DNA from: Chamaesiphon sp.
GTDB taxonomy: Bacteria; Cyanobacteriota; Cyanobacteriia; Cyanobacteriales; Chamaesiphonaceae
Direction: 5' to 3'
Assembly: GCA_965246715.1 (NCBI GenBank)
Contig: CBDFFH010000014.1
Span: forward strand, 1 to 64,000
Length of the DNA: 64,000 bases
Part shown: positions 1 through 64,000 of the stretch, in pieces
Position numbering within the stretch: the stretch's first letter is position 1
How the letters are laid out: each line of letters begins with the position of its first letter
Notes under the pieces: generated by a model
What the model was told of the DNA's origin: nothing
Seen by the model: only the letters and a program-made list of their open reading frames with translations
Database searches by the model: none
Translations under genes and position numbers: made by a program

Positions 1-1
1 C

Positions 2-49
2 GAGTTAGAAATTCGTCCAGATGGAGAATGGAGGTTTATTAATGACTAA
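2..49 (+). CDS. 3' end of probable DUF6888-family protein (partial)
   Basis: Frame 2 reads ELEIRPDGEWRFIND*; it overlaps the start of the DUF6887-like gene, the usual pair arrangement. Confidence 0.5.
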   Translation, partial: ELEIRPDGEWRFIND

Positions 50-248
50 GCCAGACTTTAGTAAGATGACACGACGCGAATTGAGAGCTTATGCTTTAGC
101 ACATCGAGATGATGGTGAGGTGATTACAGAATTACTCACTCGTGCTAATCCCGATCGTCCAGTGTATCCATATCCTGAAACTGATGCAGATTTAGTCCAA
201 ATGGAAGAGATTTTTCGCCGCAAGATTGCTGGTGACGATAGTGTGTAA
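42..248 (+). CDS. DUF6887-family small protein
   Basis: MTKPDFSKMTRRELRAYALAHRDD motif; GGAGG upstream of ATG at 42. Confidence 0.7.
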   Translation: MTKPDFSKMTRRELRAYALAHRDDGEVITELLTRANPDRPVYPYPETDADLVQMEEIFRRKIAGDDSV

Positions 249-268
249 GCATAGCGAATCACCGTAAA

Positions 269-604
269 ATGGACAAAGTAAGTCACTATCGTCAAATCGT
301 TATCGATATTCTCACCGCCCATAGCCAAATCCAACCTGCTTATGGTGAGATTGAAATGCAACTCCTCATCGATACTGCTCATGACAGATATCAGGTACTA
401 CGCGCTGGTTGGCTCCAAGATCGTCGGGTTTATGGTGTGTTGATTCAAATCGATATCAAAGGTGAGAAACTTTGGATTCAATACGATGGTACCGAGGTTG
501 GTGTGGCGAATGAATTGGTCGAAGAAGGTATTCCGAAGGAAGATATCGTCTTGGCGTATCATTCTCCGTTCATTCGTCAGTATGATGGCTTTGCAGTGGG
601 GTAA
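269..604 (+). CDS. xisI: XisI family protein
   Basis: RYQVLRAGW...IDIKGEKLWIQYDGTEVGVANELVEEGIPKEDIVLAYHSP signature. Confidence 0.9.
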   Translation: MDKVSHYRQIVIDILTAHSQIQPAYGEIEMQLLIDTAHDRYQVLRAGWLQDRRVYGVLIQIDIKGEKLWIQYDGTEVGVANELVEEGIPKEDIVLAYHSPFIRQYDGFAVG

Positions 605-682
605 CGATCGATTACGAGTTTCCCTGTCCATGAATAAGGAATATGTCACAAGCTAATATCAATTTCTCGGTTCATGCATGAC

Positions 683-711
683 TGGACATTTGACCAGACA
701 AATGCTATGAT
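683..711 (+). promoter_or_regulatory. sigma70-type promoter with overlapping palindromic operator for the Xre-RES operon
   Basis: TGGACA(683-688), 17 bp spacer, TGn-TATGAT(706-711); inverted repeat CATTTG-N6-CAAATG at 687-704. Confidence 0.6.
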
Positions 712-734
712 CGAGGCAAATCAGCTTCTATGTC

Positions 735-1082
735 ATGATTACTACAACTTCCCCCAGACTAGATCCAGCCATAATTCGGCAGAAATTGTCCCTATCTCAA
801 GAAAAACTCAGTAGTTTACTAAAAGTCAGTAGTAAGACTGTCAATCGTGCGGAAAAACAACATCTACCGCTCAAAGATGCTGATGCTCAAGCTAGATTAG
901 CTAAATTAGATGAGATCGTCACTCTAGGGTTGATGGTTTACACCCTCGATGGCTTGAAAGAATTTTTAACTACTCCACTTCCCGTATTCGATCGATATAC
1001 TGCCCTAGATCTCATGCAAATTGGCGATTTCGATCGGGTGATTAGTGCCTTGGCAGCAGATTTTGAAGGATTGGGCTTCTAG
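735..1082 (+). CDS. Xre/MbcA/ParS-type antitoxin
   Basis: N-terminal HTH (LSQEKLSSLLKVSSKTVNRAE) and C-terminal FLTTPLPVFDRYTALDL; abuts the RES gene. Confidence 0.8.
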   Translation: MITTTSPRLDPAIIRQKLSLSQEKLSSLLKVSSKTVNRAEKQHLPLKDADAQARLAKLDEIVTLGLMVYTLDGLKEFLTTPLPVFDRYTALDLMQIGDFDRVISALAADFEGLGF

Positions 1083-1625
1083 ATGTCCATTCGATCGTAC
1101 ATTCAGCCGTGGCAGGGTACTGCCGTGCGGCATATTCCCAAGCTAGCCGGGCAGCAGTATGATATCTACGACTTTAGTTACGCGGGTAGGAGTGCCGAAA
1201 ATCGCTGGAATCTTCAAGGAGAACCGACGCTATATTTAGCTAAGGAGAAAAATATTGCTCTAGCTGAGTACGCACGACATTTTAAGGTCGATCGATCGAC
1301 ATCGCTAGCACGACAGATCCAAGAGCGAATCGTCTATCGATTCGATGTCAGACTAGAACGGGTATTGAATTTGTGTCAACCGGAAGTATGGCAAGAATTA
1401 TCCCTTGGTGACGCACCTAATTGCTTCCAAAATCGAGATGTTGCTAGAGCTTGTGCTAATTTTATTCGCTATACTACCCCAGCAACGGCGATATTTGTCC
1501 CATCGGTGGCGTTTTTGGATGATGTCGAGCAGTGGTGTTTGGTGCTATTTTTAGAAAAACTGCCTTCAGATGTGCGGGAATTTTTACCGAACGTTATCAG
1601 TGATGGGAGTTTTCGGATCGATTGA
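1083..1625 (+). CDS. RES-domain toxin (NAD+ phosphorylase family)
   Basis: AVRH, NRWN, TLYLA..ALAE and FVPS motifs. Confidence 0.85.
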   Translation: MSIRSYIQPWQGTAVRHIPKLAGQQYDIYDFSYAGRSAENRWNLQGEPTLYLAKEKNIALAEYARHFKVDRSTSLARQIQERIVYRFDVRLERVLNLCQPEVWQELSLGDAPNCFQNRDVARACANFIRYTTPATAIFVPSVAFLDDVEQWCLVLFLEKLPSDVREFLPNVISDGSFRID

Positions 1626-1775
1626 TGTTAGGCTCAGGGCTTAGAGTCTTGCCTGTATTTTACTCGATCGGATGAGCAGACTGAGAGATTTGAATTTATA
1701 TAGTTTTTAAAAACCTGCCAATGTTATGATTGATGAGAGATATGTTGGGTATATACATATCTATAGCAACTAGAT

Positions 1776-1799
1776 TCTCGTTCCGAGAGGCTCCACCAA
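1776..1799 (+). repeat. 24-nt small dispersed repeat inserted in GAT^CG
   Basis: AGAT|TCTCGTTCCGAGAGGCTCCACCAA|CG. Confidence 0.75.
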
Positions 1800-1803
1800 C
1801 GAT

Positions 1804-2760
1804 ATGATTAAATCATTAGAAATACCTCGGCACAAGGATTTAGACTATTATTGCCAATGCTTTGCTAAACTCAATGTTAGTAACAATAAAAAACATGGTG
1901 AGGCTAATTACAAACCTATTTTAATCTTATCAGTATTGGAGTTGATTACGCAAGGATCGATCATTGAAAATCATATCTTAGTATGCGATAGCTTAATCGA
2001 GATATTTAAAAAATATTGGAATATTCTATCAGCTAATTCTAGCTATAAAGGTGGGCTACACTACCCATTTATCCATTTGCAGAATGATGGCTTTTGGCAT
2101 CTCAAATTCAAAGATACTTTTAATGGCTTACAGCCTAAAACTACAAATAAATTAAAAGAAGCAGTAGAATATGCTTATTTAGATACTGAGTTATTTGATT
2201 TTCTCCAAGATCCATTCACTAGACAAACATTGGTAGATAGTTTGGTTGCTACTTGGTTTGCAGATAGTCAATCAGAGTTGGCTGAAATCCTTAATATCAG
2301 TCAAAATTTTGAGCAGTTAGAACAACCTGAGTTAAATAATCTCGATCCTGAAATAAAATTTGCATGGCGGAAATCAGTTGTCAGAAATTCATTCTTTCGG
2401 AAATCTGTTGTCTATGTATATGATTATCGATGTGCTTTTTGTAAAACTAGACTTACAAGAGATCCAAATCAAAATATAGTCGATGGTGCCCATATTAAAC
2501 CGTTCTCTGAGTTCTTTGACAGTAAAATTGATAACGGATTGTCTCTATGCAAAAATCATCATTGGGCATTCGATCTGGGTTGGTTCGGTATTGATGATAA
2601 TTATCGAATAATTGTCGCTCAAGATTTAGACGATGATTCACCGCATACTAGATCGATGAAAGATTTCGATCGTGAGCAAATATCGTTGCCGAGTAATGAG
2701 AAATACTTTCCAAGACTAGAATCATTAAAATGGCATCGAGATAATAGATTTAAACCTTAG
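1804..2760 (+). CDS. HNH endonuclease with N-terminal sulfur-binding (SBD)-like domain; putative phosphorothioate-sensing nuclease
   Basis: YKPILILSV and YPFIHLQNDGFW SBD-like motifs; CAFC, GAHIKPFS and NGLSLCKNHHWAFD HNH motifs. Confidence 0.8.
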   Translation: MIKSLEIPRHKDLDYYCQCFAKLNVSNNKKHGEANYKPILILSVLELITQGSIIENHILVCDSLIEIFKKYWNILSANSSYKGGLHYPFIHLQNDGFWHLKFKDTFNGLQPKTTNKLKEAVEYAYLDTELFDFLQDPFTRQTLVDSLVATWFADSQSELAEILNISQNFEQLEQPELNNLDPEIKFAWRKSVVRNSFFRKSVVYVYDYRCAFCKTRLTRDPNQNIVDGAHIKPFSEFFDSKIDNGLSLCKNHHWAFDLGWFGIDDNYRIIVAQDLDDDSPHTRSMKDFDREQISLPSNEKYFPRLESLKWHRDNRFKP

Positions 2761-2779
2761 TCGATCGAAATATATAATA

Positions 2780-4357
2780 ATGAATGATATTCAAATAGCA
2801 CCAATACCAACACGCAACTTAGCGCAACTAGTAGAACATATCCAAGAGCTGACACAAGAGATTCAGAATCTATATCTTAGCGATAGTATTCCGTGGATAG
2901 TGGGAATTTCTTGGGGTAAGGATTCATCGACAATCTTGCAATTAATCTGGATAGCGATCGAGAAATTACCCGTCGAGCAACGGCAGAAGAAAGTTTATGT
3001 GATGACGACAGATACATTGGTCGAAAATCCGATCGTTTCTATATGGGTAAATAAGTCGATACAAAAATTAAAAGCTGCGGCTCAAACGCAATTAATGCCA
3101 TTTGAAGCGCACTTACTGCATCCCGCAGTTAAAGATAGTTTTTGGGTCTGCTTGATGGGTAAAGGTTATCCCGCACCTCGCCACGGATTTCGATGGTGTA
3201 CGGAGCGCATGAAAATTAAACCTGTTAATCAATTCATTCGTGATGTTGTCAGAGTTCATGCGGAAACAATCGTTGTTTTAGGTGCTCGTAAAAGTGAAAG
3301 TAATAATCGGGCAGCCGTTCTAAAGAAAAATGAAGTAGGAAGATTGAGAGATAGATTAAGCCCAAATCCTAATTTACCTAATTCACTCATTTATACACCG
3401 ATCGAGGATTGGCGTACTGACGAAGTTTGGATGTATCTGATGCAGTTTGAAAATCCTTGGGGTGGAAGTAATAAAGATTTATTTGCTTTATATCGAGGTG
3501 CAACTGCCGATAATGAATGTCCATTAGTCGTAGATACATCTACAGCTAGCTGTGGTGATTCGCGCTTTGGCTGCTGGGTTTGTACTCTGGTAAGTAAAGA
3601 TCGATCGATGGAGGCAATGATTCAAAATGATGAAGAGAAAGAATGGCTCCAACCATTATTAGATATTCGGAATGAATTGGATATTCATGACGATCGAGAT
3701 AAACGTGATTTTCGGCGAATATATGGTAAAGTCGAACTTTTTGAACGCAAATCTAAAGAAAATAAAGACGAGACTGAAGTCGTGCCGATTCCTGGGCCTT
3801 ATACTAAATATTGGCGCGAACATTGGCTGCGACGAGTATTAACGGCACAAGTACAGATTCGTCAAACTGCACCAGCAGACATGCAGGATATTACTCTGAT
3901 TACTAATGAGGAATTAGGTGAAATCAGGCGGATTTGGTTAGAAGAAAAACATGAATTTGATGATAGCCTGCCGCGCATATATGAGGAAGTGATGGGAGAA
4001 GAGTTCAAAGATACGCGGATTCAGGAAAAGAAGCTATTAGGTAGCGACGAATGGACGATTTTGGAAGAAATCTGTAGTGAGGATGCCATGCACCTGGAAT
4101 TGATGGCAAAGTTACTCGATACCGAACGCCAACATGCGACAAAATCGCGGCGAGGAGTTTTTGAAAACCTGGAGAAGTGTTTCGATAGTAGTTCGCGCTC
4201 CAAGGAAGAGGCAATTGCTAACGCACATGAGAAACGGGATTTAAAGGATGCTGCGAGTCAAGGGGATGTGGACAAGGTGAAGCAGCTAACCTGGGCACAG
4301 ATGAAATTTCAGCGAGAGACTGGTGATGTAGATGGTGGCGGAGACAACGGCGGTTGA
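2780..4357 (+). CDS. dndC: DNA phosphorothioation sulfurtransferase DndC (PAPS-reductase family)
   Basis: SWGKDS PP-loop, DTLVENP, GYPAP..FRWCTERMKI, ECPLVVD..SCGDSRFGCWVCT. Confidence 0.92.
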   Translation: MNDIQIAPIPTRNLAQLVEHIQELTQEIQNLYLSDSIPWIVGISWGKDSSTILQLIWIAIEKLPVEQRQKKVYVMTTDTLVENPIVSIWVNKSIQKLKAAAQTQLMPFEAHLLHPAVKDSFWVCLMGKGYPAPRHGFRWCTERMKIKPVNQFIRDVVRVHAETIVVLGARKSESNNRAAVLKKNEVGRLRDRLSPNPNLPNSLIYTPIEDWRTDEVWMYLMQFENPWGGSNKDLFALYRGATADNECPLVVDTSTASCGDSRFGCWVCTLVSKDRSMEAMIQNDEEKEWLQPLLDIRNELDIHDDRDKRDFRRIYGKVELFERKSKENKDETEVVPIPGPYTKYWREHWLRRVLTAQVQIRQTAPADMQDITLITNEELGEIRRIWLEEKHEFDDSLPRIYEEVMGEEFKDTRIQEKKLLGSDEWTILEEICSEDAMHLELMAKLLDTERQHATKSRRGVFENLEKCFDSSSRSKEEAIANAHEKRDLKDAASQGDVDKVKQLTWAQMKFQRETGDVDGGGDNGG

Positions 4358-4455
4358 AACCGCGTCTACACAATTAAAACCCGCCTACGCGGGTTAATCT
4401 CGAAATTAGTCTGCGGAGGCAGACTTTGATTAGCTAGCTGCGATTTTAATCGCCG
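4348..4455. repeat. REP doublet (REPIN-like, 108 bp) on left flank of Y1 transposase; supplies the dndC stop codon
   Basis: Two inverted arms, each with GCG(G/A)TTGAAA(C/T)CGC and CCGCCTACGCGG-type hairpins; near-identical to 4965-5072. Confidence 0.85.
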
Positions 4456-4546
4456 CAGGTTGTGAGAAAATGTGTAATATTACACGAGTTATTACAATTT
4501 TCCCAATAAAAGAGATAAAATTTGGAAAAGATAGAAGGACTTACTA

Positions 4547-4954
4547 ATGCGATCGAATTTCACCCAAATGTATATCCACTGCGTATGGGCAACATGGGAT
4601 CGATCGCCAATTATTACCCCTGATATTCAAGAGGCTGTATATGCGGTAATAATTAAAGAATGCCGAGAATTAAAATGCGAACCGATCGCGATTGGTGGGG
4701 TTAGCGACTATATTCATTTGCTAACTAAATTCTCAGCCACTTTAGCTATTTCTGAATTAATGAAGCAGATTAAAGGTAGCTCATCTCATTTTATCAATTA
4801 TGAGATTAAACCGAATAACTTTTTTAAATGGCAAGGTAGCTATGCTGCTTTTACAGTTAGCCATGAATCACTCGATCGATTAGTGCAGTATATCAAACAT
4901 CAAGAACAACACCATCGGCAAACATCATTGGTACCAGATTGGGAACTAATCTAG
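4547..4954 (+). CDS. tnpA: IS200/IS605-family Y1 HUH transposase (REP-associated); HUH motif reads DYIH
   Basis: YIHCVWAT, IGGVSDYIHLL, IKGSSS, WQGSYAAFTVS, YIKHQEQHH. Confidence 0.85.
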   Translation: MRSNFTQMYIHCVWATWDRSPIITPDIQEAVYAVIIKECRELKCEPIAIGGVSDYIHLLTKFSATLAISELMKQIKGSSSHFINYEIKPNNFFKWQGSYAAFTVSHESLDRLVQYIKHQEQHHRQTSLVPDWELI

Positions 4955-4964
4955 CCACAGATGA

Positions 4965-5072
4965 CGGCGATTGAAATCGCATCTAAACAACCAAAACCCA
5001 CCTATGTGGGTTAATTAGAGATTTAGTCCGCGAAGGCGGACTTTGATTAACTAGCAGCGATTTCAATCGCCG
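4965..5072. repeat. REP doublet (REPIN-like, 108 bp) on right flank of Y1 transposase
   Basis: CGGCGATTGAAATCGC...TTAGTCCGCGAAGGCGGACTTTG...GCGATTTCAATCGCCG. Confidence 0.85.
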
Positions 5073-5098
5073 CAGTTTACAGTATATCATCCCAAAAA

Positions 5099-6355
5099 AT
5101 GAAAACTTTAGATCGGCTAGAACCGCACCAACGGCAAAGTTTGCTCGTGTTATTTAGCACGGGCTTATTATTTTGGACGAGTATCGGGATTTTATTACCA
5201 ACATTACCCGCATATCTAGACTCGATCGGGATTAACCAGCAACAACTAGGATTTATTATCGGCGCATTTGCGATTGGATTGATCTCGACTCGTCCGCTGT
5301 TGGGAAAACTAGCCGATACCAGAGGCCGCAAGCTAGTCCTATTAATCGGTACAGCGGTAGCTGCGATCGCACCATTGGGTTATCTAACAGTTACTTCAAT
5401 TCCCTTACTAATGGGAATCAGGGCATTTCATGGGATTAGTATCGCTGCTTTTACGACGGCATTTAATACTCTAGTTGTGGATATCGCACCCCCAAAACAA
5501 CGCGGTGAAATCATCGGATTGATGAGTCTCACCAATCCGATGGGGATTGCATTAGGCCCTGCAATTGGAGGCTTTTTACAAGTAAAAGGAATGTACGGTA
5601 CGATCTTTTGGTTGTCGATAATTGGTAGCTCGATCGCGTGTTTTACCGCGAGTAGACTGCAAGATCCAAAGAAACAGATCGCTCCAGCATTATTAGGCGA
5701 TTTCGATCCACAGCAAGTCGCACCATTGCCAAGTATTTCGATCTGGAAAATTTTAACCAACCCCGCCCTGATGATTCCGTCATTAGTATTATTACTAATT
5801 GGTTTCCCCTTCGGTGCAATTCATACCTTCATGCCGTTGTATATTCAGACTAGCCACATCGATTTCAATCCTGGCTTATTTTATACGATCGCGGCAATCG
5901 GGAGTTTTAGTGCTCGATCGGTAATCGGGAGTAGATCCGATCGTTATGGACGGGGGATATTTATTGCGGGAAGTCTGTGCTGTTATACCGTAGGGATGGC
6001 TTGTCTAGCGACGGCAAATGGTGCGCTGAGTTTCATCTGTGGGGCAATATTAGAAGGATTGGGTTCGGGCACGTTGATTCCGATGACTGTCGCGCTGGTG
6101 GCGGATCGAAGTTTACCGCAGTATCGCGGGCGGGTATTATCGATATGTATCATTGGATTAGATTTGGGAATTGCGATCGCGGCACCTGTCTTTGGGGCGA
6201 TCTTCAAGTATGTGGGCTATCATGGGATTTTTACGATCGGGACGGGAATGGCGGCTAGTGCGATCGTTGTATTCTTAATTTGGGGAAATACTAATTTACG
6301 CCATTCGATCGGCTTTTGTTTGGGACGCGATCGCGATTATTATCGTCAATCTTAG
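5099..6355 (+). CDS. MFS transporter
   Basis: About 12 hydrophobic segments; motif A GKLADTRGRK and SDRYGRG. Confidence 0.9.
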   Translation: MKTLDRLEPHQRQSLLVLFSTGLLFWTSIGILLPTLPAYLDSIGINQQQLGFIIGAFAIGLISTRPLLGKLADTRGRKLVLLIGTAVAAIAPLGYLTVTSIPLLMGIRAFHGISIAAFTTAFNTLVVDIAPPKQRGEIIGLMSLTNPMGIALGPAIGGFLQVKGMYGTIFWLSIIGSSIACFTASRLQDPKKQIAPALLGDFDPQQVAPLPSISIWKILTNPALMIPSLVLLLIGFPFGAIHTFMPLYIQTSHIDFNPGLFYTIAAIGSFSARSVIGSRSDRYGRGIFIAGSLCCYTVGMACLATANGALSFICGAILEGLGSGTLIPMTVALVADRSLPQYRGRVLSICIIGLDLGIAIAAPVFGAIFKYVGYHGIFTIGTGMAASAIVVFLIWGNTNLRHSIGFCLGRDRDYYRQS

Positions 6356-6364
6356 AGATCTAAG

Positions 6365-7363
6365 TCAAAATAAATCATCTATCGATCGCACGATATTCAT
6401 CCCCGCAGCTGCAAACCGCTGATAAGCAGCATTTGCTTGTTCTGTATAATCTACCACCCCAGGAATTACTACCGGAGAAGTGCAATCTACTAACAAATAA
6501 ACCTTCCTTGCTAATTGTGGATCTAGTGCCTGAATTTCGACCAATAAATCGTTGATAGTCCACGCAACACAATGACTCTGTGCTTGTCCAGCAACAATTA
6601 ACTTATCTGATGCTAGTAAATGTTGAATCAATCGATCGTTTTTACTCCCGATCGATTCGTCCAATTGGTTTGTAAAAACTTCCGGTGCTAAAGCTGAGTA
6701 ATTCTCCGTCAATGGATTGTCACCCTTGATCGAAAAACTTGCTTGGCTATTTCTGGCGATGCCATGAAAAAAGATCGCTTCCTCCACTGCTGGCACCAAC
6801 GCATGACCGATTCCGCCTAACATGGCATGATAAGGCCAAATCATCAGCGGATATTTGCCGCCATCGCTCAACTGCTGGACGTAATGCAGTGCATATGCTT
6901 GTAATTGGGCTGGCTCCTTGTCGCCGAGTTCGGGATTGACGCGCCATTTACCCATCTGGACATCGGTTAGCGAGATCGTCGTCGCTGGTGCTGGGTATTC
7001 CCCCCCTGCATCTACCCAAAAAATCGGGTGAAAAATCTGCCACATGTGATGGGTATCCATCGTTGCAATTATTTGGTCGATTTCACCTAAATTGCGATAA
7101 ATAAATTCACACAACCGGATGTTGTCCTCGATCGCGCCACGCCCGCTGCGACCACCGACAAATAGCTCAAAGTCTTGCAGACAGAAGGTATTTTGCACGT
7201 CGATGAGTAAGAGCCGCGTTCCTGTTGGTGCGCTATTTACAGGCACAAGGTGATGCTGCCGCGCCCATTGTTGGGCTGCTGTAGCTCGCTGTTGATAAGG
7301 TACGCGCCAGATGTCCCCAACGCGATCTGGCTGAAAGTGGTTTGGAATTGGGAGCGGTATCAT
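6365..7363 (-). CDS. isochorismatase/nicotinamidase-like cysteine hydrolase
   Basis: LLIDVQNTF, TMDTH, WPYH, AGQAQSHCV catalytic pattern. Confidence 0.8.
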   Translation of the reverse strand: MIPLPIPNHFQPDRVGDIWRVPYQQRATAAQQWARQHHLVPVNSAPTGTRLLLIDVQNTFCLQDFELFVGGRSGRGAIEDNIRLCEFIYRNLGEIDQIIATMDTHHMWQIFHPIFWVDAGGEYPAPATTISLTDVQMGKWRVNPELGDKEPAQLQAYALHYVQQLSDGGKYPLMIWPYHAMLGGIGHALVPAVEEAIFFHGIARNSQASFSIKGDNPLTENYSALAPEVFTNQLDESIGSKNDRLIQHLLASDKLIVAGQAQSHCVAWTINDLLVEIQALDPQLARKVYLLVDCTSPVVIPGVVDYTEQANAAYQRFAAAGMNIVRSIDDLF

Positions 7364-7499
7364 ATATGGTAATTATAATTTTAGCGATTACTCTAATAAT
7401 AGTAATTCTTACCATAAATAGCAACTCCAATCTTGCTGTGCTTTTCCGATCGGGTACCAAAGCGATAAGCTAGATGATGAAGCTACCACCAGGAACCGG

Positions 7500-8468
7500 A
7501 TGAGTTATCTAGAGACAACTGCGGATTTTTATGCAGCAGCAGCCAGGGAGCCACAAGTGGGTTTGTGTTGCGTTCAGAGTACCCCCTTGCAACTACCAGG
7601 GTTGAAGATTCCGCTTCAGATGCAAGAGATGAATTATGGCTGTGGTACAACAGTTCGATCGAGTGAATTAGCCAATTCGCCGACAGTGCTGTATGTGGGT
7701 GTAGGTGGCGGTTTAGAAGCCTTACAATTTGCCTACTTTTCCCGTCATCCCGGCGCGATTATCGCTGTCGATCCGGTCCCAGATATGTGTCGAGCCGCAG
7801 CGCGGAACTTAGAACTAGCAGCTACAGAAAACGATTGGTTCGATCCGAGCTTTGTGGAAATTCGAGCTGGCGATGCTTTTGCGCTGCCAGTTCCCGATGC
7901 TTCCGTCGATGTATTAGCGCAAAATTGCTTATTTAATATTTTTGAACCAGCAGATCTCGATCGAGCGTTGCAGGAAGCCTATCGAGTATTAAAACCCAAT
8001 GGGCGCTTGATGATGAGCGATCCGATCGCGACCAGAGCGATTCCGCCGCATTTACAGCAGGACGAGCAATTACGAGCGATGTGTTTGTCTGGTGCGCTCA
8101 CTTACGATGATTATATCGATCGATTAGTGAAAGTGGGGTTCGGACAGATTGAAATTAGAGCGCGTCGTCCGTATCGATTGTTAGATCGGCATAATTATGG
8201 TTTGTCAGAACATTTACTCCTAGAAAGTCTGGATTCTGTCGCCTACAAAGTGCAGATCCCACCAGATGGGGCGTGTATTTTTACAGGTAAAACAGCCATT
8301 TATACAGGCGCAGCAGAGATGTTTGACGATCGAGCTGGGCATATTCTGCAGCGGGGCATACCTGCTGCGGTGTGCGATAAAACTGCTGCCACTCTTAGCA
8401 AGTTACATCCCAACGATATTCTGACTACCGACTCTACTTGGTACTACGATGGCGGTGGTTGCTGCTAA
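7500..8468 (+). CDS. arsM: arsenite methyltransferase ArsM (cyanobacterial arsenosugar type)
   Basis: GLCCV, MNYGCG, LYVGVGGG SAM motif, QNCLFN, RAMCLSGA, C-terminal GGGCC. Confidence 0.85.
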   Translation: MSYLETTADFYAAAAREPQVGLCCVQSTPLQLPGLKIPLQMQEMNYGCGTTVRSSELANSPTVLYVGVGGGLEALQFAYFSRHPGAIIAVDPVPDMCRAAARNLELAATENDWFDPSFVEIRAGDAFALPVPDASVDVLAQNCLFNIFEPADLDRALQEAYRVLKPNGRLMMSDPIATRAIPPHLQQDEQLRAMCLSGALTYDDYIDRLVKVGFGQIEIRARRPYRLLDRHNYGLSEHLLLESLDSVAYKVQIPPDGACIFTGKTAIYTGAAEMFDDRAGHILQRGIPAAVCDKTAATLSKLHPNDILTTDSTWYYDGGGCC

Positions 8469-8523
8469 TCGGTTAGAGCAGAAGCTCGGGTTAAGGATAT
8501 TGGCTTCGCTCAAGTACCGCACT

Positions 8524-8570
8524 CGATTGAAATCGTGGCTAATGATGCAAAGTCCGCCTTGTAGGGTTAG
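8524..8570 (+). repeat. single degenerate REP arm
   Basis: CGATTGAAATCGTGGCTAATGATGCAAAGTCCGCCTT matches the arms flanking tnpA. Confidence 0.7.
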
Positions 8571-8598
8571 AGAAGGTGGCAGACCGATTCCGCCTGGG

Positions 8599-8832
8599 TC
8601 AAAAAGCAAGCCTTATTAAAGACTCTCCTTTTAGTCCACTTGTAATAAAATCTGGATCTTCCACTCTGACTATTTCATCAAAATCAGGGATGAACTCATA
8701 GAATTGTGTACTGATACCACAAACTACCAATTCTCCATATTTGAGTAACTCTCTCAAAATCAAAGCTGGACGTTGTTTGTATTTTCCATCTGCTTGCTTT
8801 AGTGCCGCCAGGATTATATTACCTTCCTTCAT
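8599..8832 (-). pseudogene. PemK/MazF-like toxin, C-terminally truncated
   Basis: QADGKYKQRPALIL...VCGIST...SGLKGESLIRL, then a stop next to repeat DNA; short for the family. Confidence 0.6.
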
Positions 8833-9055
8833 AGTCAGGGTTAAATTCCTTTATTTGAGATAGCTCATATTCTAGTTCGTCATCGCGATACGCTCTGTTT
8901 AATCCTTGCAAAGATAATGCATACCATTCGTCATCTTTTCCGATCTCTGATAAAGAATCTATCGTCACAATTATTTGAGTGCCTTCTGGGAGATCGATCG
9001 GTTGAGACGGCTCAAATTTACCGTCTCTGATAGTTACTAGCAGTTGAGTAAGTAA
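8819..9055 (-). pseudogene. antitoxin-like ORF (DUF104-like) lacking a clear start codon
   Basis: Reads LLVTIRDGKFEPSQPIDLPEGTQIIVTI...EWYALSLQGLNRAYRDDELEY...NPDYEGR*; overlaps the toxin ATG; no in-frame ATG. Confidence 0.6.
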
Positions 9056-9061
9056 TAGGTA

Positions 9062-9868
9062 TTGGGTGGGTCAATGGGCGAAACACGAGATAGGTGCGTT
9101 TTCGCATCTGCTGAGTGCATTCAACAACTCAAGGAAGCTCAAGCACGTCAGCGCAATGCAGAGGGAAAGGTTTGGACGTTGACAGACTTAGCGATCGAGT
9201 CTGAGAAGTTCTATGGGCGACAACAGGCGAAATTGGAGGTAAAGAATCGGCTTGGGGCGATCGCGTCTCAGAGTGTCAATATCGTTGGTTTGCGGCGGAT
9301 TGGGAAAACTTCGCTATTGCGCTATATTCGCTCGAATCCGACGGAATTTATTCAACCAAAACGACAGCCGTTAATTGTCAGCTTGGATTTACAAAGCAAT
9401 CCTGTCTCCACACCAGCAGGGATTGTGGAAGGATTGAGGCGAGGAATTATGCGCCAGCAGGGGAAGGAACCGTGGAAACAGGATGAGAATGAGAATGATT
9501 GGGCGGTACAGGATGGGCTGGAAGCTCTGCGCGATCGCGGGGTGCGGTTGATTGTGATGTTGGATGAGTTTGAGGCGATTGGGCGAAGCCCACACTCCGT
9601 GAACGCGTCGCGGTTGGCGCAGTTTCAGGGCTGGGGCGAGGATTGGCGATCGAAGGCTTCGACGCAGGGCTTGTTTTCGCTGGTGGTGGCGAGTAAGCGT
9701 CCGATTAGTGAGATGTACCAAGGTTTGGGTTTGACTTCGCCGTTTGGCAATATTTTCAGTACGACGTTCTTGGGCGGATTGGAACGGGAGGCTTGGGAAA
9801 TGTTGGTGCGGGAGGGTTTTGCTGGGTCGAAGGTTAGTGCGGAAATGTTGGCAGTAATCGACACATAA
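9062..9868 (+). pseudogene. truncated P-loop (STAND/AAA-like) ATPase
   Basis: FYGR, GLRRIGKTS Walker A, IVMLDEFE Walker B, SPFGNIF; ends abruptly. Confidence 0.65.
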
Positions 9869-10043
9869 AATTATTTCAAATTATTCCATATCATACCCAT
9901 CTCAAAATCATCGCGACACATATTATTTATCATTTCAGTGAAACTATTGCATGCTACATCCATCTTGAAGTTTTTTTTAGATACATCATCCATATGGAAG
10001 CGAAAAACAGGAGAAGTAGCTTGCTGTGTCTCACTTCCAGTAA

Positions 10044-11554
10044 CAGGTTAAACGCATCAAAACTTGATATGAGGCGATCGAATTCAATAATACATACAAC
10101 TTAAGCAGTATTTATGAACTAAATACATTTACGACGAATTCAATTAGAACTGATGTATAGTATAAGGCAATATTTATTTAATTTAATGCAATATAAAGTA
10201 GTCGATCGAAGGAATAACTTAAATCGTCGATATATTATAGAAGTAATTTGATTTCAACCAATAGTTCGTAAATTATAAAATACCTTCTAAAATTTCAGCC
10301 AAGTATTTGTCATCTATACCTGCTAGAAATCTCTTGCTTTTCACACTTAATTTCCGACTTTTATTTTGACTAATTAAGTTAATAGCTATGTGCCGTAATA
10401 CTGCAAAATTAGCTGGCGCATTATCTTTCCTAATTCGACTATAATCTTCTCTTAAAGAAACATCAAGTACCCAATGAAGTGAATTTTCTATCCCCCAATG
10501 ACCTCTAATTGCTCCGGCGACTCTCTTGGCATTATTAGCTAAACTACTAATAAAATAACGAGTCTCTATGGTGGTTTTATCCCCAATAGTTCTTACTGAT
10601 TCAACCATCGCAATACTAGTCAATTTCATCCAGTTATGGGATGAATCTATTCGATCGGCAACATCTGATATCATTAAATAATTACGGATTTCTTCCCTAC
10701 CCCCATTAATCTCCTTAGTCCTGAAATCACTCAGATTGAAACCTGCGCCACCAGTTGCAATAGCCTGTTTAAATAGCCTTTCTACTTGGTCGTATAAACT
10801 TGGTTGATTCTTTTTCACAGCAATTACATAATCTGCATCTTTTTCAACAATTTTTTTTACTATTTCTCTTTGACATCCCATTGCATCAATGGTAACTATA
10901 CATCCGGCTAAATCTAGAACTTTAATTAATTCAGGAAGTGCTGTGATTTCATTAGATTTGCCCTCAACCATTTTCTGTCCTAATACTAATCTATTAGTTA
11001 CAGCCCATGCACTAACAGTATTTAGTACACCTTGTCCATTAGTATTATCTCCTGAATTTCGAGATTGTTTGCCGTCAAGTGCAATTATTTCTCCTGCTGT
11101 TATTTTAGATATTCCTTTAACCCAACTCAGGAAACTTTTTTGAAATTCTTCAGGATTAATTCGTGAAAATACCCTTCCAAATGTATCATGTGATGGAATA
11201 CCATGCGGCAACTCTAAAAATTTACCTAGCCATTCCTTCTTCGCCAAACCATAAATTTCTATATCTATCCATGTATCAGCTCCAGATACTACAGCACAAA
11301 TGGTAATGGTGATGATATTAATTAATTTATGCTTTTTCCCGCGCTCTGTCCTGTAGTCTTCTACACTCTCGAAGTGTTCTATAATACTATATTTTGGCTT
11401 CAGCTTCATTTTAGTTAAATTAAATTTGTTAAATTCTAACATAGTTAATTAGCTCTAACTATTACCTAGCAGTAATTACAAGATTTCTAGATGCTATTTA
11501 TTCATTCGATCGTCAAAGTTTTTAGTAATAACAAATTTAAGTGCGTTTAACCTG
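10044..11554 (-). mobile_element. ISAs1-family insertion sequence (1511 bp)
   Basis: TIR CAGGTTAAACGCA at both ends; 10-bp TSD CTTCCAGTAA at 10034-10043 and 11555-11564. Confidence 0.95.
10273..11442 (-). CDS. ISAs1-family DDE transposase
   Basis: GIPSHDTF, IALDGK, KSNEITA, TIDAMGCQ, HWGIENSLHWVLDV. Confidence 0.95.
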   Translation of the reverse strand: MLEFNKFNLTKMKLKPKYSIIEHFESVEDYRTERGKKHKLINIITITICAVVSGADTWIDIEIYGLAKKEWLGKFLELPHGIPSHDTFGRVFSRINPEEFQKSFLSWVKGISKITAGEIIALDGKQSRNSGDNTNGQGVLNTVSAWAVTNRLVLGQKMVEGKSNEITALPELIKVLDLAGCIVTIDAMGCQREIVKKIVEKDADYVIAVKKNQPSLYDQVERLFKQAIATGGAGFNLSDFRTKEINGGREEIRNYLMISDVADRIDSSHNWMKLTSIAMVESVRTIGDKTTIETRYFISSLANNAKRVAGAIRGHWGIENSLHWVLDVSLREDYSRIRKDNAPANFAVLRHIAINLISQNKSRKLSVKSKRFLAGIDDKYLAEILEGIL

Positions 11555-12243
11555 CTTCCAGTAATCGACCAAAGCCATCTCTCAAAAGACATCAACGGCA
11601 ATATTTTTGGATCTAATTCATCATCTGTATAATGATGACGATGTAATTCATCATAAAATGATATTGATTCTTCTAGTGGACTCCATGAAAGATCGGAGGT
11701 GCCAGGAAGTCTTGTGTAATTATAGTAGCAGCTCCAATCTTTATCCCCTAATCCAATTGGGACAAATCCATTCCCGCGCTGATATAACTTGTGAAATTCA
11801 ACGGGGAGTTGATAGGGATAATCTGAAAGAATTACGTTTATTTCATCAACACTCAATCTAGGTGGGTGTAATTGTCCCTTTGCATATAGTTTTTGATTGA
11901 GTTCATTAATACGTTCTAAAGAAAGTCCTGTTCTTTCTTCCTCTGGTGTCAGCAAATTATCTCCATATTTTCCACAGTAGCCAAAAAGTACATTGTTTCG
12001 AGGATTTTTCTCTGCGGCGATCGCAATTCGATTGATTACATCATTCATTGACATGGAAGATACTTGGAAGATACTTGAATTCGTGAGGTCTTCTTATTTT
12101 TACAGAGTTCTATAGGGTTATCAATATCGACGAGCAAAAGCCTACCATCTTACTGCTCTGGAGATCTCTTGGTGTAGCTTAACAAAGGCTATCGCTAATC
12201 TGATGACAACTCGATCGCGTAGCCTGTCATCCGAGAATCTTTG

Positions 12244-12669
12244 TTAATCCGGTGGATGATAGCCCATAATTGCCAGGACTCGACGCATATTAACCACACC
12301 ATCGCGATTAATTTGTAGCAGCACGATCGTTGCACGACCAACTGGGGTAATCCCGATCGATTGAGTTACATCTTCATTCCAAGTAAAATGCTTTTCCCAT
12401 AACATTTCGCGGGGATGAAATAAAGACACAGATTGATTCGTAACTGGATCGAGGGCTTCAGTTTTTGTGTATTTATAGTTGTTGCAAGTTTGGCAAGAGA
12501 GGGCGAGATTTTCGGCAATGGTTTTACCACCACGGCTTACTGGTTGGATGTGGTCGATGACTAGCGGATCGATGGCAAACCTGGCTTGAGAGCGACAATA
12601 TTCACATAGTCCATTTGCTCGATCGAATACGAGTTGCTTTAGAGCAACGGGGACATATTCGCTAGACAT
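12244..12669 (-). CDS. HNH endonuclease (probable toxin of a two-gene module)
   Basis: CEYC, IDHIQPVSRGG, NLALSCQTCN, LFHPR. Confidence 0.85.
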   Translation of the reverse strand: MSSEYVPVALKQLVFDRANGLCEYCRSQARFAIDPLVIDHIQPVSRGGKTIAENLALSCQTCNNYKYTKTEALDPVTNQSVSLFHPREMLWEKHFTWNEDVTQSIGITPVGRATIVLLQINRDGVVNMRRVLAIMGYHPPD

Positions 12670-13036
12670 AGCTCACAGGCTGGATACCGAGGGTCTTCAT
12701 CAGATCTAAGAGAGAGATTTGACGGAGTTGGGCGAGATGAGCGAGAGCTTCGAGACGTTGGGCACCGATTTGTTCGATTTGAGTGCTGAGTTGGATCAGT
12801 CGATCGTGTTCGGAGTCAGTAAGGGTTTCCGCATCTCGCTTTTGAAGCAGGATTTGATACTGGGCAAGGAGATCGGCAGGAATGCCTTGATTGATTTTCA
12901 GTAAAAGTTGGGCTTCATTTTCTGGAAGTACTGGAGTTTTGCGGCGGGCACGAAGATACACGACTTGGTGGAGCAAAGAATCAAGGTCGGTTGCATCAAG
13001 TCGATCTGCTGCCTTAATAAGTTCGTCGAGGCTCAT
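12662..13036 (-). CDS. small helical protein upstream of HNH (putative antitoxin)
   Basis: EAQLLLKINQGIP...RLEALAHLAQLRQ; 8-nt overlap with the HNH gene. Confidence 0.65.
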   Translation of the reverse strand: MSLDELIKAADRLDATDLDSLLHQVVYLRARRKTPVLPENEAQLLLKINQGIPADLLAQYQILLQKRDAETLTDSEHDRLIQLSTQIEQIGAQRLEALAHLAQLRQISLLDLMKTLGIQPVSYV

Positions 13037-13133
13037 AGATAGCTAGGACTGATAAGGTTATTAGTTTGATTGTATCGTAAGAAAACATCCCTACCCCACC
13101 CTCGAAAATTGGCTCGATCTTGCCCTGCCCCAA

Positions 13134-13439
13134 ATGGGCGATCGCCGTCTCCCGATCGACCTCGACGAATTTGAAAAAATCGGCAGTGCGATTAAAGACA
13201 ACGGGATCGGTGAACGCCTATTTGACCAACTTCGCAGCATGATTCAACATTCCGATCGATTGGGATTTCTCTTCTCTGGTGTCCAAACCCTCGAAGAACT
13301 CGGCCCCCGCTGGAGTAACTACTTCATCAGCGTCGTCCCGATGGAAATGCACTACCTCCAACCCCACGAAGCCGAAGATCTCGATAAGATTGAAATTCCA
13401 TTATTTGAACAGTGGGTGAGGGAACGTGCGATTCTCTAA
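13134..13439 (+). pseudogene. ATPase fragment (Walker B region only)
   Basis: IDLDEFEKI...LRSMIQH...FLFSGVQ; no Walker A; stop supplied by the 24-nt insertion. Confidence 0.55.
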
Positions 13440-13456
13440 ACGAGAGGCTACGCCAA
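13433..13456 (+). repeat. 24-nt small dispersed repeat in CGAT^CG
   Basis: GCGAT|TCTCTAAACGAGAGGCTACGCCAA|CG. Confidence 0.8.
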
Positions 13457-13496
13457 CGAAACTTAGAGGATATTTGATCCGTTCTAGTACCGCCAA

Positions 13497-13624
13497 CGAT
13501 TGAAATCGTGGCTAGTATTGCAAAGTCCGGTTGTTGCCGCGAGCGGCAAAAGCCAGCCTTCGCGGACTAGTTAATCAGTCCGCGAAGGCGGACTTTGTAT
13601 CATGAGCAGAGACTTCAGTCTCTA
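13497..13624. repeat. REP doublet with a 27-nt hairpin insertion at 13529-13555
   Basis: AAAGTCC|GGTTGTTGCCGCGAGCGGCAAAAGCCA|GCCTTCGCGGACT...AGTCCGCGAAGGCGGACTTTG. Confidence 0.8.
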
Positions 13625-13703
13625 GGCTCGATCGGTATATCTAAGATGATAGCGATCGGCGTAAAATAGAAGAATATGTCGCTCCATCAGAAGAGATCCA
13701 ACG

Positions 13704-13835
13704 ATGAACGAACAAAGATCGACATTTCAAACCGCGATCGCTGTTGTTGAAGCTTTGCCAGTCGAAGAACAAACCATGCTGGTTGAGATGATCGATAATC
13801 GACATTTTAATCGAAAGGCGATAGTAATTTTGTGA
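13704..13835 (+). pseudogene. antitoxin-like gene remnant
   Basis: MNEQRSTFQTAIAVVEALPVEEQTMLVEMI resembles N-termini of small cyanobacterial antitoxin-like proteins. Confidence 0.4.
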
Positions 13836-13940
13836 CTGGGATTTCTACGGCAGGAAGGGGCGAAAGATGATGGTTATCGAGTGTTTATTAGAACGATCGA
13901 GCGGGGAATTTTTTAGACAGTTCGATCGATTTATTTATCA

Positions 13941-15704
13941 ATGCGAGCGATGAATGAACTATGGGGATATTTAATTGTTGAAGAACTAGTCAGAAATGGT
14001 GTTGATTATTTTGTGATTTCTCCCGGTTCGCGATCGACACCACTAACTGTATCGGTGGCTCGACATCCACGAGCTAAAAATATTATTTGTCTCGACGAGC
14101 GCGGTGCGGCATTTCATGCGATCGGTTACGCTCGCGCTACAGGCAAACCAGCCGTGTTAATTTGTACATCTGGTTCGGCGGCGGCGAATTATTTCCCCGC
14201 TGTTATCGAAGCGGCGACGGATAATGTCCCGATGATAATATTATCAGCCGATCGACCGCCGGAATTGCGCCAGACAGGGGCAAATCAAACGATTCATCAG
14301 GTAAATTTGTATGGTGATTATCCGAAGTGGCAATTCGATTTACCTTGCCCTACTACCGAAATAGAACCCAAAGTGGTGCTGACGACGATCGATCTGGCTG
14401 TATCTCGATCGCAACAATCTCCAGGCGGTGTGGTACATCTTAATTGTATGTTTCGCGAACCATTGGTACCCGCTGATGCACCTGTAGATATTCCAGAAAG
14501 TTTGGTGCCGTGGCAAAAAAGTCAAGCTCCATCTACTCATTATGCTTGTAAATTAACTATTCCCGCCGCGCTCGAAATCCAATCTTTAATTAAAACAATT
14601 CAGTATCCTAGCAAAGGTGTATTAGTAGTCGGCCAATTAAAATCCACGGCAGAAATTGAAGCTGTCTCTCGATTGGCGGCAAAGTTAAATTGGGCGGTAT
14701 TTGCAGATATTCAATCGGGGCTGCGGTTGAGTGATGATTTGCCTAATTTAGTACATTATTTCGATCTATTATTACTGACCGATCGAGCCGAACTGCTTAC
14801 GGAAATCGATACTGTAATTCAACTAGGTACGAGAATCGTTTCCACACGGTGGCTAAAATGGTTAGAAAAATATCCACCGACAAATTATATCGCGATCGTT
14901 AATGATGCCGAGCGTCACGATCCCAGTCATCTAGTTTCGCTGCGGTTGGAGTCAGATATTGTGGCAATCTGCGATTCTCTTGTAGAGAGGCTCCGCCAAC
15001 GATTAGCTCGAGAGTTATCCCCATCACCTCCATCGCAGTGGGTCCAAAATTTGCGATCGGCTTCAGATACCATCGGGGTTTCAGTCGATAAATTTTTAAA
15101 AACCACCAAATTAACCGAACCATCGATCGCGAGAACTATTTCCCAACTGGTTCCCAGTCAACAGGGCTTATGGGTGGCAAATAGTATGCCAATTCGCGAT
15201 TTAGATCTGTATGGCGGGACAGATGGTGTGGGCACGCGGATCGGTACAAATCGGGGCACGAGTGGGATTGAAGGTGCGATCGCGGCGGCGACAGGGTTTG
15301 CGGTGGGTTTAGAGGCTCCCGTGACGACGCTCGTCGGCGATTTATCTAGCTTACACGACCTCAATTCGCTAGACTTATTACGGCGTAACTCGCAGCCAGT
15401 AATCGCGATTATTATCAATAACGATGGTGGGGGAATTTTTTCCTTTCTACCGATATCGAAATCGACACAGGTTTTCGATACTTATTTTGGGACACCGCAC
15501 GGATTAGATTTTTCCCATGCGGCGGCAATGTTTGGGATCGATTATTATCATCCGATCGATCGAGATGAATTTATCCACATCTATACTCAAGCCCTGAAAA
15601 ATCACCGCAGTGCGATAATAGAAGTGACAACAGATCGAGCTGAAAATTGGCAATTCCATCAAGATCTTCAGGTATATATTCAACAACAATTACAATCGGA
15701 CTGA
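13941..15704 (+). CDS. menD: SEPHCHC synthase MenD
   Basis: SPGSRSTPL, DERGAAF, CTSGSAAAN, GANQTI, NSMPIRD, NRGTSGIEG, NNDGGGIF. Confidence 0.95.
   Translation: MRAMNELWGYLIVEELVRNGVDYFVISPGSRSTPLTVSVARHPRAKNIICLDERGAAFHAIGYARATGKPAVLICTSGSAAANYFPAVIEAATDNVPMIILSADRPPELRQTGANQTIHQVNLYGDYPKWQFDLPCPTTEIEPKVVLTTIDLAVSRSQQSPGGVVHLNCMFREPLVPADAPVDIPESLVPWQKSQAPSTHYACKLTIPAALEIQSLIKTIQYPSKGVLVVGQLKSTAEIEAVSRLAAKLNWAVFADIQSGLRLSDDLPNLVHYFDLLLLTDRAELLTEIDTVIQLGTRIVSTRWLKWLEKYPPTNYIAIVNDAERHDPSHLVSLRLESDIVAICDSLVERLRQRLARELSPSPPSQWVQNLRSASDTIGVSVDKFLKTTKLTEPSIARTISQLVPSQQGLWVANSMPIRDLDLYGGTDGVGTRIGTNRGTSGIEGAIAAATGFAVGLEAPVTTLVGDLSSLHDLNSLDLLRRNSQPVIAIIINNDGGGIFSFLPISKSTQVFDTYFGTPHGLDFSHAAAMFGIDYYHPIDRDEFIHIYTQALKNHRSAIIEVTTDRAENWQFHQDLQVYIQQQLQSD
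14976..14999 (+). repeat. 24-nt small dispersed repeat inserted in frame in menD (encodes SLVERLRQ)
   Basis: TGC GAT|TCT CTT GTA GAG AGG CTC CGC CAA|CGA TTA. Confidence 0.8.
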
Positions 15705-15955
15705 ATTTAAATCCAGGTTACAAGCGATCGGTGAGATTTACTAAAAATCTCCACATCTAATCTAGCTCGATCTCGATCGGATTTTAGGAGTAGAAATCTC
15801 CAATTTAGCCTTCGATTTAGCAAGGTATCCAGCTTGGATGTCCCAGGTTTCGCCAGCACGAATAATGAATTATCGCGATCGATAAAATCCCCCGCAATCT
15901 ACGGTATCTATAATGAGAACAGTAGATTTTGCCCAAACCGTCCGAGATACCGTTC

Positions 15956-17569
15956 ATGCTCCGCCTTACCGAAATCAAACTCCCACTCGATTGCACCCCA
16001 GCAGATCTCCAGTCCGCGATCCTCAAAAAACTCGCGATCGCACCAGCCGATCTCACCAGCTATACTGTCTACCGACGTAGCTATGATGCGCGCAAGCGCG
16101 GTGCGATTTGCTTTGTGTATACCGTAGATCTCGAAACGCCAAAACAGAAGGAGCTACTCAAACGTTTTAGGCAAGACACGCATGTATTTCCCACTCCCGA
16201 TAATAGCTATCATTACGTTGCTCGTGCCGCAGCTGAAGTAGCGATGCGACCAATCGTCATCGGTTGTGGCCCTTGTGGGATGTTTGCAGGGCTGCTATTA
16301 GCACAAATGGGTTTTCGTCCGATAATTTTAGAGCGGGGGAAGGCGGTACACGATCGATCTGTCGATACATTCGGGTTCTGGAGTAAGGCAAAATTTAATC
16401 CCGAATCCAACGCGCAATTTGGGGAAGGCGGCGCGGGGACTTTTTCTGATGGTAAACTTTATAGTCGGATCAAGGATGCAGATCGACGCGGACGGAAAAT
16501 CCTCACCGAACTCGTTAATGCTGGCGCAGCTGAAGAAATTCTCTACATTAATAAACCGCATATCGGCACTTATCGACTAGTCAAAATTGTCGAGAATATC
16601 CGCCACACGATCGAGTCTCTTGGTGGTGAAATTCGCTTTCAAAGCCGCGTGGAACAACTAAACATCGAAAATGGGCAAGTGCGTGGTGTTACCCTCGCCA
16701 GCGGCGAATACATCGCCAGCGAACACGTCATTCTCGCTGTCGGACATAGCGCCCGCGACACCTTTGAAATGCTACATCGATCGGGTGTATATATCGAACC
16801 CAAACCATTTTCGATCGGCTTTCGGATCGAGCACCCCCAATCACAGATCGATGAATGTCGGTTGGGCAGTCAAGCTGGGCATCCGATGCTAGGTGCGGCT
16901 GATTATAGCCTCGTCCATCACTGTGCCAACGGTCGATCGGTGTATAGCTTCTGCATGTGTCCTGGCGGGCAAGTCGTTGCTGCAACATCCGAAGTCGGGC
17001 GGGTAGTGACGAATGGCATGAGCCAATACGAGCGCAGCGGCAAAAATGCCAATAGCGGCATCGTCGTCGGGATTACGCCCGCCGATTATCCTGGTAGTCC
17101 GATCGCGGGAATTGAGTTTCAGCGGCGGTTTGAGGAGCGGGCATTTGAATTAGGCGGTGGCACTTACAAAGCTCCAGGGCAGTTGGTAGGTGACTTCTTG
17201 ACTGGTACAGCCTCTAGCCAATTGGGATCTGTCAAGCCGTCATATAAACCTGGCGTACATTTGTGCGATTTGAGTTCGAGTTTACCGGATTACGCGATCG
17301 AGGCTATTCGCGAAGCGATTCCAGCATTTGATAAGCAAATTAAGGGTTTTGCGATGCACGATGCCGTGCTGACGGGAGTGGAAACCCGCACGTCGTCGCC
17401 GATTTGTATCAAGCGTGGGCATGACTGTCAGAGTCTCAACACCAAGGGACTCTATCCCGCAGGTGAAGGGGCGGGCTATGCTGGCGGTATCCTCTCGGCG
17501 GGGGTAGATGGCCTTAAAGTTGCTGAAGCAGTTGCGATGAGTATGACTGGTGCAGCTGTGAAATCTTAA
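15956..17569 (+). CDS. NAD(P)/FAD-dependent oxidoreductase (uncharacterised FAD dehydrogenase family)
   Basis: GCGPCG, FGEGGAGTFSDGKL, FCMCPGG, GEGAGYAGGI; ATG at 15956. Confidence 0.9.
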   Translation: MLRLTEIKLPLDCTPADLQSAILKKLAIAPADLTSYTVYRRSYDARKRGAICFVYTVDLETPKQKELLKRFRQDTHVFPTPDNSYHYVARAAAEVAMRPIVIGCGPCGMFAGLLLAQMGFRPIILERGKAVHDRSVDTFGFWSKAKFNPESNAQFGEGGAGTFSDGKLYSRIKDADRRGRKILTELVNAGAAEEILYINKPHIGTYRLVKIVENIRHTIESLGGEIRFQSRVEQLNIENGQVRGVTLASGEYIASEHVILAVGHSARDTFEMLHRSGVYIEPKPFSIGFRIEHPQSQIDECRLGSQAGHPMLGAADYSLVHHCANGRSVYSFCMCPGGQVVAATSEVGRVVTNGMSQYERSGKNANSGIVVGITPADYPGSPIAGIEFQRRFEERAFELGGGTYKAPGQLVGDFLTGTASSQLGSVKPSYKPGVHLCDLSSSLPDYAIEAIREAIPAFDKQIKGFAMHDAVLTGVETRTSSPICIKRGHDCQSLNTKGLYPAGEGAGYAGGILSAGVDGLKVAEAVAMSMTGAAVKS

Positions 17570-17633
17570 ATGAGGATCGATTTCAAAACTCGATTTGAGC
17601 TGGTGGGCATTGTTTACCTATGTCACTGTCTGG

Positions 17634-18122
17634 CTAATGTAGGACGACCTGATTCATCCGTGCGCGGACATTAATTGCCGAACTACATTTGAGGCATGAC
17701 ATGCTATCATCTGTTCTCATCACCTCATTTTCATATCCGCAAGAAGGACATCGTAAAGTACCATCTTTCTTCAAAATACCACTAGCTGATTTGTCAAGCT
17801 TCAATATTTTACGAATTCCTGAATGTAAGCTGCCTCGCTCTTCTAATACCTCATTAGAGTTAAAAGCAAAAGTTTCAACTGTTTTTATGTCTCGGTTTAT
17901 GTAACAAAGTATTGCTTGCCCATTTTCATCGGTTGGAATATTTATTTCTAAATCTCCGTGTTTGAGCGAATATGACAGATTCAGGCATAGATGTGGATCT
18001 GAAAATGATTTATGTTCGATTTCTTGAAGTTTAATCCGAATTGGATCTTCCCGATCGCTCATTAAGGCGATGTCTTCAATCTTGGCCAAGATATGGACTA
18101 TTTCTGCTAAATTAAACGACAT
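17634..18122 (-). CDS. hypothetical protein with C-terminal zinc ribbon
   Basis: CPSC...CLKC. Confidence 0.6.
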   Translation of the reverse strand: MSFNLAEIVHILAKIEDIALMSDREDPIRIKLQEIEHKSFSDPHLCLNLSYSLKHGDLEINIPTDENGQAILCYINRDIKTVETFAFNSNEVLEERGSLHSGIRKILKLDKSASGILKKDGTLRCPSCGYENEVMRTDDSMSCLKCSSAINVRARMNQVVLH

Positions 18123-18461
18123 AATACTGACTCGATCGGGATATTGTTATAACCTCAGAATACCCAAATTAATTTTATAGTTGCATACCCACTTGGATTT
18201 TGATGACAGGATCGATTTAAGCACATCCCACTAGTTGATTAAATACATCATCGACTAGGGGATTGGCATTGAGACGCAGATCTCCGATGATGCGATCGAT
18301 AAAATTATCTACGACTGAAGCGATCGCCGATACTCTAACAACCGTTCGTGTATGATATTTGTATTACACTCAGGTTCCGCCTATTTGTAGAATATGGCAG
18401 TAACGCATCGATCGTAAACTTAAGCGCGTGTGCAGTAATAGCGAACATGTCACGCGGCGAC

Positions 18462-18557
18462 TCAACCACCAGCGGCAAAAGTCAGCATGATTGCTACGGA
18501 TAAAACTAAACCCGGACAGAGCAGTAATACTAATGTGAGTAAATCTTGAGTAGGCAC
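18462..18557 (-). CDS. putative 31-aa single-membrane-span protein (not in ORF track)
   Basis: GTG start; MPTQDLLTLVLLLCPGLVLSVAIMLTFAAGG*; TATACT-like -10 upstream. Confidence 0.55.
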   Translation of the reverse strand: MPTQDLLTLVLLLCPGLVLSVAIMLTFAAGG

Positions 18558-18767
18558 GGCAATCTTTGACTAAAGTATAATTAGGATAGCTTGTTACTCC
18601 CTGCCTCGATCTTAATTGCGATCGCTAGTCCCAGACCAGAAGCACATGATTTCTTAATCTATAGCTCGATCGATCTTTGATGTTACTACAACCGATTGCT
18701 CGGAAACGGGAAGAATGAAGATTAGAGATCGAGCTAACCCGTGAATATCTATACTAAAACTAGCCCC

Positions 18768-19328
18768 ATGACTGGCGATCTGCAAATTCCCAAACGGTAC
18801 GTTACAATTAGCAAATACCTGTCCAAACACTTGCGCCACCAGCCAGAACGCTTGGGACTAGAACTCTTGCCGGGAGGATGGGTGAGTGTTGATGCACTCT
18901 TAGTAGCAGCAGCCCAAGATAGATTTGAGATTAGTCTGTCTGACTTACAACAAGTGGTTCTTACCAATGATAAACAGCGTTTTTCATTCGATCTTTCCGG
19001 ACAATTAATTCGAGCAAATCAAGGGCATTCTACCGAAGTAGATTTGCAACTTGAAGTCAAACAGCCGCCAGCGACTCTCTATCATGGGACTAATAGCACC
19101 GCAGTCACGATTATTTTGGTGGAAGGACTCAAAAAAATGTCCCGTCACCACGTTCATCTCAGCGCAGACTTAGAGACCGCCGAGCGAGTCGGAGCCAGAC
19201 GTGGCAAAAGCACCATATTTACAGTAGACACTACCTCAATGACAAATGATGGTTTTGAATTTTATCGATCGGATAATGGTGTATGGCTAGTGGATGCTGT
19301 CCCGCCACAATATCTGCAACTACTGTAA
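18768..19328 (+). CDS. kptA: RNA 2'-phosphotransferase KptA/Tpt1
   Basis: LRHQP, DKQRF, IRANQGHS, LYHGT, HVHLS, NGVWL. Confidence 0.93.
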   Translation: MTGDLQIPKRYVTISKYLSKHLRHQPERLGLELLPGGWVSVDALLVAAAQDRFEISLSDLQQVVLTNDKQRFSFDLSGQLIRANQGHSTEVDLQLEVKQPPATLYHGTNSTAVTIILVEGLKKMSRHHVHLSADLETAERVGARRGKSTIFTVDTTSMTNDGFEFYRSDNGVWLVDAVPPQYLQLL

Positions 19329-19416
19329 TAAAAATCTAACACTCGATCGAAGACGATCCGCACTGCTATCGTCGGAACGTTGGCGATCGCGGCAAATTTT
19401 AGGAACAAAAATTAAT

Positions 19417-20607
19417 ATGGGATACGGTGATTTTAACCAGAATAATAATGCCCAAAATAAAGGCTTATTAGCATCGGGATGGCGACCACTCAATCGGGAT
19501 TTGGATGTCGGATTTTTGGCGAATATTCTTTTTAACGATACCTGGAATCTGACCAAACGAAGTGTCGATTTTGCCAGTGATGTTGCCGACGCTTTGAGTC
19601 GCAAACAGTACTCCTGGTGGGCAAATATTCTGAACGTATTTTCGGATAGCGTTCAGTACGAATTTAACGAACTCTGGAATTATATTACGCCAGATCCAGC
19701 TTCACCCGATCGCCGCCACAAAGATGTCCTGATCGCCCAAACACCGATCGTTCAATTAGTCAGTCGCGATAGCATTCCGATCGATTATGTCTTAAATCGA
19801 TTAGAAGAAATTACTGTCAAAAATATTCTCAAAATCTTAGGTAAACCAGATCTAATTACTCAATACTATTGGGAACGGTATTTTTACTATCCAGCAGATC
19901 GGTTTACCAGCTGGGAACGGCTCGAAGTCATGGGTTATGTTTCGGCATACTGGCAGGAGTATGACATTTGGGTACAGATCGAGCCATTAGAAAAAGGTAA
20001 ACGTCAATATACAGTTAGTGCCAAAGATTTGGCACCGTTAATTAATAAAGCGACTTATAATGTCGCCGTGATTTTAAGTGGCTATAAAAGTCGCGTGGGT
20101 CAAATTAATAGCGAGTACCCAATTCGCTCGTTTCCAGCCGAGATTCAGAGCTTTAGCGATCGCGTTCAGCAAGCGATTATTGATGAAGATCGGATTGCAG
20201 TTTTAGTTAACGGTGCCCCCGGTACTGGGAAAACTGCTTGGACTCAAGCCTTAGCCAAAGAAGTGCTCATGCCATTAGGATATGTGATTTTTATCCTCGA
20301 TCATGATGCCGTCGAAAATTTTGTGCCCCCGAGCTATTTAGAGCGGATTTGTTTGATTATCAATGAAGCTGACAATCTAGCTAAAAATCGCGCCCTCGAA
20401 TCCGCCCAGGAAAACAATAAAACCGAACACATTTTGAGTCTATTAGATGGGACACTATATCAAAGCGTGATCGATGAATCGGGAATTCATCCTCAACAAA
20501 AATTAGTGGTATTGATGACTTGCAATACCACCGATCGGATGGATCCGGCTTTATTACGTAAAGGACGGATCGATTTCACCTACGAATTTATGCACAAATT
20601 TGTCTAG
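19417..20607 (+). CDS. AAA+ ATPase with uncharacterised N-terminal domain
   Basis: GAPGTGKT Walker A, LIINEAD Walker B variant, LSLLDG, TCN..RMDPALLRKGRID second region of homology. Confidence 0.85.
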   Translation: MGYGDFNQNNNAQNKGLLASGWRPLNRDLDVGFLANILFNDTWNLTKRSVDFASDVADALSRKQYSWWANILNVFSDSVQYEFNELWNYITPDPASPDRRHKDVLIAQTPIVQLVSRDSIPIDYVLNRLEEITVKNILKILGKPDLITQYYWERYFYYPADRFTSWERLEVMGYVSAYWQEYDIWVQIEPLEKGKRQYTVSAKDLAPLINKATYNVAVILSGYKSRVGQINSEYPIRSFPAEIQSFSDRVQQAIIDEDRIAVLVNGAPGTGKTAWTQALAKEVLMPLGYVIFILDHDAVENFVPPSYLERICLIINEADNLAKNRALESAQENNKTEHILSLLDGTLYQSVIDESGIHPQQKLVVLMTCNTTDRMDPALLRKGRIDFTYEFMHKFV

Positions 20608-20647
20608 GTTTGAGGCAAGGCAATCGAGCCTCGCATTTACACCAAGT

Positions 20648-23600
20648 CTAGAGCGAGACATCCAACCGCCGCTCGATCGCGGTTGCCCAAGTGTGGGTAA
20701 TCGCCGCCAGATCGAGATCGACGATCGATTTGCCCAGACTCATCATCTGGAATCGATCTGTTTCGCTGCCGACTGTGCCCAAATATTGCCAAGCATCGCC
20801 AACTTGCTGCGCTAAATAACTCTCAAATGCGGACTGATGTGCGGGTGAGATCGAGACGACAATCCTGGCACCACCTTCCCCGAATAATGCCGTGTCAAAT
20901 CGATCGACAATACCACCGAGCAGGATCGAGGCACCTTTATTTCCGGAAATCGAACATTCAGCCAGAGCAATAGCCAAACCACCTTCGGCAGCGTCATGAG
21001 CGGAGGCGATCCAGCCTTGGTGGATCCCATGCCGACAAGCTGCTTGAACTTTTAGTTCGAGTTCAAAATTCACTGCCGGTGGGTGTCCGGCAACGGTTTG
21101 ATGGAGAGTTGCCAGATATTCCGATGCGCCTAAAGTGACCAGCTCTAGACCTTCTGGAACAGCATAAGATTGGCGTAAAGCTTCCTTGAATGGAAAATAT
21201 CCTACCGGAATACCGAGCAGATAGATGCGATCGCCAGTATTTTTCCAGCCTTGACCGCAAACTTTGGTAATATCTTCGACAATGCCGATCATGCCGACAA
21301 CGGGAGTCGGATAAATCGGGACAGGCTTGCCTTCAGCATCAAAGGTTTCGTTATAGAGGGAAACATTGCCGCCAGTTACGGGGGTATTAAAGGCGCTGCA
21401 AGCTTCAGATAGACCTTTACAAGCGTTGGCGAGTTGCCAATAACCGATCGGTTTTTCGGGACTGCCAAAGTTGAGATTGTCCGTCACGGCAACGGGTTCG
21501 GCACCAACGCAACTGAGGTTGCGTGCGGCTTCCGCGACGACCATTTTTGCCCCTTCATAGGGGTTGAGATAGACATAACGTGGGTTGCAATCAACGGTAG
21601 CGGCTACGCCGAGATTGGGATTGGTGGTATTAGTTTGGAGATTTTGAATCGGTTCTAAGGGGCGGATGCGAATGACTGCGGCATCGGCACCACCAGGGAG
21701 CAACACGGTATTATTTTGGACTTGGTGGTCGTATTGACGGTAAACCCAGCGTTTAGACGCGATCGAAGGCGTATCCAACAACGTTAATAAGACATCATTC
21801 CAACTGTGTGCTTTGCCGTGAATCTCGATGCCTTCGATCGTCACTGGCGGTAACTGTTCTTCCGTCCATTGCCATGCCGTTTGGGCATAGGCTGGCGGTT
21901 CTGCCATCAGTTCGTGTTTGTAAATGGGGGTGTTATCAGCGAGCGCGGTAGCGGGAACTTCAGCCGCAATTTCACCCTGGAATAGGATCCGGACGATCGG
22001 TTCGGCGATTACCGTACCAGCAACGACAGCATGGAGTCCCCACCGCTCGAAGATGTCGATTAATTCTTGTTCGCGGCCCTTGTGAGCGACAAATAACATC
22101 CGTTCTTGAGATTCGGAGAGCAGGTACTCATAGGGCACCATTCCTGGCTCGCGGGCGGGGACGAGATCGAGGTTAAATTCAACGCCGACACCACCTTTTG
22201 CGGACATTTCCGCACAGGAACAGGTGATGCCGGCGGCTCCCATATCTTGTGCGGCAACTACCGCACCAGTTTTAAAGGCTTCGAGACAGGCTTCGATCAG
22301 GGATTTTTCGAGGAAGGGGTCGCCCACCTGCACGGCGGGGCGATTATCGATCGATTCGGCAGTGAGTTCGGCGCTAGCAAAACTCGCACCGCCCATGCCA
22401 TCGCGTCCGGTAGTAGAACCCACATAGAGGACGGGATTACCAATGCCAGAGGCACCAGATTTGACGATCGTGGCTGTTTCCATCAACCCCAGTGCCATCG
22501 CATTGACGAGGGGATTGCCGGAGTAAGCGGGGTCGAAATAGACTTCACCGCCAACTGTGGGTACGCCGACGCAATTGTGCGTGATCAGTCCCGAACTCGT
22601 AATAAACAAGTGAGTATTGTCTACTTCAATATCATAGACATCGCATGTTTCGACATTATGTGTCGCGATGCTGTGAATTTTTACCGTGCTCATCAGGGTG
22701 GTAGCTGCGGTAAGAGTGGCAGTATTGCCACCATTAACCTTGAGGCGATCTGCGGTAGCTGCTGAGGTTAACTTACTCAGTGAATCTCGATGGATTTCGA
22801 CTTGCCATAATGCTGCGTAATGAAATTCCCGGCCCTTGATCTTGCCCACTGAAGCCGGCCGATGGTGAACGTGTGGCATGATGCCCCGATCTTGGAGCAG
22901 CAGTAACACTTGCTCGTAGAGTTGATGGCTGGAAATCGACACAAAAATTTTATCCTGAGCGGCAATCCCACCTGTGGGATTGGGGATGGTAGGATTAGTG
23001 CGGATCAGACTTTTGAGTAATTCCTGCTGGAGTTGGGGATTCCATGCCCAGACAAAATCAGGGATGCGTTTGTGGGTAGATTCATTACCACAACCCCATC
23101 CTTGGGTAAGTAGATAGCCGAGTAGCCAAGATGAGACGCAGACAGCCATCCCGGAAGTGCGCTGCTGGGGACTAGCTGGAATCCCTAAACCTTGCAAAAT
23201 CTCCATCAGATCGGTCGCAGCTCTGGTCTCCAGATGACTGAAGTTAAAGTAGATCCGATAAATATTCCCCGCTGGCGATACGTTACCCGTTGCGAGAAAA
23301 TAACCCAGCAGGCGGGCGAAAGCGGCGGTTGGTTGAATTAACGCTGGCATCCAGTCATCTTTCCCATGTTGCCCAATTTTGAGATCGGCGCGCTCTAATT
23401 CGAGGATTTGTTCGAGTCCGAGTAACTGTTCGAGATTGAGGAAGCGATCGAGTGGGAAGATTTTGGTATTGAGGTAGTGATTGCGTTTTTGGATCGAAGG
23501 TTCGAATAGTTCGAGGGTGGTACGGATCAGATCGGTGGGTTGCCAGATGTCGGGCAGCTTGACGCAGAGATCGCGGTCTGCATGATGGCTGGTATGAATC

Positions 23601-24475
23601 GCGGCGATGAGATCGATCTCTGGTGGTTGTTGGCTGTGAATCTCTGGAAGCTTTTGCAAGACGGGGAGATTGTCGCCGACACGTAAGGTTTGGGCATAGC
23701 GGATCCGAACTTTTTGCGCGTCTTCTACCCGTAACATCGGATGGTCGGGGGTGACGCAGATCGTGCGCCCGAGCGAGGTGCGAATGTTGACGAGCTTGTC
23801 GGTTTGACGCTTGAACACCTTACTGACTCGCTGCCAGCTGCTTTTATTGGTTTTGGGATCGATCGATAGTGTTTCGATGCCTGGTGGGAGTTCGGCGGTA
23901 TGCTCGCCGGGGGGGAGATGGGTCGTGACAAAATTCCCGATCGTGTCGAAGTGGATGCCATTAGTATCCCGCCAGATTAAGGTTTCATCACCAGCTAAGC
24001 AGTTACCATAGTGGGAAATCCCAGCGACGACTCCAGTAAATAAGCGGCGAGTTTTGGCATCTTTGAGGTCGCCAAATCTGAGGGAATTGAGAATCGCGAT
24101 CGGCCGCGCGCCCATTGTAAAGATATCGCGCAGAATCCCCCCGACTCCAGTTGCGGCTCCCTGAAACGGTTCGACGGCGGAGGGGTGATTGTGGGATTCG
24201 ATTTTAAATGCGAGTTGGAGTCCGTCGCCGAGGTCGATCACCCCAGCATTTTCACCTGGCCCAACGAGGACTCTGGCTCCGGTAGTGGGAAATTGGGACA
24301 GTAGCGGACGGGAATTTTTATAACAGCAGTGCTCCGACCACATTACGCCAAACATGCCTAATTCGGCTTTATTGGGGTGTCGATCGAGCCGTTTGACGAT
24401 TTCGAGGTATTCGTTAGGTTTGATGCCTTCGGCGGCGATTTCGGCTGGAGTGAAGGGGGACGGTGAGGATGCCAT
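20648..24475 (-). CDS. purL: phosphoribosylformylglycinamidine synthase PurL, intein-containing
   Basis: [59 protein letters not shown]; likely start MASSPS at 24475. Confidence 0.95.
22574..24001 (-). mobile_element. intein (476 aa) in PurL with degenerate LAGLIDADG endonuclease
   Basis: [13 protein letters not shown] (block A), VTPDHPM (block B), VYDIEV...LITHN|C (blocks F/G); excision restores [13 protein letters not shown]. Confidence 0.93.
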
Positions 24476-24634
24476 GAGGTGAGGGATGAGAGGGTTTATT
24501 GGTGCTTGGTGTGGTGTGTATTTAACACTGAGGGGCACTGAGGTTACACGGAGGTACACGGAGGAGTTAGATTGTGGGCAGCGAATTCCCCTCCTCGGAG
24601 CGAAAAGGTTCTCGACAGGGTGGGTTGGGTGCCA

Positions 24635-27142
24635 CTAGCCACTAATGACTGAGGCGATCTTTTCGTCGCCACTGAGGTTGATGATTTTGTCGCCGATCCC
24701 GTCTTTGCCGTGGGGTTTAATTTTGGCCAGCGCGATCGCTTCTTGACGTTGGGTGCTGGTGATGATGTTGACGATCGGGGTAGGCAGGTTGAGGTAAATC
24801 AGGCTATCGGTTTTGGTGGCAAATTGCATGGCGTGGGTGCCCATATTTCCGGTTTGGACGATCCGGATCGTGGAAATGGGGATGCGTTTAGCGTAGCCAT
24901 GACGGGTAATCAGCACGATTTCATCTTCGCCGTTGGCGGGGACACAGCCGACGATCCGTTCTCTAGTGCCAACTTTCAGGGCTTGAATACCTTGGGAAAC
25001 TCTGCCCATCAGGGGGATTTGTTCGGAGGCGAGGGCAAGGCGCAGGATTCTTGCGCCAGAGGTGGCGATGATAATTTCGCGTTGGTGGGCGAGCGCGGTA
25101 ATCGTGTGTAAGCTATCGTCCTCTTTGAGTTTGATGAGCGTCGTGCCCCGATTGGTCAGTCCGGTGAGTTCCTGGCGAAGGATGCGTTTGATTTTACCTT
25201 GGTTTGTCAGCAACAGAAATTGGTGCAGGTCGTCTGGATCGATCGCTGGACTGGATAGGGTATAAATTATCCGTTCCGTACTGTTTTGCAATGCCGGAAC
25301 GAGGCTACTGAGGATGGCTCCCTGAGCGTTACCGAGGGTGGGGGGAATGTCGCGAACTTTGAGCGGATAAGCTTTACCGTCGCTGGTGATTAATGTCAGC
25401 TCGTCTTCAGTAGTGGTTTGATAAGTCGTCGTGACAAAATCATTGCTATTGGGATTGAGCTTGGTACCAGTTTTGCTCAGCCTGCGGATATAGCCTTGGT
25501 TCGTGATTTCGACTGCTGTGGGCTGACTCGGTTCGGCTTCGATAATTTGGAGTTGGGCTGGCTGGGTCGTGCGGCTCCGCTCGATCTTCGCCTGTTTAGT
25601 CATTTTGGCAGGTTCGAGCTTCGATATCTCGATCGGGGTAATCTTCGTCCGGCGCGCATCAGCAAATTTCCGTTTGAGCGCTCGTAGGTCTTTTTTGAGT
25701 GATTTTAACAGTTCGTGCCGATCGACTAGAAGGTTGTTTAAGTTATTAATTTTCGTCGTCAATTCCTGGAATTCAGTCTGTAAATTCGTCCGCTCCATCC
25801 CCGTCAGGCGGCGCATGGGCATCGATAAAATTGCGTCGGATTGCGTTTCGCTCAGTTCCAGTTGGCTCTGAAATTGAGCCTTGGCGGTCGTCCCATCTGG
25901 GGCATTCCGCAAGATCGTAATCACAGCATCGAGATTGTCTAATGCTGCGAGCAATCCCGATAGGATTTCGACCCGCTTTTGGGCTTGGGCTAGCTCGTTA
26001 CCATATTGCCGCGTGAGCGTAACTTCCCTGAATTGCAGAAATTCTTCGAGTAACTGTCGGAGGGTAAGTTGTCTGGGTTGACCCTCGACGATCGCGAGTA
26101 AAGTTGCCCCAAAGTTACTCTGGAGTGCAGTTTGACGATAGAGTTGTTCGAGGACATTCGCGGGTTCGCTATCGCGTTTGATCTCGATGACGACGCGCAT
26201 GCCATCGCGGTCGCTCTCATCGCGCAAGTCGGCAATGCCATCGATTCTCCCTGCATTGACGAGTTCGGCAACTTTCTCAATCCAAGCCGCTTTATTGACC
26301 TGAAACGGTAATTCGGTGACGATCAATGAATCGCGGCGTTTTTTTGATTTGATGAGTTTGGCTTGACCGTTGGGCGTTTCGACATGGGAAACCCCACGCA
26401 CGGTAATAATCCCTTTCCCAGTCCGATAAGCATCGTGAATGCCTTCGATCCCCATAATTTCCCCGCCAGTCGGGAAATCAGGGCCAGGAACGAGTTCCCA
26501 TAATTTTGCATCTGGGAGATCGGGTTTGTCTATTAACGCGATCGCGCCATCGAGCACTTCCCCGATATTGTGGGGTGGAATATTCGTCGCCATCCCCACC
26601 GCAATCCCACTACAGCCATTGATTAACAATAACGGTACCTGCGCGGGTAAGACGGTCGGCTCCTGTTGCGAGTTGTCGAAGTTACCGATAAAGTCTACTG
26701 TCGCAGTACTAATCTCACTCAACAATGCATCGTGAGCAATCGGCGCTAGTCGCGTCTCGGTATATCGCATCGCGGCTGGCGGATCGTTATCGACCGAGCC
26801 AAAATTACCATGTCCGGCCAACAGCGGATAACGGCTCGAAAAGTCCTGAACGAGTCTGACCAGGGCATCATAGACCGACTGATCGCCGTGAGGGTGATAT
26901 TTACCCAGGACATCCCCAACCACGCGGGCGCATTTCCGAAACGGTCTGTCGGGGGTCAAACCCAGCTCGTGCATCGCATAAATAATTCGCCGATGCACGG
27001 GTTTCAACCCGTCTCGCACATCGGGCAACGCTCGCCCTACGATCACACTCATGGCGTATTCTAGGTACGATCGCTGCATTTCCGAGTGCAACTCAATCGG
27101 AATAATTTTATCCGTACTCAGCAGATCCAACTGTTTTACCAT
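24635..27142 (-). CDS. gyrA: DNA gyrase/topoisomerase IV subunit A paralog (no GyrA-box, ParC-like)
   Basis: [43 protein letters not shown]-terminal pinwheel without QRRGGKG. Confidence 0.9.
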
Positions 27143-27244
27143 GAGTTCTAAAAAGTGCCTATGTGCAATCCCTAAGTTAATCCCAGTCTGCCACAAACCG
27201 TTCGCGATCGGACTAGACCGCAAGATAATAATACACAATTACTA

Positions 27245-27392
27245 GGATAGTGGCTAGTGGATAGTTGCTAGTGACTAGTGAAGGAGTGAATATTCAACGC
27301 GCAAGGCGTGTTAGTCCCGATGGCAAGGATTTTAACCACCATTGTCCGATTTCTATGTTAGTAACCACTTACCCACTAGCCACTAGCCACTT
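27245..27392. repeat. short tandem heptamer repeats (STRR-like), two inverted blocks
   Basis: TAGTGGC-like units at 27245-27280 and CCACTAG units at 27363-27392. Confidence 0.6.
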
Positions 27393-27397
27393 TCCCC

Positions 27398-28255
27398 CTA
27401 CTTACTCGGGGTCTTAGTAATAAACTCTCTAACTCTGGGAGTCTGGAGCAATTTACGCGTGTCATTTAGGAGTTTTTCACCCCATAAATTATCTTTGAGA
27501 TATTGAATATTAGCATAACGACTGTCGAGGACGATCGCTTTTTCGGCTGAGGTATAAGCTTCAGCTTGCTTGCCTTGCGAAAATAGCGCGACGGCCATTG
27601 CTAGCATCGGTTCGGCAGCTTTGGGATCGATCGAGATCGCGCGTTGCCAATTTTGAATCGCACCGTTTAAATCGCCAGTTTCATAACTAACTAACCCAAT
27701 ATTATTGATCGCCGGCCAAAATTTCGGGTCTTTTTTAACCGCTTTTTGATATTGGACGAGTGCGTCGGCATATTTATTAGAGGTGTAATAGGCATTACCT
27801 AGATCGAATAGGGCACCATTATTGTCCGGTTTGATTTTTAAGCCAGCTTGCAAAACTTCGATCGCTTTGGGACGATCGCCTTTTTGAAAATATGCCGAGC
27901 CTAACATAAAGAGTACGTCAGGCTCTTGAGGCTTAATTGCTTGCGCTTGTTGGAGTGCGTCGATCCCTTTTTGATACTTTTGGGTTTGGACGTACAAGGT
28001 ACCTAAAAAGAACCAAGCTTCATAATTTTTGGGAGCCAACTGGGTTGCCAACGCAACGCGAGGAATTGCCTGTTCGTATTGTTGAAATTGAACCAACCCG
28101 GCGGCTTGCCGGAGTAAAGTTTTACTCGTATCTTCTAACGATTGAGGATCTTGTTTGGGGGTATAAGGCAGTAGCACCTGGGCAAAAGTTGGCGCTGGCA
28201 AGCTCGCGATACCCAAGCAGGCAGCAAGCATCAATAAATAAATCCGTTTAGGCAC
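27398..28255 (-). CDS. secreted TPR-repeat protein
   Basis: Signal peptide; repeated AWFFLG/VLFMLG/ALFDLG/AINNIG TPR units. Confidence 0.88.
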   Translation of the reverse strand: MPKRIYLLMLAACLGIASLPAPTFAQVLLPYTPKQDPQSLEDTSKTLLRQAAGLVQFQQYEQAIPRVALATQLAPKNYEAWFFLGTLYVQTQKYQKGIDALQQAQAIKPQEPDVLFMLGSAYFQKGDRPKAIEVLQAGLKIKPDNNGALFDLGNAYYTSNKYADALVQYQKAVKKDPKFWPAINNIGLVSYETGDLNGAIQNWQRAISIDPKAAEPMLAMAVALFSQGKQAEAYTSAEKAIVLDSRYANIQYLKDNLWGEKLLNDTRKLLQTPRVREFITKTPSK

Positions 28256-28636
28256 AATAAATTATGGCTGGTAGATAGTCAATACGACAAGATTAGAAAT
28301 CTTCGCGAGCGCGTTGCTTTCCGATTCCATCATAGGACAGATTTTACAGTTACTAACGACCCGAGATCGGCTAGGAGCTAGCGTTTATCTTCGGCCGCGA
28401 GATGGCGACCATCGCGAAGTAGCGAGTATGGGGGTTTTCACTACCGATCGAGATGACTTTTTGCACTAGCGATCCCCGCTAATGAAGAGTTAAAATTGAG
28501 TGTAAACAAAAGTAACAATTTTTGCGACCAGTCCATCATCGTCACACGGTCAGTCATCGTGACCGAACTCGATCGCTATTTTAGATCGTAAACCGTTCGA
28601 GAGTTTGAATCAAAGATTCACTAGCCTTGTACTGCT

Positions 28637-30244
28637 ATGCAACTACCTCTATTCAAAAATGTCAAACGTCCGCTTCCACTAGTTGCAGGTATTGTTGCGG
28701 CGACAATCGGCCTGGCCGGACTCGGAACCATCGCCTACGATCGATTTAAGCCTACAACTAAAATCGATCTCGATCGGTATACTGTCGTTGCTAAAGCTCA
28801 AGATTTAACCGATCGGATTACAGCTAGTGGTACGATCGTGCCGTTCCAAACAGCCAATCTCAGCCCAAAAACTGCGGGTAGAGTCGCCCAGCTGTTTGTC
28901 GAGCAGGGAGATAAAGTCCAAAAGGGGCAAAAAATCGCCCAAATGGAAAATGCTGAGGTTCAAGCAGCTTTTGCTCAAGCTCAAGCAACTCTCCAGCAAG
29001 CTCAAGCTAACTTGAACAAAGCGAAAAACGGCAGTCGCCCTGAAGAAATCGACCAAGCGAGAGCTAAACTCGTTCAAGCTGAAGCGAACCTGAATAAAGC
29101 GAAAAATGGTAACCGGCCTGAAGAAACCGCTCAGGTACGCGCGAAATTAGCCCAAACTCAAGCTAATTTAAATTTATCTCGCTCGATCGCCCCTCAACAA
29201 ATCGAGCAGGCGACCGCCCAAGTCTCTTCAGCTACTGCCAAACTCAATTTAACCAAAGCTCAAGTCGATCGCAATCGATCGCTCCGCACCGCAGGGGCAG
29301 TCTCTCAGGATAAACTCGACCAAGCTATTGCTGACTATCAAACAGCCAGAGCCAATCTGTTGGATGCGCAGCAAAAGCTCGAACAAGTCCGCAATAACAG
29401 CAGAGCGGAGATCGTCCAACGTCAAGCTGCCGTGACCGAAGCACAACAAGCACTCCGCCAATCCGAACTCGGCAGTCGGACAGAAGATGTGGCTAGTTTA
29501 GTCGCTCAGGTAGACCAAGCGCGATCGGTATATCAACAGGCTAAAAATGGCAGTCGCCCTGAAGATATCGCCCAATTGACAGCGGCAGTAGCTGTCGCCC
29601 AAGCCCAAGTAGATTCCGCTCGATCGCAATTGAATGATTCATTGGTAGTCGCTCCATTTACGGGGTTGATTACGCAGCGGTATGCGAGTATCGGGGCCTT
29701 TGTCACACCGACAACTTCGGCATCGACCACGACATCGGCCACTTCAACTTCGATCGTCGCTTTAGCAAAAGATCTCGAAGTTAAGGCCAAGGTACCAGAG
29801 GTAGATATCGGTAAAATCCGCCCCGGTCAAAAAGTAGCTGTTACCGCCGATGCCTTCAGCGACAGGCCGTTTGAAGGTGTCGTCCGCCTGGTCGCACCCG
29901 AAGCCGTCATCGAGCAGAATGTTACCTCATTTGAAGTCCGCGTCACGTTAAATTCGGGCAAAGATGTCTTGAGATCGGGGATGAATGTCAATGCTGTGTT
30001 TACGGGCAATCGCACGAACAACGCGCTGACGATTCCTACCGTTGCCGTCAGTTCCAAGAAGGGACAAACAGGTGTGTACATTACCGATGACAAGAACGAA
30101 CCAAAATTCAAACCGATTAAAGTCGGGGGTACTGTTAAAGACAAAATTCAAGTTATTGATGGTCTCAAAGCAGGCGATCGCGTTTTCATCGATATCCCCA
30201 AAGGATTTAAAGAAAAAATGATGAATGATGAAAGTGTTAAATAG
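28637..30244 (+). CDS. efflux periplasmic adaptor (HlyD/MacA-like) with long coiled coil
   Basis: LSPKTAGRV..VEQGDKV and VAPFTG lipoyl halves; repeated AKNGSRPEE units. Confidence 0.9.
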   Translation: MQLPLFKNVKRPLPLVAGIVAATIGLAGLGTIAYDRFKPTTKIDLDRYTVVAKAQDLTDRITASGTIVPFQTANLSPKTAGRVAQLFVEQGDKVQKGQKIAQMENAEVQAAFAQAQATLQQAQANLNKAKNGSRPEEIDQARAKLVQAEANLNKAKNGNRPEETAQVRAKLAQTQANLNLSRSIAPQQIEQATAQVSSATAKLNLTKAQVDRNRSLRTAGAVSQDKLDQAIADYQTARANLLDAQQKLEQVRNNSRAEIVQRQAAVTEAQQALRQSELGSRTEDVASLVAQVDQARSVYQQAKNGSRPEDIAQLTAAVAVAQAQVDSARSQLNDSLVVAPFTGLITQRYASIGAFVTPTTSASTTTSATSTSIVALAKDLEVKAKVPEVDIGKIRPGQKVAVTADAFSDRPFEGVVRLVAPEAVIEQNVTSFEVRVTLNSGKDVLRSGMNVNAVFTGNRTNNALTIPTVAVSSKKGQTGVYITDDKNEPKFKPIKVGGTVKDKIQVIDGLKAGDRVFIDIPKGFKEKMMNDESVK

Positions 30245-30255
30245 TGAGTAGTAAT

Positions 30256-30280
30256 GTAGGGTGGGCAATGCCCACCATCT
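30256..30280. repeat. REP-like hairpin
   Basis: GTAGGGTGGGCAATGCCCACCATCT. Confidence 0.5.
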
Positions 30281-30420
30281 AAGTTTCGGGTTTTCTAATG
30301 TTATAAATTCGTTCAAAAATTCACCAACTAAGCTACCGATCGAAACATCCCTGCCTTAAGTAAGAACCAGCATAAAAATCTCTCTCGATCGACAAAAATG
30401 ATGACAACTAATTTAGATCG

Positions 30421-31644
30421 ATGAACATCTTTGAAAGTCTCAATATGGCAGCAAAAACTCTCGTAGCTAATAAGTTACGGAGTGGTTTGACAATGCTTGG
30501 CATCGTAATTGGCAATGCTTCGGTAATTGCGATGGTGGGTGTGGGTGAAGGTACCCAGAAATTAGCGCAAGATCAATTCAAAAGTTTGGGGCCGAATACC
30601 CTCTTCATTCTACCGGGAAGTCCGAAAGCACAGAATATTCGAAGTGGTGGGACACCGCCAACACTAGTACTCAGCGATGCTCGCGCGATCGCGCGGCAAG
30701 TGCCATCTGTGGCAGCAGTATCGCCAGTACTGCAAAATTCTTCGATCGTTACCTATGGGAATATTACGACAACGACGATCGTGCAAGGTGTCACAAAAGA
30801 ATTTCCAGTGGTACGTAATTTTGCAGTCGACAAAGGTCGATTTGTTGGCGATCTCGATGTTAAAGGTGATAAACAAATTGCCGCGATCGGGACAGATCTC
30901 GCTCAAAGATTATTCGGTCAGGACAATCCATTGGGCAAGCAAATTCGGGTTGGTAATTTGAGTTTTGATATCGTCGGTGTGATGGAATCAAAGGGTTCTT
31001 CCTTTGGTAGCAATCAAGATGATGCAATCTTTATTCCGATTACCACGATGAGCAAGCGGGTAATCGGGCGAACTTCACCATTTGGACTGCGGGTGTCCTT
31101 GATTTCGGTATCGGCGAAAGATGCTGATAGTATGGATGCTGCTGAGTTCCAAATTACTAACTTACTTCGCCGCCGCCATAAGATCGTTGGTGAAGATGAC
31201 TTTACCGTCCGCAACCAAAAAGATGCGCTCCAAATTGTCACGACAATTACCAGTGCGCTGACATTATTGTTGGGTGCGATCGCTGGAATTTCACTCTTAG
31301 TTGGTGGGATTGGGGTAATGAATATCATGCTGGTATCTGTCACCGAACGCACGCAGGAAATCGGACTACGAAAAGCGATCGGGGCAACCCAGAAAGATAT
31401 CTTAATTCAATTCACGATCGAGGCAATTATTCTCTCGACGATCGGTGGTATTATCGGGACGCTGATCGGCATTGGTGGGATCGTACTCGTTAGCAACTTT
31501 TCCCCGCTCAAGCAAGCTTCGATCTCCCCATCGGCAATTATTTTAGCAGTTAGTGTTTCTGGTGGCATCGGCCTATTCTTTGGTGTCGTTCCCGCCCGCC
31601 AAGCTGCTAGATTAGATCCGATCGAAGCCTTAAGAAGCGTGTAA
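30421..31644 (+). CDS. MacB/FtsX-type ABC permease
   Basis: RSGLTMLGIVIG, GGIGVMNIMLVSVTERTQEIGLRKAIGA. Confidence 0.92.
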   Translation: MNIFESLNMAAKTLVANKLRSGLTMLGIVIGNASVIAMVGVGEGTQKLAQDQFKSLGPNTLFILPGSPKAQNIRSGGTPPTLVLSDARAIARQVPSVAAVSPVLQNSSIVTYGNITTTTIVQGVTKEFPVVRNFAVDKGRFVGDLDVKGDKQIAAIGTDLAQRLFGQDNPLGKQIRVGNLSFDIVGVMESKGSSFGSNQDDAIFIPITTMSKRVIGRTSPFGLRVSLISVSAKDADSMDAAEFQITNLLRRRHKIVGEDDFTVRNQKDALQIVTTITSALTLLLGAIAGISLLVGGIGVMNIMLVSVTERTQEIGLRKAIGATQKDILIQFTIEAIILSTIGGIIGTLIGIGGIVLVSNFSPLKQASISPSAIILAVSVSGGIGLFFGVVPARQAARLDPIEALRSV

Positions 31645-31713
31645 AATCATCAAGTGTGAGTATTGGTAAAGATATTACTAATGCGATCGTCAATATCGAG
31701 TATTGCCTAACTT

Positions 31714-32934
31714 ATGAATTTATCTGACAGTTTTACCATGGCAGCCAAAACACTCGTAGCAAATCGCTTACGAAGTGGGTTGACGATGCTCGGAATTGTC
31801 ATTGGCAATGCTTCGGTAATTACGATGATTGGCATCGGTGAAGGTACACAAAAATTGGCGGTAGACCAGTTAAATTATTTAGGGTCAAATACGATCTTTG
31901 TCGTACCTGGGAGTCCTAAATCTCAAGATATTATCGACGGTGGAGTAGAGCCTACATTAGTGTTGAGCGATGCTGAGGCGATCGCGACTCAATTACCGAC
32001 CATCACGAAAGTTGCTCCATCGCTCGATGATTCGCTCGTAATTAGTTATCAAAATATTACTACCAGCTCGATCGTTACCGGAACCACGCATGATTTTCCG
32101 AGCGTGCGTAACTTTGCTGTAGATAGGGGTCGGTTTATGACAGCACTCGATGCGAGCAAAAATGACCGAGTAGCTATCCTGGGGACGGATATTTCCCAAA
32201 GATTATTTGGTGGTGCAAATCCTTTGGGTGCGAGAATTTGGATTAAAAATATCGACTTTGAAGTAATCGGCGTGATGAAATCTAAAGGCATATCATTTGG
32301 CTTTAATAATGATGATGTCATCTTTGTCCCGATTACCACGATGAGTAAACGTCTCATCGGCCAACAATCGCCTTATGGGATTAAGTTATCTTATATTAGT
32401 GCGTTAGCAAAAAATAGCGAAAGTATCGAAGCGGCTGAATTTCAAATGAATAATCTACTGCGCGTCAGACATAAATTAGTCGGCGAAAATGATTTTGTTA
32501 TCGATACTCAAAAAAGTGCGTTGAAAACTGTCAATTCGATTACCGATGCCTTGACAATCTTATTGGGTGCGATCGCGGGTATTTCACTGTTTGTCGGTGG
32601 GATTGGGGTAATGAATATCATGCTGGTATCTGTTACCGAACGCACTCAAGAAATCGGTTTGCGAAAAGCGATCGGTGCGACTCGATCGGATATCCTGCTC
32701 CAATTTACGATCGAAGCAGTTATCCTTTCAACCATTGGGGGCATAATTGGGATCGCAATCGGGGTGGGAAGCTTTATCCCGATCGGTAAATTTACACCAC
32801 TCAAACCCGAAGCTTCACTTTCGGCAATCTTACTTTCTGTGGGCGTATCCAGCAGCATCGGCCTATTTTTTGGGATCGTTCCCGCCCGCCAAGCTGCAAA
32901 ATTAGACCCGATCGCAGCGTTGAGAACTGGATAA
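31714..32934 (+). CDS. MacB/FtsX-type ABC permease (tandem paralog)
   Basis: Same motifs as the upstream copy. Confidence 0.92.
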   Translation: MNLSDSFTMAAKTLVANRLRSGLTMLGIVIGNASVITMIGIGEGTQKLAVDQLNYLGSNTIFVVPGSPKSQDIIDGGVEPTLVLSDAEAIATQLPTITKVAPSLDDSLVISYQNITTSSIVTGTTHDFPSVRNFAVDRGRFMTALDASKNDRVAILGTDISQRLFGGANPLGARIWIKNIDFEVIGVMKSKGISFGFNNDDVIFVPITTMSKRLIGQQSPYGIKLSYISALAKNSESIEAAEFQMNNLLRVRHKLVGENDFVIDTQKSALKTVNSITDALTILLGAIAGISLFVGGIGVMNIMLVSVTERTQEIGLRKAIGATRSDILLQFTIEAVILSTIGGIIGIAIGVGSFIPIGKFTPLKPEASLSAILLSVGVSSSIGLFFGIVPARQAAKLDPIAALRTG

Positions 32935-32965
32935 GGGCGTGGGGGAATAATGAGTGAGATGCAAA

Positions 32966-33136
32966 GACCCAACCCACCCCGCCCATTCGAGCACCCCTGT
33001 CTTGAAAAGGTGCTCGACTTGCGGAGTTGGGTCGGATGGGTTCCCCATCCGTGACCCATACCCAAGCAGGGGAAACCCCAAGATCTAATGGTCGGCTAGC
33101 CGACCAAATGCACTTTTCGCTCCTCGGAGGGGAATT
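32966..33136. repeat. CCCACCCC...CCCCTCC-GGAGGGGAATT repeat containing a 123-nt AGCG...CAAGAC element (32999-33121, minus strand)
   Basis: GCACCCCT|GTCTTGAAAAGGTGC...GCACTTTTCGCT|CCTCGGAGGGGAATT. Confidence 0.65.
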
Positions 33137-33140
33137 TACT

Positions 33141-33184
33141 ATCCCCTATTACCTATTCCCTATCCCCTATTCCCCTATACCCTA
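33141..33184. repeat. STRR-like heptamer tandem repeat
   Basis: Repeated TCCCCTA-like units. Confidence 0.6.
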
Positions 33185-33191
33185 AAAACTA

Positions 33192-33957
33192 ATGACTAAC
33201 GTTATCAGCGATACCCAGCCGATTGTTGCTAATAATACCCAACCAATTATTATTAGACTCGAAGATATTTATAAGACTTATGGAGTTGGCGATACATTAG
33301 TCAATGCCTTGGATGGCGTGGATTTGACGATCGCCGAGGGTGAATATTGCGCGATTATGGGGCCTTCAGGTTCGGGTAAATCTTCAGCGATGAATATTAT
33401 CGGCTGTCTCGACCAACCCACGAGCGGACATTACTATCTGGATAATCTAGATGTCTCGACAATCGCCGATAGCGAACTCGCCAAGATTCGCAATCTTAAA
33501 TTGGGATTTGTCTTTCAGCAGTTTCATTTATTACCCCAATTTTCTGCGCTAGAAAATGTGATGTTACCGATGGTCTATGGGGGAGTATCTAGTGCCGAAC
33601 GTAAAGAACGTGCTGTCGTTGCGTTAGAAAAAGTGGGACTGAGCAATCGGATGGCAAATCGTCCCAATCAACTCTCTGGGGGTCAACAACAGCGGGTCGC
33701 GATCGCGCGGGCGATCGTTGGTGAACCGCGCGTATTGCTGGCTGACGAGCCGACAGGGGCGCTAGATTCGCGGACTACGCAGGAGGTGATGGATATTTTC
33801 ACCCCAGCTCAATGAGACGGGAATTACGATCGTAATGGTGACTCACGAACCGGATGTCGCCAAACAAACCAGACGGATCGTGTGGTTCAAAGATGGGAAG
33901 GTCGTGCATTCTCACCTAACTCCTGCCGATATTTATCGCGTGGCAATGGCTGGTTAA
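33192..33957 (+). CDS. ABC transporter ATP-binding protein (LolD/MacB type), frameshifted near 33802-33805
   Basis: GPSGSGKS, LSGGQQQR, LADEPTG; removing one C from ACCCCA restores FTQLNETGITIVMVTHEPDVA...MAG*. Confidence 0.85.
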
Positions 33958-33969
33958 CATCTTAAATTA

Positions 33970-34365
33970 ACCTCAGTTCGGGTTAAGGATTTCCCTTTTA
34001 GACCATTCTTGGACTGGTGCTTAGTCTTAAGTTATTGGTGCTAAGGAACCTGGGTTTGGGGGAGGCTTGTCTTGGCTCGCTGCTTGGTGCGCTTCCATGG
34101 ACGGGAAACCCGACGGGCGCGAGCTGCTCCCCCAGACCCCCGGTTGAGGAGCGACCCAAATCGCGCTGAGGTTCCCGTCTGGCGACACGTCTCGCTTCAC
34201 TCGCCTACAGCGTGTGTTTGGGTCAAGACAGCGGAGTGCCCCCCTCAAACTCCCCTGCACAAGGGAGTTAGTTTGCAGCGTAACGCGCTCTGCATTAGCT
34301 CCGCAATGGGAATCGATCTGTGGGTTGGGGGTTATTGTTTGGGGGCGGTTCCGAAACGAAGCAAA
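33970..34365 (-). mobile_element. IS982-like MITE, one TIR lost, with nested hairpin insertions
   Basis: TIR ACCTCAGTTCGGGTTAAGG after TAAATTA; interior is the reverse complement homolog of 45312-45676. Confidence 0.7.
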
Positions 34366-34372
34366 TATCCGA

Positions 34373-35140
34373 TTATTGTTCTTGATAATTCCACAGCAAA
34401 CCACCATCGACATAAAAAGTCGAACCAGTAATATAGTCAGCATCTGCTGAAGCCAGAAATGATACTAGTCCGGCCACATCTTCCGGTTTGCCCAACCGAC
34501 CGAGGGGGATATTTTTGAGCACAGCATTTAGCTGTTCGGGGTTATTTAATAGATCGGTATTAATTGGGGTCTCGATCGCGCCTGGAGCGACATTATTAAT
34601 TGTGATACCTAACGGGCCTAACTCCACAGCGAGATTACGCATCATCATTTTCACACCACCTTTGCTGATGCAGTAAGACGTAAAGTGTGGAAATGGAAGT
34701 TCTTCATGTACGGAACTGATATTAACGATCTTACCAGGGCGATTTGTTTCCTTGAAGTGCCGGACGATCGCTTGCGTGGTGAAAAATACGCCTTTGAGAT
34801 TAACATTTATCACGTTATCGTAATCAGCTTCCGTGATATCGCAAAAATCGGCTTTCTTTTCCAGACCGGAATTATTGACGAGAATATCTACCTTTCCGAA
34901 GCGATCGATGCTTTCATTGACAAGTTTATTGACATCCGTTACTACACCAAGATCGGCTTGAATCGAATATGCCGTACGACCGAATGCTGCGATTTTTGCT
35001 TGTGTTTCTGCGGCACCATCTGGATCGGAGCGGTAATTAATAATGATATCCGCTCCTTCTGCGGCTAGTCGAATCGCGATCGCTTGACCGATACCCTTGC
35101 TACTTCCAGTCACCAAGGCGACTTTTCCAGCTAACTTCAT
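34373..35140 (-). CDS. glucose 1-dehydrogenase-like SDR oxidoreductase
   Basis: TGSSKGIG, NNSG, ISSVHE, YCISKGG, VAPGAIETPIN. Confidence 0.9.
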   Translation of the reverse strand: MKLAGKVALVTGSSKGIGQAIAIRLAAEGADIIINYRSDPDGAAETQAKIAAFGRTAYSIQADLGVVTDVNKLVNESIDRFGKVDILVNNSGLEKKADFCDITEADYDNVINVNLKGVFFTTQAIVRHFKETNRPGKIVNISSVHEELPFPHFTSYCISKGGVKMMMRNLAVELGPLGITINNVAPGAIETPINTDLLNNPEQLNAVLKNIPLGRLGKPEDVAGLVSFLASADADYITGSTFYVDGGLLWNYQEQ

Positions 35141-35246
35141 CACCGCTATTCCGTATTTATACAAGCATATTGAGTCACTAACCCGATCGATCTAGCTACC
35201 GAGTTCGCGATCTAGGCACTCCTACCGCAATTTCGATTTATTTATT

Positions 35247-35486
35247 TTAGTAGTTGTCTGCTGGCAAATGACGGCGCGGCCCAACACCTGGATCGGTTGC
35301 TTTTGCATACATTTCTTCGGGCATTTTATCCAGCTCGACTTGTAATTGGGCTGCCGAAAATTGATAACCGTATTCATGGGCGATCTCGACACACTCGTCG
35401 ATCGACTTTGCTGCTTTGAGCTTCTGATTTAAAGTTTCGTCGTGCTTAGCATCTTCTAAAAATTGACTGGGAATAAGTTCTGACAT
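35247..35486 (-). CDS. Nif11-like leader domain protein
   Basis: FLEDAKHDETLNQKLKAA...VEIAHEYGYQFS. Confidence 0.75.
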   Translation of the reverse strand: MSELIPSQFLEDAKHDETLNQKLKAAKSIDECVEIAHEYGYQFSAAQLQVELDKMPEEMYAKATDPGVGPRRHLPADNY

Positions 35487-35727
35487 AGGAGCTTCCAATT
35501 TAGATTGACTTGACGATGCTCGGCTCGATCGCCATGAAAATTGCTGTCTAACGATCTATTCGATTTCAGTTTGCTATTAACCGATCGGTTCAGACTTTGC
35601 AAAACAGAATCGCTAAATCTAACAGTAATTTAACTGCACTATTAGTAAATTAATCGAATCCTTCAACGAATGCATCTACCATAATTAGTATTTACATTTA
35701 TTGAGTTAACTGATGCCAGTATCTTCA

Positions 35728-36168
35728 TCACCAAGTTATTTCCCCTCTGGCGATACCAATAACGATCGCTAAGACCAAACAACCGAGAAAAGTTGCTACC
35801 AACATCAACAAGGCAAATAGTTCGCCCCCAGAGAGCGGTCGATCGGTAGGATCGAGATATGCTGAAGAGCGATACTTATCCACTCGTGGTTTGAAGGATT
35901 GAAAGTGTTCCGGTGGTTGCACTAGCACCACTCGTGAATAGCCGACTTGACGATCGTATGACAATCGCCGATCGGGATTGCTTACTACAGCATATGCTTC
36001 ATTTAAGGCTTGAAATTTAGCCTTTGCGGTGGACGTGGGTAAAGTAGTAGTATCTGGATGATATTTCTTGCTCGATTCCCGATAGGCGCGCCGAATCTCG
36101 ATCGGCGATGCGCTAGGATGCACTCCTAATAAAGCATAGTAATTGTCTGGTTCCTGCTTACTATCCAC
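35728..36168 (-). CDS. J-domain protein with C-terminal transmembrane segment
   Basis: NYYALLGV, KYHPD, LNEAYAVVS; likely GTG start at 36168. Confidence 0.88.
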   Translation of the reverse strand: MDSKQEPDNYYALLGVHPSASPIEIRRAYRESSKKYHPDTTTLPTSTAKAKFQALNEAYAVVSNPDRRLSYDRQVGYSRVVLVQPPEHFQSFKPRVDKYRSSAYLDPTDRPLSGGELFALLMLVATFLGCLVLAIVIGIARGEITW

Positions 36169-36190
36169 CAGTGCCGCTCTCCTAAATCCT

Positions 36191-37533
36191 TTAGCCCCTA
36201 ATCCCTTCCCTAGCTCGATAAACCAGTCCACAAATGCTTGCCAAAATCGACCATGCTAGAGTATTCAATCGCAACTCCAATGCCGTGACATCGGCGATAT
36301 TAAATATGATAAACCCCACAAAGGCAACTATGTAAGTAAAAAAGATCGTGCGTTCCGCGCGCCATTGGAGCGGAAAATTGAGAAACAGCAGTGTCCCTTG
36401 CATCACAATCCAACCTACCAGCCCAAAAAATCGCGATCGTGGCAGGGATACCGAGATTGGAAGATAGCATCAACAATAAATTATGTGGATATCCCAACCA
36501 GACATGGGTAGAGGCTTGATACAATGGGCCAAAACTCTGTAAACCCCAACCGGAGATCGGATGCGATCGAGTCATGTCCCAGGCAAAGTTCCACTGCGAT
36601 AAGCGGGTAATTTCGGTCGGTCGATTGGGATACATTTCATCGGTGATCCGCGCCCAAAAATAACGGGGGACGAGCGCTCTCAATGGTTCTTTGAGCGGCG
36701 GTGGCGCATAAGCAGCACTTAAAATTATCGTCGCGAGCGCGGTAACGATGCCAACGATCCAATACCAGCCCTGATAGATTGTAAATACCAAACTACCGAG
36801 CAGCGCAATACTCCAGGCAGCGCGCGAACTAGTCAGGATCAGCGACAGCGCACACAGTCCCAGCACAGCAACCAACCACCATAACGTTGGCGACCTCCAA
36901 AATTCCGCCTTGGGGCCTCCTTGAGTACTATTGGCACAGCGTTCGTGAAGATCGGCTAATAACCCCAATGCAAAAAATAAACACCATCTGGAGGTAAGCT
37001 GCCAGGGGATTAGCATGAGCGAATACGGATGACATCCGCCCCAGTGGTTCGCCACCAGCAGTCATTTGCCAGATATGTCCCGGAGTACCAGGAATCGGCA
37101 CAATCCCCCCCCAGCCCAGCATTTGACCCAATCCTAAGATCGCGATCGGCAGCGCAGGAATCAGGAAAATCCATGTCAACTGTCGCAACTGTGCTGGTGA
37201 CTGAATTAAGGTACTATAAGCGGCAAAAAAGGCAAAAAAAGGCAAAAAATTAAGTAGTCCTAGTGCTGCATCTCCTGGCTGCAACCCGAACAGGGAGATC
37301 GCGATCAGCCAGGGCGACAGTATTGCAAAACCCCAATTCAAGCGATGCTGGATAATTTCGCGCCCAGCTTGCCGCCAAGTTTTTACTGCGGCGATTACAA
37401 TTAACACCGCACCGACAGATGGAATTAGGGGGAAGATCGTCAATCCCACTCTCGCCCAGTTCCAAGCCGATTGCAAGCGCGAGTTGGGATGTTTCCAGCC
37501 CGCGCCCGGAATTAGGAGCGAGAGATTAACCAT
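36191..37533 (-). CDS. O-antigen ligase-family membrane protein with two apparent +1 frameshifts
   Basis: GRMSSVFAHANPLAAYL, LTSSRAAW, GWGLQSF and YPHNL fall in three consecutive frames joined at A6 runs near 36972 and 36426. Confidence 0.8.
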
Positions 37534-38950
37534 CGATATAATTATCCTCGATCGCGGCGATCGGCTCGTCAGCAACTTCACTACGATAAAAACTAGCGAT
37601 AATGCCCACAACCAACCACCAGATGGTTTGAATTTGTGGTCGATACCATTCGGTATCGACCAAACCTTGACACATAATCCCGATCGCGGCGGCAAGTGCG
37701 GCAATCAGCCAAAAGACCTGCGGATCTCGATCTGCACGCAATCGCACTAAGCTTTGTACCCCGCAATTTATCGTCACCACCAGCAGCCACACAAAACAGG
37801 CAAACCCGACAAAGCCGATCTCCACGATCGTTTCCATAAACACAGAATAGGCTCCCAAGGCACTGAAGCGGGGGCTAACTTGATAAATCGGGTAGATCTT
37901 CTTAAACACGCGATCGCCAGGCCCCCAGCCAAACAGCGGTCGCTCGTGAATCATGCGTTGCACCGCCGCCCAGACGTTAATCCGAAAATTATTGCTGCTA
38001 TCTTTGCTGCCGCTAAAAATACTAAACACACGATCGTGCAAATTTGGAATCAACAGAATCGCCATACCGCTAATAACAAAGATACTTCCAAAGGCGATCG
38101 GCACCGCCCACGATCGCCAAAATTTGGGCAACAGTGGCCGCAACCAGTAATACACCATCCCGACAGTGACTAAGACCATTACCGCTAGCCCAATCCAAGC
38201 ACCACGACAATACGTAGCTTGCAAGCACCAGAGATTTACACCCACCATTACTGCCGCGAGTGTTTTTGGCAGCCAGCCCCGCCACACAAACAAGGCGGCG
38301 ATACTAAACGCGATCGCCGGGAGCAGATATCCCGCTAGTAGATTAGGGTTATTGAGATAACTATATGCGCGTGTCGTCTTGGAGAGCGTAGATTCAACGT
38401 CTACCCATGTTGCCAATTGCTTGGCTCCATAAATCGACTGATTGACCCCATATACACTGACAACCAGTGCCACATTTAAAAACACAGCAATCGACCAATT
38501 CCGAATTTTTGGCGATCGACACAATCGCGCCAACATCACAAATAATAGTAGGTACTGACTCAGTAAACCCAAGCCCCGCACTGCTGCCTCTCGCGCTGGG
38601 GATAACCCAGTTGAAATTGCCGAAATTAGTAAAAATATGATTACGGTGACATGAATTGGCGTAATGCCACCCCGGCGATCGTCTGCAAGCGTCAATAACA
38701 CCCACAGAGCGGCGATGCCGACCATTAATGGCAGGAGTGTATCGTTTGGTAACGCTAGGGCTGGTAAAAAAGGAGACAATACAAAGACGGCTGAAGTTAG
38801 GATCGCCCCAATTTCGTCACCCCATTGGATCGACCAGCTCCGCTGCCGCCAAGACTGCAAACTACCCACCCAACGATGGCTGTAGCTAGATTCCATCCAT
38901 CGATCGATCGACAGATCCGCTAATGTAAATCGTTGCCAAAAAGAGTACAT
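37526..38950 (-). CDS. ictB: IctB family membrane protein
   Basis: LATWVD, RAYSYLNNPNLLAGYL, DSSNNFRINVW, DTEWYRPQI. Confidence 0.92.
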   Translation of the reverse strand: MYSFWQRFTLADLSIDRWMESSYSHRWVGSLQSWRQRSWSIQWGDEIGAILTSAVFVLSPFLPALALPNDTLLPLMVGIAALWVLLTLADDRRGGITPIHVTVIIFLLISAISTGLSPAREAAVRGLGLLSQYLLLFVMLARLCRSPKIRNWSIAVFLNVALVVSVYGVNQSIYGAKQLATWVDVESTLSKTTRAYSYLNNPNLLAGYLLPAIAFSIAALFVWRGWLPKTLAAVMVGVNLWCLQATYCRGAWIGLAVMVLVTVGMVYYWLRPLLPKFWRSWAVPIAFGSIFVISGMAILLIPNLHDRVFSIFSGSKDSSNNFRINVWAAVQRMIHERPLFGWGPGDRVFKKIYPIYQVSPRFSALGAYSVFMETIVEIGFVGFACFVWLLVVTINCGVQSLVRLRADRDPQVFWLIAALAAAIGIMCQGLVDTEWYRPQIQTIWWLVVGIIASFYRSEVADEPIAAIEDNYIDG

Positions 38951-39029
38951 CGGATAAATTATGAATTAAAAATTTATGAGTTATGAATGTATATTCATAG
39001 GCGATGGCATTATAAATTATGGATGAATC

Positions 39030-39338
39030 CTACCACTTCAACAAATTAAACTGTTCCATATCGACGGTATCGCGGTTGCGGTAGATCGACAAGACGATCG
39101 CTAGCCCTACCGCCGCCTCTGCTGCGGCGATCGCGATTACAAAGATGGTAAATACTTGTCCTTTAATTTCGATCGGATCGATAAAGTTAGAAAAGCCCAT
39201 CAGATTTAAATTGACGGCATTTAACATCAACTCGATCGACATCAATACTCGCACTGCATTTCTACTCGTAATCAGTCCATAAATCCCGATACAGAATAGA
39301 GCAGCAGCTAAGATCAAAAAATACGGTAATTGCAACAT
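39030..39338 (-). CDS. ndhE: NDH-1 subunit 4L
   Basis: [32 protein letters not shown]. Confidence 0.96.
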
Positions 39339-39382
39339 AATTTAGGTGTTTATTCTTTAGCTTCTACAAAACTAGCTACTAC

Positions 39383-39982
39383 TTATTTATTGTCGATTCC
39401 CGCCAATTCACGCGGACGTTCGGGCAGCGTGAGATTATTTTGTACTGAGGTTTGGCCGATAATTGCTTCAGGCATGAAGTCGCGACGAGCCAGCACGATC
39501 GCACCGATCATTGACATGAGTAACAACACCGAAGCTAATTCAAACGGTAAGAGAAAATCAGTAAAGAAATGCTTGGCAATCGGCACGATCGAACTCGTCA
39601 GAGGTGTTGCTGTCGAAATCTCCCACGGAGTCACGATCGAGATCGCACTTAGCAGGGCAAATAACCCGATACAAACTAATACCGTCGAACCTTGACGAAT
39701 CCAACCATTTTTTAAGGGCTTAAAGTCTTCTCGCTTGTTCACTAACATGATCGCAAATAGGATCAAGACGTTGACAGCACCGATATAAACTAAAATTTGA
39801 GCGGCGGAGACAAAATCAGCATTGAGCAGGATATAAATACCTGCAATGCTAATAAATACGCCACCTAATAAAAAGGCCGAGTAAACAATGTTAGCAAACA
39901 GAACTACGCCAAGCGCAGATCCCAACATTAGGCAGGAAAGGATTCCAAATGTGACTAAGCGAACACCTTCAGCAATTTGCAT
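39383..39982 (-). CDS. ndhG: NDH-1 subunit 6
   Basis: NIVYSAFLLGG, QILVYIGAVNVLILF, LPFELASVLLL. Confidence 0.95.
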   Translation of the reverse strand: MQIAEGVRLVTFGILSCLMLGSALGVVLFANIVYSAFLLGGVFISIAGIYILLNADFVSAAQILVYIGAVNVLILFAIMLVNKREDFKPLKNGWIRQGSTVLVCIGLFALLSAISIVTPWEISTATPLTSSIVPIAKHFFTDFLLPFELASVLLLMSMIGAIVLARRDFMPEAIIGQTSVQNNLTLPERPRELAGIDNK

Positions 39983-40070
39983 TTTTGTTAGTGGTTATTA
40001 ATATTTCCCTACCAAGATTGGGGTAGGGGTGAATCGCCTCTCACTGGAGAGGCTAGGAGCGAACATCAGC

Positions 40071-40637
40071 TTATTTAGCATCGGTATTGCTGTTAGCACG
40101 TTGAGATCCAGCAGCCAGATCGTGAGGTTCCATCACACCTTTGGGGAGGTAAGCCAGCGTGCGTAGTGGGGTCACCATCGGATCGTCAGTAACTTTGTAA
40201 GGTAAGCGACCGAGGGCAACACTATCATAATTGAGTTCGTGGCGATCGAAGGTCGATAGCTCGTATTCTTCGGTCATCGACAGGCAGTTAGTGGGGCAAT
40301 ATTCTACACAATTCCCGCAAAAAATACACACGCCAAAGTCGATACTATAGCTATTGAGTTTCTTTTTCTTGGTAGCTTTGTCGAACTCATAGTCAACTAC
40401 TGGCAAGTTGATCGGACAAACCCGCACGCAGACTTCACATGAGATACATTTGTCAAATTCAAAATGAATCCGGCCTCGAAACCGTTCGGACGGCACCAAT
40501 TTTTCATATGGATATTGCACGGTAATCGGACGACGCTGCATATGGTCGAAGGTCACAGACAGCCCCTGACCGATATATTTTGCCGCCTGCACTGTTTCTT
40601 TGCCGTAATCGACGACTTGTTTGAGAAATTTCAGCAT
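40071..40637 (-). CDS. ndhI: NDH-1 subunit I
   Basis: Two CxxCxxCxxxCP clusters; TVQYPYEK. Confidence 0.97.
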
Positions 40638-40715
40638 GAGGGAGTAATTTAGTGGCTAGTGAATTAGTTTTTACTATAACTCCCCTCCTGGAAGGGGTAG
40701 ATACTGTCTTGAATG

Positions 40716-41687
40716 TCAAGGGGTGGCGAGCGAATAATTAGGGTCAAAGGGCTGTTGAGACTTTAAAATGCCAAAAGCCAAATGGACTAATTTACGCATG
40801 ATGGCACCAATCGCCTGCATTTTAGCCTTGCCACGAGCGAGTAATCGTTCGCTGAAAGTTTTGAGCAGAGGATTATGACGCATCGAGACTACCGCAGGCA
40901 TATAAAGAGCTTTGCGGAGTCGAGAATTACCAGTACAAGACAACCGAGTTTTGCCATGAACGCTGGTGCCACTAGATCGCTCAGATGGAGTTAAACCCGC
41001 ATGGGCAGCTAATTGACGAGCATTCTGGTAATCTTCGATCCGACCGATTTCTGCCAACAAGACAGCCGCAGTCTGTGCGCCAATTCCAGGAATTGAGACC
41101 AACAGATCTCGCTGTTGTTTTAACTGTGGATGTTTGTCGAAATGGTCGCTAATTAATTGTTTAATTAGGGCTTGCTGTTCCTGGAGATAGGTCAGATGAG
41201 ATTGAGTGAGTTCAGCTACTTTGGTGGTGGCTGTTTCCACGCGATTGTGTTCGGCTGTGACCATGTCCTGAAGAGAATCTAATCGCCGGACCAGGGCTTG
41301 TAGTTCTTTGATTTCAGGGGCTGTTGGTTTCCACAGTTCTGGTTTAATTGCTGCACAAAAACGGGCAATCAATGCTGCATCAACTGAATCAGTTTTCGTC
41401 CGTAATAGTTCGCCCTTGGCAAACCCTTGAATTCGGGCTGGATTGACGACACTAACGGCAAAGCTGGCTGAGTAGAGGAATTCGGCTAAAGCGTCTCCAT
41501 AGATGCTGGTCGCTTCCAGACAGGCGTGCATTTGGTCGATCCCTTTTTGTTTGAGCCACTGCTGCAAACTCTCAAACCCTTGCAGATCGTTGGTGAATTT
41601 TTTGGATTTTGTTCTCGTCTCTCCCATGATTAGTACTACATGAAAGTCTTTTTTGCTGATGTCTATCCCTAAAAAATTAACTGTCAT
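40716..41687 (-). CDS. IS110 DEDD recombinase/transposase
   Basis: GIDISK, LEATS, KTDSVDA, SIPGIG, GLTP..SSG serine loop, LRKALY, MRKL. Confidence 0.96.
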   Translation of the reverse strand: MTVNFLGIDISKKDFHVVLIMGETRTKSKKFTNDLQGFESLQQWLKQKGIDQMHACLEATSIYGDALAEFLYSASFAVSVVNPARIQGFAKGELLRTKTDSVDAALIARFCAAIKPELWKPTAPEIKELQALVRRLDSLQDMVTAEHNRVETATTKVAELTQSHLTYLQEQQALIKQLISDHFDKHPQLKQQRDLLVSIPGIGAQTAAVLLAEIGRIEDYQNARQLAAHAGLTPSERSSGTSVHGKTRLSCTGNSRLRKALYMPAVVSMRHNPLLKTFSERLLARGKAKMQAIGAIMRKLVHLAFGILKSQQPFDPNYSLATP

Positions 41688-41725
41688 TAACTGCTTACTC
41701 CACTCCTAACTATGCTCAAAGAACT

Positions 41726-41892
41726 TGACAGACTGTTTAACTAACCTTGTGATTGCAGGCTTTTCGGTAAATCGATTGCCTAAGATACTGTCCAGCTTTA
41801 GGTGTGTCTGTCATCAGTTGTGGGAGCTTATCTACGCAGCAGACTAACAATGTTGTCTAAGGGGCGGGCCAGCTTCACCGATTACTGATGTC
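41726..41892 (-). ncRNA. predicted bridge RNA core (target-binding and donor-binding loops)
   Basis: Minus strand: LTG CCCGCCCCT (41868-41860), RTG GCGTAG (41837-41832), LDG ACAGTATCT (41791-41783), RDG ACAAG (41750-41746); stems CATCAGT/ACTGATG and TGACAGAC/GTCTGTCA. Confidence 0.85.
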
Positions 41893-42078
41893 CTCACTCT
41901 CACTTTCTCGCATCTGGCGATCGATCTCTGAAACTGTTATGGTTTCTTTACGCCGATCGATTTATTCCTCTGACTCCCTTGGTTTGTGTCGATCTCTTTG
42001 AACTACGTTTGTTCTAAGCATTGTCTATATCGATCGATTACCTACCTCTCTTTAAGATACAAGGGGTGGGTTCCAAAA

Positions 42079-43197
42079 TTATCCCCCAAAAGCAGTTGGG
42101 AAGGCTAATTTGAGCGCAGCAGTGAGCAGTAGATTGGCTAAGGCGACGGGGAGTAAAAATTTCCAACCAAGATCGAGCAATTGGTCGATCCGCACGCGGG
42201 GAACAGTCCAACGGGTCAGAATGGCGAGGAAGACCAAGAAATATGCTTTCAGGACGGTCATCGCAATCCCTAACGAGGCATCGACTACTTGTACCCACGA
42301 AGTGGCAGGATCGACATGGAATAAATTACTAATTAACTCGATCGGAATCGGACTCGACCAACCACCTAGATAGAGAACCGCAACTAAGAGTGCAGATAAT
42401 ACTAGGTTAACGTAGGAACCCACGTAGAACAGCGCAAATTTCATTCCGGCATATTCAGTTTGATAGCCCGCTACCAACTCTTCCTCAGCCTCTGGGAGGT
42501 CGAAGGGCAGTCGTTCGCACTCAGCCAAAGCTGAAATCCAGAAAATCACAAAGCCAACTGGTTGTCGCCAGATATTCCAAGATAAAATTCCATAGCCCGA
42601 CTGTTGCTGGACGATATCGATCGTACTCAGACTATTGGACATCATCACGATCGCCAGTACCGACAACGCTAACGGGATCTCGTAACTGATCGACTGAGCC
42701 GCAGCGCGCAATCCACCGATCAGCGAATATTTATTATTTGATGAATACCCCGCCATCAACAACCCGATCGGCACGATACTAGATAAGGCAATCCATAAAA
42801 ATACTCCGGTATTGATATCGGTAATCACCAAATCCTGACCGAATGGCACGATCAGATATGAGAGAAATACTGGCATCACGACCAAAACTGGCCCCATCGT
42901 GAAGAGATAGGGGTCAGCCTTGGCTGGCAAAATATCTTCTTTAAACACGAGCTTGAGACCGTCAGCAACTGGTTGCAGTACTCCCAAAGGCCCGGCATAT
43001 TCAGGGCCGATCCGTTGTTGGGCAGCAGCAGAGATTTTGCGTTCTAACCAAACATTGACCAGTACGCCTACCGTAGCACCGACGATCGTCAGTAGCATCG
43101 GAAACGGCATCCACAGCACTTTTGCTAGTTCCGCTGAGATCCCGAGGTCACTGAGGGATTGGATAAAAGTTCCTTGGAGATCGATACCTGAATTCAT
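42079..43197 (-). CDS. ndhA: NDH-1 subunit 1
   Basis: [45 protein letters not shown]. Confidence 0.97.
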
Positions 43198-43566
43198 ATG
43201 TCCCTTGGCTCTAGTTACGACAGCAACAGTTTATCTACGCGGTTGGCTCGGTTTTGGCGAACGGCAATTGCCACCGAGATAAATAAATTTAGTGCGGTTT
43301 TCTTTGCCTAGTATATCGCGGCATCGGTATCTGGCGATCGCCTTACCATTTGGCGGGCAATCTCAAACTTGCGATCTTAGAGACGATCCGTTCCAGCCCA
43401 CATTCCGCTAGTCTAAGCGATCGAAAAACAATTAAAACGCAGCCATAGGATCGTAGCGATTTTATTCTCAACAATCTAAGACTATTGAGAATGTCTCTAC
43501 AAATCTAGTTTGTCTTTATACTTTTAACAGTTGCTTAGTAAGCGAAATTCAAAGTGGATAATTTCC

Positions 43567-44490
43567 CTAGTTACTGGCAGATATTTGTTGAGCATAAATA
43601 TCGTGCGGCTCGATCCCAACTTGGTGAAGATGCCGATGAACCATTTGCAACCGTTGCTCCGCGATCGTCGCACGTTGTTCCGCGAGAACGTACTTTTCTT
43701 CTAGTTCTGTAGCTAGTTTAATTTGAGTTTGTAACTTATGCTCCAATTCTTTAATAATCTTCCAAGCCTGTGCTGCATCGATCGTGGACTGTTTTTGTTG
43801 AATTTTCTTGGCTAAATTTGCCGAAGATAGGTGTGAATTGAAATCGGCAATCGTTGCTGAATTTTTCTCTGACACTGCTGGGATAAATCCGACTTCAGTT
43901 TTGGTACTAGTAAGTACGGTAGAATTCTCCTGCATGATTTGAGCCAGCCAGAGTACTTTACTAGCTCGCTGGAGTACTAGTTGTCCGGCAATTGTTTTAA
44001 TCGTGAAAGTACCAGCATTGACAGTAATATTTTGAACTGGATACCAACTTCCTTTGAAGTTGACCAAAATATCCATGTTAAACCGCTGTTTATTTTGGAA
44101 TCTTTCGGTAGGCCACCATTTCTTCCATAAAATTGATGGGTCGGTATACCAAATCCGATAGCCAGCAGGTGTCACATAATGTTTGTATTCGGTAAAACCT
44201 TCACGACTAGCATCACCAAACATCACGAAATCTAACTCGATTGCAATCCGCTCGATGATTTCCGCGAAGGTAGAGGTTTTTTTGACAATTATGTTTCTCG
44301 GCTTATTTTGGAGATACATAATCGCGATCGTGTCCCCGTTTCGCGTCATCAATTGCGACACCCCGCCAGTTACTTCGATCCGCAGGTGCTCGCTCGCTAG
44401 CAGTCGATCGCTACCTTGGACAAACTTTTCAATAAGTTTGTTATCATCAAGTTCAAAAATATTAGACATCTGCGATCGCTCACCAATCAT
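43567..44490 (-). CDS. hypothetical protein with C-terminal coiled coil
   Basis: Long ORF; heptad-rich C-terminus. Confidence 0.7.
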   Translation of the reverse strand: MIGERSQMSNIFELDDNKLIEKFVQGSDRLLASEHLRIEVTGGVSQLMTRNGDTIAIMYLQNKPRNIIVKKTSTFAEIIERIAIELDFVMFGDASREGFTEYKHYVTPAGYRIWYTDPSILWKKWWPTERFQNKQRFNMDILVNFKGSWYPVQNITVNAGTFTIKTIAGQLVLQRASKVLWLAQIMQENSTVLTSTKTEVGFIPAVSEKNSATIADFNSHLSSANLAKKIQQKQSTIDAAQAWKIIKELEHKLQTQIKLATELEEKYVLAEQRATIAEQRLQMVHRHLHQVGIEPHDIYAQQISASN

Positions 44491-44980
44491 ATTAGTTAAT
44501 GTGTTAAAGCTATAGAAATAAATAGTTTGAATGTTCGGCTCGTAAGGATCGCTCGATAAAAATCTAAATAACAACGCAATGATTTACTTATTATCGATTA
44601 AAGTAGCGACCGTTTTAGATTTGGTGATGGCGATGCGATCGAGATCGCTAAACTAGTACGATCTGGTACGGCAATCGTCATTGTGTAAATCGATCGTACT
44701 CGAGGATCGATTCGATTCGTATCCGACAAAAGTATTAAATTACACTCGAGAAATCTACCTTTGTCCGTATGAATGGATGGCGGCAATAAATGTGTGATTT
44801 ACTGTTGCCATCTTTCATCTTGCTAAGGTATGTAGTTACCCAAGCGAGTTTTCTAGAATCATAGCAAATTGTGCAATGAAATCTCGTTAGCGATGCTCAT
44901 CCAGATCGGATATACCAACAGGATTAAATTATAATAGCGGCAACGCTCGATCTATCGCTCATTTCTATCTAATCGCTAAT

Positions 44981-45286
44981 ATGATTCCTGGTGAAATTCT
45001 GACCCAAGCTGGCGAAATCGAACTAAATATCGGTCGCCCAACGCTGACACTCGCAGTCGCAAATACTGGAGATCGACCGATTCAAGTTGGTTCCCATTAT
45101 CACTTCTATGAAGTTAATGCTGCATTGAACTTCGATCGCGCAGCGACTAGAGGGATGCGACTGGACATCCCCGCTGGCACTGCTGTCAGATTCGAGCCAG
45201 GAGATGAGAAAGAAGTCCAGCTAGTCGCTGTTGCTGGCAGCCGCGAAATCTACGGTTTTAATGCCCGAGTCGAGGGTAAGCTCTAG
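44981..45286 (+). CDS. ureB: urease subunit beta (stand-alone)
   Basis: [35 protein letters not shown]. Confidence 0.96.
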
Positions 45287-45311
45287 GATCGTGTGCCGGA
45301 GAGGTAAATGA

Positions 45312-45676
45312 ACGTCAGTTCGGGATAAGGACTTCAGATTAACGACTCCTGGCTTCGTTTCGGAACCGCACCCAATCCACGAACCCCACCCACAGATCGA
45401 TTCCCATTGCGAAGCTAATGCGAAGCGCGCTACGCTGCCAACAGATCGACCCTTGTGCAGGGGAGTTTGAGGGGCGGCACCCGGAAGCTTCGCATCCTGC
45501 TCCTCAACGGGGGGTCTGGGGGTCGGAGCGGTGCGCACTCGTCGGGTCTCCCGACGTAAAAAGCGCAACAAGACAACCCCCAGGACCAGGTTCTGCCCCC
45601 ATCAGTAAAACTCGCAGCCCACAAATATATACCGCTTGCTGCTTCGCTTTGAACAGATCTTATCCCGAACTCACGT
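45312..45676 (+). mobile_element. IS982-like MITE (365 bp) with a nested 48-nt hairpin element at 45527-45574
   Basis: TIRs ACGTCAGTTCGGGATAAG / CTTATCCCGAACTCACGT; 7-bp TSD TAAATGA at 45305-45311 and 45677-45683. Confidence 0.85.
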
Positions 45677-45685
45677 TAAATGACA

Positions 45686-46165
45686 TTAATTACGCTCCAC
45701 AAAGGCAAACTCGATCCCTCGCGCCTCGACATCGGCAAGAATGCGATCGTATGCCTCTAAATCCCACAACGCCCACTCAACCTTAGCTTCAGCAGATGCA
45801 CCCGCTAAAATGTGTGGATTGGTAGCCAGAAATTCCTTCAGGCTGTGGATTGTTTGCCTTGCCACCGTCGGCTCATGCCAGCGTGGCTGTTCTTTGAGAA
45901 TGGAAATTTCGGCTCGCATCGCAGAAGCTAGTACTGCATTTGCTTCAGCCTCAGCTTCTTTGAGCAGTTTCGTGTAACCTTGCGGATCTTTGTAAATGAA
46001 GCGATCGATTCCAGTTACACCTAATTTTTGGGCGATTCGATCGAGCTGGTTTAATAATAGCGGTACTGTCGAACCATAAACCAGTCCATCTTTGCGATCG
46101 CCCATTGTTGCTGGGAGTGGAGCGATGCCGCCGTGTTTGAGTTCGATTGTCAGCCAGTATGCCAT
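45686..46165 (-). CDS. hypothetical protein
   Basis: 159-aa ORF with ATG start and plausible composition. Confidence 0.65.
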   Translation of the reverse strand: MAYWLTIELKHGGIAPLPATMGDRKDGLVYGSTVPLLLNQLDRIAQKLGVTGIDRFIYKDPQGYTKLLKEAEAEANAVLASAMRAEISILKEQPRWHEPTVARQTIHSLKEFLATNPHILAGASAEAKVEWALWDLEAYDRILADVEARGIEFAFVERN

Positions 46166-46415
46166 GAAATTCCCTATCTATCACCGTAAGACTAGAGTAC
46201 CCATCCGAATTCTCAAAAATCAGTTTTGGTAATTTAGGCAGTATGGAGATCGAGATCGATAAGATTTGCTAATTAATGGAACAGGATGCTGCTCGATCTC
46301 ATCGAGGCAAGTGTACCGATCGAGTACCAGAATTCCATTTAAGTAGATTTAAAAGAGTTAAGGGATGAAACTGCAGTTTCATCCCTTTTTTCCACTCGAT
46401 CGAGCTAATGTGGAT

Positions 46416-47120
46416 TTATTCGCTAACGACTTTGACACTAGTGCCAACTTTAACCAATTGGTACAACGCTTTGACATCTCGATTGTACATCCGCACACAA
46501 CCATGAGAGGCGGCGGTGCCGATCGATTTGAGATTTGGCGTACCATGAAAACCGATAACATCTTGCCCATCAGTCCAAAACCCAATCCACCGCGCCCCGA
46601 GAATATTTTCGGCTCTGGGCGAGAAGACTTGTCCGGTTTTAAAACTAGTCCAAGATGGATTTTTGATTTTTTCTAATACTTGCCATTCGCCTGTCGGAGT
46701 TTCCCAACCCTTTTTACCGATCGCGACTGGATATTTAGCAATCAGTTTATCGCCCTTATAGACATAAACTCGCTTGTCTTTGAGATTGATTGTGAGATTG
46801 ACAACCGTTTCAACTGGCTCCTGAGTGGGATTAACCGTAGAAACCGGGGGTTTGGCTGGCAGCTGTTTAGGGGTAGTGGGGAGTGGCGTAGTTCCAGGTG
46901 CTGGCTTGACTCCTGTTGGCATACCCTGAGCTGGCGCAACTGGTTGTCTGTTTGTGTCTGGAGTTGCTAGCTTGACGGTACTTGGCGGGGAATTGAGTTG
47001 CGATCGGCGGATGGGTGTTGATGCCCGAGCGTTGAGCTGGGTTGGTATTGTCACTAGTACAGTTACCAGCACCAATGCAGCTTTAAAAGATAAAAATTTT
47101 GCAGGTTGAGACATTGTCAA
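46416..47120 (-). CDS. L,D-transpeptidase (YkuD family)
   Basis: YPVAIGK..WETPTG, IGFHGT, ASHGCVRM. Confidence 0.92.
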   Translation of the reverse strand: MTMSQPAKFLSFKAALVLVTVLVTIPTQLNARASTPIRRSQLNSPPSTVKLATPDTNRQPVAPAQGMPTGVKPAPGTTPLPTTPKQLPAKPPVSTVNPTQEPVETVVNLTINLKDKRVYVYKGDKLIAKYPVAIGKKGWETPTGEWQVLEKIKNPSWTSFKTGQVFSPRAENILGARWIGFWTDGQDVIGFHGTPNLKSIGTAASHGCVRMYNRDVKALYQLVKVGTSVKVVSE

Positions 47121-47201
47121 ACTCGATCGACCTTAATATTGAGTTGTGGTGATATGGATAGTCAAAGATATTTTACCCATCGCAGTTGCGATTTCCGGCA
47201 C

Positions 47202-48494
47202 CTATAGCTCGCAATTCGATCGCGATTTTGAGTCCAGTTGCCAATGGGATAAACACATCCTAACGCCAAGCTGGAGTTCTGGGGTGAGATCCGATCGCGC
47301 TGCTAATTGCAATATTTCAGCAGGAATCGTTGGTGAGATTTTTGAGATGGCGGCGATGGTGTAAAGTTTGACGCGATCGTCTGGATCTCCCAACAGCTGG
47401 ATGAGTTCTGGGACGCTGTTAATCTCACCCAAGTTCCCCAACGATCCGGCGATCTCTTGTTTGACGCTTGCTGACAGACCGGCAATATTGGCATGTAAGT
47501 AAGCTGCGAGTAATTGACTGGCATAACAGCGCTCTCGCTCGGTATTGCCGATACTGGTAACGATTTCTCCCCTCATCGCTGGTGGGGCCGTAACCAAGGC
47601 TGCGACCAAGCAATCGAGTGCCGCGCAGGTACCAATCCAGCCCAAGGCGAGAATAACTTGCGACTGCAACGGTGTGGGAGTCCGATCGGCTACCAATACT
47701 TCGGCTAAAACTGTTACAGCATATGGATCTGGCAATCGGGACAACCCCAAGGCGGTCGCCCCACAAACTGCCAAATTTAGATCGAATAATAGTGGCTGGA
47801 GCTGGCGGACGAGATCTAATTCTACTGTCAGATCGCTCCGCAGACTCAGCGCAGTTACCGCCGCTTGGCGGACGCTAGCAGCGGTATCGGTTAGTTTTGT
47901 CAATAGCAGTGGGGGAATGCGCGGATCGTGGAAACTGCCCAGCGCTTCGACGGTGAGCGTCCGCACCTGTGGATCGGGATGCTGGAGGGTACGACTGAGC
48001 GGCTCGATTGTTTGTGAGTGGCGGATTTGTGCCAATGCTGTCACCGCGATCGCACAATCTGAAGTAGTTAATAATTCTGTTAAGGCGGTAATCGCCGAAG
48101 TGCCGATTTTTGCTAGCGCGCCAGTGGCGATCTCGCTCAGCTCTGGATCTTCACCCTGACGGATCGCCATCACTAATGCGGTGACTACATCCGATCGATC
48201 GAATTCACCCAAAATTCGCGCTACAAACCATCGCTCTTCGATCTCCACATCGGAGTCGTTGAGGAGATCTAACAGGGGTAGGATGGCAATTTCACCCAGC
48301 TTGGGCACGATTTTAGCAATCTCCCACTGTTGCTCGAAATCTCCGTCCATCAACACTTGTAGCGCTAAGCCCAAAACTTGCGCTCTTAGCGCTTCGTCGG
48401 CATCGAGCGGCATGTTTTGGATTGTGGCGATGACTTCCGCCCACATTCCCCGCTCTGCTGCGGCAATCGCTGGATCGATCGCGAACGATGACAT
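47202..48494 (-). CDS. HEAT-repeat (PBS-lyase-like) protein
   Basis: Repeated VR..A..ALG units. Confidence 0.85.
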   Translation of the reverse strand: MSSFAIDPAIAAAERGMWAEVIATIQNMPLDADEALRAQVLGLALQVLMDGDFEQQWEIAKIVPKLGEIAILPLLDLLNDSDVEIEERWFVARILGEFDRSDVVTALVMAIRQGEDPELSEIATGALAKIGTSAITALTELLTTSDCAIAVTALAQIRHSQTIEPLSRTLQHPDPQVRTLTVEALGSFHDPRIPPLLLTKLTDTAASVRQAAVTALSLRSDLTVELDLVRQLQPLLFDLNLAVCGATALGLSRLPDPYAVTVLAEVLVADRTPTPLQSQVILALGWIGTCAALDCLVAALVTAPPAMRGEIVTSIGNTERERCYASQLLAAYLHANIAGLSASVKQEIAGSLGNLGEINSVPELIQLLGDPDDRVKLYTIAAISKISPTIPAEILQLAARSDLTPELQLGVRMCLSHWQLDSKSRSNCEL

Positions 48495-48512
48495 ACAAGT
48501 TATTGGGGGTAT

Positions 48513-49601
48513 TTACTTAATTGCGATCGCGACTAGGACTAATAATGCTTCGATCGTGTAGAACACACCGACAACCTGCGTTTCCGTCCAACCGCTCAAT
48601 TCTAGATGATGGTGGATCGGAGCCATTTTAAACAGGCGCTTGCCCTTACCTTCAGCATCTTTAGTCGCCTTGTAATAACTTACCTGAGCGACAACCGATA
48701 GCGATTCTACCGCAAAGATCCCACTCAAAATAAATAACACCCAGAGGTGCTCCGTGAGAATTCCTACCGCCGCCAAAGCACCACCCAAAGCTAACGAACC
48801 AGTATCGCCCATGAAGACTTTGGCTTTATTGCGATTGTGGACGACAAAGCCGAGATAGCTACCGCTCAGACAAATGCAAAACACGGCTAAATTAGGTTCT
48901 TTGGACAAAATTACTGCGGCGAGTCCTGCCAAGGCGATTGCACCCGTCCCCCCAGCCAATCCATCGACCCCATCAGTGAGATTGGTCGCATTGCTCTCAG
49001 CCAAGAGCGCGAATACGCCCAGTCCCCAAAATAAGAAACCCAACGGTAAGACTACGTTAAACGGTAAATGAACGCTGGTAATTGCCATCCCACGACTGTA
49101 AAGCGCCCAGCCACAAAACGCGATCGCGATTGCGGCTTGCAGTAGCAGTTTACCTTTTGGCGTGAGACCTTCATTCTTCTTATTACTCAAACTCTTCCAA
49201 TCATCGACCCCACCGATCGCAAAATAGCCCAAACTCGCCATCGCTACCGCGAGCGCATCGGGGTTAAATTTCGTCCAGAGTAATCCGATCGCAATCCCGA
49301 GCGGTACCACAAACACACCACCCATCGTGGGGGTGCCAGCTTTCTTCAGATGCGCCTGTGGGCCATCTTCGCGAATGAATTGTCCCATTTTTAATTTTTG
49401 AAGCATGGGAATCGCCCAGTAACCGATCGCGGCAACTGCTGCTGTAGCTACTAAAAATGGTAATAGCAAAGAAGTAGTTACACTTTTGCCTTCATGCCAA
49501 TCCAACCACAAAATCGCTCCACTAAGTACCATCCCTAATAGGATCAGCAACCCAGTTCCGGTAGGATTAAAACCCCGTGTGGATACCGATTTACCCTCCA
49601 T
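48513..49601 (-). CDS. mraY: phospho-N-acetylmuramoyl-pentapeptide transferase
   Basis: KAGTPTMGG, NATNLTDGVDGL, VFMGDTGS, MAPIHHHLEL. Confidence 0.97.
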   Translation of the reverse strand: MEGKSVSTRGFNPTGTGLLILLGMVLSGAILWLDWHEGKSVTTSLLLPFLVATAAVAAIGYWAIPMLQKLKMGQFIREDGPQAHLKKAGTPTMGGVFVVPLGIAIGLLWTKFNPDALAVAMASLGYFAIGGVDDWKSLSNKKNEGLTPKGKLLLQAAIAIAFCGWALYSRGMAITSVHLPFNVVLPLGFLFWGLGVFALLAESNATNLTDGVDGLAGGTGAIALAGLAAVILSKEPNLAVFCICLSGSYLGFVVHNRNKAKVFMGDTGSLALGGALAAVGILTEHLWVLFILSGIFAVESLSVVAQVSYYKATKDAEGKGKRLFKMAPIHHHLELSGWTETQVVGVFYTIEALLVLVAIAIK

Positions 49602-49626
49602 CTATGTCTTCCTCCGAGGTAATTCG

Positions 49627-49650
49627 TTGGTGAAGCCTCTCTGAAAGAGA
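49627..49650 (-). repeat. 24-nt small dispersed repeat in CGAT^CG
   Basis: Plus strand CG|TTGGTGAAGCCTCTCTGAAAGAGA|ATCGC. Confidence 0.75.
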
Positions 49651-49755
49651 ATCGCTTACTGCCACCATTAATATCATCAGATCGACACCAGTTGCACAAA
49701 ATTTCGCAACAATTGCAACTTAGCGATCGCGCTTGCAATCGCAAATCAAAGTACG

Positions 49756-49789
49756 ATATCCCCGACTTCTGTAGAGAAATCGGGGATAT
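49756..49789. terminator. hairpin (REP-like or terminator) downstream of DUF3134-like gene
   Basis: ATATCCCCGA-CTTCTGTAGAGAAA-TCGGGGATAT. Confidence 0.5.
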
Positions 49790-49827
49790 ATCATCCTAAA
49801 TAATGACGGATGAGTCTAAGCTACGCT

Positions 49828-50082
49828 CTAAATTTCGTCAGCATCGTCACTATCATCACTATCTTCTTCTTCTTGATAGTCGCGATCGTCTTCAAATAGT
49901 TCTTCCTCTAGATTGGGTTGATCCAATGCAGAAATAGCGGGATCGCGCTCGTCGCGTTCGATCAGCCGACCTTGAGATTCCAGCCACTCTAAAATCGACG
50001 TATTGCGCTGAACGGCAATCACTGGCGCAGGTTCGTACCGGGGCTGTTGTTTTAAAGCTGGATTGTTAAACGTATCGGGCAT
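49828..50082 (-). CDS. DUF3134-like cyanobacterial protein
   Basis: NPAL..QPRYEPAPVI...SILEWLESQGRLIER; acidic tail. Confidence 0.75.
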   Translation of the reverse strand: MPDTFNNPALKQQPRYEPAPVIAVQRNTSILEWLESQGRLIERDERDPAISALDQPNLEEELFEDDRDYQEEEDSDDSDDADEI

Positions 50083-50170
50083 GATAAATCGATTGGCTCC
50101 AATTTCCTATAGTTTATCATTGTGGCTAGTAACTTGCGTAGATAATTAAATTATTAAGGTAGGGATATGT

Positions 50171-50761
50171 ATGCCTAAATCTAGACTGCTAGCTGCGATC
50201 GCGGGAAAAAATCGGGGGATACTTGCCACAGCTACCGATCGACAGGCGATCTTAGCCGCGATTACCGAATTAGAATCTCGCAATCCACACCCACGACCGT
50301 TGACGACTGCGGTAGATTTATTAGCTGGTAATTGGCGGCTACTATACACTAGCAGTCAAAGTTTGCTAGGGATCGATCGCATTCCGCTGCTGAATTTAGC
50401 AAATATTTATCAATGCATTCGCCCACTCACTAGTTCGATTTATAATATTGCCGAAGTTACGAGTTTGATTCCCGGCACTAGTGGTTTGGTCGCGATCGTG
50501 GCTGACTTTACCCCAGTCAATGAGTCTAGAGTAAACGTCCAGTTTAATCGCTCGCTGATCGGTTTTCAGGGATTAGTAAATTATTCAGATCCAGATCGAC
50601 TGATTGCGGCGATCGAAACCGGTCAAAAATTCACCGCGCTCGATCTAAAGATCGAGCGTCAAAATAAAGAACCCGCTTGGCTCGAAGTCACCTACCTCGA
50701 CGATACCCTCCGCATTGGGAGAGGGAACGAGGGGAATGTATTTGTATTAACAAAAATTTAG
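50171..50761 (+). CDS. PAP/fibrillin family protein
   Basis: NRGILA, GNWRLLYTS, WLEVTYLDDTLRIGRGNEGNVFVL. Confidence 0.92.
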   Translation: MPKSRLLAAIAGKNRGILATATDRQAILAAITELESRNPHPRPLTTAVDLLAGNWRLLYTSSQSLLGIDRIPLLNLANIYQCIRPLTSSIYNIAEVTSLIPGTSGLVAIVADFTPVNESRVNVQFNRSLIGFQGLVNYSDPDRLIAAIETGQKFTALDLKIERQNKEPAWLEVTYLDDTLRIGRGNEGNVFVLTKI

Positions 50762-50781
50762 AACTCATAACTCATAATTCA

Positions 50782-51573
50782 ATGCGTTTGTCTCAACGGC
50801 ATCTCAAAATTCTCGAAACTTGTCCGCGTCAATTCGAGCATTTGTATTTCGATCGATTGGCATTACCTGTTTCCCCGACCCAACAACTTAAAACTCAGTT
50901 GGGTAGTGATTTTCACCTTTTAATGCAACAGCGAGAATTGGGACTGCCGATCGAGCCAATTTTAGCGCGTGCGCCGCAACTCAATACTTGGATGCAGGCG
51001 ATTTTGACGGCAGCACCCGAATTATTTCAGTCCGACCCCCAAACTTGGCGCGAGAGCGAACATGTGCGAACGTTGGCGATTGCTGGCGCAGACAGTGATA
51101 ATTACTTGTTTACTGTTATCTATGACTTGGTAATTCTCAATCCCGATCGGGCAGATATCATCGACTGGAAAACTTACCCACTACCAAGATACAAAAAAGA
51201 CCTCGATCGCGATTGGCAAACGAGATTATATCTGTATCTTCTGGTCGAAACTAGCGATTATGCACCCAAACAGATTGCTTTTACCTATTGGTTTATTCAG
51301 TCTTCACCCCAACCAAAATCGGTCAGAATCGACTATACACTCAAGCAACATCAACAAACCAAGTCCGACCTCCAAACTTTATTAAGTAAATTATCGAACT
51401 GGTTGGATGCCTATCGCACTAACCGGGAACCTTTTCCACAAGTAGAACCGTCCACAGGCTTGTGCCAAAACTGCAATTTTGCGGTGCGGTGCGGTCGCGA
51501 ATCTCTAGCGCTAGCAGCGCCAACGGCTGTTCCAAGTCTCGAGCTAGTCGATATTCCGCTCATACCAATTTAA
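50782..51573 (+). CDS. PD-(D/E)XK nuclease family protein (RecB/Cas4-like)
   Basis: CPRQF, G..FH, YDLVI...IIDWKT, QTRLYLY, C-terminal CxxC...C. Confidence 0.85.
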   Translation: MRLSQRHLKILETCPRQFEHLYFDRLALPVSPTQQLKTQLGSDFHLLMQQRELGLPIEPILARAPQLNTWMQAILTAAPELFQSDPQTWRESEHVRTLAIAGADSDNYLFTVIYDLVILNPDRADIIDWKTYPLPRYKKDLDRDWQTRLYLYLLVETSDYAPKQIAFTYWFIQSSPQPKSVRIDYTLKQHQQTKSDLQTLLSKLSNWLDAYRTNREPFPQVEPSTGLCQNCNFAVRCGRESLALAAPTAVPSLELVDIPLIPI

Positions 51574-51837
51574 GTCGATCGGTGACAATTTCGATTCGGT
51601 TAGATTAAAATCGGAGTGGGCGCGATCGACTACCAAATTGAGTTAAGGTTTGCTAAGTTTGCTCTCATATACTCAATTAAACAGTAATAACCGTTTATAA
51701 AAGCTATTTATTTAAGCTACATTATTTAATACCCCGATACCGATCGCAGCAATTGACGCAGCCTCTCAGCAACGAGAATCGCTCGACACTAGCCATCGAA
51801 CTAGATTAACCTCCACTGCAATGCCACAATCGTTCCT

Positions 51838-53160
51838 ATGATGCAACCATCCACATTCCAAACTGTTTTGCGACATAAACTAGTTCGACGCGGAGCAATA
51901 TTTACTAGTGCGTGTTTGGCCACATGTTTACCTATTTACTCTAGTTCAGTCCTGGCAGCGTTTAAAGATAGTCCCAAAGCAACCGTGGATGAAGCTTGGC
52001 AAATTGTCAATCGGGAGTATGTAGACGGTACGTTTAACAAGTTAAACTGGCAAAAAGTCAGAATGGACTTGCTCAAACGCAACTATAGCAATCGCCAAGA
52101 GGCATATGTAGCGATTCGGGCGACTCTAAAGAAACTGGGCGACCCTTATACCCGCTTTATGGACCCAGTGCAGTTTCAATCCCTGAACAATCAAACCAGT
52201 GGCGAAATGTCTGGTGTCGGTATCCGCCTAGAATCCAATCCACGCACCCAGCAGCTCGTTGTTGCGGAAGCGATCGAAAATTCCCCGGCATCGAAAGCCG
52301 GAATCAAGACTGGTGATGCAATTGTCGCGATCGATGGTAAGTCTACCAAGAATATGACATTGGAAAATGCCATCAGTCTGATTCGCGGCGAAATCGGTAA
52401 ATCGATTACGCTCAAGATCGGACGAGCTAATACGAGTCCGTTTGATATCGCCCTCACTCGCGCTCAAATCGAGGTATCCTCGGTCTTTTCCGCAGTCAAG
52501 CAAGAAGGTAAGCTCAAAGTCGGTTATATCCGGCTTTCCGAATTTAGCTCCCACTCTTCCACTCAAATGGAAAAGGCGATCAAAGATCTCAATCGCCAAC
52601 AAGTCAATGCTTACGTCTTAGATATGCGTGGCAATCCTGGTGGATTACTCCAAGCCAGCGTCGAAATCGCGCGGATGTGGCTGGATAATGGCACGATCGT
52701 TAAAACAGTCGATCGTAAAGGTGGTAATGAAGATTTCCGCGCGGTTCAAGGCGCACTAACACAACTACCACTGGCTGTCCTCGTCGATGGTAATTCGGCT
52801 AGTGCCAGCGAGATTTTAGCAGGTGCGCTCAAAGATAATCGCCGCGCGCAAGTAGTCGGATCCCAAACCTTTGGTAAAGCTCTCGTCCAATCCGTCCACT
52901 CTCTATCTGACGGTTCGGGGATGGCCGTAACGGTCGCTCATTACTATACTCCCAACGGTACCGATATCGGCCACAAAGGAGTCACTCCTGACGTGAAGGT
53001 CGATCTCAACTGGTTGGAGCAAAAGAATCTCTCTGATACCCCAACGCTGCTAGGTAGCGCACAAGATCCCCAATATCAACAGGCAGTTTCGGTCTTACAA
53101 AATCGCCGTAATGCCGCTAACCAAAATACTGGTAAAACTCCTGCATTGAGTCGTAATTAA
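51838..53160 (+). CDS. ctpB: carboxyl-terminal processing protease (S41), CtpB-like
   Basis: DPYTRF, PDZ domain, LDMRGNPGGLL, SASASEI, TFGKA. Confidence 0.85.
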   Translation: MMQPSTFQTVLRHKLVRRGAIFTSACLATCLPIYSSSVLAAFKDSPKATVDEAWQIVNREYVDGTFNKLNWQKVRMDLLKRNYSNRQEAYVAIRATLKKLGDPYTRFMDPVQFQSLNNQTSGEMSGVGIRLESNPRTQQLVVAEAIENSPASKAGIKTGDAIVAIDGKSTKNMTLENAISLIRGEIGKSITLKIGRANTSPFDIALTRAQIEVSSVFSAVKQEGKLKVGYIRLSEFSSHSSTQMEKAIKDLNRQQVNAYVLDMRGNPGGLLQASVEIARMWLDNGTIVKTVDRKGGNEDFRAVQGALTQLPLAVLVDGNSASASEILAGALKDNRRAQVVGSQTFGKALVQSVHSLSDGSGMAVTVAHYYTPNGTDIGHKGVTPDVKVDLNWLEQKNLSDTPTLLGSAQDPQYQQAVSVLQNRRNAANQNTGKTPALSRN

Positions 53161-53206
53161 TTGTCAAGTAGAGACGTTCCAACGAGTCATCTCTACGATT
53201 TCGATG

Positions 53207-53235
53207 AAACCCCAACAAACTTTGTTGGGGTTTTT
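53207..53235 (+). terminator. intrinsic terminator after ctpB
   Basis: AAACCCCAACAAA-C-TTTGTTGGGGTTTTT. Confidence 0.75.
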
Positions 53236-53257
53236 ATGTAATTAGCTCTCGTGATAT

Positions 53258-53360
53258 CAATACTTCTCTGTTAATAACTGCTAGCGACTGAAGTCGCAGC
53301 TAGTGAAGCAAAGTCCGCCTACGCGGACTAAATAGTTTTTAGATTAACCGAGAAGTATTG
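53258..53360. mobile_element. 103-bp MITE (IS4-like ends) carrying one REP arm
   Basis: TIR CAATACTTCTC(T/G)GTTAAT; 10-bp TSD CTCGTGATAT at 53248-53257 and 53361-53370; interior GCGACTGAAGTCGC...AAAGTCCGCCTACGCGGACTAA. Confidence 0.85.
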
Positions 53361-53462
53361 CTCGTGATATATCATCACCCAAGCTATGCCTGGTGAGGAT
53401 GTGTTGCGAATTCTAGAAGCGGCTACAAAACGGGTTATGACAGATGCAGCTAAAAAAGCAGG

Positions 53463-53492
53463 AAAGCCGACTAACTATTAGTCGGCTTTTTT
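53463..53492 (+). terminator. intrinsic terminator-like hairpin
   Basis: AAAGCCGACTAA-CTA-TTAGTCGGCTTTTTT. Confidence 0.65.
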
Positions 53493-53569
53493 GTGAAAGT
53501 GTCCTGATTTGTATCACAGCAATGCGGAAATATTAGCAGCACACTGAAGATACAAACTCAAAAAATATT

Positions 53570-54121
53570 ATGACAGAGCAGATCTTGTTTAAAAGCAGTG
53601 AAATTAGCATAACAACTGCACGGTTAGAAATCAGGGGAAAAATGTACCCAATCGCACATATTACGTCAGTAAACAGTATTCAACAAAACCCAGATACCAG
53701 CAAAGCTACATCAACTTATTGGACTGGAATATTATTTACAATCTGTTCGGTTTTTGGTGCGTTAGGGCATACAGAAAACTTACTAAATACATTAAGCAAT
53801 ACAATACTTTTTAACTTATTAATTTCGGCACCAACAATATGGTTTGGCTGGTACTGGCGAAATAGCCAGAAAACCATATATTCCATCATTTTGAAGACTG
53901 CCAGTGGTGAAACAGAAACATTTAGATTCTCTGATGAAAAATTTCATCAAAATATCCTCACCGCTCTAAAAAATGCAGTTATTTCTCAGAATTCAATCAA
54001 CCATATAAATAATAGTCAATTAACTGTTGTCGAATTAGAAAAAACATTTAATTTAGAAGACAGAACTCCAACATTTAGCTCTTATTACAAAGAAATCAGC
54101 CGCAAACTGGGTAAGAAATAA
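53570..54121 (+). CDS. DUF6232-like membrane protein
   Basis: ISITTARL..GKMYPIAHITSV, two TM segments, YSIILKTASGE. Confidence 0.7.
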   Translation: MTEQILFKSSEISITTARLEIRGKMYPIAHITSVNSIQQNPDTSKATSTYWTGILFTICSVFGALGHTENLLNTLSNTILFNLLISAPTIWFGWYWRNSQKTIYSIILKTASGETETFRFSDEKFHQNILTALKNAVISQNSINHINNSQLTVVELEKTFNLEDRTPTFSSYYKEISRKLGKK

Positions 54122-54147
54122 AAATCAAATATAATTTGGACAAAACA

Positions 54148-54819
54148 ATGCAGAATATCAAACTTGCAGCAATAGTAGGATTAGTTTGTAGCGAGCTGGC
54201 GATCGGGCCATCGGCTGAAGCAAAATTATTGCCCCAAGCTAAGAAAGAAATTCAGATCGCTGCTTGCGAAGGTTATCAGACTGGCAATCTTAATTATATC
54301 CAAGTACGAGAAGAGGTCAGAGGAATGGTTCAGGAAAATTATATATTGGAACAATATGAAAAAGCCCTTTTGGGGATGGCGACTCCTATCAGAAACTACA
54401 ATGTCGATCCTGGGTTGAAGGCACAAGCTGAATACTCTTCTTCAAAAAATATCCAAGAACATACCGATACAATCATGGATGCTATAGTTCCAATCTGCCA
54501 ACCTAAAACTGTTTCTCAACCTGTAAAAACAGAACCACTGTCACCAATAGATGAGGTCATTCAAAAACGCATTTGCGATGCTTATCGATCGGGTGAGTAT
54601 AATTACAAGCAAATACGTTTGGCAACCAGCGAGCTAACTCAAAAATCTCACATTCCAGGAAAAGAAGAACGAGAAGTTTTGAATTTTGTCAAAAGTAGCA
54701 ATGTTCAGGATTTGAGCATGGAAGCCGCAATAAGTTACTACAGATATCAAACCATCCAAAGACGTATGAATACAATTTTAAATTCAGTAGTATCTAACTG
54801 CCAGCCGAAGCATAATTGA
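54148..54819 (+). CDS. secreted hypothetical protein with two tandem ~95-aa Cys-bounded repeats
   Basis: Signal peptide; IQ...C..Y..G..NY.Q.R ... IQ....TI...V..CQPK occurs twice. Confidence 0.65.
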   Translation: MQNIKLAAIVGLVCSELAIGPSAEAKLLPQAKKEIQIAACEGYQTGNLNYIQVREEVRGMVQENYILEQYEKALLGMATPIRNYNVDPGLKAQAEYSSSKNIQEHTDTIMDAIVPICQPKTVSQPVKTEPLSPIDEVIQKRICDAYRSGEYNYKQIRLATSELTQKSHIPGKEEREVLNFVKSSNVQDLSMEAAISYYRYQTIQRRMNTILNSVVSNCQPKHN

Positions 54820-54827
54820 TGAAAATT

Positions 54828-55106
54828 CTAGATTTGATTTAACGAAATATAATTTATTAGCTGATAATTAATCCAGCGATCGCGCAACCAATCCGGCTCC
54901 AAAGTTAGAGAAGATCGACTCTGTACCACAATAATATGTTTGTCCGAGACATCGGATCGTTGACCTTTGCTCTGCCTTCGGCAATCGTGTTGATATTGCC
55001 AGTGGGGACAGGTACATCGCCATTGCTCGCCAAACTTGGAAACAAGGTAAAGATAATAGAGGCTGGCGCAATAAAAGCTATGCCAGTACATTACAATTGG
55101 TTGCAA
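54828..55106 (-). pseudogene. SWIM zinc-finger-like remnant with an in-frame 24-nt insertion (54960-54983)
   Basis: YLVSKFGEQWRCTCPHWQY...KHI. Confidence 0.45.
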
Positions 55107-55169
55107 TTAATTGACAGTTCGGGCGAATACTCTCTAGATTCTGAATACAGGCTTAGAGCAGGTGACAGT

Positions 55170-55382
55170 ATGGGTGATGCAAAAAGACGGAAAGAAAGCG
55201 GTCGGGAGCCTGCTGAGTCCAAGCGAATCTTCCCGTGGTTGCCATTAACAATGGCTCAATCAGAGGCATTCGTCCAGACTAGTACTAAAGGCGCTTGGAT
55301 TGGGATCGGTTTATTAGTATTTGCGTGGCTGATGGTACGGCTCATTGGTCCTGCATTGGGATTATGGCAGACCGTAGGGTAA
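55170..55382 (+). CDS. DUF2839-like small membrane protein
   Basis: MGDAKRRK...PWLPLT...TKGAWIGIG...RLIGPALGLW. Confidence 0.8.
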   Translation: MGDAKRRKESGREPAESKRIFPWLPLTMAQSEAFVQTSTKGAWIGIGLLVFAWLMVRLIGPALGLWQTVG

Positions 55383-55465
55383 TCCGATCGATATTTGCGT
55401 GGCTGATGGTACGACCGATCGGCCCTGCCTTGAGATTATGGCAGACCGTAGGGTAATCCGATCGA
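55318..55465 (+). repeat. 74-bp tandem duplication of the DUF2839-like gene 3' end
   Basis: 55318-55391 versus 55392-55465, 7 mismatches. Confidence 0.9.
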
Positions 55466-55580
55466 AATGTACGGAGATCGAGGTAGAGATCGATCGCTAT
55501 CCTCCCGATCGAGAAATGTCATAATGGAAATGGATATTTTTCCATTTACCTACCTCAATAATTAGCTCGATCGATTGTGT

Positions 55581-56069
55581 ATGAACTCTTCAGAACAATC
55601 TTTAACTCGCTCCTATAGCCAGGAAGATGTCCAACAGATCCTCAATATCGCCCTGGCGCAGCATCCGGATGCGGGTACAGAATTATCCTACGCGCAATTA
55701 TTAGAAATTGCCGATGAATTGCGGATCCCTGCCGATACGCTCAAGCTCGCCGAAAATAAGTGGCTCGTTCAACAGAGTTCGGCTAACAAACTTCAAGAAT
55801 TCGACGCGCACCGTCGATCGAAGTTTCAGGATAAATTAGGTAAATATCTCATTACCAATGCTTGTTTGGTAGCAGTAAATTTACTGATGGGATTTGGCGC
55901 ACCTTGGTCGTTGTATATCCTAATTTTTTGGGGTATGGGCGTTGGTTTGGATGCGTGGAAATTATTTTATCAGCGCCAAGGACAAGCTTACGATCGCGCC
56001 TTCCAAAGTTGGGAACGCAAACGCAAGATTCAGAAGTCAATTACTGGTTTAATCGATAAATTAGTCTAG
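55581..56069 (+). CDS. 2TM-domain protein
   Basis: YSQEDVQQIL..A, LLEIADEL, two TM helices with WGMG. Confidence 0.8.
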   Translation: MNSSEQSLTRSYSQEDVQQILNIALAQHPDAGTELSYAQLLEIADELRIPADTLKLAENKWLVQQSSANKLQEFDAHRRSKFQDKLGKYLITNACLVAVNLLMGFGAPWSLYILIFWGMGVGLDAWKLFYQRQGQAYDRAFQSWERKRKIQKSITGLIDKLV

Positions 56070-56087
56070 TATTAAAAGCAAGTTCAG

Positions 56088-57863
56088 ATGTTGTTATTAC
56101 TGTGGCTGATCCTGGGGGCTGGTTTGCGACTGGCTGACTTGGATGTCAAGCCACCGTGGACGGATGAATTTAATACGATCGTCTTGAGTTTGGGTAATAG
56201 TTTCAAGTCGGTGCCGCTCGATCGAGTTATTAGTTTTCAAGACCTCCTTGCGACATTAAAACCGAATCCTGCTGTCACGCTGGGGGATGTCGTCCGTCAA
56301 GTAGCACTCGAAGATCGGCAACCGCCGATTTATTTTGCCATCGCGCATCTATGGATGCAGCTTTTTCCTCCCGATGGTGGATTTGTGAGTCTGTGGGCTG
56401 CTCGTGCTTTACCTGCTGTCATCGGCATCTTGACAATTCCGGGCATTTATCTGTGCAGCTATTTTGTCTTTCGATCGCAGCTTATCGCGCACCTGACTGC
56501 GGCGATGTTGGCAGTATCGCCATATGGGGTCTATATCGCCCAGGAAGCCCGTCATTATAGCTTGGCGATCCTCTGGATTGCAATTTCAATAAGTTGTTTG
56601 GCAAGCGCTTGTGGCTATCTCTCCAGACAGCAAAAAATACCTTTCGTCCAGATTTGCCTCTGGATAGTGGTGAATAATTTGGCGCTGGCGACAAATCAGC
56701 TATCGGCTATCGCCCTCATCGCGGAAGCGATTGTCGCGATCTCGTTCTATCTCTGGCAAATTCACCAAGCCAATACCAAAGCAGCCATAGATCGATCGAT
56801 CTTAGCGCTCGCGCTAACCAACTTGCTACATCCCAGTTGGCGGCGATTGTATCTGGTCATTTTGGGGACTGTCGCTGGTGGAATTTGGGGGTGGTGGTTA
56901 CTAGCGCGTACTTACGATCCGAGTCTGACAATGTGGATCGATAATACTCCGCATAAATCGATCGAAATCGTCAATCCGTTCTTCCAATTAATCGGCGCAG
57001 CGATTACGATGATGTCGCTATTACTTGTCGAAGTAGCAGAATTGCCGCCGCTGTCGATGCTGTCAGAGATGCCTATCGATCTGAATCTCCCGATTATTAT
57101 CGTCTCAGCGATTTTGATGCTGATTTTCTTTGGATGGGCGATCCCGCTGCTAGCTCGTGGCATTGGCATTCAGTTACGCCAATCCTCAACCAAGACTGGG
57201 ACATTAGCAATCGGCGGATTTGTGGCGATCTCGATCGGGTTATATTTAGTTATCCCCTGGCTGACTGGAGTAGATATTACTCAGGGAGCGCGCTATCATT
57301 TTGTCTACTTCCCCGCGATGATGATGCTGATTGGCTTGGGATTGGCAAGTTGTTGGCAAAGCTTACCGTCAATTGCCAAATGGGTATCGGGCAAGCAAGC
57401 TGTCGCGATCGTGCTATTAATGGGATTGGTTAGTAGTGCGATCGTGGCTAGTAACTACGGCTACCACAAATATTATCGTCCCGAACAACTGGTACCGCTG
57501 ATGCAACAGTCGGCACCGATACCCATGTTGATTGCGACTACGCATAATAGTTTGATTCAAGTTGGCGAGATGATGGGGGTGGCATGGGAGCTACGGCGTA
57601 CCGATAAATTCAAACAAGCCCCCAAAACTCAGTTTCTCCTCGCTCATCAATTGCAACGATTCTGCGAACGCGACTGTCCACCTACCAAGATTTTACGCGA
57701 GACGATCGATCGGATTTCACACCCGATCGATCTGTGGGCGATTAATTTTTATGCGCCAATGAGTTTACCCCCGACTTGTGAGGTCGATAAAAAGTTTACG
57801 GATGGGATCTATGGTTATGAATATCGGCTCTATCACTGTCAGCCGATTAAAGATATCGATTGA
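56088..57863 (+). CDS. GT39/PMT-like membrane glycosyltransferase
   Basis: PPWTDE, PPIYF..HLW, SPYGVYIAQEARHYSL; many TM segments. Confidence 0.85.
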   Translation: MLLLLWLILGAGLRLADLDVKPPWTDEFNTIVLSLGNSFKSVPLDRVISFQDLLATLKPNPAVTLGDVVRQVALEDRQPPIYFAIAHLWMQLFPPDGGFVSLWAARALPAVIGILTIPGIYLCSYFVFRSQLIAHLTAAMLAVSPYGVYIAQEARHYSLAILWIAISISCLASACGYLSRQQKIPFVQICLWIVVNNLALATNQLSAIALIAEAIVAISFYLWQIHQANTKAAIDRSILALALTNLLHPSWRRLYLVILGTVAGGIWGWWLLARTYDPSLTMWIDNTPHKSIEIVNPFFQLIGAAITMMSLLLVEVAELPPLSMLSEMPIDLNLPIIIVSAILMLIFFGWAIPLLARGIGIQLRQSSTKTGTLAIGGFVAISIGLYLVIPWLTGVDITQGARYHFVYFPAMMMLIGLGLASCWQSLPSIAKWVSGKQAVAIVLLMGLVSSAIVASNYGYHKYYRPEQLVPLMQQSAPIPMLIATTHNSLIQVGEMMGVAWELRRTDKFKQAPKTQFLLAHQLQRFCERDCPPTKILRETIDRISHPIDLWAINFYAPMSLPPTCEVDKKFTDGIYGYEYRLYHCQPIKDID

Positions 57864-57865
57864 GA

Positions 57866-58050
57866 TTCGGACATAGTGGGACACCAATAGCCAATCTACT
57901 TTCCTCCGGTAGAAACGATCGCGCTAGCGATGAAAGCAAGAAGCGAAGGACTAGGAATCAGGGCGACGGGAAGAGTGTTAGGAGTGGCAGCAAATAGTGT
58001 AATTAATTGGGAAAACCATTTAGCAGCAGCCTTATCAAATTGGTCACAAA
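57866..58050 (+). pseudogene. IS1-family transposase remnant
   Basis: Reads ETIALAMKARSEGLGIRATGRVLGVAANSVINWE (InsA-like HTH). Confidence 0.6.
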
Positions 58051-58167
58051 TGGGATCGATCGACATATTAACAGTAAGGTATTAACCACTGCCGCGATCG
58101 CTCGTTCGCATAGCGTGCCGGAGGCGATCGAAGTATACTCAATCCATGACCCTATCTCGATCGAATC

Positions 58168-59097
58168 ATGTCCAATTCTTATTCCCTCACGATTCATGGT
58201 GGTGCTGGTGCCCTAGAAGATCTCAAGCATGAAGCCAGTGCAGCAGAGTTCGAGCAGAGTGTCATCACCATCTTGGAACGCGGACGCGAACGGCTAGCCG
58301 CAGGCGATAGTGCCTTGGCTGTGGTGGAATATTGTGTCACCCTGTTGGAAGACGATCGACTCTACAATGCTGGATGCGGATCGGTGTTAAATGCCGATGG
58401 TAAAGTGGAAATGGATGCAGCCCTGATGGATGGGCGCGATCTTCGAGCGGGGGCTGTCGCCGGGATTAGGAATATTAAAAATCCGATCGCCTTAGCTCGG
58501 CGCGTACTGGAGCGGGGCGAGCATGTGTTGCTCATGGGTGAGGGCGCGTTAGAGTTTGCACGCTTTTGTGAGGTCGAAACTTACCCGGATGCTTACTTTA
58601 TTACACCAGCGAGAATTCAGCAGTTAACGGAAGCTCAGGCGGCTGGACGGATGACTTTAGACCACGAGAAGATAAAGCCAAATCAGAAGCTAGGTACTGT
58701 AGGCGCTGTAGCGCGAGATCTTCATGGCAATCTAGCTGCAGCGACATCTACAGGCGGATTGGTAAATAAACGGTGGGGTCGGGTGGGCGATACCCCAGTC
58801 ATCGGCGCAGGGGTGTTTGCGGATAATGAGACTTGTGCGGTATCGGCAACGGGTTATGGCGAGCAGTTTTTACGCACGGTGCTGGCGAAAACAATTTCCG
58901 ATTTCGTGCAGTTTCAGGGCATGGATGCTGAAGCTGCGGCGCAGGCGGGAATCGAGTATTTGGTCGCCAAGGTGAATGGCATCGGTGGGGTCATCGTCAT
59001 CGATAGCGCGGGGCGCTGTGCGGCGGCACAGTCCACTTCTGGGTTGATTCGTGGTTGGATCGAGTTGGGGGGCGAGGCGCGCTGTACGTTAGGATAA
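58168..59097 (+). CDS. iaaA: isoaspartyl peptidase/L-asparaginase (Ntn hydrolase)
   Basis: IHGGAG, EMDAALMDG, LGTVGAVA, ATSTGG, GRVGDTP. Confidence 0.92.
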   Translation: MSNSYSLTIHGGAGALEDLKHEASAAEFEQSVITILERGRERLAAGDSALAVVEYCVTLLEDDRLYNAGCGSVLNADGKVEMDAALMDGRDLRAGAVAGIRNIKNPIALARRVLERGEHVLLMGEGALEFARFCEVETYPDAYFITPARIQQLTEAQAAGRMTLDHEKIKPNQKLGTVGAVARDLHGNLAAATSTGGLVNKRWGRVGDTPVIGAGVFADNETCAVSATGYGEQFLRTVLAKTISDFVQFQGMDAEAAAQAGIEYLVAKVNGIGGVIVIDSAGRCAAAQSTSGLIRGWIELGGEARCTLG

Positions 59098-59123
59098 CGC
59101 AAGTTGCTACCTAGAAACGCCTA

Positions 59124-59538
59124 CGATTGAAATCGTGGCTACAGTTACAAAGTCCGCCTTCGCGGACTAATATAACCTCAGTTCGGGATAAGGAAAACTG
59201 ATTTGCTCCGCTCTAGCACCGCCCTGAACTGGAAGTGTCTCGTTCCGAGAGGCTACGCCAACGGGCTAATAGCTCAAGTTCTCTGAAGAGAACTACCAAA
59301 TTTCTTAGTTCGTTTTAACGAACTTTTGCTATGAGCAACTAATTTATTTGAGGGCGGTGCAGAAACGAAGCTAGCAATCATCGATTCTCCAAGGAGAGGC
59401 TATCGCCAACGGTAACCCTTATCCCGAACTCACGTTAATAAATTAGTCCGCGAAGGCGGACTTTGCGTGACGAGCAGCGATGCGCGCTCGTCTGGTCTCC
59501 CAACGTAAAAAGCGATCGAGAGAGCGGTTTCTAACCGC
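59124..59538. repeat. REP doublet with nested MITE and small elements
   Basis: Arms at 59124-59170 and 59443-59538; 47-nt insert at 59476-59522. Confidence 0.8.
59175..59435. mobile_element. IS982-like MITE carrying a second REP-doublet family and two 24-nt elements
   Basis: TIRs ACCTCAGTTCGGGATAAGG / CCTTATCCCGAACTCACGT; flanks TAATATA/TAATAAA; 24-mers at 59238-59261 and 59386-59409. Confidence 0.85.
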
Positions 59539-59643
59539 TGAGATTGTAGGTATCAACTTGGGTTAGGATAAGCGAAACCATGCGGATAAATTACGCAGCT
59601 TGCGCGCCGCTTGTTGGCTCGCAATTTTACCCCGATAACTTGC

Positions 59644-60408
59644 ATGTCCCCAGCGCCAGAACTAGCAGTTGAATTCGATCGAGTTAACTTCGAGATCGAT
59701 CGTCGTCCGTTATTATCGAACTTAAATCTCCAGATCTATGCGGGCGAAACCCTAGTTCTATTGGGACGTAGTGGTAGCGGCAAGACAACGACATTGAAAC
59801 TCATCAATCGCTTGTTAACTCCTACCAGTGGCAGCGTATTGGTAAACCAGCGCCCAACAACTGACTGGGATGCCATCAAACTCCGGCGGCGGATCGGTTA
59901 TGCAATTCAGGATACAGGGCTATTTCCACATCTAAGCGTGTATCAAAATGTGGCAATCGTCCCATCGCTCGAAAAGTGGACACAACCGCGCATTCAGGAG
60001 CGTGTCGATGAAATGTTAGTTTTGGTGGGGTTAGCACCGGAAGTCTTCGCGCGCCGCTATCCCCATCAACTTTCTGGCGGTCAACGTCAGCGGGTGGGGG
60101 TCGCTAGAGCCTTAGCCGCCGACCCTGCGATCTTACTCATGGATGAACCTTTTGGCGCGCTCGATCCGATTACTCGATTGGAATTGCAACAACAGTTTCA
60201 GTATTTGCAGCGACAACTCGAAAAAACTGTTGTTTTTGTCACTCATGATATTCAAGAAGCTTTTGTGTTTGGGACGCGGATTGGGTTGATGGCGGGGGGT
60301 AATTTAGTAGTATTAGGCACGAAAGCTGAATTTCTCCAATCTCAACATCCCGAAGCTCAAGCTTTTATGGCTTGTTTGACTGCTGGTGAAAATTGGAAAA
60401 GTGCGTAA
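59644..60408 (+). CDS. osmoprotectant ABC transporter ATP-binding protein
   Basis: GRSGSGKT, LRRRIGYAIQDTGLFPH, LSGGQRQR, MDEPFGALD. Confidence 0.9.
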   Translation: MSPAPELAVEFDRVNFEIDRRPLLSNLNLQIYAGETLVLLGRSGSGKTTTLKLINRLLTPTSGSVLVNQRPTTDWDAIKLRRRIGYAIQDTGLFPHLSVYQNVAIVPSLEKWTQPRIQERVDEMLVLVGLAPEVFARRYPHQLSGGQRQRVGVARALAADPAILLMDEPFGALDPITRLELQQQFQYLQRQLEKTVVFVTHDIQEAFVFGTRIGLMAGGNLVVLGTKAEFLQSQHPEAQAFMACLTAGENWKSA

Positions 60409-60423
60409 TTAAAGGAGAGCGTC

Positions 60424-61983
60424 TTGTTTTTTAGCGAATATGCCTCAGAAATTGTCCTCCGCACGGGCGAGCATATCATCTTAGTGACGATCGCAATGTC
60501 AGTAGCGGTCGCGATCGGGATTCCGATTGGGATTTTTATTACGCGCCAACCCAAACTTGCCACACCCATTCTCACTGTCGCGAATGCGATTCAAACTATT
60601 CCCAGTTTGGCAATTTTTGGTTTTCTAATTTCCGTACCATTACTCGGTGGAATTGGTAAAACTCCAGCAATTGTCGCGCTAACTCTATATGCGTTATTAC
60701 CCTTAATTCGGAACACTTATATTGGGATTAATAGCGTCGATCCGGCTATTAGGGAAGCGGCGATCGGGATGGGAATGACCGATCGACAACTATTATTTCA
60801 GGTCGAAATTCCGCTGGCAATCGGGGTGATTTTAGCTGGGGTAAGAGTTGCGACAGTGATTTGTGTCGGGATTGCCACGATCGCGGCGGCGATTGGTGGT
60901 GGAGGATTGGGGGTATTTATCTTTCGGGGGATTGCGACGGTTAACGATCGCCTAATTTTAGCAGGAGCGATTCCGGCGGCGGCGATTTCTTTAGGTGCAG
61001 ATTTTGCTTTGGGTTGGGTGGAACGACAACTGACACAACAACAAGAAAGACCAACAAAAAATAATAATCGTCAAATTGCGATCGCGATTGGTGGCATTAT
61101 CTTAGCGATCCTCAGTTCATTAATTTTCATCTACGGTCGATCGGTACCGACGATCGTTATCGGCTCAAAGAATTTTACCGAGCAAGTTATTTTAGGTGAA
61201 TTACTCGCGCAGCAAATCGAGAATAATACGCCGTTAAAAGTCGATCGCAAGTTTAGTCTCGGTGGGACGTTTATCTGTCATGAAGCAGTTAAAGCTGGAA
61301 AAATCGATGGCTATGTCGAATATACGGGTACGTCACTCACTGCGATCCTCAAGGAAAAACCGCTCGCGAGTCCACAAGTAGTCTTCGATCGAGTCAAACA
61401 AGAGTATCTCCAAAAGTTTCAATTATCAGTCCTCCCATCCTTGGGATTTAATAACACCTTTGCAATGATTATCCGAGGTGACGATGCCAACCGTTGGCAG
61501 ATTAAAACGCTGTCAGAGGCTGCTAAATATACACCCCAAATGCAAGCCGGATTTGGTTATGAATTTCTCGAACGTGCCGATGGTTATCCAGGCTTAGCGA
61601 AAACTTATGGTTTGAAATTTGCCAATCCGCCGCAACAAATGGAGCTGGGATTGATGTATCAAGCCTTGAAGGAAAAGAAGGTAGATTTGATCGCCGCAAA
61701 TTCTACCGATGGATTGATTCCGGCTTTAAAATTAACGATATTAGCAGATGACAAGCAATATTTTCCGCCTTATGAAGCCGTACCTGTCTTCAATCGATCG
61801 ACCTTAACTAAGTATCCAGACTTGCAAGGTGCGATCGATAAATTAACTGGGATGATTTCTACTCAAGCAATGCAACAGATGAATTATCGTGTCGATAATC
61901 AGTCTATTCCAGTCGAGCAAGTGGTGCGGGAATTTCTGGAGTCTAAACCGCAATTACGATCGGCTGTAAAGCAGCCAGCATAA
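60424..61983 (+). CDS. osmoprotectant ABC transporter permease/substrate-binding fusion
   Basis: QTIPSLA, EAAIGMGM, IGSKNFTEQ, YVEYTGT, FNNTFA, FPPY. Confidence 0.9.
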   Translation: MFFSEYASEIVLRTGEHIILVTIAMSVAVAIGIPIGIFITRQPKLATPILTVANAIQTIPSLAIFGFLISVPLLGGIGKTPAIVALTLYALLPLIRNTYIGINSVDPAIREAAIGMGMTDRQLLFQVEIPLAIGVILAGVRVATVICVGIATIAAAIGGGGLGVFIFRGIATVNDRLILAGAIPAAAISLGADFALGWVERQLTQQQERPTKNNNRQIAIAIGGIILAILSSLIFIYGRSVPTIVIGSKNFTEQVILGELLAQQIENNTPLKVDRKFSLGGTFICHEAVKAGKIDGYVEYTGTSLTAILKEKPLASPQVVFDRVKQEYLQKFQLSVLPSLGFNNTFAMIIRGDDANRWQIKTLSEAAKYTPQMQAGFGYEFLERADGYPGLAKTYGLKFANPPQQMELGLMYQALKEKKVDLIAANSTDGLIPALKLTILADDKQYFPPYEAVPVFNRSTLTKYPDLQGAIDKLTGMISTQAMQQMNYRVDNQSIPVEQVVREFLESKPQLRSAVKQPA

Positions 61984-61984
61984 T

Positions 61985-62680
61985 TTAATGGGCGTTGGTG
62001 GATTGAAGTATGACACCTTGGGTAGGGGCAATGTCTTGCCTCCCTTTTCGCGTCGGGGAACCCGACGGGCGGGAGCCGCTTCCTGAATTGCCCCTACCCA
62101 TCGAGAGATCTGTCAAAGGATTATATGAAATATTAATAGATTGCAATTTCAATAGATTACCAAAGTTCTCGGGCAGTAAAGTAAGTCGATTTCCATACAG
62201 ACACAACTTAACTAAATTGGCAAGATTGCCCATGCAATTCGGCAGACTAACAATATTGTTTTTAGACAAATCTAATTTGGTCAAATTAGTAAGATTACCA
62301 ATACTCTCTGGTAGGTCAATGAGCTTATTGTTGGAAAGGTATAAACCATTCAAGTTATTAAGATTACCAATACTCTCTGGTAAACTCACGAGATGATTAT
62401 CAACAATATTTAATTCATTCAATTTGATTAGATTACCAATACTCTCTGGTAAACTATGGATTTTATTGCAACGTAAATTTAATTTAATTAGACTACTGAG
62501 ATTGCCAACACTTTCTGGTAAGTGGGTTAATTTATTAGAAGATAGCCATAGCTCTGTCAGATGAGAGAGATTACCGATACTGTCTGGTAAGTATCTAACT
62601 TGACTATTTTGTAGACGCAAACTTACAGATCGATTTATCTTTGCATTTTCAATTATTTCTTCTAGACTGTATAGTTTCAC
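61985..62680 (-). CDS. leucine-rich repeat protein with a repeat-derived C-terminus (probably truncated)
   Basis: 23-aa LPESIGNL..L..L.L..N repeats; the tail after PLTDLS is encoded by a palindrome at 62019-62100. Confidence 0.8.
   Translation of the reverse strand: MKLYSLEEIIENAKINRSVSLRLQNSQVRYLPDSIGNLSHLTELWLSSNKLTHLPESVGNLSSLIKLNLRCNKIHSLPESIGNLIKLNELNIVDNHLVSLPESIGNLNNLNGLYLSNNKLIDLPESIGNLTNLTKLDLSKNNIVSLPNCMGNLANLVKLCLYGNRLTLLPENFGNLLKLQSINISYNPLTDLSMGRGNSGSGSRPSGSPTRKGRQDIAPTQGVILQSTNAH
62019..62100. repeat. GTAGGGGCAAT...ATTGCCCCTAC REP with a 48-nt AGCGG...CAAGAC element in its loop (62033-62080)
   Basis: TGGGTAGGGGCAAT|48 nt|TCCTGAATTGCCCCTACCCA. Confidence 0.8.
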
Positions 62681-62772
62681 GATCGCTCCTCCCCTATCTC
62701 ATCATCTTAAAATACCCAAAAACAAAGGGCACCTAAAACAGGCACCCCATAAAATATTCGATCGAACCCTGC

Positions 62773-63777
62773 TTAACTATTAGTTTGTTCGTTCAGTACC
62801 TGCTTGAGACCATCGCGTTGGACGAGGGCGAAGATTTCATCGAGGATCGCTTGTGCGCCTTGCGCCTTGAGCCGATGGGCGAGATCCTTACCGATTTGTT
62901 CGGCATCGGTGGCTAAACCTGTAATCGTGTCAGTGACTAAAGTTTGACCGTCGAGCGTGGAAACCATGCCGACTAAAGTGAGATTATCGCCATCGATGGT
63001 AGTATTAACCCCGATCGGGACTTGACAACCACCTTCCAATTCGCGCAGGAAGGAACGCTCGGCATAGCAACGATAAGCCGTCGGTTGATGTTGTAAGGCT
63101 TGGAGAAACGCGAGAATTTCTGGATCTTCCGTCCGACATTCGATGCCCAATGCCCCTTGTCCGACCGCATGAAGCGATAATTCAGCGGGAATGAGTTGGT
63201 CGATGCGATCGCCAAAATCCAGCCGTTGTAAGCCCGCTGCGGCGAGGATCAGCGCATCGTACTCGCCAGCATCTAATTTTGCCAAGCGGGTATTGACGTT
63301 ACCGCGCACGTCTTTGAAATTAAAGTGGGGGAAATGATGGCGAAGTTGTGCCAAGCGGCGCAGGGAAGACGTACCGACGACTGCACCTTGGGGGAGGGTG
63401 TCGAGCTGACAACCTTGATGTTTAGCGTTGACGACGAGCGCATCGGCGGGATTTTCCCGCTCGGTAATACAACCGAGCATCAAACCTTCAGGTAGATTGG
63501 TAGGTAGGTCTTTGAGCGAGTGAACTGCCAAGTCTGCCGATCGATCGAGCATTTTGACTTCGAGTTCTTTGGTAAATAACCCCTTATCCCCAATTTTTGC
63601 CAGGGGTACATCGAGGATTTTATCCCCTTGGGTACTCATCATCTCGACTTCAAAGGTGCGATCGGGGAAATGTTTCTGGAGTTCGGCTTGTACCCAATAG
63701 GTTTGAACCAGAGCTAGTTGGCTTTTCCGCGAAGCGATGCGGATCGTCCGGGTGGGGTTAGTAATATTAGCAGACAT
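62773..63777 (-). CDS. hemC: hydroxymethylbilane synthase
   Basis: [41 protein letters not shown]. Confidence 0.97.
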
Positions 63778-64000
63778 AAAAATAAATTATGAATTATGAA
63801 TTATGCGATATGAAATATGAGTGGAAGTGATACATTTGGAGTCGATTGCGATCGCCGACGGCAAGCCGTGCGCCAAGTTGTCAGGAATATATTCTAGTAC
63901 AGTATGCACCTCCTCCAGCCATCCCAACGCTGGCATTTAGGGTCGATCGCAGTTGTAAGCTGTTGGTTTTACTGGGGTTGAGTTACTCGGCAGGCATAAT

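Follow-up and report, generated by a model that had tools for sequence, protein, structure and literature searches.

The window, a 64,000-nt stretch of a contig from a Chamaesiphon genome (G000), carries members of a family of very small non-coding hairpin units, GCG[AG]...CAAGACA, of 47 to 52 nt. We are nearly certain that the family is a mobile element, and it is most likely a double-size variant of the cyanobacterial small dispersed repeats (SDR), and so a likely larger cousin of the smallest known mobile DNAs. The genome holds 118 simple copies, compared with 0 to 2 copies when the ends are permuted. The original prediction had described six stretches, which were recovered at their positions and with the stems assigned to them, as one family with fixed ends; in its register, 89 copies were found versus at most 6 (median of 1) across 59 permuted ends, far beyond chance. 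The ends are conserved in the larger set as well, but the proposed boundaries need shifting by one base: the element includes the invariant A that follows CAAGAC, and the A in front of GCG is part of the target. T or G precedes 29 of the 118 copies; these 29 fall into 15 site groups, and intact empty hosts occur elsewhere in the genome for 11 of the groups in the register GCG...CAAGACA and for none in the earlier register. The earlier statement that intact lengths are multiples of 3 fails as a general rule (it holds for 59/118 copies).

Both 48-nt units in the window proved intact. One (45528..45575, plus strand; covariance model score of 50.5 bits) lies in the loop of a hairpin host within a larger terminal-repeat element (45311-45677), and a DDE transposase gene of another genome (G290) contains an identical 48-mer in frame. 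The other (62032..62079, minus strand; 49.5 bits) is inserted in a REP-like palindrome with a GTAG foot, where it sits in frame toward the 3' end of an LRR reading frame (61985-62680), and its host is precisely empty in a close relative (G425), with flank orthology on one side only. The 60- and 123-nt stretches, previously listed as copies, are instead derived or composite. The 60-nt form (34068..34127, minus strand; 17.3 bits) corresponds, with 1 mismatch, to a loop-to-loop deletion of a 96-nt composite that consists of an outer CAAGACA unit and an inner sister unit ending in CCAAGCA. The 123-nt composite (32998..33120, minus strand) is a 51-nt outer unit holding two nested inserts, namely a 48-nt sister unit, GCGG...CCAAGCA, in antiparallel orientation (33021..33068, plus strand) and a 24-nt SDR-sized hairpin (33085..33108, minus strand) whose boundary may slide by one base. 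The sister unit has 24 pattern matches in the genome, and the 24-nt insert is present as 12 copies in 6 contexts and nests in itself. An 80-nt copy that had been overlooked (34151..34230, plus strand) is a 50-nt unit whose apical stem carries an insert of ~30 nt, and 10 forms of this kind occur in G000 plus the G425 tile. A degenerate 47-nt copy ending in CGAGAGA (59477..59523, plus strand) lies in another repeat and was not detected by the covariance model. The stub at 24600..24617 (plus strand) is an 18-nt, genome-unique remnant at a standard host site; it matches the reverse complement of a right arm and is likely a template-switch rearrangement.

The element was found in all 27 genomes of the genus and in 41 of 151 genomes of the order, with a patchy distribution by family (6/8 genomes in family f9, 7/7 in f5, and 0/7 or 0/8 in several others). 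The 48-mer had no match in the plasmid collection, and among viral contigs, 1 of 35 pattern matches scored with the covariance model. The length spectrum is sharp, with 138 units of 47 to 52 nt versus a single unit below 44 nt across G000 and the G425 tile, and the 18 short matches across 300 genomes were deletions or chance; on these two grounds, the idea that the unit is a nested pair of 21- to 27-nt repeats was rejected. Host sequences include REP-like hairpins, heptamer arrays, other copies of the unit, and genes, so the hairpins named in the original prediction are indeed used, but not exclusively. A single host position can be filled by up to 6 different 5' variants, and the unit is therefore not a fixed part of any host, which supports the earlier view of a non-autonomous mobile unit conserved in structure.

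Insertion is precise. Comparison of G000 with G425 revealed 12 precise filled/empty pairs, among them the window copy at 62032..62079, with precise empty orthologues at 6 of 44 testable loci in one direction (G000 to G425) and 6 of 20 in the other; this bears out the earlier claim of insertion without target duplication and supplies orthologous empty alleles in both directions. A homologous gene shows an exact 51-nt gap where the unit is absent, and gaps of 16 to 18 amino acids occur in four transposase or TnpB genes. Gene-borne units are 48- or 51-nt forms in frame, and 16- to 17-residue inserts from the unit occur in cyanobacterial PNKP, MutS2, CobN/Mg-chelatase, TnpB, and transposase proteins. 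Because the ORF mask of the target-context count contained spurious frames, these coding insertions are argued from the other comparisons.

No target bases are duplicated or lost, and the site reads W|R, favoring A|GNG. Among 104 approximately independent sites, position -1 was W in 103 and position +1 was a purine in 96; many of these loci were found with patterns demanding A or W before GCG, and W preceded 37 of the 38 that were unconstrained. Position +3 was G in 51 of 104 sites (26% background; P = 4e-7), with +2 unread. On the TGTCTTG strand, the crossover was C|T (equivalent to A|G) at 62 sites, T|T at 24, and C|A at 7. The favored target, A|GNG, looks like ACA|GCG, the sequence read across the joined ends of the unit. 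Structured targets lay within 3 nt of a hairpin loop in 14 of 24 cases versus a 29% background, and 8 of 104 sites were in heptamer context versus 0.5%.

The preference for repeats (19 of 32 independent G000 targets versus a 14% background) might suggest that no dedicated enzyme is involved and that units arise by template switching during replication or by gene conversion between hairpin repeats, hitchhiking in mobile hosts. The observations that 30 of the 44 orthologous loci either differ in the entire host or represent tandem cases and that chimeric and symmetrised units exist fit such an origin, which we nevertheless consider improbable: exact insertions with the same ends occur in unrelated coding sequences without homology to the unit, and the dinucleotide target rule is strict. 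Compensatory changes, for their part, can also come about when a template switch copies one stem arm over the other, and fully symmetrised and loop-flipped copies do occur, a point against the single-strand reading given below.

The covariation of the stems was borne out by Watson-Crick swaps in both of them. Stem positions were paired in 90.6% of cases versus 62.1% after shuffling (0 of 500 shuffles as high), and apical pairs, which had not been used for selection, were Watson-Crick in 166 to 170 of 177 cases, with 9 G.T versus 16 A.C. This purely Watson-Crick covariation leans toward a DNA rather than an RNA intermediate. An RNA and reverse transcriptase route has reportedly been proposed for SDR elements, and for the present family, a structured RNA could be reverse-transcribed or reverse-spliced in trans by a group II intron or other reverse transcriptases. 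Structure is kept while sequence varies, reverse transcriptases are plentiful in carriers (22 matches in G000 and 31 in the complete carrier G200), and loops on the TGTCTTG strand read GAAA, GGAA, or GAGA in 71 of the 86 that were scored. Yet neither strand has an excess of G.U-type pairs (10:10 and 9:16), the 3-nt loops flip between orthologous copies, the inspected introns do not carry CAAGACA/TGTCTTG at their 3' ends, and orientation relative to flanking genes is unbiased (13 sense, 17 antisense). Moreover, one carrier (G489) has no RVT_1 match, and an Rfam scan of the window gave nothing at the gathering score, with only two chance-level matches away from the copies. An RNA route is unlikely in our judgment.

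The original prediction recognized no described family. No published description was found in the literature searched, which covered few subscription papers and extended neither to Elhai et al. 2008 (Genome Res 18:1484) nor to its supplements, but the unit does behave like SDR elements as these are generally described. Elhai et al. are said to have reported SDR1-8 from Nostocaceae as repeats of 21 to 27 nt with compensatory stems that nest in themselves, in heptamer arrays, and in mini-transposons. The present family likewise nests in all three, and it shares with SDR a tiny, dispersed, non-coding unit, precise insertion shown by empty sites, and a conserved secondary structure with compensatory changes. 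It differs from them, on their reported description, in being about twice as long, in peaking in a non-Nostocaceae genus, and in targeting W|R rather than HIP1. SDR elements are also treated in the available text of PMC5861425, PMC4390886, PMC13756078, and PMC3733652, the first of which reports no SDR-like repeat outside Nostocaceae.

REP/REPIN elements, described in the accessible parts of PMC8266576, PMC3116915, and PMC6006769 as mobilised by TnpA-REP (RAYT), resemble the unit in having an imperfect hairpin that contains an internal loop and ends in a T-rich tip, in the absence of target duplication, and, for 62 of the 104 sites, in a C|T crossover on one strand. In contrast, our alignment has no GTAG/GGAG foot, the unit is single rather than a doublet, and no cognate Y1 gene is flanked by it (0/6 Y1 loci in G000 and 0/1 in G200); REP-like repeats act as its hosts. 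Non-autonomous IS200/IS605 derivatives (PATE-like), as commonly characterized, share asymmetric ends, a subterminal hairpin, the lack of duplication, and a target position -2 unread on the C|T strand, but the unit has one hairpin instead of two and no fixed 4- to 5-nt target, and no parent IS with these ends was found. Unlike MITEs, it has asymmetric ends without terminal inverted repeats and makes no target-site duplication, and unlike group II intron derivatives, it has no intron-type ends and no likeness to domains V/VI. Rickettsia palindromic elements are hairpin repeats that genes tolerate as in-frame peptide inserts. The tolerance is shared, whereas the present unit is much shorter than these elements as we know them, is mostly intergenic, and has non-palindromic fixed ends.

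No long version with a Y1 or IS110 gene inside it, of the kind that the original prediction suggested seeking, appeared among the matches listed for G000, where kilobase spans were only copies interrupted by a DDE insertion sequence. Co-occurrence profiling covered two proteins, the window's Y1 and an IS621-like IS110. The Y1 does not track the element (51/151 genomes; 0/8 in f9 and 1/7 in f5), and in G200, the single Y1, apparently of the IS605 TnpA type, has no element copy in the surrounding 1.5 kb. Mobilisation by an IS110-family bridge recombinase comes into consideration because the IS621-like elements of G000 end in a sequence that includes CAAGACA and because IS1111-type ends, too, lie at an offset from a subterminal stem. 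TCAAGACA lies a few bases past the stop codon in 8 of 8 full-length IS110 copies of G000, target duplication is lacking, and the C|T found on one strand is similar to the CT core described in the available part of PMC11208160. However, the IS crossover falls several bases past the shared 7-mer, the targets share 2 to 3 bases while bridge RNAs, in the text accessible to us, read ~11 (IS110/IS1111 derivatives would accordingly have a programmed target of ~11 bp and a co-occurring recombinase), and the stem sequence is not conserved. Close homologues were found in 12 of the 151 genomes, most of which belong to families lacking the element, and an IS110 domain is missing from three carriers with complete or nearly complete genomes. 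This explanation is very improbable and, for this clade, largely refuted.

None of the three mobile-enzyme families tested tracks the element or is universal among carriers, and the element is maintained in many families of the order. Both observations would suit a housekeeping tyrosine transesterase (e.g., a type IA topoisomerase) or a repair ligase pathway that inserts a hairpin oligomer with no dedicated transposase. Topoisomerase I leaves as its signature a C four bases before the cut. In the register established above, C at -4 was at background on the GCG strand (22/104) and only mildly raised on the other (39/104; P = 0.009); the stronger C (51/104) would fall at -4 only in a register that the T-preceded sites exclude. 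A universal enzyme also does not explain the patchy spread, and we regard a housekeeping origin as quite unlikely.

We give slightly less than an even chance to scarless movement of the unit as single-stranded DNA, which would be cut and rejoined in trans by an HUH-like (Y1-type) enzyme. The unit would exit its donor as a small closed dumbbell with ACA|GCG at the junction, and a single active site would read both this junction and similar targets that become single-stranded, such as hairpin tips, slipped heptamer arrays, and transcribed or replicating genes; on the opposite strand, the crossover would be Y|W, mostly C|T. Many G000 copies may then have spread passively within mobile host repeats. 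The available text of PMC8266576 describes TnpA-REP cutting single-stranded DNA at the dinucleotide C|T, with cleavage in vitro abolished by a change to T|T. Against the single-strand reading, 24 of the 104 sites read T|T on the TGTCTTG strand, and the C|T strand of the unit has no GTAG-like guide. More doubtful is a broader version of single-strand transfer, in which this family, the CCAAGCA sister, and the nested 21- to 30-nt inserts would all be cargo of an undescribed transposition pathway whose enzyme, itself unlinked, recognises dumbbells by their fixed geometry and recombines the 10-nt loop at the junction with any 2- to 3-base look-alike that is exposed, giving scarless, frame-preserving insertion of 48-nt units. 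No circle form was observed; in run X2 (contigs only), one back-joint at the TGTCTTG end fits a tandem copy or a circle alike, and no RNA run was listed among the sequencing runs that carry the element.

Since the SDR report, the movement of elements shorter than 100 nt has been an open question. The present family extends SDR-like behavior beyond Nostocaceae and adds short peptide inserts to cyanobacterial proteins. Its exact ends, a measured target rule that mirrors the junction of the unit, filled/empty pairs at strain level, natural compensatory variants in the hundreds, and carriers in culture among the named records make circle junctions, the strand, and the helper protein directly assayable. 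SDR-sized inserts of 21 and 24 nt and SDR5-like units in HIP1-type sites coexist with it in G000.

The CAAGACA family is a real, recently active mobile hairpin with well-defined ends and a well-defined target rule. In the Chamaesiphon sp. genome (6.1 Mb, 45.8% GC, 2789 HIP1 octamers), the ends AGCG...CAAGAC at 44 to 54 nt with a basal stem occurred in 89 copies, compared with a maximum of 6 (median, 1) for 59 permuted ends, and A followed directly 3' in 89/89. When the first A was no longer required, 118 copies were recovered, preceded by T in 28 and by G in 1. These T- or G-preceded copies form 15 site groups, and excising GCG...CAAGACA yielded a host known intact elsewhere in 11 of them, compared with none in the register of the original prediction (AGC...CAAGAC); one group matches neither register. 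The unit is therefore GCG[AG]...CAAGACA, without a duplicated base. Thus, the predicted family and its lack of target duplication stand, whereas the predicted boundaries do not.

All six predicted stretches were present in the window, but the longest two are not simple units. The 123-nt copy consists of a 51-nt unit, 24 nt, and an antiparallel 48-nt sister unit ending in CCAAGCA. The 60-nt copy derives from a 96-nt composite by deletion. The stub is what a rearrangement left behind and occurs only once. The original prediction overlooked an 80-nt copy at 34151-34230. Unit lengths in the genome were 47 nt (n = 30), 48 nt (n = 32), 49 nt (n = 16), 50 nt (n = 12), 51 nt (n = 27), and 52 nt (n = 1), so that the multiple-of-three length once ascribed to all intact copies applies to 59 of 118. 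Longer forms, at discrete sums of 69, 75, 80, 96, 99, and 123 nt, are nested composites. The sister family, GCGG...CCAAGCA (window positions 33021-33068 and 23 other matches in the genome), is built in the same way and apparently shares the W|G target.

The predicted covariation of the stems was borne out. Among 57 aligned copies (55 distinct), only the ends and one loop-closing pair are invariant; the structure was 90.6% paired, compared with 62.1% in shuffles (0/500 as high), and 217 cells were altered on both sides, compared with 74 in shuffles. Sliding the structure lowered pairing to 38 to 57%. This test is inflated by relatedness among the copies, and the scans themselves selected for the basal stem; the apical pairs were unselected, and four of them were Watson-Crick in 166 to 170 of 177 unique units (shuffle means, 60 to 96). 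Symmetrised copies and flipped loops also occur, so template switching can create compensatory changes as well. We argue that the geometry is nonetheless under selection, because length and ends are fixed. The apical loop is also among the GGG-N3-CCC hairpin tips at which a DDE_Tnp_1 insertion sequence often inserts (457 aa; contig C40, 38952-40491; inverted ends, 11-bp duplication; 25 end motifs genome-wide).

Mobility is evident from comparison with the close relative G425, of which 2.0 of 4.75 Mb (contig C3) was tiled, with 96 to 98% identity in the first region compared. Orthologous flanks were found for 44 of 143 copies, of which 6 were precisely empty in G425, 8 were filled in both genomes, and 30 had a host that was absent, replaced, or tandem. 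In the reverse direction, the comparison could be made for 20 of 32 copies and gave 6 empty, 6 filled, and 8 other sites. Of these 12 precise empties, 4 carry 4 mismatches across 24 flanking bases. The 12 include the window copy at 62032-62079, whose whole host is intact in G425, with the sequence past one arm differing. A copy in another carrier genome (G290) corresponds to an exact 51-nt gap in a homologous Chamaesiphon sp. gene, and four in-frame copies correspond to gaps of 16 to 18 residues in Chamaesiphon sp. homologues; the remaining 9 queries gave no match or no clean gap. Up to 6 different 5' variants occur at the identical base of one host.

Collapsing 267 copies to 104 roughly independent sites revealed W at target position -1 in 103 (37 of 38 where the site was found without flank constraint), a purine at +1 in 96, and G at +3 in 51 (background, 26%); +2 is unread, and -2 prefers C to G. 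The resulting consensus, (C/A)A|GNG, is similar to the junction formed when two units lie end to end, CA|GCG, and this similarity accounts for the CAAGACAGCG junctions, of which the genome has 44. Targets were enriched in repeats (19/32 versus 14%), near hairpin loops (14/24 versus 29%), and in heptamer arrays (8/104 versus 0.5%).

In the Chamaesiphon sp. genome, copies of 48 and 51 nt lie in frame inside small hosts in PNKP, MutS2, and CobN/Mg-chelatase genes. Other genomes supplied 138 copies for comparison, and there long open frames, some of them spurious, spanned 13 of 66 copies of 48/51 nt compared with 3 of 70 of 47/49/50 nt; frame preservation is therefore likely a filter acting in genes rather than a property of the unit.

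The family pattern occurred in 27/27 genomes of the genus (16 to 225 occurrences each; reversed-pattern controls, 0 to 1) and in 123 named records, 68 of them Chamaesiphon. A covariance model gave 122 matches in the Chamaesiphon sp. genome, where it was applied to 150 of 1425 candidates. Within the order, it matched in 41 of 151 genomes, distributed patchily by family. It supported only 2 of 23 pattern matches labelled non-cyanobacterial and 1 of 35 viral ones. A stricter pattern was found in 27 of 401 genomes of the phylum, several being chance singletons.

Single-strand transesterification best fits the joining reaction, because joining is precise and without duplication, structure is kept without sequence, and the target rule spans 2 to 3 bases. 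Our preferred reading, to which we give somewhat less than an even chance, is that the unit would pass through a single-stranded DNA intermediate and be acted on in trans by a putative HUH-like enzyme. Read on the TGTCTTG strand, 62 of 104 sites have their crossover at C|T, the dinucleotide that TnpA-REP (RAYT) cleaves according to PMC8266576; unlike canonical RAYT/REP systems, however, the unit has no GTAG guide, and 24 sites are T|T. No Y1 gene was flanked by CAAGACA units at the loci inspected, and the single Y1 profiled across genomes does not track the unit. Absences of enzymes are not decisive, because helpers can be lost after invasion. The window's own Y1 (IS200-like) transposase gene (4547-4954) is flanked at 4342-4461 and 4959-5078 by the palindrome family that is most abundant in the genome (135 copies of its top 16-mer). 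This layout is RAYT-like, and the motifs of the transposase may correspond to subclass 1.2 of PMC6006769.

A reverse-transcriptase route would suit the many carrier genomes that encode such enzymes, but none was found in carrier G489. Wobble pairs are uncommon and favour neither strand (10:10 and 9:16 in two counts), which leans toward DNA over RNA. Contig C43 has at 35000-43000 a cluster of several reverse transcriptase genes of group II introns, some of which seem to be nested in others. Mobilization by IS110 is unlikely, even though CAAGACA is common to IS110 right ends and the unit. IS621-like IS110 elements of two types (window 40716-41687 and 7 other full-length loci) lie, where inspected, at REP-like ...CCCC|TAC sites, with CAAGACA within their right ends. 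A topoisomerase signature was not borne out in the demonstrated register.

The unit works like the small dispersed repeats (SDRs) of Elhai et al. 2008, for whose features the comparison drew in part on PMC4390886, PMC3116915, PMC5861425, PMC3733652, and PMC13756078; PMC6006769 and PMC11208160 served for other comparisons. It differs from SDRs in lying outside their size range, and the family failed tests of membership in REP, MITE, IS200/IS605, IS110, and group II elements. We therefore file it as SDR-like but distinct in form. The family is probably undescribed, although it may already be included in Elhai et al. 2008, in the paper itself or in the supplements; the portion of PMC3184786 covered does not mention SDRs, and the corresponding part of its table holds no unit of this size. 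SDR5-like 24-nt hairpins, at HIP1-type GCGAT...CG sites, also occur here outside Nostocaceae (19 pattern matches in the genome; in the window near 13430-13458, 14970-15001, and 59238-59263).

Terminal-repeat elements at window positions 45311-45677 and 59174-59436, with a further end at 33969, contain several nested hairpin families, and the content of the 45.5-kb region differs in G425. The purL gene carries an intein (window 20648-24559).

Follow-up and report, generated by a model that had tools for sequence, protein, structure and literature searches.

The closest described relatives of the element reported here are IS621 and its kin. The bridge RNA of Escherichia coli IS621 is the subject of Durrant et al. 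2024 (PMC11208160) and Hiraizumi et al. 2024 (PMC11208158), with a structure under PDB 8WT6. According to the accessible parts of PMC11208160, 5,511 RNA-target pairs were analysed and the guides follow the targets; its tree table places a cyanobacterial representative in the cluster of IS621 and ISCro4, and one site in its target list has AAACCCGCCCCTAC, next to a different RNA. The system, thousands of natural target-guide pairs and an IS621 cluster with cyanobacterial members are thus already known (PMC11208160). ISCro4 (IS622; PDB 9T56) follows the same two-loop scheme, is 88% identical to IS621 and is active in human cells; in the same source, in its available part, Perry et al. found 18 of 72 predicted orthologs active in human cells (10.1101/2025.05.14.653916), so readable guides are no guarantee of a usable tool. 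The accessible portion of a preprint on ISPpu10 of Pseudomonas putida (10.64898/2026.03.19.712850) describes an IS110 element that enters a REP with an upstream stem-loop, and notes the shared left-target-guide wobble and REP targeting, together with a junction promoter; the need for the stem-loop was shown for ISPpu10, which resembles the present element in these described features.

The window, by which we mean the whole 64,000-nucleotide stretch analysed, carries an IS110 element that is a distant (44% amino-acid identity) IS621 ortholog. It is a clean example of the mechanism described in 2024, not a new mechanism. We consider it very probable that this is an intact and recently mobile insertion sequence of IS621 type that works, or lately worked, under the direction of its guides. 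Our literature search, with most subscription papers outside its scope, listed no work that deals specifically with bridge elements of cyanobacteria or with guides that follow RAYT-linked repeats. The element adds a fully annotated ortholog with known natural targets from a phylum for which we found no dedicated bridge-system study, and its practical value would be that of a candidate native tool for cyanobacteria, the mechanism being unchanged.

Element, recombinase and left-end guides

Counting both CT cores, the element measures 1,365 bp (Table 1). Its neighbours on either side, both on the strand of the element, are an NADH dehydrogenase gene and a 4Fe-4S gene, probably ndhA and ndhI. The cyanobacterial nature of the host is supported by an octamer, presumably HIP1, that occurs 5,606 times counted on both strands against 130 expected, and by relatives at 81-85% identity from Chamaesiphon sp. 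Every motif that an earlier, sequence-only reading of the window had listed was located on the minus strand where it had been placed, with a left end of 374 nt. A CT core is present at both element ends, and in the five genomic copies (5/5) there are neither long terminal repeats nor a target duplication past the core. The distance from stop codon to right core is 15 nt; membership of the IS1111 group, which carries its RNA in a long right end, was therefore rejected.

Table 1. Positions of the features of the element and of the second-family copies. Positions without a contig name refer to the window.
Feature	Position	Strand	Basis or remark
IS110 element, IS621 type	40699..42063	-	ends identical in 5/5 genomic copies; 40698-42063 skipped by contigs of two runs, one study
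Right target half AC and remainder of the second repeat interrupted by the window copy	40682..40698	-	2 empty same-type sites elsewhere in the genome
Left donor half ACAGTAT and right CT core	40699..40707	-	sequence; copy comparison
Right end CAAGACAGTATCT	40711-40699	-	motif located in sequence
Predicted -35 box TTGACA, overlapping the recombinase stop codon	40714..40719	-	sequence
IS110 recombinase, 323 aa, intact catalytic and wedge residues	40716..41687	-	ORF, domains, residue alignment
Left non-coding end, 374 nt, with predicted bridge RNA	41688..42061	-	spans core to ATG
Predicted donor-binding loop and stems	41739..41797	-	alignment-based
Right donor guide AATCACAAG (41754-41746) and handshake dinucleotide GT (41745-41744)	41744..41754	-	IS621 register
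Left donor guide ACAGTATCT = ACAGTATC(T)	41783..41791	-	equals element right end 40707-40699
Predicted target-binding loop and stems	41812..41890	-	alignment-based
Right target guide GTAG (41835-41832) and handshake dinucleotide AT (41831-41830)	41830..41835	-	right flank AC in 5/5 copies; identical to IS621
Left target guide CCCGCCCCT	41860..41868	-	exact to flank in 4/5 copies, wobble in 1/5; aligns to IS621 left target guide
Predicted -10 box TATCTT, promoter complete only on the excised circle	42054..42059	-	script-joined junction; not in linear scan
Left end CTTGTATC	42063-42056	-	motif located in sequence
Left CT core	42062..42063	-	sequence; copy comparison
Left flank and core CCCACCCCT	42070-42062	-	motif located in sequence
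Left target half CCCACCC	42064..42070	-	A at position 4 = predicted G:T wobble with guide
Terminator-like hairpin separating the element from the NADH dehydrogenase gene upstream	42083..42102	-	consensus match only
Second-family copies	G000 C15:206384-207337, C22:94330-95283, C43:135098-136051, C47:100503-101456		

The recombinase had been read as an intact DEDD plus serine enzyme, and this holds: ORF 41687-40716 is uninterrupted, and D9, E58, D100, D103 and S239 align with IS621 D11, E60, D102, D105 and S241. The wedge residues Y262/M263/V266 align with IS621 Y264/M265/M268. The protein has domains PF01548 and PF02371, and passes NCBIfam NF033542 with 243 bits (cut-off 140). It is 44.1% identical to an annotated IS621 transposase, the comparison sequence having been obtained via a protein search of plasmids; the element gave no match by blastn against E. 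coli genomes. The recombinase has just two solved relatives, IS621 and ISCro4, the latter being second best (E 6.5e-75). Both IS621 and ISCro4 are known from experiment, whereas the distant window element is known from sequence.

The left end likely makes a bridge RNA. The IS110 bridge-RNA architecture proposed by the sequence-only reading is found here in its IS621 form, with four guides at IS621 positions in the 374-nt left end. The element shares with IS621 the domain pair, the catalytic residues, the left-end place of the RNA (here a predicted one), the CT core, the junction promoter layout and insertion at the CTAC tip of a REP-type repeat. The 14-bp donor, ACAGTATCTTGTAT, is the published IS621 donor; the identity stated in the sequence-only reading agrees with the published table. 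The right target guide and handshake bases are also identical (TGCGTAGAT), as is the left donor guide over 8 letters, and the G:T wobble at left-guide position 4 has its equivalent in a pair seen in the IS621 structure. The two systems differ in the left target guide (CCCGCCCCT here and ATCGGGCCT in IS621, 4/9 letters), in the length of the left end (374 nt against about 197), in a right end that extends just 15 nt beyond the stop codon and whose predicted -35 box overlaps that codon, in the right donor guide (AATCACAAG here, ATTTGCAAG in IS621), and in the low-copy target of the window element. The donor guides match the joined ends, with one letter in the distal part of the right donor guide mismatching in the IS621 register. 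The change in this guide would put an A:T pair in place of the G:T of IS621, leaving one distal mismatch unless a bulge shifts one letter.

Some parts of the earlier reading have to be narrowed. The donor loop had been called kept, which is true of its guides, but the loop is not identical to that of IS621. The target loop had been called reprogrammed: the left target guide does differ, but the right guide is unchanged, and since the protein tree gives no direction, the word is unsupported as a direction of change. GCGTAG (41837-41832) had been read as the complement of CTAC; this stands for GTAG, but not for the remaining letters. ACAAG (41750-41746), which had been read as the complement of CTTGT, lies inside the right donor guide. 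An extended right target guide was also considered and discarded: TGC before GTAG predicts GCA after CTAC, which is seen in 0/5 copies, and TGC is common to IS621.

The probability of an exact 9-mer in 374 nt by chance is about 0.0014, and with one mismatch or fewer about 0.04. Right guides of 4-5 nt mean little alone, so that the weight rests on the copy and ortholog tests. The single-sequence fold of the left end was no better than shuffles (z 0.47), and Rfam at the gathering threshold gave no match in the window. With 18 aligned left ends, RNAalifold yielded, unprompted, four helices closing two internal loops, in which 13/19 pairs are changed on both sides; it also set two pairs within the donor loop. 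The 30 pairs of a structure based on the window sequence were formed in 76.6% of cells, against 66.5 ± 1.0 in shuffles and 27-44% when slid, both controls leaning in the structure's favour. A constrained fold of the window sequence recovered the target loop and, in part only, the donor loop. The two stem-bounded loops claimed from the window letters are therefore supported by the alignment of left ends, but not by folding of the single sequence.

Genomic copies, target repeat and relatives

Five copies with both ends are present in this genome (G000): the window copy (contig C14), one each on C5 and C34, and two on C15, one of which is split by another IS. They are 99.3-99.5% identical; the three other uninterrupted copies differ from the window copy at 7-9 places in 1,365 bp, and the window copy has 5 letters absent from all four others. 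The right flank is AC in 5/5 copies. The left flank AAACCCGCCC, a perfect match to the left target guide, is found in 4/5, so that the site anticipated for further copies recurs at all four, as CCCGCCC-CT-AC. The window copy alone is flanked by CCCACCC-CT-AC, with a predicted G:T wobble at guide position 4; G at this position would permit the A-variant site, which accounts for the placement of the window copy. The repeat at the window copy had been taken as the target of the guide. The guide does match this flank with one wobble, but the repeat is not the main target: it is a second repeat, with two empty examples in the genome, and the window copy has no upstream inverted arm, whereas the other four copies sit at perfect sites ending a GTAG REP-like hairpin whose inverted arm lies 75 nt or less upstream.

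The main target is scarce. We counted 5 empty perfect sites and 8 empty A-variant sites, where base composition predicts 1.6 and 1.8; with an AAA prefix there are 4 perfect and 5 A-variant empty sites, against under 0.05 expected. A high copy number of the target repeat was not found, with 13 empty and 5 occupied sites in 6.1 Mb. The repeat has a GTAG tag next to an inverted repeat, and inverted copies of it bracket a Y1 transposase gene at L075:1290-1850 (G000 C34:104100-104650). The product of this gene scores 29.9 bits with PF01797 (cut-off 23) and 77.3 bits with the REP-associated tyrosine transposase model NF047646 (cut-off 80). From these features we read the main target as a GTAG-type REP of a REPtron, with the reservation that the transposase is just under the model cut-off. 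GTAG-family REPs and REPtrons with RAYT transposases are described by Di Nocera et al. 2013 (PMC3733652). In common with them, as far as the accessible part of that paper goes, the repeat has the GTAG end on the other strand, the inverted repeat and the Y1 gene bracketed in inverted orientation; it differs in its long loop (about 35-45 nt), few copies and the sub-threshold transposase score, and was matched to no numbered GTAG family. Two other Y1 genes (L077 and L078) are flanked by a different GTAG repeat of 118 copies, targeted by neither IS110 family of this genome, and the window itself holds a Y1 transposase match at 4559-4903 (+) without flanking GTAG repeats. The IS-like element that splits the recombinase gene of one copy (G000 C15:36983-38550, 1.57 kb) has 11-bp inverted ends and an 8-bp target duplication, with a relative (90%) on C36.

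Guide-flank covariation was analysed in 30 tabulated ortholog rows. Leaving out 6 extra copies of counted elements and 2 rows without a full left flank (L035 and L065) gave 22 rows, which form 12 guide groups when guides within two letters are merged. For the 12 distinct guides, the first seven letters match the element's own flank at 67/84 positions, a score that includes L053 (a row misaligned by one column, scored 3/7) and L042 (a real miss, 1/7). Permuted guide-flank assignments gave a mean of 26.3 (sd 5.6), with a maximum of 58 in 100,000. Position 4 is A in both guide and flank of L048, L147 and L025, the donor guide tracks the right end in L009, L053 and L061, and TTGAC is retained at the right end of most orthologs. 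In L042, where the flank matches the guide at 1/7 in register, there is a partial match two letters upstream, and an off-register insertion is possible.

A search with the left-terminus pattern returned 37 hits in 11 genomes, 5 of them in this genome. Their flanks comprise 25 CCCGCCC, 4 CCCACCC, 3 with one other mismatch, 3 matching mainly near the core and 2 unrelated one-mismatch hits, that is, a poor guide match in 5/37. Where the guide was readable (13/37), 12 matches were exact and the other was the window wobble. The hits are not all independent, some in related genomes having the look of old insertions held in common. A protein tree with 21 rows has one group (support 89/87) of 15, drawn from this genome, from cyanobacterial records and from genomes of the same order, in which at least seven different left guides occur; the branch of IS621 is long and unresolved. 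Such proteins are common: of 8,000 candidates scored, 371 reached E <= 1e-100. The guide-predicted 11-mer is abundant in 3/5 other host genomes (83, 52 and 30 empty sites; reversed-pattern controls 0, 1 and 5). The generalization that every cyanobacterial guide points to an abundant host repeat was dropped, being false in 2/5 genomes (4 and 0 sites; controls 24 and 3). The guide and stem of the window element, and its donor junction, had no hits in the searchable parts of the PMC11208160 supplements.

Within the left end, 88 bp (41957..42044, minus strand) match, at 83-88% identity, the intergenic DNA that separates an AmpG-like gene from a 55-aa ORF in L007, L008, L010 and L011 (4/26 other genomes of the genus). 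In this genome the stretch is found in IS copies only; CGATCG-type sites mark its borders, and in orthologs its place is taken by other sequence or by tandem repeats. The element may have captured it from a host, or the host DNA may be what is left of an IS.

Proposed mechanism and alternative readings

Catalytic residues, four guides with two handshake dinucleotides at IS621 positions and a guide-predicted site at all five copies can be read from the sequence. By analogy with IS621 (PMC11208160, PMC11208158, PMC13626964), read-through transcription would supply both RNA and protein, and the element would excise as a circle whose joined ends form a TTGACA-17-TATCTT promoter that boosts the bridge RNA. 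The bridge RNA would then guide the recombinase to the 11-bp site CCC(G/A)CCC-CT-AC (target CCCGCCCCTAC) and to the element's own joined ends, with a recombinase dimer on each of the two loops, target and donor, and strands would be exchanged at the CT core. As its target the element prefers the CTAC tip (reverse GTAG) of a REP-like hairpin that has few copies and is linked to a RAYT-like gene.

Joining the ends in silico does give TTGACA-17-TATCTT, a result of sequence alone. The circle junction had no match in the assembly, and the circle joint was not among the four joints listed in the read contigs, which drop rare forms. The read evidence is taken without runs X3 and X24, which hold small parts of the stretch only. 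In the contigs of one RNA run, the right end is covered and the left end with the guides is uncovered. Contigs of runs X1 and X2, from one study, skip 40698-42063, so that related strains lack the element at this locus. In place of three letters of the predicted pre-insertion site, their empty allele shows two different ones; thus, the borders are confirmed, and the exact target is not.

It is conceivable that the guides are real, but that target choice also needs the upstream REP-like hairpin, as for ISPpu10, a bare 11-mer then being a poor target. The inverted repeat 75 nt or less upstream of 4/5 occupied sites, the AAA or GAA that precedes the guide match in most relatives, and the target stem-loop used by ISPpu10 in the available part of its preprint (10.64898/2026.03.19.712850) would all fit such a requirement. 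The window copy, however, inserted where there is no upstream inverted repeat, and 9/13 empty sites carry an inverted repeat too, so that occupancy cannot separate the two models. On balance we think a strict need for the hairpin rather unlikely.

Alternatively, the window copy, or even its entire family, could be a relic that was inactivated recently, with guides that can still be read and a functional RNA-protein complex that no longer forms. The failure to find the circle junction in the assembly or among the joints listed, the uncovered left end in the RNA run, the interruption of one copy by another IS and the 5 private letters of the window copy could be taken in this sense, as could the position of the window copy just behind a terminator-like hairpin, since an upstream terminator blocked IS621 excision. 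These points have to be set against an ORF, catalytic residues, guides and promoter boxes that are all intact, copies that are 99.3-99.5% identical and a site that is polymorphic between strains, and we judge inactivation to be improbable. Least credible is the idea that the guide-target match is a by-product, the left end having copied a piece of the repeat while the protein alone picks the site. The left end does hold DNA common to host intergenic sequence (41957-42044), but in 12 unrelated guides the match is found at one and the same place in the loop and varies as the flank does, and guide-directed targeting is proven for IS621; there is hardly any chance that this explanation is correct. 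An intact, guide-directed element thus remains our preferred reading.

A sister family with the same donor

The same genome offers a natural control in the form of another IS110 family (56% amino-acid identity, 4 full-length copies; Table 1). It shares with the first family the right end, the left donor guide and the right target guide. Its left target guide is ATTGCCCCT, from which the target ATTGCCCCTAC is predicted, and its copies occupy ATTGCCC-CT-AC (two copies) and ATTACCC-CT-AC (two copies), with A again at position 4. These 11-mers are common in the genome, with 76 (G) and 39 (A) empty sites, and 0 and 4 for the C and T variants. In G011, a relative of the second family is found at ATTGCCC-CT-AC in 6/6 readable copies (7 loci examined, one without the left end). 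No copy of either family lies in the target of the other (0/9). Because a sister in the same genome differs in one guide, guide specificity, the position-4 wobble and cross-mobilisation are easy to test, and we consider the sister element the most useful addition of this analysis.

These observations allow a broader, tentative proposal, which we hold to be possible, though somewhat short of an even chance. The two families could belong to a cyanobacterial IS621-type radiation in which the donor and the GTAG-reading right guide are fixed, and the left target guide alone follows RAYT-linked REP families. With two elements in one genome, one donor and 0/9 copies crossing, each circle may be tied to its own RNA or protein by some rule that goes further than the pairing of guides. 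If so, the two elements would form a natural, ready-made test of cross-mobilisation and would provide a native programmable recombinase for cyanobacteria.

Several variant forms were also seen. G replaces T at donor position 12 in two second-family copies, and in the C43 copy the two loops are separated by an insertion of about 220 bp. At G000 C15:204605-207400, one copy per family lies back to back with the other; each occupies its own repeat, and about 140 bp separate the left ends. G000 C54:20135-20250 and C39:58964-59089 hold between them a mini-element of roughly 110 bp, with both second-family ends and neither RNA loops nor gene, and a fused first-family fragment that is also present in G011.
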